DNA of 64,000 bases from Paragordius varius (GCA_964247055.1 OZ176054.1:4092001-4156000), one strand, 5' to 3'. Shown: positions 1 to 64,000, numbered from the stretch's first letter. Notes: a model not told the origin generated them from the letters alone. A program made the numbers and translations.

Positions 1-5
1 TATAC

Positions 6-1090
6 ATGTGTTTTATTGATTACAGACAAGCATTCGATTCAATTAACTATGACTCCTTGTGGGAAACATTAAAGTTAGTAGGGGTATCGTCTCACTTAAT
101 AAGATTGATTAGCTCTCTGTATGTAAAACAAAGAGCGATTATTAGAACACCAGCGGGGGACACAGACGAAATACCAATCTTGAAAGGAGTCAGACAAGGG
201 TGTTGCTTATCCCCTTATCTGTTCAATATGTGCACAGAAATGATAATGAGGAAGTTGGATGGTAAAAATATTGGAGTAAGAATAGGAGGGAGAACAATCA
301 ATAATTTAAGGTTTGCAGACGATACCACTCTTATAGCTGAAAGTGCAAATGATTTGAAGGAATTGATTGAAGAGATTCGAAAGGAAAGTTTGAGGTATGG
401 TCTTAGGCTTAATCCTAACAAAACCAAAATATTATGTACAGGAAAAAAGCCTACAATTATAATAGAAGGAGTAGAAATAGAAATAGTTAAACAGTTAACG
501 TTTTTGGGCGCAATAATTTCAGAGGATGGGTCTTCAACTCCTGACATGAGAAAGAGAATAGGATTGGGTAGAGAAGCGATGACCAAATTAATAAAGATTT
601 GGAAAAACAAAAGCGTAGGAGTTGAAACCAAAAAAAGATTACTCTACTGTTTCGTTCTCCCGGTCACCACATATGGATGTGAGAGTTGGACCCTCAAAAA
701 AAGGGACAAAGAAAGGCTCATGGCTTTTGAAAGGAGCTGCTGGCGTAGGATGCTAGGATACACCTGGAAGGATAAAATTAAGAATGAAAGTCTAACTACA
801 GAAATAAAACCTAAAACAAACATCATGGAGATAATTCTAAAAAGAAAGTTAACATATTTTGGTCATGTCATGCGATCGAATTCTCTGGAGAAAGATACAA
901 TGTTTGGGAAGGTAGAAGGGCAAAGGAAACGAGGCCGACCACCGATGAGGTGGTTGGATATGATAAAAGAAGAGACCAAAATGACACTGAAAGAGCTCAA
1001 TATAGCGGTTAAAGATAGAAAAAAATGGAAAGAAATAGTTAAAACTATATCCAAAAAGTCGTTTACGACTTAGGAAAAACCAACCAACCA
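6..1090 (+). mobile_element. RTE-clade non-LTR retrotransposon (family 1), 3' part: RT domain and C-terminus, inside a PRPF38B intron
   Basis: Uninterrupted ORF 6-1073 with RT motifs FIDYRQAFDS, GVRQGCCLSPYLF, LRFADD and the RTE-type C-terminus (YGCESW, YFGHVMR, GQRKRGRPPMRWLD). Short (CAAC)n tail at ~1078-1090. The 5' part lies outside the window. Confidence 0.92.
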
Positions 1091-1401
1091 AAATAATTGC
1101 AATCATCCCTTACTTCTATCTATAATAATTTTGTTAATGAATTTAAATTTTTAACAGCTACCTCTATACCTCTTATAAATTTGAATCTAATATTTCTTAT
1201 AAATTAATATAATTGAAAATATTAAATTAGCTAATATTGCCCAAAAAAATTGATAAAATATTTACAGTGTGTTCAATTGTTCTAAGAATCTCCAAATTTT
1301 AATATATGATACCATCTTATTCAACGGATAAAAAGAAAAAAAATAATCTAAACAATTAAAAGATACGAAAAAATAACGATTTGTTTTGACTTTCAAATAA
1401 G

Positions 1402-3670
1402 GAGATCGATGTTAAAGCTGGAGGCGGATGCACCATGAAAATTGGAGAAATGCTAAAAAGTTTTTTGACCAAATTAGAATGGTTTTCCACTTTGTTTCCT
1501 CGAATTCCTGTACCAGTAGCCACCAAGATAAATGATAAACTCGATAGGTAAGTTTCAACTTATATTTTTTTAAAGTTTAAATACCCATTTTTTAACAATG
1601 AATTCACTTTTTTTTACATGAAAAATGATCCAACTGTATTGATATTTTGTGAATGTGTATTACAATTAATATTTCTTTAATTTTAATTCTTGTTTGCTCA
1701 TAAATTTATACAAATTTCAATAAAAAATTAATTTTACTGGTATCTTTAGTGTTTCAAAATAACCAAATTCAAAACTGTATCAGCTAAAAGTTAATGCTTA
1801 ATCATTTTTACTCTAAGAAACTGGATATATATGAATTATAGTCTCTATCATAATATATCTTTAGATATGAAAAATCGTTACAAAAAGGAAATATTACAAC
1901 AAACGGTAAATATATTACATATTTCTTTTCCATATATTCCTCTAAAATATCTGATAATGCCATACTAATTTTTTTATAGTAACCATTTCTCTTGATAATT
2001 TGATATTTATTTGATGCAATTGCATATAAAGTATTTCATTATGGATTTAAAAATCTAAGGATAAATATGGTATTGATTGTATTTGCAATTTTCATTGACA
2101 TAGTTATTATATATAATATATATATATATATATAATATATTTAAGGGTAAATATAAAATTTTTACTGGTCTCCCTATTTATAAATATGCTTAATTACTTA
2201 GCCGTTTATTTTGACTAGTATTTAAAAAATGATTAGAGTTTTAAACCGATTTATCTTGTTATTATCAGATACTCACAAAAGACGTTCACCAAGTCCAAGG
2301 CCGAACCATGAGTCACATCATAGATCACCAAGTCCCAAACACAAAAAATCGTATTAATTTTACATATTTTTACTTACTTAATTAATTAGCATCACAATCA
2401 CACATGTATTTTACTTTTTAATCAGGTGTAACACTCGATTACCTTTTGGAGTAGTTTTATATCCCAGAGCCATTTGAAATTTGAATATCACAAAAAGTAT
2501 TTAACGTATTAAGCCAAATTTAAAAGTATGCTTCTTTAGTCTTTTAGCAACATTATACAATTTTTTTTAAAAAAATAAGTCCTCATCTCACACTTTTTTG
2601 CCGCCATTTTTTTCTATAATTTTTTTTAATCCTAAATGCAACGGGCAAATAAATGTATATTATGGTTAGAAAATGTAAATAATTAACTTTAATATCAGCT
2701 GTTCGTTTCAATCTTATTTTGGAGCTGGTCAAATTATAGACTCTAGAAGTCACAAAACTGTAAAAAGTATAAGCTTTTTTCTTAATACATATTAACAATG
2801 TTTGATAATTATATTTTAGCTAAATTAATCAAAACAGTAGTTTATCTACAAAATTAGGCTCTGGGATATTTCTAAAATGTAAATTAGGAAAAAAAAGATA
2901 AAAGGTAATGAAATGTTAATATTTCTCGCATATTTATTAAATTGGATATATGCAAATATTACGAAAATTTTTAATAAAATAAGGTGTATGAAAATGTGTA
3001 AAGACGGATTTTTATTTGCATTCACATACATTTTATCCAATTTCTAGCGATTGGCAAGGATGCTAGCATGTATCCCAATTATCTGACAAGATTTATCATA
3101 TAATTATTTTAATAAACTTTTTATTCGCTCGAAACTCTCTGAAATAATTACTTCTTGTATTTTTACAAACAAATGATTATTTATGTTTTAAGACATCATT
3201 CCGAAAATGACCGCCCATCAACCGTTCATAAGAGCACTGCCGAAATGAACAAAAAATCACCAGAACAAGCACTGAATCGTTCTACTCAGGAAGGATCTCC
3301 AAAGAACAACGCTCCTCCTCCTACTAGAGAATTAAGTCCCTTGTCTGAGCTCAAATGTTTGTTGGCGGCCAAAACCGTTCCACAAATTAGCAAATTTAAT
3401 CCATTACATGAATCCCATAAAAATAATAACAATATAAACAACACATCCCATGATAAAGATGATGCCACCACCAAATTAAACAAAGATAAAAAGAAGCGAA
3501 AAAAAGAAAAGAAACATAAAACTCACAAAAAAGAAAAGCATGACGATAAAAACGATAAAGACCAAAAAAATAGTTTAGCACACAACAATGATAATATAGT
3601 AAAAGATAGTAATGCAGTTCAACAACAACAAATTTCCATAGTTTCTAGCGATAAAATTTTGATTGAATAA
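1402..3670 (+). CDS. PRPF38B: Pre-mRNA splicing factor 38B, last coding exons: 1402-1547, 1865-1905, 2269-2350, 3193-3670 (5' exons are upstream of the window)
   Basis: Exon 1402-1547 encodes EIDVKAGGGCTMKIGEMLKSFLTKLEWFSTLFPRIPVP, matching the recalled PRPF38B C-terminal PRP38 motif. GT-AG boundaries are phase-compatible and lead into RSPSP repeats and a Lys/His-rich tail. The join to 3193-3670 is inferred; an in-frame TAA at 2355-2357 would give a shorter alternative end. Confidence 0.8.
2570..2830. repeat. Dispersed AT-rich repeat (MITE-like), with related copies at ~44570-44790 and ~45700-45960
   Basis: Shared blocks such as ctttttgccgccattttttt, taatgcaac-ggcaaa, gttagaaaat-taaa and ctctagaagtca recur at the three loci. 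Confidence 0.7.
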
Positions 3671-3697
3671 ATGAGAAAATAAAATAATTGTATATAT

Positions 3698-6600
3698 TTA
3701 AGTAACTAAGTTTTTATTGAAATATTTGTTTCTAAAATCATTTAAAAACGTAAAATCATATTCATGTTTTTTGAGTATAATTGGATCGATAGTGTTATTG
3801 TTTCTCTGCATACATACCAAATATCGACCGATACGTTGACCAAACATATATTGATAATCACAACTGATTAAATTGAGGTATGAATGCTCTGTTAGAGCAT
3901 TGCTCAATTTAGGTGGTAATTTATCTATGTTAGCACTTTGATTTTCATTATCGAATATATATGGAAGCCAAAAAACCAGGTAACCATTATTTTTTAAGAG
4001 ACGAGATGCAAGATGCAATAAACTGCAGTATATAACATTAGGATTAATATTGGTATTATTTTGGTCATGATCATCATCCTCAGAAGCGTTGGTCGCTTCT
4101 ATAAAATTATTGCCAATGGGTTGTATTTGCACATTTTTCTTATTACCATAACCTTCCCGAACCCCATAAGGGGGATCAGTTACAATGCAATCGAAAATAC
4201 CGGTCTGAGTCATTTGTAAAAGAGTTACGTCACACAGCACGATATCAATCAGGTACTTTTGCAGTTGATATTGTTGGAAATTAGAATAAATAATATCTTT
4301 ATCGCTTTTCCATTTTTGATTATGACGGCTCGATTTACCTTGATTTCAAAGATAATCATAAACAACATAATTCTGTTTCATAAGAAGTTTTTAAATACTT
4401 TAAAATAATAACGGCTTTTTCATGCATACACGGTTAGAGGTTAGAACTAGTAGCAAAATGTTTTTAGCGTTGTCTTAAATGAAAATAAAATTGTATGAGT
4501 AACGTCTAAGGTTTTTTTTGTTTTACTATATTTTAATTTAATTTTTAAATAACTCATGACGATGCATTTGTGGGAATATTGATAATTTTTATTTTCATCT
4601 TCATTTACGTCTCGTACAATCACATTTTAATTAATTTATAAAAATATAACAAAATGTATCATCATATTACAGTATGCATTTTAATGTATGTTAAGTAATT
4701 TTATTGCCAGTCAAATAACATAAATGGTCTATCTAATGCGTAAAATCTGATCCACAAAATTATCACTTATGAAAGAGGATTCACGTTAGAATTAACATAG
4801 GCTCTAATTTGATGGATATTTTGTAATGTTAAATTTTAAGAATATTATAGCAATTCATGTTAACATTTGAAATATTGTTGTTACGTATTTAGATGCGGAA
4901 TTTTGTGAGTTTTTATCTTTAATAAAGTAATAAATAGTAAAAAGGAATTTTAAGATTATTTATGTTAATTATACCTAATTAAATTTAATATTAATATTTT
5001 TCAACATGATAAATACCTGTATTAATCAAAATTGGTATTATTATTTTATATAGTTGTTATGACTAATCAAAAAAACACAGGTAAATATATATTTGTGAAA
5101 ATTTAAGTAAATTTTCGATTTTTTTTGTTTTTTATGCTTTGCATTGTTGATTATTAATAATTTTAACAAGTGCGGACATTTTAATCAAGTAAAAATTGCG
5201 GTTTCTGATAAATTTAGTCAAATTTAGTTTTTTATTTGACATTGTTAATTGTAATTAATTACTACATATTTTGGACATTTTAATAAATACAGTTAAAAAT
5301 TGCGGGTTTTAATAGAGTTTAATTTTTTTGTATTTTTATTTAACATTGTTATTTGCAATTAATTACTACATATTTTGGACATTTTAATAAATACAGGTAA
5401 AAATTGCGGTTTTTAATAAATTTAGACAAATTTAATTTTTTTTCTTTTTAATTTTGTTAATTATAAATAATTTTTATGACATACTATAATAAGAGAGGTA
5501 AAAACACTCAGATTTAAGAATTTTTGTTTTTTCTGTATTGCCTTGTTAATTTTAATAGTAATTTTAAAATATTTTTGTTATAATTATGAAAACAGGTAAA
5601 AGTATTTGAATGTGAGAAATTTTTTAATTTTTTAGGTGTTGCATTGTTAATTATTAAAATTTATTTTTGTTAAGACAGGCAAAAATATTTTAGTTTAAGA
5701 AAATTTATGTATTTACAATTTGTTTGTTTTGCATTTTAATAATTCCTGTTTTAATATTTTTGACATACAATTAAAGTCAGGTAAAAGTCAATATTTTTCG
5801 GTTTTATATGTAATTATAAATACCCTCCATAAAAATAAACTATATTCAACATAAAGCATCGCAGTATAGAAGCAAAAATATATTTTAATTAAAAATTTTA
5901 GAGGTTTAAAAGATTGCTACTAATTAAATCAAACAAAATATACTCAACCAATATTTCTCAATCACCCTCTATAATTATTCAAAAGCTATGAACAATAAGG
6001 GTATAATTTTTAATTATAGATAAATTTATTTATATATAAATGTATTATCATAATATAGATCACAAATTAAAGTTGGAAGCATTATTTGAAATTAGCACTC
6101 TTATTGATATTAATACAGGTAATTTTGATGATTCTAATATTGATATACGATGCGGTGTGTGTTCATGGTGACCATAACTTAGGTTAAGGAATATCATGAG
6201 ATACCAAAAAATCACTAGGAAATGTAAGTAATCCTGAAAACAATCAACATCATTTTCTGGGATGATTATATCAACTAAAATATAAGATAGAAACGTATTT
6301 GATTAAAGTATTAAAAAAATAATACCTGGATTCTCCAAGTATTTTCAACATAATTTAAAATATTGGAGGCTAAAACATCCAAAGTTTGAAAGGGGACTAA
6401 ATAAGGTTGACCTAGCTTTTAACAACTAAATTTGCAAAAAAATATTTTCTTCATGATAAAAAATTCAAAAATGATATTTTATTTTTTAAATCTGCGTTCA
6501 CGTTCTACCATCCTAAACTAAATATGAAAAACTATTCTTCACCAAAGCAAACAATGTTAGTTTGCATGCTTAGTTTTTGGAGTGCTGTTGCATTCAAAGC

Positions 6601-9600
6601 TTTTGAAAAAAAATATTTGTTTCTATTTGAGGTCATTGGTGATATCAATAAGCCTTTTTATAATTTTTTAAAATTTGGCTGGTAGAAAGAAAACGCAAAA
6701 ACATAAAATATCATTTTTGCACTTTTTATCATAAAGAAAATATTTTTTTGCAAATTAGTTGTTAAAAAGCCAGGTCAACCTTATTTAGTCCCTTTTCAAA
6801 CTTTGGATGTTTTAGCCCCCAATATTTTAAATTATGTTGAAAATACTTGGAGAATCCAGGTATTAATTTTCTAATATTTTAATCAACTACGTTTCTATCT
6901 TATATTTTAGTTGATATAATCATCCCAGAAAATGATGTTGATTGTAATTTTCTGGATTATTTACATTTCTTAGTGGTTTTTTGGTAATTCATGATATTCC
7001 TTTATCTAAGTTATGATCACCATGACCGCACACAGTCGTATATCAATATTAGAATCATCAAAATTACCTGTATTAATATCAATAAGAATTCTATTTTCAA
7101 ACAATGCTTCCAACATTAATTTGTGATCTATATTATGATAATACATTTATATATAAATAAATTTATCTATTAAAAATTATTCCCTTATTGTTCATAGCTT
7201 TTGAATATCTTATAGAGGGTGATTAAAAATATCGGTTGAGTATATTTTGTGTGATTTAATTAGTAATAATCTTTTAAACCTCAAAAATTGATTAAAATAT
7301 AGTTTTGCATCTATACTGCGATGCTTTATGTGAATATAGATTATTTTTATGGAGGGTATTTATAATTAGATATAAAACCGAAAAACATTGACTTTTACCT
7401 GACTTTATTATTGTATGTCAAAAATATAAAAAAAATTAATAATTAAAAATGAAAACCCTAAAAAACAAATTGTAAATACGAAAATTTTCTTAAACTAATA
7501 CATTTTTACCTGTATTTATTAATATATCAAAAATATTTGAATAATATTTAACAATGCAATACCTAAAAAATAATAAAAAAATTATCTCGCCCAAATATTT
7601 TCTGTTTTAATTATAACAAAAATATTTTAAAATTATTATTAAAATTAACAATCAATACAGAAAAAACAAAAATTCTTAAATCTGAGTGTTTTTACCTGTC
7701 TTATTATAGTATGTCAAAAAAAATTATTTATAATTAACAAAATTAAAAAAAAGAAAAAAATTAAATTTGTCTAAATTTATTAAAAACCGCAATTTTACCT
7801 GTATTTATTAAAATGTCAAAAATATGTAGTAAATAATTACAATAGATAATGTTAAATAAAAAAACAAAAAAATTAAACTCTATTAAAAACCGCAATTTTT
7901 ACCCGTATTTATTAAAATGTCCAAAATATGTAGTAATTAATTACAATTAACAATGTCAAATAAAAAAACAAAAAAAAATTAAATTTGACTAAATTTATAA
8001 AAACCGCAATTTTTACTTGATTAAAATGTCCGCAATAGTTAAAAATTATTAATAATCAACAATGCAAAACATAAAAAACAAAAAATCTAAAATTTACTGA
8101 AATTTTCACAAATAATTATTTACCTGTGTTTTTAATTAGTAATGACAACTATTTAAATTAATAATACCAATTTTGATTAATACAGGTATTTATCATGTTG
8201 AAAAATATTTTAAATTTAATTAGGTATAATTAACATAAATAATCCTAAAATTCCTATTTTACTATTTATTAATTTATTAAAGATAAAAACCCACAAAATT
8301 CCGCATCTAAATACGTAACAACAATATTTCAAATGTTAACATAAATTGCTATAATATTCTCAAAATTTAACATTACAAAATATCCATCAAATTAAAGCCT
8401 ATGTTAATTCTCACGTCATTTCTCTTTCTACGTGTACTACGAAATAATTTTGTGGATCAGTATTTTACGCATTAGATAAACCATTTATGTTATTTGACTG
8501 GCAATAAAATTACTTAACATACATTAAAATGCATACTGTATATGAGAAATGGTAATTTTTTAGACTCTTTATAAAACGGCCGCAGTTACGAATATATTTT
8601 TAATCGGTTAAACCGAACCCCAATCAAAAGCGAAGAAAATCAAAAAATATTAAAAAAATATACCATAACCCATCAAAGTTTGTTCATTAATATCACAACC
8701 AAATACATAGGCTTTATAGGTCGCAGCACTAATCAGATTACTGGCTATAATTATAAAATATATTTTAATTAATTTACAGTTTTTTTTATAAAAACGTCAA
8801 AATGATCATTATACAGAGAGTATAATATGGCAAACACTAATTGTTTAATATTAGTGTTTGGTATATGAACCAAATATTACAAGATATTTTTACCTTATTA
8901 ATAGATATAATGGCTAATAGATGTAACATTAAGGCTAAATCGAACGTTATGCATTACAATTATAAATATGCGTTGAAACATGATATATTATCTTAAAATA
9001 CCGTAGCTTACGTAAAAAAGCGTAAGAACAACAAGTTTATAGTAGCAAAAATGCATCGGATAAATGATGGTCACAGTTTATGCTAATTTAAAAATTACCA
9101 GTCCCGACAAAGGGGTCAAATACCAAATCGTTTGGCTTAATTTGAGCAATATTCGCTAATAAAAAAGCTAGTTTCGGATTCATAGTGGTATTCCCAATAT
9201 AAGTTCGATTCGGCAAATTATATTTGGGTAATTGCACTCGAAAACTTTCACAAATCTAAAGTTGTCAAAGGGAAAAATACCTGTTTTCCAAAAAAGTACT
9301 TAATAGACGCTTTTTCATATACTTCGATCCAATTAAATAATAATTCTGGCGAAGAAAGATCTACCTTTCCAAACAATGGCAAAAAGCTTAGAGACTTTTA
9401 TTGATTACAAATAAAAAACCTCTATTATCAATATTTTCTCATCCTGAGATAATCTCTTATTAATCCCGAATACATCAAATTTAAATGACGCGTCCTTAAA
9501 ACAATGCTAAAATTTTAATTATATTATTAGATTACGAATTCTTGCGACTTAAGTTTCAATTTTTCAACCAAATCCCATCTTGATTCCGAACCAGCAAATA

Positions 9601-9892
9601 TCTCTAAAGCAAACCAATAATTTAAATAAGTATATACTTTATTAATACAGAACGTTCAACAATATTTCTAACCTGGGCCTCAAATGCTTCAACTATAACG
9701 TAGGAATCCTAAGAATTTGAGTAAATAGTACTTTAAATGAGGAGCAGGTTTTTATATTTTTAAATGAGAACAACGATTTTAATGCCGAAAATTCCTTGAA
9801 AAATATATAATTTATAACTAAACTGTTTTTCTAAATTCAATATTTTCGTGTGCATATACAAGTAAAAATTTTGAAATTTTTTGGTACACCAT
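3698..9892 (-). CDS. TRMT11: tRNA (guanine-10-N2)-methyltransferase TRM11 homolog, 9 exons: 9892-9824, 9794-9732, 9708-9638, 9614-9536, 9506-9420, 9394-9281, 9255-9099, 8744-8664, 4338-3698
   Basis: The spliced product contains FLLVYAHENIEFR, FLPLFGKVDL, YIGNTTMNPKLAFLLAN, VFDPFVGT, YVFGCDI, HNQKW, IVTDPPYGVRE and GYLVFWLP, collinear with recalled TRMT11. Introns measure 29, 23, 23, 29, 25, 25, 354 and 4325 nt; the third needs a TG acceptor. Confidence 0.93.
4670..8538. mobile_element. Foldback-type non-autonomous DNA element: ~3.87-kb imperfect palindrome in TRMT11 intron 8
   Basis: Ends read TA|CAGTATGCATTTTAATG...CATTAAAATGCATACTG|TA (TA duplication and CAGT termini, Tc1/mariner-like). 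The arms are reverse complements up to ~6520/6670. Internal ~100-bp tandem subrepeats occur at ~5150-5760 and are mirrored at ~7440-8100. No ORF. Confidence 0.85.
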
Positions 9893-9927
9893 ATGATTCA
9901 AAAAATTGTAAAATTTTGCCGCTAAAA
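9893..9927. promoter_or_regulatory. 35-bp spacer between the divergent start codons of TRMT11 and STAG (putative bidirectional promoter or overlapping 5' UTRs)
   Basis: TRMT11 ATG at 9892-9890 (-) and STAG ATG at 9928-9930 (+). The spacer contains TTTGCCGC, which fits the E2F consensus TTTSSCGC. Confidence 0.55.
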
Positions 9928-12900
9928 ATGGATACTCATCAAACCAGGTACAAGAAAAAACAAGCTATGGAAGGGGAGGAACTTGATAATGGGTATAAAT
10001 AAAATTTAACTTTATAGGGACTCTACTAAAATTAAAAAGAAACTTAAAGAAGTATTTAGTTAACGTAATTATATAAAGGAAAAAACAAAATCTATAAACA
10101 AGCAGGGTCCAGGCCGACCTCGAAAAAATGTAATAACCAACCAATCATCCCTGATTGATATAATTATTAATGGAAGAGCATCTTACCAAGTTTTTATATA
10201 AATAATTTTTAAGGGTGTCGTTGATGAATGGATTGAGGAATATAAAAAGGATAAAATTGCCGCAATTCGCATCCTTATGCAACTTTTTATAGATGCATCT
10301 GGTTGCAAGGGAAAAATAACACCTGAAATACAAAATACTATGGAACATTCCGAAATTATAAGGAAAATGACGGAGCAATTTGATGAGGTTTAAATGTTCA
10401 TTGTTATTTTTATCCATATATTAACACTTTATTATTCTATTTTAAATTTATATTAAAAAAGGATATACTATAATATAATTTTCCCCGGGAAAAATATAGA
10501 AGCCCTTAAACTGACCGATTCTGGATAAACTTTTTAAAATATTGCTTGTAACAATTTTTGCAGATTTAAAAAAATATTTATCATCACGGAGTTGGAAATG
10601 AAGACACTTTTATTGACATTTCATTAACTATTCATGTTTTGCAGACGATTATAAAATTTAATTATCATATATTTTTCTGCTTTAGATAAACCTTATATTT
10701 TTCTCAATTTTTTAATTTCTAGAATCCGAAATTCGGATATTTCAAACTCATTAATACAAACAGCTGATTAGAATCAATAAATATTTGTAATTTTCCGCTT
10801 TTTATTTGAAATCTTTCTATTAATTATTAGCATTTTTAACCATAAAATACATTTATTTCTGTTGTCGATTTCAAAAAAATCTAAAGGAAAAATAGCGGCA
10901 ACGTTTGCAATAATTTTTTAGAATTTTCCATTTTTTATAAAAATCTAGACTATATGGCGAAACGGCTAGGGAACATATTTTTATTTCGGCTCAATATTTT
11001 AAAAAATATTTAAGATATTTGAATATCGTTCGGTACAAAACTACTTGAAAAGTAATGAAGTGTAAAGTAAATCGGAAAATACAGGTGACTGCTCACAGAT
11101 TTTTAGTTTTTTCCTTTATGTGCACCTTGACTCCAAAATGTATTTCAAAAACATTAAAATTAAAAATATTATAAATTTGGCATAATACAGCAAAAAATCA
11201 AATTATACGGACAAAACATAAAAATATAAAGACAATTTTTTCGATACCATTTTTTTACTTTGCATTTTAAAAAAATGAGTTTTATTTAAAAAGTCGTCTT
11301 TTAGGAAAAAATATTTGCCTATATATTTTTTACGTTTTGTCTTTAAACTTTGGTTTTTGTTAATTTATTTTAGGACAACGCTGATTACCCCTTGGTAGCT
11401 GGTGGGATACATAAAAGATTTCGAACAAATTTTGCCGATTTCATTCAAACGCTCATTAAACAGTGTCAATTTAGCATAATTTTTGATCCTTATATAATTG
11501 ATAACATTTTGCACTTTTTGATTGGATTGGCGGATTCCCAGGTCCGTGCATTTAGGCACACTTCCACGTTTGCAGGTTTATAAAAAAATTTTATGTTAAT
11601 CAATCGATCAATTCAAATACCGCTTAAAAAGTAGTGATGAATTCTTTGGATAATTATTGTTTAACATTAAATTAATATAATGGTATAAAATAATAAAATA
11701 TGTAGTTACCTTCGTTGTTTTGTTTCCATAGTTTTACATTATTTTATCCTTTTTGTTATTAAGATATTATTTTACAACTATTTATTTATGGACGTAATTA
11801 ATGGTTACTCAAGGAAATAACATACCTATATAAGGAACAATAATAATTATTTATTTAATTCATTAAGCAATCAATAATTTTGTAATACACTCTCCGGCAA
11901 AAATGGGAATTATAAATCATATTCAGTGCCGAAATGTTAAATACGGTTAAAACTTTAGAAAAAAGGTTTTATTTTCCTGCTAGTAGCCGAACAAAAAATC
12001 GTCCATTAGATTATAACAATATAGATAAACGCCTCATTAAATTTAATTTGTTAGTATGCAACTAATCGCAAATATCGAATAAAGATTATACTGATTCTAG
12101 AAACTACAAAAATTATCTCCAAAAAATCCCATGATAGTGGCAAAAGCAAAAGACTTGCTATCATGTGGAAGATTATTTTTATTTTATTATATAGTTTACC
12201 CAATATATCGCATTCAAAAATGATTTACCTTTTATAAAAAAATAATTTTTTGATTTGTCCCAAAGCTGAAGTAGCGTATAATTCTTACAAAATATCCAAT
12301 ATATTTCATATATACCATTTCCATACAATTCGAGGCAGAAAAATATCTAGTTTTTAATTTAAAGAGTTTTATGCCCAAAAGCCCGAACAATAGCCAAAAT
12401 GGCGCCAAAAAATTTGATCAGCATTTCCGGGTAAAAAAATTCTTTAAAACCAAAAACTGAAATAAACTTCAACTTCCTAGCTATCTTTTATTAAAAAGTT
12501 TTCGTGTTCAATATTAAACAGTGAGAGATCTTGGGTTAACTGTTTAAACCATGAGAGTTTAGGGTGCAATTAGGGCCCGGTATGTTAATCCAATTATCGG
12601 AAATTATGCGTTAAATATGTCCGTAATACCATAAGGTGTTGCGTTGAATGAAGAGAGATATGGGTGTTTCTTTGAAGGCATTATTAAGATTGTTGTTGCA
12701 AATTTAAGCATGTGATTTTCAGCTATAGTAATCCTATTTAAGTTTACTCTAAGGCCCATTTCTGTAGCGCATGTCATATCAGGTTTTATCCCCATTTTGT
12801 AAATTTTTATCATATGTTTCGGTTTAATATTTTTATTTGTAAAAATATGTTTTAGTTAGTTGATTAGATTTAGCCCATTTTTGTCGGATTCTATGACAAA

Positions 12901-15900
12901 TGGCATCCCTTAAAGAACCATCAGATGATATATAATTGCCTAGATATGCAAAATGTTACAATATATAGGTCTCATTAAAATTAAATGAACGATTATTAAC
13001 TATTGTCAGTGGTATCGATAAAGCACATGGTGTACAGAAACTTATTTAATTGATTCGACTTTGGAATTTATTCCAATTCTTGCATTTAGTGCAACAAAGT
13101 GACTTTAGTTTTACCTTTGTGGCGCATACTGTTAAGAAAACTTGATGGGTCTGTGATCATCGCCTGTAATTAGGATATATTTTGGTTTTGTTTGTATTGA
13201 TTTTAAGACCGTGGTATGGTAATTGATTTAACCATATTAAATATTTGTTTTTTAGTAGTAAAATCATTTCTTTGGTAATTATGAGATCATCTGCGTATAG
13301 AATTGCACCAATCCTTTTCTAATCTTTTTTGTGCAGTCTAGTATAATATAGAAGAAGAGGACTTCAAAGTGAACCCGGATGTAGCCCGGTAATAAATATT
13401 AAAATATTCTGAATTTCCAGTTTTCGTAAGAACGTAGCTGATTGAGTTATTGTGGTTTAACATCATCAATTCAATAGTATATTCGACTACAATATTTTAA
13501 CGCAGTGATTATATTATTAGTGTTTTAGATACCGAGTCGTGAGCCTTTTCTAGGTTGGCAATCAGGTGGTCTGGTTTAAGACCTTTTGTTCGGTATTTGC
13601 ATTGGATTATTTGGGGCTGAGTAATACGATTTTTATGTATTTTCGGAGTTTTAAGGGTCTGCCGATAAATTGGAAAAGGAAATTCTAAATTTTAAAATCT
13701 CTAAACATATCAGAAACATTACAATAATAACAAAAAAGACATACCCAAACAAGGGCAAAATTTACACGATTGTCACATATGCTAGCGAATGTTGGCCCTT
13801 AAATCAAACTAATTTGAAATAGAAAGAAAAATCCTCAACCACGTCTCCTCAATCACTACCACAATGATAAAACAAATAATCATAAAAGCATACATAGTCT
13901 CTTTCATATCACACCTGTTTCTTCTTTTCTCAGAGCAAATCGTCTCAGGTGCTGGGGCCATATTGAACGCTCAAATGGTTGGATTAACAAAACTTTTCAT
14001 CCGAACGGCAATATAAGACGAGCCAGACCATATAATGATTGGGAAAAAACAATCAACCATGACACAAACTTAACTCGATTGACCAAAGACGACTGCTTCG
14101 ATCGCAAGTTATTTTGCTCAAGAATTTGTGAGCAAGCTCATGCAGGAGAAACAACGACCTGATGATGATGAAATAAAACCAGAATTGTTTAAATTCATAT
14201 GGCAAAGATTTTTGTACAAAATCCAAACCATTTACTACCCATCATCTGACAGAGATCTTTGTTGGGGGCTCTTAAAGACATTTACAATACAAGAAATCGA
14301 AATTGTTTTAGGCTAAATATTAAACAACGTTTCGGGCCCGTGAACTAAGCTTTGTTATACTAAAGCCGATGCCCAATATTTCCATCCTTTAAACAAATTT
14401 ATATAACAAAATAATAGTCGAAATGTAAATATCCTTAGACAGGGGAAAAAGCATTATATTCTCATCTTTAAAATGGAGATATCATAAACTGTTTTTTATA
14501 TAGAGCCCTAACTTGAGCATTAAAAATATTTGCTTGAAAAGTGGGATAACTTAGCTCATCTCAATAAAAATATTTATAATATATATTGGAGGTTTTATAG
14601 AAATTAATACGCTACTCCTGCTTGGGGCATATCGAAAAATTCTTTTTATAAATTATGGTAAAATCATTTTTTAACACGAAATTTGGGATGCACTAGTAGA
14701 TATATAATAGTTAAACCAAAGATTAAAATCTTTTACCGCATAATAACAAGTTTTTAATTGAAATTTGACCACAAGTGCGATTTTTTAGCTGTGAATCTTG
14801 TAACTCTTTTTTGGACGCTCTGAAAAGAATGTAAAATCTTTATCGATAATATTTTGCGTTTAGAATTCCTTATAATATATTTTAACGAATAAATTTTAGT
14901 TTTTGATTTTATTCGTACCTAATGTGCGATGAAAATTCGATTTTTTGATTTTCGCTAATAGCATAAAAATTGAAATAACTTAAAATCAAGTTTAACCGTT
15001 TTTACCATGATGATATTCATTATCTTTAACCTTTTGTTTCGAATGATATACCATTTCCCAGTCTAAATAAACGTTTTCCCAGTCAATCGAAACATTTTCC
15101 CAATCAATCGAAACATTTTCCCGGTCAATCGAAACGTTTTCCCAGTCAATAGAAACATTTTCCCAGTCAATAAAAACATTTTCCCAACCAATAAAAACGT
15201 TTTCCCAGTCAATAAAAACGGTTTTATTTTTGATGATAAATATCAAAACAAGACATAAAAATAACTTTCAGCCATTATCAGCATAATATTAGGATATTAT
15301 TTTTTTATAAAAACTTAATTATTGAATGACCATTTTTTAAGTATATTCCAGTGCACAATCATTAATGACTTATTCTATTAAAGAATGATATTTTTGGAAT
15401 TTGAGATGTTTTTAAGATAATATTTTTTATTTTATTAATGGTTCGCATTAATATTTGCCGAACGCCTTAAAACAGTTTTTAAACATGCCAAGTTTTTTTT
15501 ATAACAATACTGTCGGAAAAAATATCTAAACCAAAATTTTTTCGATAAAAATGTTTTTGATTTAAAAAATTTAATAAAAATATATTTGACTAAAACAGGG
15601 GTTAACCACGCGGGCCGCATTACTCAAAAAGCACGGCGTTCCATTCGATATATTTCATAAATAATTTTTTGGTTAGACATAATAAGACTGTAAAATACAA
15701 AAATATAACATTAAGATTTTGTGGGCATTTTGCATATAGATTTCCAAATTTTTCGTGGGCCGCACAAAGATACTCGGCAGGCCGCCTTAGTCCCCCGATG
15801 AACCAAATAAAAGATATTATAAAATTATGGTAAAATTTATGTTTAAGATCCAAAATGAAGTGTTAAATGACTTTTGAGATAAAAATGGCATATTATTTTT

Positions 15901-16995
15901 ATTTTTAATATTTCATCCGAAACTATAGATTTTTTAAGTTAGCCACAAATAATGCGAACCATTAATAAAATAAAAAATATTATCTTAAAAATCCAAATTC
16001 CAAAAATATAATTCTTTAAAATAATAAGTCATTAATGATTGTGCACTGGAATATATTTTGAAAATTGTCATTCAATAATTGTGTTTTTATAAAAAATAAT
16101 ATCTTAATATTACGCTGATAATGGTTAAAACTTATTTTTATATATTGTTTTGATATTTATCATCAAAAATAAAACCGTTTTTATTGACTGGGAAAACGTT
16201 TTTATAGATTGGGAAAATGTTTTTATTGACTGGGAAAATGTTTCGATTGACTGGGAAAACGTTTCGATTGACTGGAAAAATGTATTGATTGACTGGGAAA
16301 ACGTTTCGATTGACTGGGAAAACGTTTCGATTGATTGGGAAAATGTTTCGATTGACTGGGAACACGTTTATTTAGACTGGGAAATGGTATATATGATTTA
16401 TAAACACTTATTTTTTGATCCGCAATTTTGTCGCACCAATATATTGTGTAAATGTATATCCTAGCCCTTAAAATAATGACTGCGCTGGTGGATGTAATTA
16501 TAAATATCAGTACTAACCTGGATTATTCTGTGCGTCAATATGAGACGGAAAAGGGAAAATGTACGACTAAGCGGCCATCAGAACGCCTAGAAATGTTGGC
16601 ACAAAAGAAACAAGAAATTGAAGAAAACAATAATGATGTGTGCACACAATTGACATACATTTTCCGTAGCATATTTGTCCATCGTTATAGGTTGGTAGTA
16701 AATGTTATAAAAATTATTTTTTATAGTAAATATTACTTGGATCTTTTGGTTTGAGGTAGGTTCGTAATAATTGCATTGATCGTGACCCTTATAAAAATTG
16801 TTGCAGTTCTTATACTAAATTTTATCATTATCTTTCGAATATATGGTGTATAAGTTAAGGATAGATTTTTATTTACTGTATGACCTTGTAAAAAACTTTT
16901 TGCAGCGTATATGTTTTTGGAGAACATTGACTTTTTTCAAAAATATCCAGTTAAAGTTTAATACATACGCTTATATGTGTGATATATAAAATTAT

Positions 16996-17028
<33 letters not shown>

Positions 17029-20000
17029 AATTTGTATTTGAAATTGTAACGTTCATAAGTTTGAACAAGGCAAAATGTCATTTTATCATCACGCTTTTTA
17101 TAAATACTGTTAAAGCTATTATTTATCAGTTACAAACATGTTTAATCTAAAATTAATACTGTGGGTGGTCAGAATGGATTATATATATTGGCCCGTCAAA
17201 AACCTGCCTAATATAGCTATTATTAATTTTTAAAAATTGTTACTAACGAATGATTTAATCAAATCCTGTGTAATTTATTTCATAAAATATAACTTTAAAT
17301 GTGTAGAGATATTGTGCCAGATATACGGGCACTCTGTATGTTTGAACTTGGCATATGGATGAAACGATATCCTAAATTATTTTTGGATGATAGCTATCTC
17401 AAATACATTGGTTGGACGCTTTATGATAAGGTTTAAATCATTATTTTGATAAATTTTTAATTACTATAAAAGGTTGGAGAGGTACGTCTTAAATGTTTAA
17501 TGGCCCTGCAACCATTGTATTCTTCGGAGGAGTCTGCCACTAAACTTGAACTATTTACCAATAAATTTAAGGTACTTTTATTATTATACCAAAACTTTTA
17601 TAAATTTTTATCCAAGTTTTTATTTGCAAAATGTTACATGAAAAATTTACCTCACATATACTATTATAAATTGAGACAATTTTAGATATAATGTTTGAAA
17701 AAACCCGAGAATTTAAGCATTAATTTGCAATCTAAAAAAAATGTTTTATAATATTGGTTTAAAAACTATTATATAAAAGCGACCATTTTGAATTTAGTAA
17801 ATATTGTTTGCATATATTAATAGGACCGTATAGTGGCTATGACCTTAGACAAAGATTATGATGTTGCCGTACAAGCTGTCAAACTCATAAACTACATTTT
17901 GAAATATCACAAAGATATACTAACCGATCGGGATTGTGAACATGTCTATGAACTCGTTTATTCAATACATAAACAGGTTAATTTCATATTAATTTTTATT
18001 AATTAAATGTTTATCGTTAAATCTACAAAATCTTTTTACAAAAATTAAATACTAAAGTCAATACGTAAACAGTAAAAAATTAATATTTTCTTAAAAAACA
18101 ATTTAAATCCCTGACTTCTTTCTAAATATCTAAATTGGGTTATATAAAAAATAAACTAGAAAAATATTGTCTTTATAAAATCAATTAATTTTACATTTTT
18201 TTTCCCTAAAAAACTTTAGAAATATGGCATAAGATTTGTTTTATCTTTTTATTGATCTATTTACAATAAATACTTTGATCGTTATAATAATACTCGACTT
18301 ATATTAAAGGTTTCATAGTTAATCAAAAAAAATATGATTTAATTCCAATATTTATTAATAATATTCTATACTAAATCATCAAATTCAAATTGATTTTTTT
18401 AAAATGCCATTTAATTTACATAACCTTAATTAGTTAAAATTAATTTTTATGTTTTGTTTTTGGATAATTTTAATTAGGTCGCTCAAGCTGCTGGTGAGTT
18501 TTTGAAAGAAAGATTATTTACATTGGATGAGGATGCACTTAACAAGGTTGTAAAGACTAAACGGGGTAAAAAACGATTACCCAATACTCCACTAATCAGG
18601 GATCTAGTCCAATTTTTCATTGAAAGTGAGGTAATTTTAAACAAGTTTTTACGTTAATCGTTTGCATGTAAAATTAGTATGTTTAAATTTGGAACTATGA
18701 TGAAAAACAATATTTATATTAATAAAAAAAATTTAACCCTAATTTTATTGAATTTAATTGGAGGAGATTTATGAATGTTTGCAAGATTTAAATACTTTCC
18801 TAGTCTTCTGGTTTTAATCATGTTTTATACATACCTTTTTCAATTTTTATGTTATGTATATGTATTTTTGACAGCTTCATGAACATGCGGCCTACCTAGT
18901 TGATAGTTTGATCGAAACGAACGAAATGATGAAAGATTGGGAATGTATGACTGACCTTCTCTTGGAAGAACCTGGCCGTGGCGAAGAAGGTATATCCCCT
19001 AAAAGGATAAAAAATAAATTTAAAATTTATTTGGCTTAAATATTACGAAATTTAAATAATTAAAGTTAATTTAGGGAAAACATGTGAGAGAGTATTTAAA
19101 AAACGCACTCTTATTCTTTTATTTTTACTCTAACATAATTATTATTGTTGTTAATAAGTATATATATACTTAGTTATACAAATTCTTTTGATTATATAAT
19201 ATTAAATATGATTAATAGCCTTAGATAATCTTCAAGAAACGAGTTTAATTGAAATTATGACGTGTTGTATTAAACAAGCCTCGACAGGTGATTCACCAGT
19301 AGCACGCTCTGTTACACGCAAAACCCATGTATATAATTATTACAAAAGTTGAAGTATCCAAGATTTTATCTAATAAAGGAAAGATTATTAATTTGATTCA
19401 TCGTTTTTTCCGCATAATATAATTACGATTATGAAAACTTTCTTATGTGCGATGTAAAATGTAATAATAATATAATCAAAGCGGCAAATATTATTAATAT
19501 GACATTAAATTTTGTTTTCTTATTAATCTAATTATAAAATATTCAACTACGTTTGTATTACTAATTTACATCATTACTCAACCTTAACACATATCAAAAA
19601 ATTCAAGGTTTAAAAATTATTGTTTTCCATATTTAAATTTTTACTGTATAAACTCATTTTATTTCTATTATTTTATCTTGTGTTTATTTTTAATTTGAGG
19701 TAGGCATCTACAAAGGAAAATAAACAGCTAATGGAGGAAAGATCTAAAATCACCCAACATTTTATGGTTAATTTGCCTGTTCTCATTGCAAAAGTATTAT
19801 AAAAACCATCAGACATTATATTTCATTATTAATAATAAAATTATATCCTAAATATATATTATTTTTTTAGTATATTGCAGACCCAGAAAAAATTGGCAAT
19901 CTCTTATTAATCCCTCAGTATTTTGATTTGGATCTCTACGTATTAAATAGATGTGAAAAGGTAACTTGATGTTAACCCAATATAATTAATATAACATTTA

Positions 20001-23000
20001 TTAAATCCTAAAGATATAAACTACCTATCCTTTAAACTATAATTTTAAAATTTGAAACTCAAAATTGTACAGATTTTCCTTTATCACTGTAGCCTTAGGT
20101 GAGTGTAAGCTTCACTGGTTTATATAAAATTTAAGTCATTATCCTGCAAATCAAGAAATAAAGATGACTATAAACTAGATATTTCATAAATTCTTTAGAA
20201 ACTGATTTTATTATATGTAAAAAGGGTTGGGTTTTATCGGCTATAAATGCATGCAAAAATCATTCATCACCGTAAATGTGAATGCTTATAATAATAATTA
20301 ATCAAAAACTTTCATTAAAATTGTTTTATAATGCTATCTGTGTTTGACCATGAATGACTATTTATAAGCGATTAGATCGTTAGTCATTTTTCTTCGGTTA
20401 AAAATCAATCACCAATAAAATATTTTTAGCATCTTGAAGCCCTGCTTAAATATATGGAGGACATTGTTTGCAAACATTTGAATCCCGATGTTTTAAGTAC
20501 ATGTGCAAAAACTTATGAATGTTTATGTTTAAATGATGGAACGGTCGGTCAATACTGTAAAACATCTCGATCCACATTAATTGACATACTCATAGAACGA
20601 GTCAAAACAACTTTCGAAGATTTTGCTTTGCAAGTATTTTATAATTTATTTTGATTTGATATTGATATAACTCTTTTTTATAAAGGTTTTTTTTTCAAAA
20701 TGGATATCGGAAAAAAAAATCTTATGCGTTATAAATTATATAAAGTATCAATGAAGGTAGCACACGCGAAATCATTTTAGCTATTTTATTATGTTTGAAC
20801 AGAAAAAACAACCAGATGATGATCAAAATTTTGCTCTTTTGTCGAGTTTGAAGCGATTGGCTGCCTTTATTGAATTTCATGATATGTCTAATTGTGAGGT
20901 AAATACACTCTTTCTATATAACTCAAATCTGATTAATTATTATTCTGGGTTGTTTTTAATACATTAGTAAACTTTGTGATATAACCTTACTTTATAATTA
21001 GAAGATGTTGTTACTTAAGGACTGACTTTAATTGATAATAAACAACTAATGTATATAACCACAAATCACAAAAATTATTCTAATTCATTTTAATCATTTT
21101 TAACCAAATTTAACCATACAAATTTATAACAGCATATGTGCTACAAAATAACAATTTGTTTTTCATATTTTTTAGATTTGGGATGTTTTATTATCGATCA
21201 TGAAGATGGGGTGTGATTTAACCCTTAATTATAATGTGGATCCCGATATACTGGATAAAGCGCTAAGTGCGGCGCACTTTTTCCTCATATGGTAATTTCT
21301 TTGTCAATTTTTTATAAAATATCATTTAATATATTTTTGTATTTTTTTATATATATGAAACCAATCAAACATTTATTTACATAGAGTAAAATTTTTAAGG
21401 AAATAACATTACACCAAGAGATGAATTTTCCTACATTTTTGCATTATTTAATTTTTTCTTATGTGATATTTTCTCTTTTTTCCTATTTTTCCGTTACATC
21501 TATATATATTCATATACATTTGAAGGAATCTCCATTCCATTATAGAACAAGTCACTAATCTAAACTATAACAATAATACTGCTGTTAATATTAACATTGC
21601 CAATCAAAAAGAGACTATGAGTGGAACCGAAAATATTAGTAGCGCGACTAATAACGAAAATGTTGCAATAGATGTGGTGAATTCTTCTTGTCAAACCACA
21701 ACGGTTTTGCTTGAACAAATGAATGTTTTACGGGTGCGTTTAGCTGAATACACAACATGTGCCCAAGAGTTAATGTACGTCGGGGGATTTTTGGAGGAAG
21801 ATGTAAGCATAATTTGTGTAAATTATTAAATGTAAAAATTTACAAAGAACAGAAAATGTAAAAGATTCATTAAAGAGAATGTTTGAAAAAATGTCGCCAT
21901 CTTAATTGTTTTTTCTAAATCAAATATATGTTTAAATTATGTTATGCTGAATGATCTAGTAGTTGCAACTATATGTTTTATGACGTATACCCGCTTTGCT
22001 TGCTGAGTCAATTTGGTTATGTATAACGTTAACAAAAGGTTTTATTCTATGTACATGACCCCCTCAGCCTACTTATTTATTTTATATAAAAATAGTTATA
22101 AAAATCTCTACTTTTTATGGGATGCTCCAAATTTAAATACCGCTAATTTTTCCAAAAAAATGAATGACTTATCTAAATTTATGCACATATTTTTAGGTCA
22201 TTGATTTCAAAATAATGAATATATATATGTAAATTGGTAACATATTTCACAACGAAAAACGATAGCTTTTAAAAAATACGGGGAGAAAAATATTTTTTTT
22301 GATTTTTGATTGCTTTTTGTACTCTTGTATTATTTTGTCAAGGGGAAATTATTAGTATATTGATATTATCACCCCCTCTTTTCTAATAAGGTGTATAATA
22401 TTAACTGGCTTTAGGTGCAAAAAATGGTCTTTTTTAAAAAAACAACTATAATGGTATAAAATTAAAAAAACTGCAATACCTAATACTGAGTAAAAAGTAA
22501 TAATTAATAATTCAATATTAAAATTTATTCGATTATAGTTTTTGATTATTCTTAAGCATAGATTGCGGCTGAAAAATGTTATTTTTTCATAGATTGTTAA
22601 TTGGTGATACATGCTTAAATATATTAAGCCAATAATTTTTTTGGGGGGAAACTTACATGGGAAATTTTAATTACTATCGACTATCAATTTAAATATATCT
22701 CTCTATACAATTATATTAATATCCTATTTTTGTGTACAAAATACATTAATTTATTCTCATTAATAGGCTTATTTATCAATTTGTGATTTGCTTATCTACT
22801 TCAATCGTCACATACCCTATTCCAATTCGTTGCTGAAAAACGTGGTGTTTGAGCCGGATAAAAATACCATTGTATATATATATTTATATTTCGCTATAAT
22901 TGGAATAATTTAATTACGAGAACGAATTTTTACACTAATATATTTATTTTTTTACAATGAACCTTGGAACACCATATTTTATTCATCATTGATTTTTTTT

Positions 23001-26000
23001 ATATACTACCTTACTTACAATTCCAAAATATATTGATTCTGTTGCCAATTTAAATTTTACCTAATCCCAAAAATGTGTGTTATGTTAAAATATCCAAGGT
23101 TTAAAAAATATATTTATCTTTCATTTTTTATGTTATCTTTTGTTTTTACACCATTTTATATTTATTATGGTTTTGTATTCTTAGACGCAACTTAACAATT
23201 TCGTTATGGAAAAGGTGTTTGTTAATTCCCAGCAAAACGATGAAGAAAATAATGGACAAACCAAAATTGAGCAATTGCGGAAGGGACGGAACTTTTTAGC
23301 CTCTTTTTGTAAACTTATCATTTACAATGTCATTGGTATTCACAATGCTGTCGATATCTTCAGAAATTACACAAAGGTAAAAAATGTGATGTTTTTACAT
23401 TATTTTACAGTAAAAATTAAGATTAATATGAAGGCAAAACATAAGAAGTAAGAGACTAATATTTATTTTACAAAAAAATATATTTTTTTTTAAATTTTAA
23501 TTTTTAACCTATCATTTTGGTTTCTAAATAGAAATGTAAATTGGATAGGCATTTTATAGTTTACCCAGTGGCGTACCGAGCATTTGCGGCGCCCGGGGCA
23601 TAAAACTTTTATGGCACCCCTCTCCCCTTTTTATTAAAAGCTAATAAAACAATTTAGTAAAAAAAAACAAACGTTGTAACCTAAACACCATAGATATGAC
23701 AGCACAGTCATATAAATTTTAAATCTATTAAATATATATATTTATATGATACTAAATTTATTCAATGGTAGTAATTAGATGAATAATAGAGTATATATTA
23801 TAGGGATTATTACTTAAATTGCTGAAAAATCTCATTTGAAAGTTCTTATTATTTTTGCATAATTAAAATTTAATTTTAAAAAATATTTAGGCGCCCCTAA
23901 ATAACGGCGCCCGGGGCATGATGCATCCCTTTGCTCCCCCCCCTCGGTACGCCCCTGATTTGACCCGTTATTTAAGTTATATTATAAACGATTAAAAAAA
24001 CTTGCTTTCTTTTAGTTTTATCCTTAATTTAAGAAATTATTTTTTTAAGATTCAAATCGCATGAAGATTAAATATGACTTGATATTTATCAATTTTTTTG
24101 ATTAACAAAATTTACAACCTTCATTTATTTACTAGTTTTACATTGACTACGGAGATATCATAAAGCTGACTTTGGCAAAGGCTCGTGAGATCAATAAAGT
24201 ATAAACCCTTTAAATATATATTTTGCATTTGTTTGCTTGGAATTAATAATTAAATCGTATTTTTTCCGTAATTTAGGTTACACATGAATCTTTTATTTTT
24301 GCAAATTAAATAATGTTTCCCAAATCTATCGCATTTATAAATGTGTATATATATAGGTAAGTTGTGCAAAAGTCATTATCACAGCCTTGCAATGTCAATA
24401 TAAGGACATAATTAAGGCTTGTCAAAAAGAGTTTTTGGAAAGTGGGACAACGCACAAAGATACTGCAATCAAACAACAGCAAAATAAAATTCCTTTGGAT
24501 GTTCTCATTCACTCTACGGCATGGTTAGAGGGTTTTAGCGCTCTTAAAGAGCTAGGGAGACGGTTTTGTCTTTCATTTGGTCTGGATCAAATTAAAATTC
24601 GAGAAGCTATCGCTTTAATTCATAAGTAATTTTTTGCAAGGGTGTTTTTATATTGATATTTAGATCTAATCTATTTACAAGAATTGTTTTTGGTTGTTCT
24701 AAGACAATTTTACCATTTGGTGTTCGTTTTAAAACAGTTTTAAACCAATAATTTAACGCTATTCTTTGGTGTTTTAATAGGATTGCGCTCCCATTTTTCA
24801 ATTTACTGATAATTGGCATAAAATTTCATTTTTTTTTAAATTAAAAAAATACTTTTTTATGTTAAATATAAAAATAATATTAAATTATAAATAATCTTAA
24901 TGTGCGGTTCTGTTTTTTAAAACAGTTTTTTTTCAGACCTGTTTTTTTGTATCAAAATGAATCCGATAAAATTTGCCACTGAAAACAGTTACGGTTTTAA
25001 ATAATGTTTATACACATTTAGAGATGGTATCATATTTGCTTTTGCGTCTGGAGATCAAACCTCAAACGGGCCACCAATCAATATATATTTTTTGGATATT
25101 GTTTCAGAATTTTCTAACAAACTAATGAAGCAAGACAAACGAACTGTGTTAGTTGTTTTTGAGTTTTATGTTTTCATTTTATAAATATATGTGATATGCA
25201 GTATATTGGCTTTAAGTTGGTGAATAGAAAACAAAATATATTTTTTTACTTTCAGTCAATATTGCTTAAACTGGCATATTGAAAAAATAATTTTCTCACA
25301 ATCTATATTTTTGTGTTTACACTTTTTTTGTTTCATTATAATACTAATTTTGTATTAAAATTAGTCCATAAATATCTCTTTTACTTTTTATTGTTTTTAG
25401 CCAATAATAATATTCTTTACTGTTAATGCTACCTGGCGATATTTGTATACAAATCTAGCAATATTGTATTTTTACTCATACTATATACAGTTAAAATGGA
25501 AATGATACAAATTAAACTTAAAAACTATAAGACACGCATTTTTTAAAAAGATAACCATACTTTTTTAAACCTTGATTTATCCTACATAAACTATTTAAAT
25601 ACAAATCACATTTATACGCTATTTTCTCCTTTCAAAGGAGGTAAGTGTGTTATAGTTTTCCATTTGTTTCTGTCTTCTGCTTGTTCGATTTTGATGTTGA
25701 GAAAATCTAGGTCTTCTTGAATGGTGGATTGCCAGGTTTTATAAGGTCTGCCTTTTTTTGTTTTTATTATTGGTTGAATATGACTACAATATCATTTTAA
25801 TATAATTGAGTGTGTTATCAATTACATTCCTCTTCCATATTTTGCAACTTAAAAGATAAATTGTATATAAAGAATGAGGTATAAAAAATAATTGTAATTT
25901 TTACGTTTTGTGTCTGTATAATTTGGAATTGTTATATTCTGATTTTTTTCAAAGTCTCAATTTTTTGGATCGCCATTTACCGGCTGGTGGTTTGACGTCT

Positions 26001-26124
26001 TGTAAAGAGGACTGGCAACCCCTTCATAATTATCGGAATGGCCTTTCTCAACATCTCGATAACACGTCCATTGTATTAAGCAATATCTCCCAAGCATTGG
26101 AAGATGCTACAATTAAAACCAAAG
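9928..26124 (+). CDS. STAG: Cohesin subunit SA/stromalin (Scc3 family); exons 9928-9992, 10018-10051, 10079-10189, 10214-10387, 11374-11575, 16465-16690, 17307-17430, 17473-17571, 17824-17976, 18478-18630, 18875-18989, 19219-19328, 19704-19793, 19871-19960, 20430-20633, 20803-20898, 21176-21291, 21526-21802, 22767-22871, 23185-23376, 24136-24198, 24357-24625, 25022-25147, 25955-26124
   Basis: Phase-consistent GT-AG exons encode family motifs [85 protein letters not shown] and [27 protein letters not shown]. The paralog (STAG1/2/3) cannot be assigned. Confidence 0.93.
13040..13690 (-). mobile_element. Decayed RTE-like reverse transcriptase fragment
   Basis: The minus strand reads GLHPGSL*SPLLLYIILD and LYADDLII (YADD at ~13286-13297), with stops and frameshifts. 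Confidence 0.75.
13745..14118 (+). mobile_element. Decayed 3' fragment of the same RTE family as 47240-50864
   Basis: Near-collinear with the reverse complement of ~47280-47720 (e.g. gctagcgaatgttggcccttaaa, ctcagagcaaatcgtctcag, ccgaacggca, gatcgcaag), with deletions. Confidence 0.85.
15046..16392. mobile_element. Inverted-repeat (foldback/MITE-like) element with subterminal 21-bp tandem repeats, in STAG intron 5
   Basis: Arms ~15046-15458 and ~15946-16392 are reverse complements around a ~490-bp spacer. The unit GACTGGGAAAACGTTTCGATT occurs 8 times in the left arm and 10 times in the right. Termini are TA|CCATTTCCCAGTC...GACTGGGAAATGG|TA. Confidence 0.8.
15596..15797. mobile_element. hAT-like MITE remnant inside the spacer of the inverted-repeat element
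   Basis: Begins CAGGGGTTAACCACGCGGGCCGCA, has an internal GGGCCGCA motif and ends with a degenerate GTCCCCCG. Confidence 0.45.
23566..23957. mobile_element. hAT-superfamily MITE in a STAG intron
   Basis: TIRs CAGTGGCGTACCGAG / CTCGGTACGCCCCTG, internal GGCGCCCGGGGCA motifs, and a decayed 8-bp TSD (agtttacc / atttgacc, 6/8 matches). Confidence 0.8.
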
Positions 26125-26403
26125 GTATAATATCTGTTTTATAGTGAAAAATTATAAAAAATAATGACAAAAGTTAAATTAAATACTATAAAAATCGTTT
26201 TCCGTATTTAATCTGTTTAAAAATATAATATATTTGAATTACTAAATTGTTGTTTTAAGTATTACAAGGAAATAAATATACACATAATAATTGTCTACCA
26301 ACAAAATTTATTTTAATTTTATATAAAAACTTTAGTCTTTTACCCATTACAAATTTTATTTACTTTTAATTTTTATTTTGACATTTAACATTGTATGCAC
26401 TAG

Positions 26404-28242
26404 AACCAAATGTAATGAATCCTTCACCAAAACGAGCTCATAAAATTACAGAGCAAGACAGTAATTATTTTTATTTTTTACAATATTTTAAACACTTACT
26501 ATCTAATTTGTCCATTTCAAATTTTATTATTGCATAAATATTTTTGTTTAATTTGAATTTGAAACAATTATTTCAAAAAACTTTATTAGGATTATTGATA
26601 TTCTTGTAATACAATTGAAACTTTTTAAATATGGGCCAGAAATATTAGGAAATAATGATCTTTTGTTATCATTCCTAGAGGCCCGGCTTTTTTATTAACC
26701 TATTGGCATTTATTACGGTTTATAAAGTATTGTGTTGAATCAAAATCTATTATATTTTTACTTTTAAAATTTCCCAGGAATTTATTCATACCTTAAATGT
26801 TATTTGGAAGAGTATTACTGTCAAAATTATTTCATTGCTGCGTTGAGTTAATGACGTTTGTTTCGAAATACACATTAGAAATCTTCATCGCCTTATTTGC
26901 ATTTTTTCTGAATTTAAGCAAATAAATATATCACTCTTTTTTAAATATCGCAATAGCGGATAATTAATGCACTAATATCATAGAAAAGTTAGTTATTTAA
27001 AGAAAGAATAGCATACATAAATAATTATGAGATATAAAAAACTATCTAAATAGATAACACAAATTATAAAAGTGGATAATATTGTTACAGAAAATAAACG
27101 GGTTTATTTGGCGGATAGAATAGTCAATAATTGGAAATCTGAGAAATCAATTAAAGTTTGGCAAACTTTTATCAATTTAAGCTGATTTTAAAGAGATTTA
27201 TTTTAATATACGTTTTTATTCAATTTCTAAAAAGCTGTGATAATCTGAATATTATCTATATTTAATACATATTATTACGATTTTGATAAAAGGTTATTTA
27301 ATAAAATTTAACTACAGTTTTTATTCAAATTTTAATGATAGTTTTACTGTTATAATTTGCATAAATTTTGACTTGCCAGGTAGTTATTTTTATTTTATTG
27401 AATTCGACTCTTTATAAATCTTCACATTTATTTAGAAATTTATAATATATGACACATTCCTTTATATGGTGCCTAAACATTTTTGATATAATTAATATGG
27501 CACTATGGTATCTTTCATAATGCTATTAATTATGTATTTAGATAAACTTAATAAATGAATTTTATCGATTTATGATTATAGGGCCTGCTGAATAAAAACA
27601 AGCACCTGCTGGGTAGTAGGTGCTTGATAGTATATACCATTTTTTGAAAATATATTACCTACAAATACGGCGCGTTATATATATATAATTTATATATAGA
27701 CCAATGGTTAATCTCCAATATCCAATCAAGTTCACTTCAAAATCCCCAAGAAGCATATCATAACACATCTAATCAATCATATACGGCACAACACATTGCT
27801 GCGTTTGAAAATAATCAAATTTATAATCAAAGTATGAACAATCTATTACCGTTATTATAGTGTGTTTAATAAATATAACATTTGTTCAACATCTATTTTA
27901 ATTTTTGATACAATTTATGTAAAAGATATTTTTATCTCTATGCGCATATTTACATAGTTAGAACGTCTGTAAGAATAATTCAGTTTTTAAAGTCTTTAAT
28001 AAATGCCCTAAGAGGTGTTTAATTTTTTTATTTATTTAAATATCACGAGTATTGTAAGATGTATTGTATTTAGAATAACATGTTTTTCAATGAAGAAAGG
28101 GTAAAATGGTGACTGGACTGTTATTTAAATTTTGAATATATTGATTTAAGAAAATGAACGTCAGCGCTGGAACTTTTACAATTATTTTGTTTAATATTTG
28201 ATGAGATATTTAATCCAAGTATTAGGGATCCTAATTATCATC

Positions 28243-28282
<40 letters not shown>

Positions 28283-28656
28283 CAGAAGTAATATATAATT
28301 TTTCCTTTTAAACGCTTTTCAGGTTCATATTATTTTTTTTATATGTTAAATATTTTATAATCCATAATAAACTTCAAGTGACTCTATTTATATTTTTAAC
28401 AAAAACTATTATATATATATAACATTCTATATATATATATTTATTATTTAGCCGCTAATATGGTGCTAAACGAATCTCACATTGAAAAATCCAAGTATGT
28501 TTTTTTTATTTTAAATATTAATTTTTTATAATTTATAGTGCCATTGAAGATCAACTCAATCTAAACAATATGATACCGAATGATTTTTACAGAAAGTTTG
28601 TCATATTTTTATTTTAATATATTATTTCAATACAATAATAAAGGTATAATAGGTAG
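26404..28656 (+). CDS. STAG: Putative low-complexity C-terminal exons of the STAG gene (26404-26460, 27700-27831, 28452-28494, 28539-28595, then an uncertain last exon at ~28644 or ~29254)
   Basis: A chain of GT-AG-bounded open segments is phase-compatible with the last secure exon and gives N/Q/S-rich sequence. No conserved motif confirms them. Confidence 0.4.
28245..28278. repeat. (TA)n microsatellite; similar tracts at ~16997-17025, ~31535-31563 and ~37313-37338
   Basis: Direct reading of perfect TA dinucleotide runs. Confidence 0.9.
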
Positions 28657-28770
28657 GGCGCCGGACTCTTACAGTGCGTGCCAGAGTTCCAACCCCGAAA
28701 CTACGCAATCTTCCATCATCACTGTCAGCCCTGGGCAGGCGAGTGTTAAAGCCTTCACAAGTCCGGATAC
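28655..28770. other. GC-rich, potentially structured ~115-nt element of unknown class; a partial inverted copy lies at ~51677-51750
   Basis: A GC-rich island closed by a CCGGAC...GTCCGG stem, with internal complementary segments (ACAGTG/CACTGT, TGCGT/ACGCA). About 75 nt recur reverse-complemented in the last LUC7 intron. Confidence 0.5.
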
Positions 28771-30376
28771 AAAATAAGTTCTTACCCTTTAATAAAAAAG
28801 GAAAAAATAGACTCTAAACTATATATATAAATAATCAATTACTGTTGTACCTGATTAACTATAAATCATAGTATTTCTTCGTACTCTATAAGTAAAACCA
28901 CATTTTTGTATGTTTTATATTTTTCATAAAACACAACGAATTTTAGCCAATTCGTTATTGTGTTTTAAGGATTAACTTTTACCCTAGTGCTCCAGTAAAT
29001 TTTTTGTTTTGGTCTTCTCGGATGCCCCATTTTTGGATGCTAACTAACATTAGTTGTTAAATTATATTGTCTAATTTTATACAAATGTGATTCGTTAACG
29101 CTATCTAAAATTGCATATTAAGTTGTTTATACGGTTATATAATTAAAATCGCTATTCTGTATTGTTAGTAAATTTTTATTTATTAGTTAATTTTATCAAG
29201 TTCATTTTTTTCTCTTTGTATTAAAATAATTTCACCATTTTTTAATATTCATAGTGAAATGTTGGACAATCTGACGTCATTCGTGTACAACGCTAATTTA
29301 TCTTCTAATATCAGACAAGATTTGTAAATTATTTGATTTTATAATATATATTTGAATAAATGTAGTAATGTGTTTATTTAAATAAATTACCATAGTTTGT
29401 TAAATTTGCGAAAAACTGTATCCCATATATTTGATATTTTATTTCGTCGTTTTAAACATTGTGTATCTAATATATGGTAAATCATATTTTGCTATATTTT
29501 GAAAGATTTTTTTTTAACCTAGTTTTAAATTAGGTTGTTAGCTTTGCCAAATTTTGGATAACTTGCAAATATATTAAGCCCTAATCGCCCAAAACTTTAA
29601 CTATTTTGCGCATAATATTGTGAGAATTAGGGATAAAGATGTAATTTGTTTTGACAATTTTAGGTTTTGGAAGAAAGTAAAACAAAGCTATAACACCATT
29701 ATTTTCCTTAAACATTCATGTTTATACTGATTGTATAAGTTGAACACAGGCCTTTTTATTATCAAATATGGATTGTAAAAAAATAATATTGAAAAAAACC
29801 TAAGAGTTTCGAACCGCAACAATTAACTGCTTGCCGATGTCCATTAAATTTACCCGTAAAGACTTTAATATATTTGTATAATTTAAAAATTATTTTTAAT
29901 CTGTAAGACAACGTTGGCAACCGGAAAAATAGCACTATTTTTTGAATTATCTAAAAAGCAAACTAAAAATGATTGCATCGAGCACATGACAAAACTTGAC
30001 TAGATTCTAACATCAAAATTAAAAAATATGTTGCTTTAAAATAATTTAACAAAATTTGTCGGATGATAATTTTATTTATGCTGTTAACGGTATCAAAAAA
30101 TATTTATTTTCTATATAATTTATTTTCGAGACTATATACGAAAAAAATTTGTTTGTTACCAGTTCTGATATAATTGTATACCCTTCTCATTAATACCCTT
30201 TACCTCTTTAATAATCTGTTAATAACAAGGGAAAAATCTTAAATCCATCTCAATTATAATTTACCCATGTTATGTAGCTTGATGCTGATGATGGCCACAC
30301 TAAAGAAAACCAAATCCAACCGCGTTAAAAATCGAAACCTGAACACTTATAATAAAAAAATAAAGGTGTAATATAT

Positions 30377-31530
30377 ATACCAGGTGTAGTTATAAGTTAT
30401 AACCAGTTTAACCAAGTGAAGACGTCACCGAAAAGTACTCAAATAGGTTTTACAGACCCCATTTCGCTCATTATATTAGACTACAAACTCACAATTTGAG
30501 TGCGCCAAAAGGATCTGTTTTGTGTTTATCATTTGATAAGTGTCGAATTTTGTGCCTGAAGAACAATTGGGGCATCCATTGCCATCAGCAGAAAAGGCTG
30601 TTGACTGTCATTCGCTGGTAGAAACATATGGTGACAATGCTCCATCGATTAAAACTGTTGAACAATGTTTCAAAAACGTATGTGTTTACAATGAGAAAGA
30701 AAGCGCTCACAACTGCAAGACGATAAAGCATAAAAGCTAATGATGGATTACCCAATTCTAACTCAACGGTAATTGGTAGAAACATCACATGTAGTACAAA
30801 AATAATCGATAGATACCTACCAGCAATGGGAAAGATTAATAAATTCGGGAAATAAGTCGAACACAATTTGAATAAACATGTAAGCGTAAATCGCAAAGTG
30901 TGAAATTCTGCCTCATTGTCACGAAAAGAAAGCATGCATTGAATCGGGACGGGTGATGAGAAAAAGCTTTAAATCCAAAATAAATCGTAACTTTCACCTT
31001 GCCCAGCCTGTCCGACATAATTGATGCCAAATCGTTTCAGCAAGAAGACCGTACTATGTGAAATTTAAGACCAGGACGATATTGTATAATGAACTTTTGA
31101 AAATCGGGGAAACCGTTAATGCACATGTCTATCGCCAAAAAATGACTAATTTAAAGTATGCATTAATCGAAAAACGACCGGATTTGGCCAGAATGTAGGG
31201 CAAAGAGATTTTGCTTCATGTCAGTGCTCCGTCTTTTACAGCAAAGTTAGTGAAAAACACCTAGAAATTGCCTCGATAAGAAATTCTTTCGCAACCGCTG
31301 AACTGACCTGGAACTATCGGACTAATACAACTTTGCATCAATAAGGCTAAAGCTAGACTTTAATAGTTTTGAAGACTGTGGAAAATAGCTTTTTGAACGA
31401 TTTTTTACAAAAAACACTCAGTCTCTTTGTCACGGCATTATATTACCGAAATGAATGTGTAGAATATTTTGGATAAAATAAGTAATTAATTTCCTTTCAA
31501 AGATACAAGGCTTATGAAAACACCAAGTGC
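30377..31530 (+). mobile_element. Decayed mariner (Tc1/mariner) element
   Basis: Left end is TA|CCAGGTGT, typical of mariner TIRs. Fragments ETYGDNAPSIKTVEQCFK and SITCSTKIIDRYLPAMGKI, plus relics of the DEK-I and SPDL-PSDY regions, are broken by many stops and frameshifts. Confidence 0.75.
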
Positions 31531-31567
<37 letters not shown>

Positions 31568-32446
31568 TCTATATCGTAAAACAAATTAATAATAAATTTA
31601 ATAATTTGTAATATGGCTTTAAGGCAAGGTAATTTTTGATTATTTAAGTTATAAATTAAAGTGCAACGTTTGTATTATTTATTGTCATGTTTGTACCCGT
31701 CCATTATAGAAAAATTCTCTTGAAATAAAGGCGAAAGCTGTGATTACGCACTGAAAATTTACTGCCATATTTTGACATCAAAAAGTGTTTTTCCCGAAAA
31801 ATGGATATTTTTCTTATAAATTTAAGTTACAACGAATTGTTGAAACGTTTCATTTTATTTTAAGGCATGATGCAAACGGTATAAAACCGCTCTAAAATAA
31901 AAACACCTTTTCTAGATAATTCAATGATGCTCAACATTTCTATAAGCTCAGAATATTGATGAAATTCATTCTTTTTCAGATTTATTTATTGTATTTTTTT
32001 TCAATAAAAGTAAAAAGACGAACCTTAAAAGGAATGGCGAATACCAGATTTTTGATTTAAAAACTGCGCATTAAAACGGATATAAAAAAGAGTTTAAATA
32101 AAACAAGCATTTTATTTTAATAAATCATTTATCAAAATATTTATATATATTTTTAAACATGTAGTTTTAGCATAGTATTTATCTGCAAAAAACTCATTCT
32201 TTGAATTAAAATCAAAAGAAGGTTAGAATGGCTGGATGCTTGAAAACATAACTTATTAAAATCTCATATTATAGAAATATATTTGTAAAATATTTAGTCA
32301 CCATGCAGGAAAGAGAAAAATATAGTGATCAATTACCAACAATATAGAGTTTCTAACTATTCTAATTTATGCTTGAGTTGAACCCGATGTCGCAATCATC
32401 GCATAACCCTTAACATCATCATGAATCCATCATATCGTTGTTTCGT

Positions 32447-35400
32447 ATGATCGTCATATTGATTTTTTTAACTATCTTAGGTAATGTAAATAATCAAAAA
32501 ATTAAGCCATTGAAGTTTTTACTCTTTAATTTTATAGAGTTCAAGAATGGGCCGAAAATTTTGGAGCAGAGTTGTATAAATTTTTCAATCAAATTTCTTA
32601 CATGGATAAAATTACAGAAGTAATATTAAATTTAATTTAGAATTTTAAAAATACGGGCGCCTATCTTGTGAAATTAAACGGTACGGATATTGTGGAAAAA
32701 ATGGCCTTTCAAATTGAAAATATGTTGCAATTAAAGGTTGAGTCCGTTAAAGTTTACAATATATTTATCATTTAAAGAGATTGGTTGATACGGCTGAAGA
32801 GGCATTTAAGGAGCATCCATTTAATAAAAACATTAATGTAAGGTAAAATCTTTATTTAGATTTCTTATTACAATGCCAAAGATATTGTTTCTATCGATGA
32901 TGTGCAAGAATCGGATAATTCAAAAAAATCTATGATTTTCAAACCTCATGAACAATTTGATAATATTCCGGTTAATTTAACGTACAGTACCATACATGTC
33001 CCCACAAATGTGTATAATAGGGGTATAATTAATTATTAATAATAATAATAGATATCCAAGTTTTGAATGATATCCTTTGGTCAGAAAAATTAAACAGGGT
33101 TTTCATCAATAACTACGAGTTAGATAGGACTTTAATGTGGCAATATTTTGGAAGTGAAACTGGATTTTTTAGATTGTATCCTGGTATAATTATATTTTTT
33201 TATATCAGGCATTAAATGGGAATTGGATAAGTCAAACATTGATTTGTATGACTGTCGCGTCAAGGATTGGTAAAAATTTTTATTCTATAAATCTATAAAA
33301 ATGGCAATAATAGCGATTTTTATGATCAAAAAAATTAAATTGTTCAGAAATTTTTAAATGCAATGTCAGAAATATTTCTTTAAAATTTTTATGCTGATAC
33401 ATAGTTTTAATTATAAAAACTTATACCAATCATAAAACGACTCAATTATAGAATAATGATTTTTCTGCTTTGAACAAACCACCGTTACTTAAAAATATGT
33501 GAACCAGTTTTTGTAAAAATAATAATTACATGGTTGTCAACGTCATAGTTAATATAATTATATATATATTAAACACTACGATAGGGATATGATTAATTAT
33601 ATGAAAATTTTCAATTTAGGCGATTTTAAAGGATTTGTGTTTTCGACCTAATATTCAAAAAGTATAATAAAATGATAGCTACCTCTTTCCCTATATTTAA
33701 TTGACAAATATAAAAATCTAAAATATATTAAAATCAAAATACATCAAATATGAAATTTATTTGCCGTTTATTTGTTGATTATTTATTTGTATATATATAT
33801 ATATAAATATATCCTCATTACTGTCGGAACCGGAATCTCTTTTAGTTCCTTTATACACAAAAATTTTACTGAAAAACAATTTTTAAACGGTTCCTCCATT
33901 ATTTCTGTTGAAAAAATGGTACTAGTTCCATTTGTTAAAAAAGATCCAATTTTTGTTGGTATTCTATTTCATTTTTTTGAATAAATATCTAAAAAATTAA
34001 CAAATAAATTGTTGAGCATAATCCAAACGTTTGAAATAGGAAAATTGAGATAATACAAAATGCTAAGATATGCATAATTGATTTTAAAAAAATAAAATAA
34101 AAGACCAAAAATATATTTTGTAAACCTAGCGGTTTCGGTTTCAATCCCCAGGTGATAACTTCAATCCGATAACACGCATTTGTTTTAACTTTGAATATAT
34201 TAAGCAGTATATTTCCAATTATCACAACTTTTATCACACATCCAAATGTCTGATTTTACTCTCGTTAATATTGCATATTTTGTAATGAAAAGCAAAAATA
34301 TAAATTTTATAAACTAAATCAATGCAATGTTTTTAACTGATAACCATATTAATTAGGTATATTCAAGCAGCCACCTCACCCAAAGACTTAATTATCCTGA
34401 TTGATGGTTCTGGAAGTATGACGGGTCTAAGGATCGAAATCGCTAAATTAACCGTAGAAACTATTATGAATACGTTGAGTGATGACGATTTCTTTAACGT
34501 TGTCCTATTCACGGGTGAAACGATATTTGTCGAAAATTGTTTTAATGAAACACTCGTCCAGGGCAATGAAGACAATAAAAATGTATGTTTTAATCTATTT
34601 GTAAATCGAGGGCAAACCTAAATTTTTTTTTGATAATCTATCACTATACATATAAATTATACCAAAAAACCTTGCATTACCTAATTAGGGCATTTTAAAT
34701 TATAAATTGATTATGGTTAAATAGTAATTATATATTTTTATTTTACAGATAGAAATCGGCAGTATAGCCAAATATTTAACAAATCTCTTAAAATTGAAAA
34801 ATTGTTTAGATCTCCTTTTTCATGATTTTTAGCAAAATAATCTTATTTGCTATTTACCTAATTACATTTTATAAATACTAGTTAATTAAAGATAAATTGG
34901 ATTCAATTTACACGAAAGAAATTGCAAGATTTGACATTGCCTTACAAAAATCATTTGAACTTTTGACTCAGGTATGAGGTTTTACATAAACTTTTAGATT
35001 AGAAAGTCGGATAAAGGATCACACTGTAATCAAGCTATAATGATAGTTACCGACGGGGCACCAAATAATTTTGATGAGTTATTCAAAAAATATAACCCTG
35101 AAAAACGAGTTGATTGATATTTAATTTTATATAAAAGGTCCGAATTTTTACCTACCTTATTGGGAGAGAAGCGGCCGATACCAATGGGTATTTGAAGCAT
35201 ATGTCATGTAACAATAAAGGTTTTTTCAATATAAATTTTCGTAAAATAATTGCTAAAAATGATTGATAGATCAAATAATATGTGTGACAAATTTTTTTTT
35301 AATAAAATAGGATTTTATGCCCATATCGCTACACTTGCTGATGTTCAAGAAAATGTACAGGTTCGATCATAGTTAATTTGCTAGGAATATATTAAAGTTA

Positions 35401-38400
35401 TTAGTCGTCCTATGGTCATTGAACAAGAGCATGTTACAATTTGGACAGGAATATATCATACGAAAGCGGATCCAAAAACTAGAAATTGGTTAAATTTATT
35501 AGAATCCGAATCCGAAAATGATATGGATGTAAGCAATTTATTGTACTCTTTGCTCTTTAGTCAACATTTGTTTTTTTAAATAAATTCGAATTTCTGCTTT
35601 AAATTATTTTTCTTTTAACTGCTAGTCCGATTTAAAATTTATATTATTATGGAGAATCAGTAATTTTAATTGGGAAAATTTTGTATTTAAGTCTAAATTT
35701 AAAATATTGTTTCAAGCATTCAATTCAATTTATCCTGGCATTTTAATTATATATATCTTTAGACTATCCGATTAATGACATCAGTGGCTCAGCCAGTGTT
35801 TGATCGAAAAAATGCAACGTTGGGTGAAGGAAATTTGCTTGGTGTAATGGGGACTGATGTTCCTATTGAAGAAATTATCAAACTTACCCCACAATATAAG
35901 GTTATGACTGAGTTTTTAGTAGCCAGAATCTATTAAACTTTTTTTGTTTAACCCTTTTTTCTTTCTTTTAATGCATAAATACTTTTTTGTGCCATAAATA
36001 AAATAAATCTCATTCATTTATATTTTTTCTGCTTAAATTATATGGTATTTAAAATTAATTAGTTGAAAAACTATTAAAAAAATAACTACTGAAATCGTTC
36101 ATAGTTTTATACTTGAACCATTTAAAATAGAAGTTTTTTTCATAATATATATATATCAATATAATTGCTTATTTTTTTTGTTGATTGAGTGCGTGACGCA
36201 AACGTTTTTATGCTGAAAAAGTAGAAGATATTTGAATTTAAAATATTAATTTTTTGTAAAATTTTTTGTGTCCCGTGTTCTTCACAAATGAAAATGGTAA
36301 AAATGGAAACTTTTGGCGTTCGATATTAAACTTTTTATAAAAGAATTATTTATATTTTAAAATTTTTCGCATATATAGTTAGGTGCTAATGGTTATCCAT
36401 TTGCCATCACAAACAATGGTTATATATTGTTTCATCCGGACCTTAGACCCATGTATGGGAAACAGACTAAACCTAATTATAACAGTATTGATTTGGCTGA
36501 AGTTGAATTCTCCGATCAAGAAAATCCGACGGGAAAAAATTATGTAATGAAATTGCGTAAAGATATGATTGATCAAAAATCTGGTAATTGTACCATGGTA
36601 GTTAAAATGGCTTACGATTCTATGGTATATTTTGCATTAATATTTATTTTCTTGAAATCGTTTTTAATTATAATAATGTAATGTTTTTGAAATCTAAATT
36701 ATGCTACAATTTATTTGTTCACTTTTAATGCAAAAAAATAAATAATATAAATTAATGTTGCCATGTTTTGGGGTATTTGACTACGTACAAAGTATTATTT
36801 TATGTTATAAACAATTTTTACCTTGCTTATTGTTTATTAACCATTTTTTACGATATATTTGTTTTATATCTCACATTTATACTGTATAAAATTTATATAT
36901 TATTGTGCTAGCGACGAGTTTATGTACGAAGGAATTATTATTATTACATAACCTTGCAAAGGACACCATTTAGTTTGGGCATATCCATCCCCGAAAATGG
37001 TTTTTTACTTGTATTTTTATATTAAAGGCTTGTATACCGTTAAAAGTCGATTAAATATTGCCGATTTCGATTTGCGTGATTTATCTGGTACGGGGTGGAA
37101 AGTTATACCAGATTGGGTTTATTGTCGACTACCAAACGAAGAGAATAAATTGAATGATCCTGAACGAATGATTAAATATATTAAGTTAGCAATTGCTGCA
37201 CAAAAAACAGCTAAAGAAAAGTTCCAAGATGAATTCCGATTGTTTACTGAAAATTGTATGTTACACACCTCTATTTTATCATTTTTTATGTTTCCTCATG
37301 CAATATAATGCAATATATATATATATATATATATATATGTAAATGAAAATAGGCGATGCAGAGTTAATATCTAGTTTTGCATTTGATGCCAAAACAACTT
37401 CGACCGTAGTATCAGATTGGGAAAGTCAAAAAGATTATGCAATCCTTAATGGTGTAGTATCAATATTTTTGGGAACTCGCTCTGGGTTAACCCGTTTTCT
37501 CCACATCAATGCTAAAAGTTTACATATTTATATACTTATTCAATATTAGATATATTTTTATGGCAAATTAAAAACTACCTTTTTCGAATAGATTCTAACA
37601 GCACATACCCGCCTGATAATTACATAGACAAGCATATAAAAACTTTAGAAGAATTATATTACAAACGAGCCGATGATTCTGGATCAGGCATTCTCGTTAT
37701 ATCTGTGGATCACAATAATTACCCCGATAACACCTTTGCAAAAGTTTATTTGCCAGAGGATATTAAAGGTTTTATTCAACAATCACATAAATAATTTCTC
37801 TAAAGTTCCCAATTAATATCCATTTTTACTGATTTTACATCATTTTTTTATAATCACCAAATTTCTTTTTTAGATTTAGATGAAGTTACATCTATTAATG
37901 TTACCGGATTCATATCCTCAGATAGTGCAACGCCACTGAATCCTATGGAAGTATTTATTTAAAATATGAAAATTTTTTAATATGGCCAATGGGCGTTTTA
38001 TATTTATGAATGCTCGATAATTTACGACAAATTACAATATATATTGATTATATCTTTTCTAACTAAACAGGATATGATAATTGGCCAAGAAGACACTAAG
38101 TTTTCTAATGCATCAAGCTATGAGAATATGTTTATAACTACCAGTTCAGCAATAGTTATAACTAATCCGAATAACGAAGCAAAAGCAACTACGGCTGTCA
38201 TTGGGGCCCGAATCAAATTGGAGAGTCTTGCGAATTTGTTTTACAAAACTTCTACCGTCGATTGCTTTCAAAATGGCACTATATGTTATTTATTGGATGA
38301 ACATGCTTATGTTATACTAACTTCCAAAATGGATCCCAGACATGTTGGAAAATTTTTTGGTCAAATTGATGGCCGTATTATGTTAACTTTGGCCGATCAT

Positions 38401-39445
38401 GTTTATAAGAGGTATTCAGTGAATTTTAATTTGATTTTTTAGGATAGAATTATTCGATTTCCAAGCCATGTGTGAATCCAAAGTCTCCCTATTTAGCTCT
38501 GCATTTCTCAACAGCAAAGTTATAGCTTTTATTATGCAACGTTTGTTGTTTGCAATAAAATTGCTTTTCGCATTTATACAAGAATCTCCATTTAAGCCTT
38601 TTGCCGTTATATCTACTTACTTTGTGAAGACTGAGGCCAAGCTTTTTTCGAATGTTACATCTTCCTTCTTTAGTCGTCTATATAAATCCTCTATCAAAAG
38701 TGATGATGTGGAAAATCCTTATGACATTAAAACATTCAAAGCTCCACATCATTGCCAAAAACGTTTTCATCTTTTTAAATTAAATCGGGATTTGCTTGCA
38801 AATGAGGTATTTTTAGCATTATAATTTATCGCTAATAGCAATTGTTTTTTCATTGATAATACACTTTCTTTCATATAATAGGGTCCGGTTTCCTTAATTG
38901 CTAATTGTGGAGGCACTGCAGCATTTTCCGATGCATCTGGGCTGTATGAAAAACTAAGATTCTGTGGTAAACCATTTACTGTTAGCCTTGTTTCGCACAC
39001 TAACCTAGTATTGGTGGTTGCGCGAAAGGCACATTCTGGTCTCTTTGATTCCGATGACAATAACAAGGATATGGAACAAACGGCGGCATCAGATGAATAC
39101 TCGAAAATCAAGTACATTTGTTCGCTGTGTGACGACTTAAATTTCAATTATCAGCCTCGGAGTGTTTCTCTTACACATAGAGAAGTGTCCGATGAAAATG
39201 ATTCCCCCGAATCATCTTACGTCCCTCCAACATTGTTTGAAGATAATGCCCAAGTAACTCCTCAACCAGTTACACCAAAAAATAAGTGCTTTCGCTTAAA
39301 AAAAGATGTGTATCGCTATAGACCAACAACTTGTTACTCCTTCAATAAATTTGAGAATTCGACCATATGTGGGTCAGCTTATATCATTAAAAACCATGTA
39401 ACATTCATGTTATTTTCCTTTGTATGTTGTTTATTAATGTTATAA
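32447..39445 (+). CDS. CACNA2D: Voltage-gated calcium channel auxiliary subunit alpha2/delta (alpha2delta-3/4-like); ~22 exons, 11 introns of 21-31 nt
   Basis: Signal peptide [12 protein letters not shown]; motifs [46 protein letters not shown]; VWA domain DGSGS...[11 protein letters not shown]...[11 protein letters not shown]; Cache domains ([58 protein letters not shown]); C-terminal CGSA followed by a hydrophobic tail (GPI signal) ending at TAA 39445. Confidence 0.93.
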
Positions 39446-39752
39446 AGTGCAATCATTTACATTAATGCAAATCAATGTGATAATACCTTTATTAGAAAAT
39501 TTATTGTATATAGTGTCGCTAGCTTTGTAATAAATTATTATAACAACTTTACGTTATTTTGTACCCTGTGCTATATAAAACAATATATTTATCTATTTTA
39601 CACGATATTATGGGTGCGTTAAAATAATTTTAATGTATCTGCCATTAAAACAACTAACATTTATAAAAATTTATTTTATTTTGACCAATAAATATATTGA
39701 AATTGAACAATTGTCTGCTTTGAAAATGCATTTCCAAATTTAATTTTGACAC

Positions 39753-40552
39753 CAGGGGTGGCCAACCTTTGTTCCCACCGGCTACTTTTTTGAGAAAAAA
39801 TTTCACGCAGGAAATCAGAATAGGTAATAAGAGATACATTTATCACTCTAACACAGATTATATATCTCTATATACGGATTGGGGTGACTAGCACAGGCCA
39901 TTTTAAAATAAATATTACAAAAATAATTATTTTTGACTAGATATTTTTATATAGAATCTTAATTTTATCAAAATACTATTGCGATGATTCAGAAGACCTC
40001 TGTTTGCCATAATCAGAAGGCTAAAAATATCATTCAATTTATTAGATTTACAATAATTAACTGTAAATCTTGCGACGGAGTCTAGATGATAGTAAAAAAT
40101 GATTTGTAGCTCTTGGCAGAGATCTTTATAATTTACCAGATTTTATGGATAACTGCATGCCAGGCTTTAAATAATGGGCATATGCTTCAAGATAGTAAAT
40201 TCCATCAAATCGAAAAAAGTATCGTGCCGCAATTTTTTACAGACCTAAGATGGTTAAGTCGTGCTGTATTTTTAGAAAGATTAAGACAATTTTTAATAAT
40301 ACAAATATAATTACGGAGGAAAAATTATTCATATCCACAATTAAAAGATCTAAAATCGCTTCTTAATTTAGCTTTTTTATGCATTATCTCAGAAAAATTG
40401 CACGTTGCAAATCAATTACAGTAAATAAATAATTTTGTGAAAAAAAATCCACAAAAATATTTTTTTATTTTTTAAAAAATTTTCAGGCGAGCACGTTTTG
40501 GAATTTCGCGGGCACGAAATCGACCGCGGTTTACCGTATTTGGCCACTCCTG
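39753..40552 (+). mobile_element. hAT (Charlie/Buster-like) internally deleted element
   Basis: TIRs CAGGGGTGGCCAA / TTGGCCACTCCTG, decayed 8-bp TSD (tttgacac / atatacac), and transposase relics LRWLSRAVFLER and LNLAFLCII. Confidence 0.8.
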
Positions 40553-42199
40553 ATATACACAATGCACAAAATCGGGTTGCTAAAAAAAGTCCTGATAAAT
40601 TATTTATGTTCTGATAGAAAATTGTAATTTGAGTATCATTGTGTTGGTTTTAGGCCTTCGAGTCATTTAAGAAAAATATTTACACTTTGTGCTAATTACT
40701 CCATATCGAAATGTTGTTAAATTTACGCAATTATATCAAATAAAATTTTTTTATAAAAAATAAATGCCTCTTTACTAAAATATCAGTATAATATATCATA
40801 AACTATATTTAAAAAAGCAACACAATATAGTAAATTTTCTAGACGAAGGTTCCGAAACATGCAAATATTTGGATACCTCTAAAATGGGCTTGCGCGATGA
40901 CATATTTTAATACATATGCTAGATTATGACCTAAGATTTTTAAAAAAATGAATACTCTGCTTTAAATTTAAGTTTTGCCAAAATTTTGTTGGAGCTTAAT
41001 TCCGGATATTTTTGAGCATGGTGAGAACGGTATAAAACGGTTTAAAATATTAAAAAACTATTCTGTTTTCTAGGATGCTTGACATATCTATCACCTCAAA
41101 ATTATAACTTAGAGATTGGTATGCTTTCGAGTTTGGATAAATTTTTGTTAAAAACCGCAATTTATATTTGGAGACCAACGAATTTAACCTTCAAAAGCTA
41201 AAAGTCTCAGTATGATGAATAGCGAAATATGTTAAAAAAACTAGAAAATGGTAATTTATCATTATTAAAAATCGAACGCATTTCATCGCACATTAGGTTG
41301 AATGCAAATAATTACATTGTAGGAAAAAGCGTCTGATTAATTTTGTTTGTTTCGAATTTTTTGAGGTTTTTGCTAAAAATGGCTGTTTAGCGTAAATTTT
41401 AAAGCAAAAAATATGTGTATAGGTAAAATCTTTTTTTTTAACTATTACACAATTATGTAATAATAATTTGTATTTTTTTGAGGCAGATTTCTACCTCAAA
41501 ACAAGTTTAAGGATTAATTTTTTATAGTGGGCCAAATGTAGCATATATAATTTGAAAGCAATATGAAAATTAAAAATGTAAAATTGTAAATTATTTCAAT
41601 TCCCATTTTGGATTTTTTTGTTGAATTCCTATACGGGTAAGAAAAATATATTATGGTTACAAACTAAAATTAATTTTAAAGGCATGTTTATATATTTTGA
41701 CAGCAAATTTTTATTGATTTTAAGAACATGTGTTTGTTACAGTATTGGGGGGATCTTAATTTATCAAGATATTGCAAAATCTATATATTTATAAAATGGA
41801 AAATGCTGGCTTTATGATCTGTTTCCGGAAAGCCGGTAGACCCATTCAAATCCAAATGTCGAAAAAGTATAATCATTAATAAATGCCCCGACAAGAGCTT
41901 CGTCCTTTTTTTGAATTAGGCCCACAGTTCGGGCCCACCCCGTGTTAAAAAACTGGGTTTTTTGAAAATAGAAGTCCACAAAAATCATGTCTTTGAGACA
42001 ATTTTCTGGAAAACGTTTTGGACCATTCGACTTCAAAAATATTTTTTTAACTTTTTCTCGATTGCGCCGAACATATTCGGCTCGCCTTTTTTATTTAGGC
42101 CCTCTTTTTACCCGCTCCCCCCGTAAAATGCCATTTTTTTCAAAAAAATTAAGTCAACAAAAATAATTTTTTGAATCTATTTTTTGCCCAAGGTATGAT

Positions 42200-43780
42200 A
42201 CCGTAAAATTTAATGAGGATTCGGTATTTATTCCCTGTTAAAAGGCAAAAGTTTTAGTTGTGTGTTTTTTTGTATTGGCTGCTGAGTAAGGAGATACCCG
42301 CTACAAACCGCCCCATCATATCGAGATAGCGTGCCTTTGGGGCTAAATTTCAGAAAACCTATCACGCCATATGAGTTAAATAGGTGCTTAAAATATTCCC
42401 CTGAACAAGGCAAAAATTTAGGCCGTACGTTTTTTTAAAAATTAGCCGTTAGTTAGGCCCTTCACGCCCTGAAAGATGCGCCACCATAGAATGATTTTTT
42501 AGTTTTGACGCAACTTTTCCAAAAACTAATGAGAGCTTATGGAATTAATCATGATTCCAGGTATTCTCCGGATGGGTAGGAAGCTACCCGCCTAAAACTG
42601 GGCAATTATATCGAAATTACGTTGTTTAGGAGTTAATTATCATTATCAGGCCACATATGTTTAATAGGCTGAAATATTATCCGTAAAAAGGCAAAAATTT
42701 AAGTCGAGCGGTTTTTTTAAATTAGCTGTTAATTAGGCTCTTGTCCTAAAAAATGCGCTATCATTGAACTATTAATTAGTTTTGAAACCATTCTTCCAAA
42801 AAAAGAACATAAGGAATTCCTGCAAAGTTTTTTTATCGAACGTCTTTTTTTATATTGGCCTCTGGGTAGGGGACTACCCGGCTACAACTGCTCCACCATA
42901 TCGATACAGCATGACTTTTGAGGCAAATTTTAGAAAACTTATCAGACCATAGTTCAATAAGGGCTTGAAATATCCGTAAAAAGGCAAAAATTTAAGTAGA
43001 GCGGTTTTTTTTGAATTACCCCTTAATTAGCCCCTTGCCCTGAAAAATGCGCCACGATATAATGACATTTTAGCCAATCTTCCAAAAACTATTAAGAGCA
43101 TATGGAATCAATCATAATTCGAGGCATTACCCGAATTAAGGAAATTTAATCCAGCTTTTTTGTTTCGCCCCAGGTTAGGGGCCACCCGCGTAAAACTGCG
43201 GCACCATATCGATACAGCATGTCTTTGGAGTCAAATTTCATAAAACCTATGAGCTTAATAGAAACATATGGAATCCATGATAATTCCAAATATTCCCCAT
43301 ATAAAGCCAAAAATTTTGCCCAACGCTTTTTTATACCTGCCCCTGGGTTAGGAGCTCCCCGTCAAAAACTGCGCCAGTATATAATATTGCGTTGTTTTGG
43401 AGCTGATTTCCAGAAAATTTATGAAGCCATCTGAGCTCATTTAAAGTTTGAAATATTACCCCTAACTAGGTAAAAAAGGTCAGGCGTTTTTTATTAGCCG
43501 TTAATTTGGGCCTTTATCTAAAACTACGCCATCTTATAACGATTATTTAGTGTCAAGGTATTTTTTCGAATAACCCATGAGATGATGGTATCAAAAATGA
43601 TTCCAAATATTTTCCCAATAAAGGCAAAAAATTTAACTCAGCGCTTTTTTTATATTGGTCTATGGGAAGGGCTCTATCGGATTCAAACTGAGACGCCATA
43701 CAAAAGTGGCGTGATATTGGAGCTAATTTCCAAAAATTTAAAAAGCCATACTAGTTCATTAAACAAATTTCTGGGAAATT
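42200..43780. repeat. Highly diverged tandem array with ~145-165-bp units and an apparent ~300-bp dimer
   Basis: Motifs AAAAGGCAAAAATTTA and CATATCGATACAGC recur at roughly regular spacing (~42245, 42410, 42690, 42980, 43300, 43620). Confidence 0.6.
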
Positions 43781-46095
43781 TGTATAATATCATTCTTTCC
43801 TATATAAAGGGACCACAAATTACTTTTTATATCCCTTGATCCCAGCTGTGTGAACACAATTTCAAAATTTTTAACCATGATTTTGTAAAACAAAATCCTT
43901 AAAATATAATCAATGATAGTTAAATATCAAAGGGACAGTTTAAATATGGTCAATTTCGAGTAAACAATATTTGAGCCTATGCAAAACCCGTATCTTTTTA
44001 ATAATATGTATTATTTTTTTATCCTCATTACCTCTATTTATTGCCAATTATTAAGAATAATTATCGGTGATACTACGCCACAGCAAAGCGTGACAGGGCC
44101 AGCTAACAAGAAATAAAAGTCGTTATAAATGTATTTGATGTAAATAATTATATTAATAAACAATTGTCAAGATAATAGTTTTATCCAGGTTTAAAGCTAT
44201 AAAATTAACACATTTTTGACATAAAATAGTGAAAATAAAAGTGTTATTTATAAAAAAATTACTCTCACCTCAGATTTGGGATATTCTATTTTGGAGTCTT
44301 AAGTTTATATCCTGCCTTTCGGGTATTATACATCATGAATCGAAATTGAGGTAGGACTTCTCACACTAAATGTGGAGAAAAAGTCTTATATTATTTATGT
44401 ATTAGAGATTATAAAAAATTACAAGTTAACCCCACTATATCCATATTGGTTAATCATTTTTTTATATCAAGCTTTAATCATTTTTTATCACTCCATTGGT
44501 ACTTTTATATTCCAGTGCGATTTGAAATTGGAATATTTAAAAAGTATTTAAGCTATTAAGCCGAATTTAAAAATATGCTTTTCAAGCTTTTAGGTGCATT
44601 ATACGAAAAAACGTTTTTAAAAAATGTAAAAAAAAATCGTCATCACAAACCTTTTTGCCGCCATTTTTTTCGATAATTTTTTTAATCGCTAATGCAACAG
44701 GCAAACAAATGTATATTATTGTTAGAAAATATAAACATTTAACTTTAGCTTTCAGGCTACATTTTACCAGCACAACTTGATATATTTTGTTAATATCAAA
44801 ATGGGGTTTTCGCAGTAAATTTTAATAATGTATTTTTTTTGTTTTACAATTGCGCCGAACATGACTAAGCCGCATTTTTGAACTAGACTCAATTCAGCCC
44901 CGTCCGTTTTTAAATAGTGGCTTTAAAGCAATTTTCCGTAAACGCGCATATTCAAAATTTAGAAATAATTGATATAGATGCCCCGCTGACAACTGAATTT
45001 TAATTATGCTGTTCAATCTAACCCGGTAAACATAAGTTTTATATTGATTTAAATACATTTTGCCACAAACATATTAAACCTTTAACAGTGATACTCAATC
45101 AAAATGTAACTCTTACATAAGTCATTCTACGGCTTATGAAAACCCTCCAATATTCTCTATTTAAATCATGCACTTTAACAGTTTTTTAAACACAGATCAC
45201 TATAAATTCAATAATTTTTTCTAACTAACATTTTAGCCGCAATTTTTATAATGGTTCCTTGATTAAGCTTCACCCGATATGTATAAATAATAATTTTAAT
45301 CGTATTAACTCTTCATGATCTTTCGGGGTTGTTTTATACCCCAGTTCCATTTCAAAATTAAATTTCTTAAAAAATATTTTTAGCTTGAGCTAAATTTAAT
45401 ACTTTTATTAGCCTTAAGAAGGTTTAATAAATTATATTTCAAAAAATTTTCAAAAGTGTGGTTTGTTTTCTATAGATTCTTGGGTAAAAAATTACCCCGT
45501 AAATGTCATCGCGTACAAAAAGGATGGAAGCTATTACATATGTTTTTCCCTCTACAATAGCAAAATGTAAATTACGTATGACTTAAATTCTATAGAGTTA
45601 TGTATTATATAGCATAATGGGTTTAAAGGTATTAAAAAATTATCAAGTAAAACAAAAAGGTTTTGATGTGGTGTATGAAAAACTTGATACATATAATTTC
45701 TTATTTTTTTAATCGCTAATTCAACAGACAAATATATATATATTATGCTTAGAAAATGTAAATAATTGACTTTATAAGGTTTGGTAGTTGGACTAGCAAA
45801 AACTTGATATATTTTGATTTTATTATCACCTCTTGTTTGAATCCGTTTTGGAACTGTCTAGTCTCTAGAAGTCATAAAAATGTAATATTTTAAGCTTTTT
45901 AATATATGAAAACAATTTTTAATTAAATTTTGACCAAGTTATGCTTCAAAACTGTAGTTTATTTTATGTATCGCTCTCAACTACTTCAAAAATAAATGTA
46001 ATTTTTATGTTCATATAAATTTTTCTTATGGACTGTGTTGGATGGAATAAATGTAATACTCAAAATATCAGTCTTAAACATTTGATAGTTTAACA

Positions 46096-49000
46096 ATGAC
46101 GGCCAAGCAGCAAATGAAAGCCATGTTGGATGAGTTGATGGGTACCCAAAGAAACGGTTTTTATTTGTTTAACAATGCAGGGGAATCTAACACGGAAATA
46201 AAATTTGACGATAGAAGTGTTTGTAAAAATTTTCTATTAAATTGTTGCCCTCACGATATTTTATCTGGAACGGTATTTGTTATCTTATATCTATAGCGGA
46301 TGGATGTGGGTGGATGTCCGAAAATCCATAATTATGCATTAAGAGCAGATTATGAAATGGCATCAAAGGATAAAGATTACTTTTATGATCTTGAAGTTTT
46401 TAAAAATATTATCATAGGCTTTAGAAAACTTACAATACTTTATAAGTGACTGTGATCATAAAACAGAGATTGCTAAACGCAAATTAGCTGAAACTCAAGA
46501 AGAGTTGGATGAAGATAATCAGGAGAAAGTTTGACTTTTATTTGATTTTGAGGCTAATCAAATTAACATATTAAGTGAAAAAATTGGTATCAAATTAGCC
46601 GAAGCAGAAACTTTGGGAACCAAAGGCGAAGTTGAAGCCAGTATGGCACTTTTAAAAGATGTTGAAGATTTGAAACGACAAAAATTAGACGCTGAAGTTC
46701 ATTTTTTAAAAATTATATATAGTTAATTCTTAAAAATTCACTTCCACTATCCAGTTATCAGCAACACAAATTACGTGTTTGCGAAGTTTGTTCTTCATAT
46801 TTGGGTGTGCATGATAATGAAAAAAGGTAATACATTGTTTTTTTATTGAGATCACGTTTAAATATTTTTAGATCATTATAGAGTTTTTTATGCTTATATT
46901 TTATTTTATTAGGTTTATTGGATATTACGAAATTTTTTCCAAAAATAGAGTCTAACATGGCATAAAATTCCAAGCGTATGTAATAAAATTATGTTTTTAT
47001 AACATACCATATTTTCTAGATTTTACACAAAGTTAAATTTACAGATATAATAATTTATTTTTAAAAGATATTACGGGGACTATATTTTAGTATAAACCTC
47101 AAAAACAATAATTTTTATTTTCAGAAGCGGAATAAATTTGCATATATATTAAAATTGTGCTTCAATTTTGATATCTAAAAACTACTGTTTTTACAAATAT
47201 AGTCATAGCCAATAATGAGATATATAATAACATATCTAATCAATCAATCAAGTCGTTGTTTGTCCAGCATGTGCTAGCTTCCAAATTCTTGAGCGAAATA
47301 GCTTGCGATCGAGACAATCGTCTTTGTTCAGTTGAGTTAAGTGTAAGTCATTGCTGAGTGTTTTTTCCCAATCATGGTATGGTCTGCCTCGTTTTAAATT
47401 GCCGTTCGGATGAAAGGATCTAATTTTGTTAATCCAACTATTTGAGCGTTCAATGTGACCCCAGTATCTGAGACGATTTGCTCTGAGAAAAGAAGACATA
47501 GGTGCGATATGAAACAGATTATGTATGCTTTTATTATTATTTGTTTTATCATTGTGATACTGATTGGTGAGACATGAGTTGAGGATTTTTCTTTCTATGT
47601 CACATAATTTATTTTCATTAGTTTGGTTTAAGGGCCAACATTCGCTAGCATAGGTGAGGGCAGGGCGAATGGCAATCGTGTAGATTTTGCCCTTGTTTGG
47701 GTTTGAAATGTGTTTGTGTTTCATTATATACTTGAGTTGATGAAATTTGGCCCAAGCCTGATGTGTCCGTGTTGTTATGGCGTTTTTAATATTCATATCA
47801 GCTGCTATTGTGTCACCCAAGTAATTGTACTTGTTTACTATTTCGATGTTTGTAGTTGGAAGGTAGGTGGTTTGTGTGGGATTATTTGGGTTTATATCTG
47901 GTGTTGCACAAGCTTTACATATAAAATTTTCAATTCCCAATAAACTTCCTTTAATTTGTGAGCACTTTTTATGGACCCACAGCTGGCATTTAGTGCATTT
48001 GATGGAATTAAGTTTCACTTCAGAGTGACAAATGGAGCAAGGGAATTTTATTACAGGTACCGGTGAGCCTGTTATTAAAGCCTTTGTTTTATCTGTGTTA
48101 ATTTTGAGGCCAAATTTTTCTAAAGTAGATTTCCAGAGGTTATATTTATTGATAATGTCTGTTTCGCTGGTGGCTGTTAGTATTATGTCGTCAGCGTACA
48201 TCATCTCAAAAGGTAAACCTGTTTTTATATTATCAGTTATTACATCCATAATGATGATAAATAGTAATGGACTGAGGATGGAGCCCTGGTGTAGTCCGAC
48301 AGTTACTGGAAATTGATTGGTATCACCCACGGGAGTTCTCACGCAACTAGTGGTGTTCTCATATAGTAAGTTTATTATTCTTATTATCCATTCCGGAATT
48401 TCTTTTTTTCGTAACGCAAATGTGATCATGGACCGCGGGATGCAGTCGAATGCACGGCTTAAATCAATAAAGATGTGATATAGGGTTTTGTTTTTGCATC
48501 TGTAGTTCTCTTGTAGCCTTCTAAGAATGAATATGGCGTCAGAGGTGCTGATCCCCTGTTGGAAACCGAATTGGTTTTCGTCAATCGAGCAAAGCTGACG
48601 TATTTTCTTTTCTATAATTATTTCGAATAATTTGGTTGCGTGTTCAAGTAATTTTAATGGTCTGTAGGAGGCGCAGTTGAGCATGTCGCCTTTGTTTTTA
48701 TATATTGGAATTATGACACTTTGGTTCCAGTCGTTCGGGATTTTTTCCTCCATTATAATCAGATTAAATAGCTCTGTGAAATAGGTAATTGCTTCAGGAA
48801 TATTTTTGTACATTTCAGTTTTAATTTCCGTTGGACCAGATGCCTTATTGATTTTACATTTTTGCATGGCTAAGCTCACATCTTCTGCAGTAATAATTGG
48901 GGGTGGCCCAATAACTGGAGGTAAGTTTGGGATCTCGACATTTGAATGCTGGAAATTCAGTGTATTTTGCATGTATTGTGTCCATACATTTTGAATGCTA

Positions 49001-52000
49001 AGAGTGTCAGTAACTGTGTTGTTATTTTTATCTTTTATGGCCTTCACTACCCGAATATCTTTTTTATTATTATTAATATTTTTTAGTGTTTTAAAAACTT
49101 TTAAGTTTTTAATTTCTCCCTCAAGTTTTTTGGCCATTTCCAAACATCTTTCATTCATTTTGTCAGCTATTATTTTCTTTACTCTTTTTTTAACCATTAT
49201 GTAAAAATGTTTGTCATCATCATGTTTAGAAGCTTTCCATTTCTTAAAGGCATCTCTTTTCTCATTCAATAAGGGTTTAATATCGCTTTGCCACCACCAT
49301 TGAGATTTTGTTTTGGTACGTTTTCTTCCGCAGATTTTGGAAACGTTTGAGAGAAGGGTGTTTTTGAGATGCTCCCAGCCGTCATGAACGTTGTTAGGGG
49401 AATGTTTTAGTTCAGGTGTAATTTGGTTGATGTATTGATGCTTTGTTTTAAGATCATTAAGTTTTGCAACGTTAAGTTGTGGCAATTTTTTAGGGCTAGG
49501 TCGGTTCTTATTTATTATTAAAAAAGCAACTATTAGTTTATGTTGTGTATCATATTCATAAGTTTTAAAGTTGGTTATAATTTTTCTAAGTTGTTGGTTC
49601 AGCAACACAAAATCTATTTGCGATGTGTGATTTCCGCTTTTATATGTGTGGATTTGGCTAGGTTTTTTACAGAAGTGTGTGTTGCAAATCAATAAGTTTG
49701 CGGCACTGCAGAATTCCAAGAGGGTTTCGCCCTCTTTGTTGCGAGAGCCAATACCTACTCCACCGTGTATACCTTCATAACCATCAGCGTGCATTCCAAT
49801 GTGTCCATTAAAATCTCCGCCGATCAGAAGTATGTCAGTTGTGGGAACATTTTGTGCGATCTGATAAAGCTGATTCCAAAATTCCTGTTTGGTAGTTTCA
49901 TTTTGACCCTGTTGAGGGGTATAGATGGATAGTATGTTAAGGGTGGTATTATTGAGAGCCACTCGCATTTGAATAATTCTGTCGCTGTGACGTGTAATGT
50001 CAATTATATTATCTTTTATCTGATCGTTTATGGCTATTGCTACCCCTGATTTCCCTGATTTTCCTCCTTCATAATACAGTGTAAAACCCTCATGTTGATA
50101 ATTACCTCCGTTTTTAAAACGAGTTTCTTGTAAACAACATATGTCAAGCTTTTGTTCTTTAATCGCATTTATTATCATCCAAGCTTTTCCAACAAGAGTT
50201 CCGACATTCCATGTGCCAAATTTAAAGTTATTATTTTTAATATTAAATGATTTTTTCTCAGGTAACATTTCACTTTTCCGTAGATGTATTATAAATATAA
50301 TTATTATTATTATGCAGTATAAAAATATATAATATAAAGTTTCAAAGACGCTTTTATAAGTAGTATTTATTCATTATTATTTCGCTGTTGAACATGGTAA
50401 AAGTAATGAGGCTTGATTTTTATAGACTATATGCCCTTATAGCCAACCTCTTAACTCGGAGGAGAGAGTACCTTATTCGCTGTACCAGGCTAGAGAGTGT
50501 CTGAAAAGACTTCGAATCTCTCAATCCGTTTGTAGATTTAAGTCTACGGCCGAGGGAGGTGCCTTTCTGGGCTTTGGAAGCTCCCACTCCATCTTTCGTT
50601 TTAAGTACTTATATTATCGTTATTATCATCTGGCTGCTGGTTATAGCGCCCAGATAAACCCGCTTTAAAACCATGTGTGTGAATACAGGCATTGTGGTAT
50701 TTTGTAAGAAAATGAGACAGCCAATCTCAATTCCGCCACGCCCCACACACTAGTTTTCCTCCTTGTGGATTGATGTTCATTGACTGTTCTTTACAAACAG
50801 TGCCGCTCCCGTTAGCGTTACCCGGGATGCCCCGCGAGGAGGTGGGAGTCGGTCTTTGCATCCCATAATAACATATCTAAAGCAAAATACAATTTATCTT
50901 GATACTTTCTATTCGCGATTTTTGATTGCCAACAAGCTATAATATATTACTTTTAAAAAACTTATATATTATATTTAGATTGGCTGATCATTTTGGGGGA
51001 AAGCTGCATCTTGGATTTATCTATCTACGAGATAAAATGAAACAATTTCAAAGCGTTTCCGAGGAACGAAAAGTTCTTCGTGATTTACAAATGCAAATTG
51101 ATCGTAATAACCGATACCCTGTATCTCGAAGGAGTAATTCAAGGCCAAAATTTTTGAGAAGCAGGAGTCGATCTATATCTAGGTATGTTTTTTATCTTAA
51201 ATTAATTAAATATATTTTTGTATGTTTGTTTTGACAAAATTCTGTTGTTACCTATTTTATGAGCTTACATACGTTGCAGCAATCGTATTGATTAGGGGTA
51301 TTATACCATTTGCACCTCAAGAGTGTCGTTGAACACTTCAAGTTAGTCTTTAAATTTTTTAACTCAACCATAAGTTTTGTATGTTTTTCTTTTTCTTAAG
51401 TTTTTATTTATTTATAATATATTTATTCAATTGAAAAATTATTTTTTTATTTAAAAATAATTTTTAAACAATATTATTAACTTACATGGAAAATTATAAT
51501 AACCCATAAAACTTATATATTTTTCAATTATTATTTAAAATCTTATTAATTTTAAAATATTTTTAAATAAATTAATAAAGATATTTGGTTTCTAAATGAT
51601 AAAAAGTTGTATTAATTAAAAATTATACAGTTTAGAGTCTTTTTTTATTCATTTTTTAAAGGGGAAAAACTTAAATTGTACCCGGACTTGTGAGGCTTTA
51701 ACACTCGCCTGCCAAAGGCTGACAGTAATGATGGAAAAATTGCGACTTAGAATAGGTTAAAATTGATCAAAAGATGAATGATACACGGTTTGATTGATAA
51801 AAACAAAATAAAAAAGTCAACTTGAAGTGCAAATGTTATATTAAAGATGACACTATAAAAAATACATAATTATTTGGCAAACCGCAATTATCAATGTTAA
51901 AATGGCATAAAATAATAGGAAATATCAAGGCATAATAATTTTATTGTAAATTGCATATTTTTCAATATATAGCTTAGGGCAGAGATAAATATTAAAGTGC

Positions 52001-53087
52001 CTAAATAAATATAAAATTCCAATATTTGCAATTAATAAAATTGATAGTTCTGTAACAAATTTTTAAATAATTTTTAAATTTTGGGGAATAGTTAATTTAT
52101 TTGTGAATTTACAGTCTCTTTCGAATGCGGCACGTTTGATTTTTTCAGTTAAGCTCGCATCCGTGTTTTTATTATCTCACATATTTACGCGTTAAAATGA
52201 TTGATGATGATTTTACCATTTTATATATTGTGCAAAATAAACGTTTCAAGAAATTATTAAATTTTATTTAAAAATATATGCGACCTTATTAGAGATTAGC
52301 GGATTTTATCCATAATTTGGGGCCTAAAATGTTGAAACATTTTAAAAAAGTTTTTATTTAAATTATAACACTAATATAATTCATTTGCAACAACATTACT
52401 TCACTCAAAAACAACTCTTATTATTAACCTCTCAATTATGTAATTTCGACAGATTAATCCGAAGAAACTAAATATTGTTGTGGTGTTTATTTGATTTTTT
52501 TACGGATTAGTTTTCTTTTAAATACATTATAAACATCCAAATGAGTGCTAAAATAATGCAAAAATACCTATCATCACCTTCTCCCTCATAATGGGCTTTT
52601 TTTTATATGCAGAGCCCTTATAAATTAATTAGATTATGCACTTATCGATTATTAGTTAGGCCCTAATTTTAAGTTAAAATCATTAAATGTTGACACTCCT
52701 AACAGAATTATTCGTTTGCGGGTGTTATAAAACCCTCAAATGAGCCAAAAATAATAAAAGCAATTTAATTAATATATTAATTATTAATATATTATTAATT
52801 AATTCAATTAAAAATATATATATGTAAAAGGGTTGGAATGCCGATAATCACTAATGTATTTTTCCCACAAATCGGGTTCAGCGGGGTGTCAACTGTAATA
52901 TTAATATATTTTTTAGTCATTTAATATAATTCTTGAATGTAGAAAACGATCTCGCTCAAAGTCATCATCTCGCCGGCGTAAAAGATCATCTAGGACTCGT
53001 GATAAGTCTCCTTCGGCAGATCGCTCTTCTAGAAAACATAAACATCATCACAAACATTCTCATAAACACAAACACCATCATAAATGA
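46096..53087 (+). CDS. LUC7L: U1 snRNP-associated splicing factor LUC7-like; exons 46096-46156, 46181-46272, 46297-46395, 46418-46528, 46553-46696, 46723-46826, 50979-51182, 52943-53087
   Basis: Motifs MKAMLDELMGTQR, VCKNFLLNCCPHDILSGTRMDVGGCPKIH (ZnF1), KLRVCEVCSSYLGVHDNEKRLADHFGGKLHLGF (ZnF2), and an RS plus His/Lys tail ending in TGA. Introns measure 24, 24, 22, 24, 26, 4152 and 1760 nt. LUC7L versus LUC7L2 is not resolved. Confidence 0.94.
47248..50268 (-). CDS. RTE ORF: APE endonuclease + reverse transcriptase + PHD finger
   Basis: APE motifs GTWNVGTL, CLQETR, GGDFNGH, SQIDF, DTQHKL; RT motifs YRPLKLL, QFGFQ, IDLSRAFD, GLHQGSILSP, YADD; C4HC3 finger at 48039-47908; RTE C-terminus YASECW, YWGHIER, KRGRP. 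Confidence 0.96.
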   Translation of the reverse strand: MLPEKKSFNIKNNNFKFGTWNVGTLVGKAWMIINAIKEQKLDICCLQETRFKNGGNYQHEGFTLYYEGGKSGKSGVAIAINDQIKDNIIDITRHSDRIIQMRVALNNTTLNILSIYTPQQGQNETTKQEFWNQLYQIAQNVPTTDILLIGGDFNGHIGMHADGYEGIHGGVGIGSRNKEGETLLEFCSAANLLICNTHFCKKPSQIHTYKSGNHTSQIDFVLLNQQLRKIITNFKTYEYDTQHKLIVAFLIINKNRPSPKKLPQLNVAKLNDLKTKHQYINQITPELKHSPNNVHDGWEHLKNTLLSNVSKICGRKRTKTKSQWWWQSDIKPLLNEKRDAFKKWKASKHDDDKHFYIMVKKRVKKIIADKMNERCLEMAKKLEGEIKNLKVFKTLKNINNNKKDIRVVKAIKDKNNNTVTDTLSIQNVWTQYMQNTLNFQHSNVEIPNLPPVIGPPPIITAEDVSLAMQKCKINKASGPTEIKTEMYKNIPEAITYFTELFNLIIMEEKIPNDWNQSVIIPIYKNKGDMLNCASYRPLKLLEHATKLFEIIIEKKIRQLCSIDENQFGFQQGISTSDAIFILRRLQENYRCKNKTLYHIFIDLSRAFDCIPRSMITFALRKKEIPEWIIRIINLLYENTTSCVRTPVGDTNQFPVTVGLHQGSILSPLLFIIIMDVITDNIKTGLPFEMMYADDIILTATSETDIINKYNLWKSTLEKFGLKINTDKTKALITGSPVPVIKFPCSICHSEVKLNSIKCTKCQLWVHKKCSQIKGSLLGIENFICKACATPDINPNNPTQTTYLPTTNIEIVNKYNYLGDTIAADMNIKNAITTRTHQAWAKFHQLKYIMKHKHISNPNKGKIYTIAIRPALTYASECWPLNQTNENKLCDIERKILNSCLTNQYHNDKTNNNKSIHNLFHIAPMSSFLRANRLRYWGHIERSNSWINKIRSFHPNGNLKRGRPYHDWEKTLSNDLHLTQLNKDDCLDRKLFRSRIWKLAHAGQTTT
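50806..50864 (-). ncRNA. HDV-like (delta-like) self-cleaving ribozyme at the 5' end of the RTE
   Basis: Minus strand: GGGAUGC (P1) AAAGACCGA CUCCC (P2) ACC (P3) UCCUCGC (L3) GGG (P3') GCAUCCC (P1') GG (P1.1) GUAAC GCUAA (J4/2 with the catalytic C) C GGGAG (P2'). The core closely parallels the antigenomic HDV ribozyme, and G1 directly abuts the TSD. Confidence 0.9.
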
Positions 53088-55069
53088 TCATTTGCTGCTT
53101 TCATATGCTGACTCTGATCTATACTTTTATTTATGTTTGGGGGTTCGAACACATGTATGTATATTGTTATACCTATTATTAATATTTTGATTAATAAATT
53201 ATATGTATTGTATGTTACGCGTTATCTTATTATAATCGATATTTAGTTTTGTCAGCACTAAGTTACAAACAATTTTATTCTTGTAGAATGAATATTATCC
53301 ATTTTTCTACTCAAGATTGACCACTTAAAAAGGATCTTTTTGTAAGTATTTATATATTTGAATTTGTTTAAATTTTTTTATATCTTATGCCAATACTACA
53401 AGATTCGTGATAGAAATAAAATGGACTAAGTAATTTTATCATTACCTCATTTCAATGCTTTTTAACAGTTTATATAATATATTATATGCAAAGAAGATTT
53501 GAGTTTTTACAATTTGATCTTAGCTTCATAATATTATATTATGTTGTTTTTTTGATTGTTTGTGTCCATTTTTTTGAGACTTTCTTCTGGCGCATCTACA
53601 AGGCATTATTTTGGTATTTGGCTATGTGAATATGAGCTAGATTTCATAGATTTTATTTAAGGATAATGATAACTGGATAAATACAAATTTCAAGGCAAAC
53701 AAAAAATAGAGTTGATCGCTCAGCAATAACATGAGTGATATTCAATATCTTCAAGTTAACATAAAAGCCAGTAATTGGGGGCCTAAATAATGTTGAAGAA
53801 ATTATTAATACTAAAAAGTATTCCATTAAGACTGGATATCAGCTATTACCTTGACACAGCTATTTATTAAATAATGGCGTTGGGTGCTAATAATTAAAAT
53901 ACTTTTCTTATCTTTTTCATTTGTGGTTAAAAACCCTCCTCCAGCACCAAATCGAAAGAATTGATCAGTATTTTTCAAGAGATTTTCTCCGCATGGTGGC
54001 AATAATAAAAATGTATGTCGATTTTATGAGAAATGGAATGATTGCAAATTTTGTATAGTTTAATAGCTCCCATTCTCGCTACAGCGATTATTTTTATATT
54101 ATCCTTAGGTTAACGCCAAAAAAATCGTTTTTTCTATCTTACTGTTATTAATTAACGAATATAAGAAATCTTCGTAACTTTCATATTCTTAGGTAATCGG
54201 AGCCCTAGATCCCGCTAATTAAGATGAGTATCTAATAGGATCATTTACTATAATTATTTAAATTTATTTACAACGGAACTCCATTTTGGGAGTCAAAATA
54301 TATCTATTTCTTTCAATCCCTACTTTTGTTAGGATTGATTGACCAATTTTCACATTATGTCCTTTATGGGACTTGATTTCTATACAAAAAATATCAAACT
54401 TCTGTACACTTAATTGAGCTGACCGCTTTTTAATGGTAATATTATTTTTTTACCACCTAAAGCAGGAAAACTTCTAATTTTGGCCAAATATGGTAATATG
54501 AATGTATTTTTTCACGCCGAATTTGGCTTTGTATTCCGCATAGACCCCAGCACTTAAAGCATTACCAAAGTTAAAGCGAATTCTACCCGACTTTTACACA
54601 CTCTGTGAATGTTTTAAAAACTATTAATGAAGACTTTGGGTGGAGTGAATAAAGAGAAGGAAACACCGTTTCCCTAGCTTTTTAAAGAGATTCCTTAATT
54701 TGGAGTGAATAAAAAGCTAAGCAAACCCTAAAAAAATTAACATTAAAATTTTAAGGGAACACTTGTTTTCAAGTAAATAAAAATTTTTTTTAAAAGAAAC
54801 CCTACATATATTTTAGGATTCTAAAGACCATCCTTAAATATTTATAAATTTTATTGCAATCAATAGTGGAGGATCAAACAAGGCATTTAGAGCTAATTCG
54901 GTTTTGATATTGGATTCATTATAGTCCAAAAATTCATGCTTCAAAGTAATTTTTATGTATTTTAGATTTATCTAGTATATTTGGACTACAGGGTTTTACA
55001 ATTTATTTAAATGTTTCCTCGATCTTTGATAAGAAATATAAAACACGCAAGAGAATCAATATATCTGAA

Positions 55070-56021
55070 ATGAAACAAATTCTACGATTTAATAATGAAA
55101 CAATAAACTTTATGAAAAAATACTTTTTTCCAGATACCGATCAAAGAAGAGGAGGAGCCCTGAATCCGCGACAAAAATTAGAAATTTTTTTAAAATTTCT
55201 CGCAGATCCAGCGTATCAAATTACTGTTGGGCTCGTTTTTGGGGTGCACCGTACTACGGTTTGCAAAATTATTGATGAAGTATCCAATATTGTGACAAAA
55301 GCACATGAATGGATTAAATTTCCTAGCAATATGGAAGAAATTTCTCAAGCAAAAACACTATGGCAAAAACGATATAAGATGCCTGGTATAGTGGGAGCCA
55401 TAGACTGCACCCACTTTTATATTAACAAACCAAAAGGAAAATATAGTGAAGAGTACATAAATAGGAAACAAAGGTATTCTATCAATGTACAGGTAACCTG
55501 TGATGCAAATGAATATATCACTAGCTTAGATATAAATTCTCCCGGGAGCATGCATGACAGCCGGGTATTCAAACGCAGTATTCTTGGAAAATTTACAAAA
55601 AACTTTAAAGCTAAATCATCTTTGCTTGCAGATAGCGGCTATGCAATATCCCCCTGGCTTTTAACACCATTTATAAATCCAACTGGTCTATATGAAAAGA
55701 AATTTAATACAATTCACTCAAAAAGTAGGTGAGTTATTGAACGCATATTTGGCCAAATTAAGAAAAGATTTCCCATACTTGGTAATAAAATTCGAATTGC
55801 TTTTCCAAAATTATCTAAAGTCATATTATTTTGCGCAATTTTACACAATATATCAAAGCATTTTAATGACCAAATAGAAGAAATGAATCTGATATTGAGA
55901 CCGGTTAATCAGATGAAGATCAGTGTTTCCCTACCGAAGAAGAGAATTCTAGATCTAAACGATTAGGTATAAAAAGGCGTAATAAAATATTACGCTCGAT
56001 GATTGATGATGACCTCTTATA
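55070..56021 (+). pseudogene. Harbinger (HARBI1-like) DDE transposase with a nonsense mutation and a probable downstream frameshift
   Basis: Motifs GAIDCTH, PGSMHDSRVF, LLADSGY and HSKSR*VIERIFGQIKKRF (TGA at 55730-55732). The acidic tail continues in a shifted frame. Confidence 0.88.
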
Positions 56022-56089
56022 ATTTTTCAATTTTTTATTATAATTAATAACAATTTGTATATATAATCAAATCATAGAAATTACATAAA

Positions 56090-56893
56090 TAAATATTTAA
56101 CTATTTATTATTATTTAAATTATCATAATATAAAATCATTGATGACATTAGTTTCAACTCCTTGACCATCAGTAATCTTTGCAATTTTTCATTAGATAGG
56201 AAAATTGTTGATACATCCTCATCCTCCAACGCCTGGGGATGTTTTTGCCTTTTACCTTGAATCCTTTTACAATTATCTAAAATTTAATTTTAATATACCA
56301 TCCGAAACCTGACTTCGTTTTATCTTTCGTGTCTGACTAGTACATGGGGTATTATTATCGAGATCATCTGAATTTTATATAATAACAAATTGTAATGGAC
56401 GTATCATCCCAATCACCCTTGAAATCAAGCAACGATTATGTATCCTGACAACCGGCAGCTATTCTCGATAGCTGCGAGAATGGCATTAAATTTGTTTCTA
56501 TATATAAGCAAATCTATACCTTGGCACTCCCACAGAAATACCTCCGGGTATAGATGCAAAATGAGGATTCGATTGTCCTAATAAGGTCAGGAAAATCTCC
56601 TCCGATTCGGTCCTATCTTCAATAATTACGTTCCCTGTTATATTCAAATCATATTTTTTCTTTATCGAAGATTTCATATTATCAATCGCCTTTCTAATCT
56701 GTTCTATTTCATAATAGTTCTTGGTTTCGTCAACAAATCATTTTGTAGATTTTTATACGCTTCTTTTTTTGAACTACAATATACGGTACCATAGATTTGT
56801 TTAATACTATGGGATATCAAATTTAAATATAATTTACTTTTCAATAAGAACTATCAATTTTTCTTTAGGTATACTTACATTGGTTTTAGGCAT
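56090..56893 (-). pseudogene. Harbinger-associated Myb/SANT-like DNA-binding gene, decayed
   Basis: MPKTNVSIPKEKLIVLIEK|YPIVLNKSMVPYIVVQKKEAYKNL resembles the Harbinger Myb-like helix pattern; a short intron separates EK and YP; stops occur downstream. The 3' limit is approximate. Confidence 0.6.
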
Positions 56894-57242
56894 GGTTTAA
56901 GGAAAGTCGAGAGTTAATCAGATCTGTTTTTTATATGAATTATAAGGAAATCCTTTCTTTGAAAAAGTGAGCATAGGAAACACTTAAAGGGTTTCCTTTT
57001 TTATTCACTCCACCCCACATATATACAAAACAAAAATCGGTCAATTCCGAAATTTTTTGGTGATGGCATGGGAACGAAAAAATATTTTAAAATTTACGCG
57101 CCAATTGTGTAGTTGGAACCAATGGATTTATTATTTTCATTTCCCTCAAAAAAACATAAAATTAAATATATGACGTCGCAAACAATATTTCCTGAAAATT
57201 AGTCTCGAAAACACAGTATTTTTTAGTCGAATTCAAGACTAT

Positions 57243-60200
57243 GGGTGGACTGAATAAAAAGAAAACTCTTTAAGTGTTTTCTATTCTCACTTTTTCAAAG
57301 GAAAGGTTGCCATATAATTTAAATAAAAAACATTTGCCCTTGAAATATGTTAAACAAAAAAATGCCTAAAACTGATATAACTTAACCTAAGGAAAAATTA
57401 ACAACACTTCTAGTAAAGTAACTTAATAATATTTAATATTTTAGATATCCTATAGTTTTAAATAAATCTATGGTACCGTATATTGTAATTCAAAAAAAGA
57501 AGCCTATAAAAATCTCCAAAATGATCTTTTGACAGAAACAAATAAATATTATGAGATAGATTAGATTAGAAAGGCTATCGATAATATGAAAACTTCGATA
57601 AAAAAATATGATTTGAATATTACAGGGAACGTGGTTATTAAAAATCGGATCGAATCGGAGGAGATTTTCCTAAATTTATTAAGACAATCGAATCCGCATT
57701 TTGCCTCTATACCCGGAGGTATTTCTGTGGAGTGCCTCAAAAAGGTATAGATTTGCTAATATATAGAAACAAATTTAACGCCATTCTCGCAGCTATCGAG
57801 GATAGCTGCCGGTTGTCAGGATACATCATCGTTGCTTGATTTCGAGGGCGATTGGGATGATACGTCCATTACAAGTTGTAATTTTAAAAATTCAGATGAT
57901 CTCGATAATAATACCCCATGTACTAGTCAGACACGAAAGATAAAACGAGTCAGGTTTCGGATGGTATATTAAAATTAAATTTTAGTTAATTGTAAAAGGA
58001 TTCAAGGTAAAAGGCAAAAACATCCCCAGGCGTTGGAGGATGAGGATGTATCAACAATTTTCCTATCTAATGAAAAATTGCAAAGATTACTGATGGTCAA
58101 GGAGTTGAAACTAATATCATCCATGATTTTATTATGATAATTTAAATTATAAATAGTTTAATATTTATTTATGTAATTTCTCTGATTTGATTATATATAC
58201 AAATTGTTATTTGACAAAAATCACTTAATAAATTTAAAATATATGTGGGTTGCATAACATAATAAGATTCGTGAATCGTTAAAAAAATAAATATATACGA
58301 GTTAGGAAATGGCTTTATACATAATTATAATAAACAATTGCAAAAATTATAATAGTTCATAAGAGGTCATTATCAATCATCGAGCGCAATATTTTATTAC
58401 GCCTTTTTTACCTAATCTTTTGGATTTTGAATACTCTTCTTCGGTAGGCAAACACTGATCTTCATCTGATGAACCGGTCTCAATATCAGATTCATTTCTT
58501 CTATTTGGTCATTAAAATGCTTTGATAAATAATAATAATTACATTATATGATATCACTCTTTCGAGCGGTCATATCCGTAAACTATTTCGTTATAGAACC
58601 CTGTCTAAGGCGTCTTCGCGTTTTAGGGCGCCCTTTTCCCCTCTTGCCTTTTACAATATAATCATCAATCTTTTTACCAATGTAATTTTTATCTCTTCTT
58701 TCAACATGTCCAAACCATCTTAAACGATTTACCATCATTTTTTGCGTTACCGATTTGATTTCCGTACTTCCTCTTATGTAGACATTCTTAACCTTGTCAT
58801 TCCTCGTTATACCGCACATCAATCTAAGCATTCTCATTTCAGTAACCTCAAAGTGCCTCTCTTTTGATTTCTTTATTGCCCATGTCTGTGAGTTGTACAT
58901 CATTGTTGGTTGTACAACAGCACTGTAAATCTTACCCTTTACTTTTAGGTCAATATTTTTGTCGCACAAAACACTTGAGATCTTTTTATAATTTTCCTAA
59001 CTATTTCGAATTCTTAAATTAATATCAAGTGTTAAAGAACCATCAGCTGCTAATATCGCTCCTAAATATTTGCATTCCTCCTGACCTTTTAATACCCACC
59101 CTTCTTCTAATTCCATTTCTCGTTTTTCCCACCGAAATTTATAAGTTCCGTTTTCTTTTTGTTAACTTTTAATCCGCATCGTCGTAACACATCAATCCAT
59201 TTACCCACCGATTCTTTTAATTCATGCAACTCGTCGGACAGCACTATTAGGTCGTCTGCATAAAGAAAATACCAGCCATCATGTTGCCCTACTTCTTTTG
59301 AAATTTCGTCCATGCATATTATAAATAATAACGGGCTGATTGCAGACCCCTGATAGACCCCTTCGTTTATTTTAATAGGACCTGATATTCCCTGGTGTGT
59401 TTTAATTTTGGTTTGGTGTGATTCGTACATGCTTTTTAAGATCTTTATGTAACTTTCAGGGACCTTTTTCCGTCTTAAGCTCCACCATATTGTGCTCCGA
59501 GGTATTCTGTCAAATGCCTTTTCAATATCAATACAAATACCATGCAACTCCTTTTTCATTTCTATATGCTTCTCGATTAGCCTTCTTACTGCGTGAATTG
59601 GATAAATGGTGGATTTTCCTGGAATAAAACCAAATTGATTACCCTCTATACTAACCATTTTTCTTATTCTTTTCTTTAGTACTTTCTCAAATAACTTCAT
59701 TGTATGCGACATCAATCTTATCCCTCTGTAATTATTACAATCATTAATATCTCCTTTACCCTTGAAAATGGGAACAGTGAAACTCTCCTTCCATTCGGTT
59801 GGTATCATACCTGTAGTAACTACATTATTAAAAATATCCACTAAAACAATACCTTTCTCTGACAATATTTTCCAACAGTTTATGTTAATATCGTCTGGAC
59901 CTGCAGCCTTATTTATTGACATCTCTTCTAAACCAGCCTGGACTTCTTCTTTTGTTATACTTTCAATATGCGCAGATTTATAATCTGGTGTTTCGGGTAA
60001 ACTTGTTTCACTGACGCCCAATTCAAGGTCCTGGAAATATTCTTTCCACCTTTTCAATATTTTCGCTTCCTCAACGAGTAATTTGCCGTTTTTATCTTTA
60101 ATAGCTGTCGCGTAAGGGGGCAAGTCCAGCTTTCTTCTGTGTCTGTCGAGCAATTTTAAAAACTTTGTTTAAACCTTGCCTACTGTTTAACTCTTCTATA

Positions 60201-62260
60201 ATGATGCCATCTCTTTTTTGACCAATCTTACAAGCCTTTTAAGTTCCTTATTAATCCTTTTATATTTTTCCTTGTCTTCTGCTTGGTGGGTAAACCTCCA
60301 CATTTTAAAAGCTTGATTTTTCTCTCGCGATTTCAGAATTATTTTTTCGTCTTTCACCCATGCTTCTCTATAAACCTGGTTTCTGCCACCTTTCGTTCCG
60401 CACACCTTAACTCCCGCCTCTCTTATTTTTTTGCCACCTGAGAACAAACACTTTCTGGATCACTGTTCCTGTCTAGTATGCCTACCGTTTCTACGAATCT
60501 TTCTTTACTGTTTCTTAGAGAATCCCATTTAATTACCTTCGGCGCTATAAGCTTAGGCTTTTTGGCATTTATTGGTATATCTGTCATATATTTACACATA
60601 ATTATATTGTGTTGTGTGCTAATCTGCAAGTTAGGTATCACTTTGCAGTCCAAAACAAACTTTAAAGACTTTCGTGGCACTAGAATATAATCAATTTGTG
60701 ACTTCTTATTTCCACTTTCGTAGGTAATTAAGTGGCTATCCCTTCTTGTAAAAAAAAGTATTTGTTATAGCAAAGTTTTAAGATTGGGCAAATCTTAATA
60801 AACTAGCCCCTTCTTCATTTATAACCCCGTAACCTTTTCCGCCGTGCCAAGGCTCAAAACCTCTCCTATTTTGTCCCACGTGCCCGTTGAAATCACCACA
60901 AAATATAATTTCTCTGTCTTTCGTTAATGAAGTCATTTCTGCGTCTAACAAATCATAAAATTTATGTTTGGTTAAACCTATCTGGGGGGCATAAACGCTA
61001 AATATAGTAAAAACCCTCTTATTTAACAATAGGTCGACACTTATGATTCTACTGTCAGCACGTCTAACCTCAATTACTTGATTGGAAATCTTGGGCACAC
61101 TATTATGGCAACCCCACAGTAACCATCCGTAGAACCTGAATAAAACATTTTATAATTACCCTCTAACGTCTTAGTACCATTTCCACGGTATCTGGTCTCC
61201 TGAATGCACAAAAAATTTACTTTTTTTACCCTCATAGTTTCAACTAAATCATATAACTTACTTTTTAACGAACCAACATTTATACTGGCAAAACACATTC
61301 TACAACCTTCCTTATCCCTATCGGCCCCTACCTCCGTGCAGCGACTGGCCGGGTCTGGCCTGCACGCCTTACAAAAAACACTCATAAAAAACAAAAATAC
61401 AATAAAGAAGAATAATATAGATGAAAATAAACAATAAGATATATAGTAACTAATATGTAAAGCAACTAAAAAAGAATCAAAAATTTTAACCAAAAATATA
61501 ATAATAATAATAATCTAAAAAAGAATCAAAAATTTTAACCAAAAATATAATAATAATAATTAAAGAAAAAAAAATATATAAATATATATCAATTAATAAA
61601 AATGAAATAAAATAAGATACGAATCCTAAGAATTTCGAATTGGAATATTTTACTAAGGTAATTTCGTGCATTTTTTGAATGAATGAGAAAAACTGATAAA
61701 AGATAGAATAAACTTGGAAAATAAATAGATAACAATGATAATTATAGTGGTCGAACGCGCGCGCGTAAAGAATGTGTATTAAAATGCTTTGATATATTGT
61801 GTAAAATTGCGCAAGATAATATGACTTTAGATAATTTTGGAAGAGCAATTCGAATTTACTTACCAAGTATAGGAAATCTTTTCTTAATTTGGCCAAATAT
61901 GCATAACGCACCTACTTTTTGAGTGAATTGTATTAAACTTCTTTTCATATAGCCCAGTTGGATTTCTAAATGGTGTTAAAAGCCAGGGGGATATGCATAG
62001 CCGCTATCTGCAAGCAAAGATGCATTAGCTTTAAAGTTTTTAGTAAATTTTCCAAGAATACTGCGTCTGTATACTCGGCTGTCATTCCGAGAGAATTTAT
62101 ATCTAAGCTAGTGATATATTCATTTGCATCGCAGGTTACCTGTACATTGATAGAATACCTTTGTTTCCTATTTATGTACTCTTCACTATATTTCCTTTTG
62201 GTTTGTTAATATAAAAGTGGGTGCAGTCTATGCCCACTATACCAGGCATCTTGTATAAAT
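57243..62260 (-). mobile_element. Harbinger copy 2, inverted relative to copy 1, interrupted by an RTE and truncated
   Basis: Starts with TIR GGGTGGACTGAATAAAAAG. 57243-58527 is the diverged reverse complement of ~55850-57015. Transposase sequence resumes at 61778 and stops at ~62260. Confidence 0.85.
58528..61777 (-). mobile_element. Full-length RTE-clade LINE (family 3) with a frameshifted ORF, nested in the Harbinger copy 2 transposase
   Basis: 17-bp TSD ATTAAAATGCTTTGATA at 58511-58527 and 61778-61794; (TTA)n tail. ORF pieces carry ASINVGSL, CIQETR, CGDFNGH, TQHN, YRGIRLMSHTMK, IDIEKAFD, GVYQGSAISP, YADD and RWFGHVERR. Confidence 0.9.
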
Positions 62261-63800
62261 TTGCTTATATATAGAATCAATTTTATCGCCATTCTCGCAG
62301 CTATCAAGAATAGCTGCTGGTATTCAGTATACCTCTACATTGTCAGATTTAGAGGTGCGATTTGGATGATAGTGCTATTATATAAAATGAAGATGATCAA
62401 GATATTAATCCCAAGTACCAGTCAGACATAAAAGAAACACGAAGTCAATTTACGGATGGTATATTGAAATTAAATTTAAGATAATTGCAAAGGAATCAAG
62501 TCAAAACGCAAAAACATCCTTAGACATATGAGGATGAATCAACGATTTTTCGATCTAATGAAAATTGTAAAAAATGCTTACGTTGAGAGATTTTATTATC
62601 TTAACTATCCAATATATTAAATTTAAATAATAAATAGCTTAATATTTAATTTATGCATTTTGTCTGATTATAAATTAATAGTTGATTATATATATAAAAA
62701 TCTTTATTTAAAATTTTTGTGGCTTGCATAAGATAAGAAATGTCAATTGTTTAAAAATTAAATATATACAAGTTTCCAAATGGCCTTATACATCATAAAA
62801 AAATGTAAAAATTGTTGTAATAGTTTTAAGAGGTCATTATCAATCATCGTGCGTAAGATTTTATTTGGCCCTTTTTATTCCTATTCTTTTAGATCTTAAA
62901 TGCTCTTCTCCATTAGACAAACACTAATCTTCATCTCATGAACCGGTCTTAAGATCAGATTCATATATTTCTATTTTATCATTTCAATGCTTTGATATGT
63001 TGTATAAAATAGCACAAGATAATATCACTTTGGTTAATTTTGAAAGAGAAAGAATTTTATTACCAAGTATGGGAAATCTTTTCTCAATTTGGCCGAATAT
63101 GCGTTCAATCTACTTTTTGAGTGAATTATATTAAACTTCTTATTTTCACATACACCAGTGGGAATTCTAAATGGTGTTAAAAGCCAGGGGGATATTGCAT
63201 AGCCGCTATCTGCAAGCAAAGATACATTAACTTTAAAGTTTTTGGTTAGCTTTCCAAGCTACTCCATCTAAATATCCTGCTGTCATGCATACCGCACGAT
63301 TTTATATCCAGGCAAGTTATATATTCATTGGCATCGCAGGTCTAGACGTTTATAGAGAATACCTTTGTTTTCTTTTTATATACTCCTCACCAAATTGTCC
63401 TTTTGGTTTGTTTATATAAAAGTAAGTGCAGTTAATGGCTTCAACTATTTCAGGCATTTATATCTCTTTTGCCATATGCTTTTTGCTTGATAAATTTCTT
63501 GCATATTGCTAGGAAATTTGATCCATTCATGTGGGCTTTTGTCACAATTATATTGGATACTTCATCAATAATTTTGCAAACAGTTGTACGGTGCACCCCA
63601 AAAACTAGCCCAATAGTAATTTGATACCATGGATCTGCGAATTTTAAAAAAAATTCTAATTTTTGTCGCGGACTCAGGGCTCCCCCTTTTCTAATCAGGG
63701 AAAAGGTATTTTGTCAAATTTATTTTTTGATTATTAAATCGTCGAATTTGTTTCATTTCAGATATATTAATTCTTTGCGTGTTTTATATTTTTTGTTTCT
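62260..63800 (-). mobile_element. Harbinger copy 3, partial and more diverged
   Basis: Repeats the Myb-gene 3' part and then the whole transposase on the minus strand (LADSGYAISPWLLTPF at ~63219-63170), with indels. Confidence 0.8.
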
Positions 63801-64000
63801 AATCAAAGTTCGTGGCGATTCGAACATTTAAAGAATTTCTAAATTTCCACACTGCAGTCCAAATATGCTAGAAAAATCTAAAATATCAGACATAAAAATT
63901 ACTATAACTTTTGCGAGTAAAAAAATTTAAAACTTGAATTTTTATAGTCTATTGAATCTAATAAAAATATTATGATTTCAAAACCGTATTAGCTCTAACT

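What the first reader, a model, noticed from the sequence alone, without database searches (positions are those of the whole stretch)
8664..46826. At least 25 spliceosomal introns of only 21-31 nt in conserved animal genes, coexisting with kb-scale introns
Seen: removing GT-AG segments restores conserved reading frames. Lengths are 29, 23, 23, 29, 25, 25 in TRMT11; 25, 27, 24 in STAG; 23, 21, 26, 22, 29, 25, 26, 29, 24, 28, 31 in alpha2delta; and 24, 24, 22, 24, 26 in LUC7. The same genes have introns up to 4.9 kb. Known: introns this short are far below the usual animal minimum and are reported mainly from dicyemids, ciliates and nucleomorphs. Inference: one spliceosome handles both extremes, implying unusual intron-definition machinery and pointing to a reduced, probably parasitic, animal lineage.
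Basis: partly seen in the sequence, partly recalled or inferred. Interest (0 to 1): 0.8.

Follow-up and report, generated by a model that had tools for sequence, protein, structure and literature searches.

The report
Tiny introns in hairworm-like genes
Four ordinary animal genes in this AT-rich, repeat-rich genome, whose nearest known relative is a horsehair worm, are interrupted by 25 introns of only 21-32 bases beside introns of thousands of bases; this would be a third animal group with introns this short, but I could not see the cutting in RNA.

Summary
I found one more, of 32 nt. The third "23-nt" TRMT11 intron does not exist as a GT-AG segment.

Evidence, by gene:
- LUC7: the exons hit consecutive stretches of the Pfam LUC7 profile.
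- alpha2delta: 19 of 22 introns, including 11 of 12 tiny ones, lie at the same coding nucleotide as annotated introns of the Gordionus (horsehair worm) orthologue. That protein is by far the nearest relative (59% identity; all others 42% or less).
- Where this genome has 21-29 nt, Gordionus has 40-45 nt or kilobases.

Kilobase introns in the same genes are real (1087, 4152, 4325 and 4889 nt). Tiny introns cluster at the 5' end of every gene. U1, U2 and U6 snRNAs are canonical, and U11 and U6atac are also present.

No RNA proof was obtained: the three putative RNA runs laid nothing.

Introns under 30 nt are published only for dicyemids and myxobolid myxozoans (MBE 2026). I found no report for hairworms.

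This scan had already noted the same phenomenon in about ten other stretches of this genome.

The parts
3698..9892 (-). TRMT11 gene: 9 exons; introns 29, 23, one unresolved, 29, 25, 25, 354, 4325 nt
   Evidence: Reading. A fungal TRMT11 (P0001) aligns collinearly to exons 5-9 by tblastn. Pfam UPF0020 hits exon 7 and exon 9.
9795..9823 (-). TRMT11 intron 1, 29 nt, GT-AG, phase 0
   Evidence: Support is frame logic only: retaining it gives a stop.
9709..9731 (-). TRMT11 intron 2, 23 nt, GT-AG, phase 0
   Evidence: Support is frame logic only: its length is not a multiple of 3.
9602..9653 (-). TRMT11 exon 3/4 junction, unresolved. Options: GT-AG of 47 nt (9602-9648), GT-AG of 50 nt (9604-9653), or a non-canonical GT..TG of 23 nt (9615-9637)
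   Evidence: Enumeration of all GT and AG sites against the two reading frames. No 23-nt GT-AG segment exists here.
9507..9535 (-). TRMT11 intron 4, 29 nt, GT-AG, phase 0
9395..9419 (-). TRMT11 intron 5, 25 nt, GT-AG, phase 0
   Evidence: P0001 residues 8-36 and 38-58 align on either side of it.
9256..9280 (-). TRMT11 intron 6, 25 nt, GT-AG, phase 0
   Evidence: P0001 residues 38-58 and 82-136 align on either side of it.
4339..8663 (-). TRMT11 intron 8, 4325 nt
   Evidence: P0001 is collinear across exon 8 to exon 9. Acceptor site seen.
9928..26141 (+). STAG (cohesin SA) gene; 3' end not mapped. First introns are 25, 27, 24, 986, 4889 nt; a 42-nt intron lies at 17431-17472
   Evidence: Exons 4, 5 and 6 match human SA-2 residues 98-154, 155-223 and 221-307.
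9993..10017 (+). STAG intron 1, 25 nt, GT-AG, phase 2
   Evidence: It is the only chain that links the single ATG (9928) to the conserved exons. No homology support.
10052..10078 (+). STAG intron 2, 27 nt, GT-AG, phase 0, in-frame stop if retained
   Evidence: Frame logic only.
10190..10213 (+). STAG intron 3, 24 nt, GT-AG, phase 0, in-frame stop if retained
   Evidence: The downstream exon starts at SA-2 residue 97/98. The upstream exon is too short to score.
11576..16464 (+). STAG intron 5, 4889 nt, holding tandem and inverted repeat arrays
   Evidence: SA-2 residues run continuously across it, 223 to 224.
32447..39445 (+). Calcium-channel alpha2delta gene: 23 exons, 22 GT-AG introns, 1269 codons
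   Evidence: Exon-by-exon alignment to Gordionus XP_065319522.1.
32515..32537 (+). alpha2delta intron 1, 23 nt
   Evidence: Lies at the same coding nucleotide (110) as a 41-nt Gordionus intron.
32620..32640 (+). alpha2delta intron 2, 21 nt
   Evidence: Same position (192) as a 45-nt Gordionus intron.
32752..32777 (+). alpha2delta intron 3, 26 nt
   Evidence: Same position (303) as a 43-nt Gordionus intron.
32838..32859 (+). alpha2delta intron 4, 22 nt
   Evidence: Same position (363) as a 43-nt Gordionus intron.
33023..33051 (+). alpha2delta intron 5, 29 nt
   Evidence: Same position (523) as a 40-nt Gordionus intron. Pfam VWA_N positions 19-80 and 83-124 lie on either side.
33184..33208 (+). 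alpha2delta intron 6, 25 nt
   Evidence: Same position (655) as a 5979-nt Gordionus intron.
33270..34356 (+). alpha2delta intron 7, 1087 nt
   Evidence: Same position (716) as an 881-nt Gordionus intron.
34972..34997 (+). alpha2delta intron 9, 26 nt
   Evidence: Same position (1032) as a 704-nt Gordionus intron.
35109..35137 (+). alpha2delta intron 10, 29 nt
   Evidence: Same position (1143) as a 65-nt Gordionus intron.
35361..35384 (+). alpha2delta intron 12, 24 nt
   Evidence: Same position (1272) as a 76-nt Gordionus intron.
37000..37027 (+). alpha2delta intron 16, 28 nt; Gordionus has no intron here
   Evidence: Homology runs straight across it (implied position 1888 on both sides), and 28 is not a multiple of 3.
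   Evidence: At or within 6 nt of a 295-nt Gordionus intron at 2287.
38412..38442 (+). alpha2delta intron 21, 31 nt
   Evidence: Same position (2906) as a 2518-nt Gordionus intron.
46096..53087 (+). LUC7-like gene: 8 exons; introns 24, 24, 22, 24, 26, 4152, 1760 nt
   Evidence: Seven exon pieces hit the Pfam LUC7 profile in order without overlap. Sequence read.
46157..46180 (+). LUC7 intron 1, 24 nt, phase 1. The only tiny intron that would read through in frame without a stop
   Evidence: Profile positions 2-16 and 23-50 flank it. Present in X1 DNA contigs.
46273..46296 (+). LUC7 intron 2, 24 nt
   Evidence: Profile positions 23-50 and 51-82 flank it.
46396..46417 (+). LUC7 intron 3, 22 nt
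   Evidence: Profile positions 51-82 and 86-120 flank it. Two X1 haplotype contigs span it, with 2 differences inside it.
46529..46552 (+). LUC7 intron 4, 24 nt
   Evidence: Profile positions 86-120 and 123-167 flank it.
46697..46722 (+). LUC7 intron 5, 26 nt
   Evidence: Profile positions 123-167 and 178-204 flank it.
46827..50978 (+). LUC7 intron 6, 4152 nt, holding an antisense retrotransposon reading frame of 1040 codons (47251-50370)
   Evidence: Profile positions 178-204 and 205-238 flank it. Open reading frame listed.

Best explanation
These are genuine U2-type (GT-AG) spliceosomal introns. In this lineage they have been whittled down to a narrow minimal size of about 21-32 nt (mean 25.7). 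The genome is a nematomorph-like one and is not otherwise compact.

Shown:
- The segments sit exactly where the horsehair worm Gordionus has annotated introns.
- They are compositionally non-coding.
- All but one would break the reading frame if kept.
- They cluster at the 5' end of each gene, while later introns in the same genes grow to kilobases through transposon insertion.

Inferred:
- They are recognised by intron definition. The standard U1, U2 and U6 snRNAs act on very reduced signals: GT plus A or T at the 5' end, (T/A)AG at the 3' end, and an A-rich stretch instead of a clear branch motif.
- Selection holds them at the shortest length this spliceosome can handle.
- The ancestral short class was about 40-45 nt, as in Gordionus, and shrank by roughly 20 nt in this lineage.
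For: Position and homology:
- Nucleotide-exact positional match: 19 of 22 alpha2delta introns, and 11 of 12 tiny ones, coincide with introns of Gordionus XP_065319522.1. Exon sizes are identical (82, 111, 60, 132, 61, 90, 111, 50, 165 nt) and so are phases.
- LUC7 exons tile the Pfam profile consecutively.
- STAG exons tile human SA-2 residues 98 to 307.
- TRMT11 exons 5-9 are collinear with a fungal TRMT11.

Properties of the segments:
- 25 of 25 have GT-AG ends. 18 of 25 are not multiples of 3. 6 of the 7 multiples of 3 carry an in-frame stop.
- GC content is 17-19% in tiny introns against 35-36% in exons.
- X1 short-read contigs contain the segments. Of the differences between the two haplotypes, all 5 in exons are synonymous in my frame and 2 lie in the 22-nt intron.

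Machinery:
- U1, U2 and U6 are canonical.

5' clustering:
- The first 6 of 22 (alpha2delta), 5 of 7 (LUC7), 6 of 8 (TRMT11) and 3 (STAG) introns are the short ones. Chance values are 0.012, 0.048 and 0.036.
- In Gordionus the five shortest introns are the first five of 25 (chance 2e-5).
Against: - No RNA evidence. Three runs labelled with the same species and guessed to be RNA held none of alpha2delta's words. They laid nothing on LUC7 even at 90% likeness.
- Frame-joining by GT-AG alone is at chance level in this DNA.
- STAG introns 1-2 and TRMT11 introns 1-2 rest on frame logic only.
- One TRMT11 junction has no clean solution.
- A YTRAY-type branch motif occurs in only 11 of 25 tiny introns.
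- The Gordionus introns used for comparison are gene-model annotations, not transcripts I examined.
Confidence: 0.85

Rival explanations
1. The segments are not removed. They are small insertions in decaying or mis-modelled genes, or are translated.
For: No RNA was seen. LUC7 intron 1 is 24 nt and reads through without a stop.
Against: 24 of 25 segments would shift the frame or introduce a stop. Four single-copy essential genes would all be dead. Exon polymorphisms are all synonymous. The positions coincide with Gordionus introns.
Confidence: 0.03
2. The segments are assembly or sequencing artefacts, such as spurious insertions.
For: None found.
Against: X1 short-read contigs carry LUC7 introns 1 and 3 in two haplotypes, and no indel is reported at any tiny intron. 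All 25 segments have GT-AG ends. X1 may be the assembly's own sample, so it is independent in technology only.
Confidence: 0.02
3. The segments are removed at the DNA level, like ciliate internal eliminated sequences, rather than from RNA.
For: The size (about 26 nt) and AT-richness resemble Paramecium eliminated sequences (my own knowledge). Related worms such as some nematodes eliminate DNA.
Against: The ends are GT-AG, not TA-TA. They are positionally homologous to ordinary 40-5979-nt introns in Gordionus. They are present in the DNA contigs at full depth.
Confidence: 0.02
4. The segments are excised by a non-spliceosomal RNA route, such as the IRE1/XBP1-type or tRNA-endonuclease-type.
For: The 26-nt XBP1 intron is of similar size (my own knowledge).
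Against: GT-AG ends are universal, positions are shared with normal introns, and many occur per gene. I did not fold the segments to look for paired stem-loops.
Confidence: 0.01
5. The tiny introns are spliced by a dedicated variant machinery, for example the U1 variants with C9 changed to U, and not by the same particles that handle long introns.
For: Two of the four best U1 genes read ACTTACTTG instead of ACTTACCTG and still score 114-122 bits. The exon base before the intron is A in 12 of 25 tiny introns against 1 of 14 longer ones (p = 0.013). A U at position 9 would pair with that A.
Against: The sample is small. A at position -1 may simply follow AT-rich codons. U1 variants are common in animals without any such role. 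Expression was not tested.
Confidence: 0.07

Closest known systems
Ultra-short introns of dicyemids (Dicyema japonicum; cited in PMC13644364)
   Same: An animal and a parasite. GT-AG introns in the low-to-mid 20s of nt. 5' signal reduced to about GTA/GTW. No polypyrimidine tract. Weak A-rich branch region.
   Different: In dicyemids, short introns go with a small, compact genome. Here they share genes with 1-5 kb transposon-laden introns and concentrate at gene 5' ends. The lineage is unrelated: Ecdysozoa, next to Gordionus.
Myxobolid myxozoan introns (Henneguya, Thelohanellus, Myxobolus; median 22-27 bp; PMC13644364)
   Same: Size range, reduced splice signals, canonical U2 snRNA, AT-rich genome (29% GC in Henneguya).
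   Different: Myxobolids are cnidarians, and there the short class is the genome-wide median. That paper reports short introns flanked by short neighbours, but not a 5' polarity with kilobase introns downstream.
Short-intron class of Gordionus montsenyensis (RefSeq model XP_065319522.1 on OX940785.2)
   Same: Same gene, same intron positions and phases. The same 5' polarity: the first five introns are the shortest.
   Different: The Gordionus minimum is 40-45 nt, an ordinary animal value. This genome's is 21-29 nt at the very same sites. It also lacks five or six Gordionus introns and has one 28-nt intron that Gordionus lacks.
Ciliate tiny introns (Paramecium about 25 nt, Stentor 15-16 nt; cited in PMC13644364 and PMC13685798)
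   Same: A narrow minimal-length class. Nearly all break the frame if retained.
   Different: Ciliates are protists in which essentially all introns are tiny. With only 25 cases here, a ciliate-style deficit of 3n lengths cannot be assessed (7 of 25 are 3n).

Membership tests
U2-type (major) spliceosomal introns | GT at the 5' end and AG at the 3' end | tested here: met
   25 of 25 tiny introns and 14 of 14 longer introns. For alpha2delta the ends were fixed independently by alignment to Gordionus.
U2-type (major) spliceosomal introns | Removal restores a conserved reading frame at a position shared with orthologous introns | tested here: met
   LUC7 Pfam tiling. 11 of 12 tiny alpha2delta introns lie at Gordionus intron positions.
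U2-type (major) spliceosomal introns | Absent from mature mRNA | tested here: inconclusive
   Runs X6-X8 ('RNA?') laid no contig on 45900-47100 and held none of alpha2delta's words.
U2-type (major) spliceosomal introns | Branch-point adenosine and lariat formation | not testable with these tools
   Sequence only: a YTRAY motif lies 6-16 nt from the 3' end in 11 of 25, most often at -9.
U2-type (major) spliceosomal introns | Cognate snRNAs encoded in the genome | tested here: met
   U1: 17 matches, best 124 bits. U2: 46 matches, best 178 bits. U6: 114 bits. The 5'-splice-site and branch-binding boxes are canonical.
U12-type (minor) introns | Conserved (A/G)TATCC 5' signal and TCCTTAAC branch box | tested here: not met
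   None of the 25 starts with GTATCC. The minor snRNAs U11 and U6atac do exist in the genome.
Animal ultra-short-intron genomes (dicyemid / myxobolid type, PMC13644364) | A discrete intron class under about 30 nt with reduced splice-site motifs | tested here: met
   21-32 nt, mean 25.7. The 5' signal is GT plus A (12) or T (13). The 3' signal is (T/A)AG.
Animal ultra-short-intron genomes (dicyemid / myxobolid type, PMC13644364) | Genome-wide median intron length under 30 nt | not tested
   In this window 25 of the 39 fully mapped introns are tiny. A genome-wide histogram needs annotation. Earlier notes of this scan report the class in other pieces of the genome; I did not check them.
Ciliate-type internal eliminated sequences | TA-TA boundaries and absence from somatic DNA | tested here: not met
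   The boundaries are GT-AG, and the segments are present in DNA contigs.
Nematomorpha (identity of the organism) | Nearest relative among sequenced proteins is a nematomorph, with shared gene structure | tested here: met
   The best of 1.84 billion representatives is Gordionus sp. m RMFG-2023 at 129 bits and 59% identity. The next is 49 bits. Named runners-up are a bivalve, an ostracod and amphioxus at 35-41%. 19 of 22 intron positions are shared. Placement inside the phylum is not resolved.

The most novel reading that the evidence does not exclude
Hairworms have a 5'-polar 'minimal-intron zone'. In the first 0.5-0.8 kb of each transcription unit, introns are held at the smallest length the spliceosome can take: about 42 nt in Gordionus and about 25 nt here. 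Introns further downstream are free to swell with transposons.

This points to a cap- or promoter-proximal splicing regime. U1 variants (C9 changed to U) that pair with the A|GT 5' sites typical of the tiny introns may assist it.

Probability: 0.2. Interest if true: 0.8.

Novelty: new member of a known kind. Interest (0 to 1): 0.6.

Why it matters
Introns under 30 nt were long held to be absent from animals. As of September 2026 they are published for two parasitic lineages only, both with compact genomes.

A third, independent lineage (an ecdysozoan next to horsehair worms) would be informative for four reasons:
- The tiny introns share genes with 1-5 kb introns. That separates intron minimisation from genome compaction.
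- Together with Gordionus (40-45 nt at the same sites) it forms a natural pair for asking what sets the minimum spliceable length.
- The 5' polarity is an unexplained regularity that can be tested.
- Default settings of aligners and gene finders (minimum intron about 20-40 nt) would break such genes. This bears on the low BUSCO scores and the gene-loss claims for Nematomorpha.

Tried and rejected
1. A purely statistical test was uninformative. I counted GT-AG segments of 15-80 nt that join two open frames of at least 20 codons, against six decoy dinucleotide pairs. GT-AG is not enriched, so open-frame logic alone proves nothing in this DNA.

2. RNA. My one read-laying run went to LUC7 (45900-47100) with X6, X7, X8 and X1. 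The three putative RNA runs gave nothing. No RNA holder was listed for alpha2delta.

3. A word search with the 212-aa last exon of TRMT11 found only a fungal protein and a metagenomic fragment. The length window excludes full-length orthologues.

4. Solved structures:
- STAG exon 3 (37 aa) and TRMT11 exon 7 gave no match.
- Pfam found nothing in the six short N-terminal TRMT11 exons or in several short alpha2delta exons.

5. Reaching the Gordionus genome for LUC7, STAG and TRMT11 failed. The flanks of the Gordionus alpha2delta locus are not syntenic. The genome search does not hold that genome. PF25904 is not in the library.

6. U12 snRNA was not found. I do not read this as absence, since U11 and U6atac are present.

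I redid it from coordinates.

Joined coding sequences were built only inside local scripts, to count stops and base composition.

9. The Current Biology hairworm genome paper is not held, so I could not check whether it mentions intron sizes.

Full report
WHAT IS THERE

The window is AT-rich (22-36% GC) and full of transposon reading frames. It holds four conserved animal genes:
- TRMT11 on the minus strand (9892 down to 3698).
- A cohesin STAG gene on the plus strand, from 9928.
- A calcium-channel alpha2delta gene (32447-39445).
- A LUC7-like splicing-factor gene (46096-53087).

I re-derived every exon from the sequence and checked splice sites and frames by script.

CHECKING THE OBSERVATION

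Alpha2delta can be read as 23 exons and 22 GT-AG introns, giving 1269 codons without an internal stop. Its intron lengths are 23, 21, 26, 22, 29, 25, 1087, 299, 26, 29, 91, 24, 234, 478, 287, 28, 97, 32, 105, 120, 31 and 75 nt. A twelfth tiny intron of 32 nt (37518-37549) was missed.

- LUC7 has 24, 24, 22, 24 and 26 nt, as claimed, followed by 4152 and 1760 nt.
- STAG begins with 25, 27 and 24 nt, as claimed, followed by 986 and 4889 nt. A 42-nt intron lies further on.
- TRMT11 has 29, 23, 29, 25 and 25 nt, then 354 and 4325 nt.

The third claimed TRMT11 "23" fails. Between 9602 and 9653 the only GT-AG segments that restore the frame are 47 or 50 nt long. The 23-nt segment that keeps the best-looking protein alignment ends in TG. 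I leave that junction unresolved.

IS IT MORE THAN CHANCE?

Frame logic alone is not enough. In this DNA, GT-AG segments of 21-31 nt that join two open frames are no commoner than segments bounded by decoy dinucleotides (175 against 176-253). Homology settles the question.
- The seven LUC7 exon pieces hit consecutive, non-overlapping stretches of the Pfam LUC7 profile: 2-16, 23-50, 51-82, 86-120, 123-167, 178-204 and 205-238.
- STAG exons 4, 5 and 6 match human SA-2 residues 98-154, 155-223 and 221-307.
- TRMT11 exons 5-9 are collinear with a fungal TRMT11.

For alpha2delta, one search of 1.84 billion protein representatives with the 113-aa exon 21 gave a single strong hit (129 bits, 59% identity). 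The next was 49 bits. The source names the hit as alpha2delta-3-like of Gordionus sp. m RMFG-2023, the Montseny horsehair worm. Named runners-up are a bivalve, an ostracod and amphioxus at 35-41%.

I fetched the Gordionus locus and mapped its protein exactly onto the DNA. I then aligned each window exon separately to the Gordionus protein.
- 19 of the 22 window introns fall on the same coding nucleotide, in the same phase, as a Gordionus intron.
- Many exon sizes are identical.
- Of the 12 tiny introns, 11 are shared. The Gordionus partners measure 41, 45, 43, 43, 40, 5979, 704, 65, 76, 295 and 2518 nt.
- The 28-nt intron (37000-37027) has no Gordionus partner, but homology runs straight across it, and 28 is not a multiple of three.
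- Two introns (105 and 120 nt) lie in a divergent stretch that I could not place.

FURTHER SUPPORT

- All 25 tiny introns are GT-AG.
- 18 of the 25 have lengths that are not multiples of three.
- Six of the seven multiples of three carry an in-frame stop. Only LUC7 intron 1 could be read through.
- Tiny introns are 17-19% GC against 35-36% for exons.
- Short-read contigs of run X1 carry the tiny segments, in two haplotypes.
- Of the listed differences between those haplotypes, all five in LUC7 exons are synonymous in my frame, and two lie inside the 22-nt intron.

The segments are therefore real DNA, and the exons are under purifying selection in the proposed frame.

WHAT WAS NOT SHOWN

Excision from RNA was not shown. 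No run is on record as RNA. Three runs carrying the same species label and guessed to be RNA held none of alpha2delta's words. They laid nothing on LUC7 at 90% likeness. They may not be the same species, or may not be RNA.

I could not test that.

WHAT ORGANISM

The assembly is 110.6 Mb in 44 contigs. Its nearest sequenced relative is a gordiid hairworm, with shared gene structure. The Gordionus genome is likewise 26.9% GC and 64% repeats (10.1101/2023.06.26.546503).

The 59% identity in a conserved domain means this is not Gordionus itself. I call it nematomorph-like and leave its placement within the phylum open.

HOW IT PROBABLY WORKS

The introns are U2-type.
- The genome encodes canonical U1 (5' end ACTTACCTG), U2 (GTAGTA box) and U6.
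- It also keeps U11 and U6atac. A minor spliceosome therefore exists, but none of the tiny introns has its signals.

The splice signals of the tiny class are minimal.
- 5' end: GT followed by A (12) or T (13).
- 3' end: (T/A)AG, with no pyrimidine tract.
- A YTRAY branch motif in only 11 of 25.

This matches what PMC13644364 describes for myxobolids and Dicyema.

The narrow length range suggests selection at the shortest spliceable length, recognised across the intron. That is inference.

Compared with longer introns in the same genes, the tiny ones more often follow an exonic A (12 of 25 against 1 of 14, p = 0.013). Two of the four best U1 genes carry a C-to-U change that would pair with that A. 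This is a lead, not a finding.

A REGULARITY WORTH NOTING

In every gene the tiny introns come first.
- alpha2delta: the first 6 of 22 (six more occur later).
- LUC7: the first 5 of 7.
- TRMT11: the first 6 of 8, counting the unresolved short one.
- STAG: the first 3.

The first longer intron starts 461-823 nt downstream of the start codon. Gordionus shows the same polarity at its own scale: its five shortest introns (40-45 nt) are the first five of 25. The polarity therefore looks ancestral, and the roughly 20-nt shrinkage looks lineage-specific.

KNOWN OR NEW

Introns under 30 nt in animals are published for dicyemids and, since September 2026, for myxobolid myxozoans. That survey of 51 metazoan genomes found no other case (PMC13644364). 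Its species list was not available to me.

Full-text searches for hairworm or Nematomorpha introns found nothing relevant. The Gordionus genome preprint never uses the word intron. The Current Biology hairworm genome paper is not held.

I therefore rate this a new member of a known kind. Two features have no counterpart in what that paper reports for the two published lineages: coexistence with kilobase introns, and 5' polarity.

This scan had already noted the same class in about ten other stretches of this genome. That neither raises nor lowers my score.

HOW THE SEARCHES WERE RUN

All database searches were made exon by exon, by reference. 

Noticed in passing
window 9890-9930: TRMT11 (minus strand, ATG at 9892-9890) and STAG (plus strand, ATG at 9928-9930) lie head to head with only 35 bp between their start codons. 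A TTTTAG acceptor-like site sits 29 nt upstream of the TRMT11 ATG. This implies near-zero or overlapping 5' UTRs, or possibly trans-splicing. Another reader noted a similar pair (COX4/NFU1) nearby.
   Followed up: no
L001-L004 (G000:C6:604678-604842, C6:606254-606419, C3:864188-864352, C6:3718553-3718717): Two forms of U1 snRNA score well. One has the canonical 5' end ACTTACCTG. The other reads ACTTACTTG (C9 changed to U), which would pair with an A before the intron. Most of the 17 U1 matches cluster within about 70 kb on contig C6.
   Followed up: partly
L009 (G000:C2:4857045-4857187), L010 (G000:C5:11395495-11395742): U6atac (66 bits) and U11 (63 bits) are present, so the minor spliceosome seems to be retained. 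Nematodes, the sister phylum, have lost it (my own knowledge). U12 itself was not picked up.
   Followed up: partly
window 37000-37027 versus L007 18598-18919: A 28-nt intron exists here where the Gordionus orthologue has one uninterrupted 322-nt exon. Conversely, Gordionus has five or six introns (at coding positions 867, 1356, 1473, 1629, 2757 and perhaps 2547) that this genome lacks. Intron gain and loss is ongoing between the two worms.
   Followed up: partly
window 47251-50370 (minus strand) inside LUC7 intron 6: An apparently intact 1040-codon retrotransposon reading frame (endonuclease and reverse transcriptase type) lies antisense in the 4152-nt intron. Another reader of this window proposed an HDV-like ribozyme at its 5' end (50806-50880). 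I did not examine it.
   Followed up: no
window 14995-15267 (minus strand) and 16129-16461 (plus strand): Two inverted copies of a tandem array lie inside the 4889-nt STAG intron. The period is about 24 nt, and it reads as '[11 protein letters not shown]...' when translated.
   Followed up: no
window 45900-47100 (run X1): Local heterozygosity is very high. Two contig haplotypes differ at 6 of 139 positions, and there are 11 differences in about 130 nt upstream of LUC7.
   Followed up: partly
window 1-1070, 54950-55963, 56400-63800: The rest of the window is a patchwork of retrotransposon reverse-transcriptase frames and Harbinger-like transposase copies on both strands. This genome is not a compacted one.
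   Followed up: no
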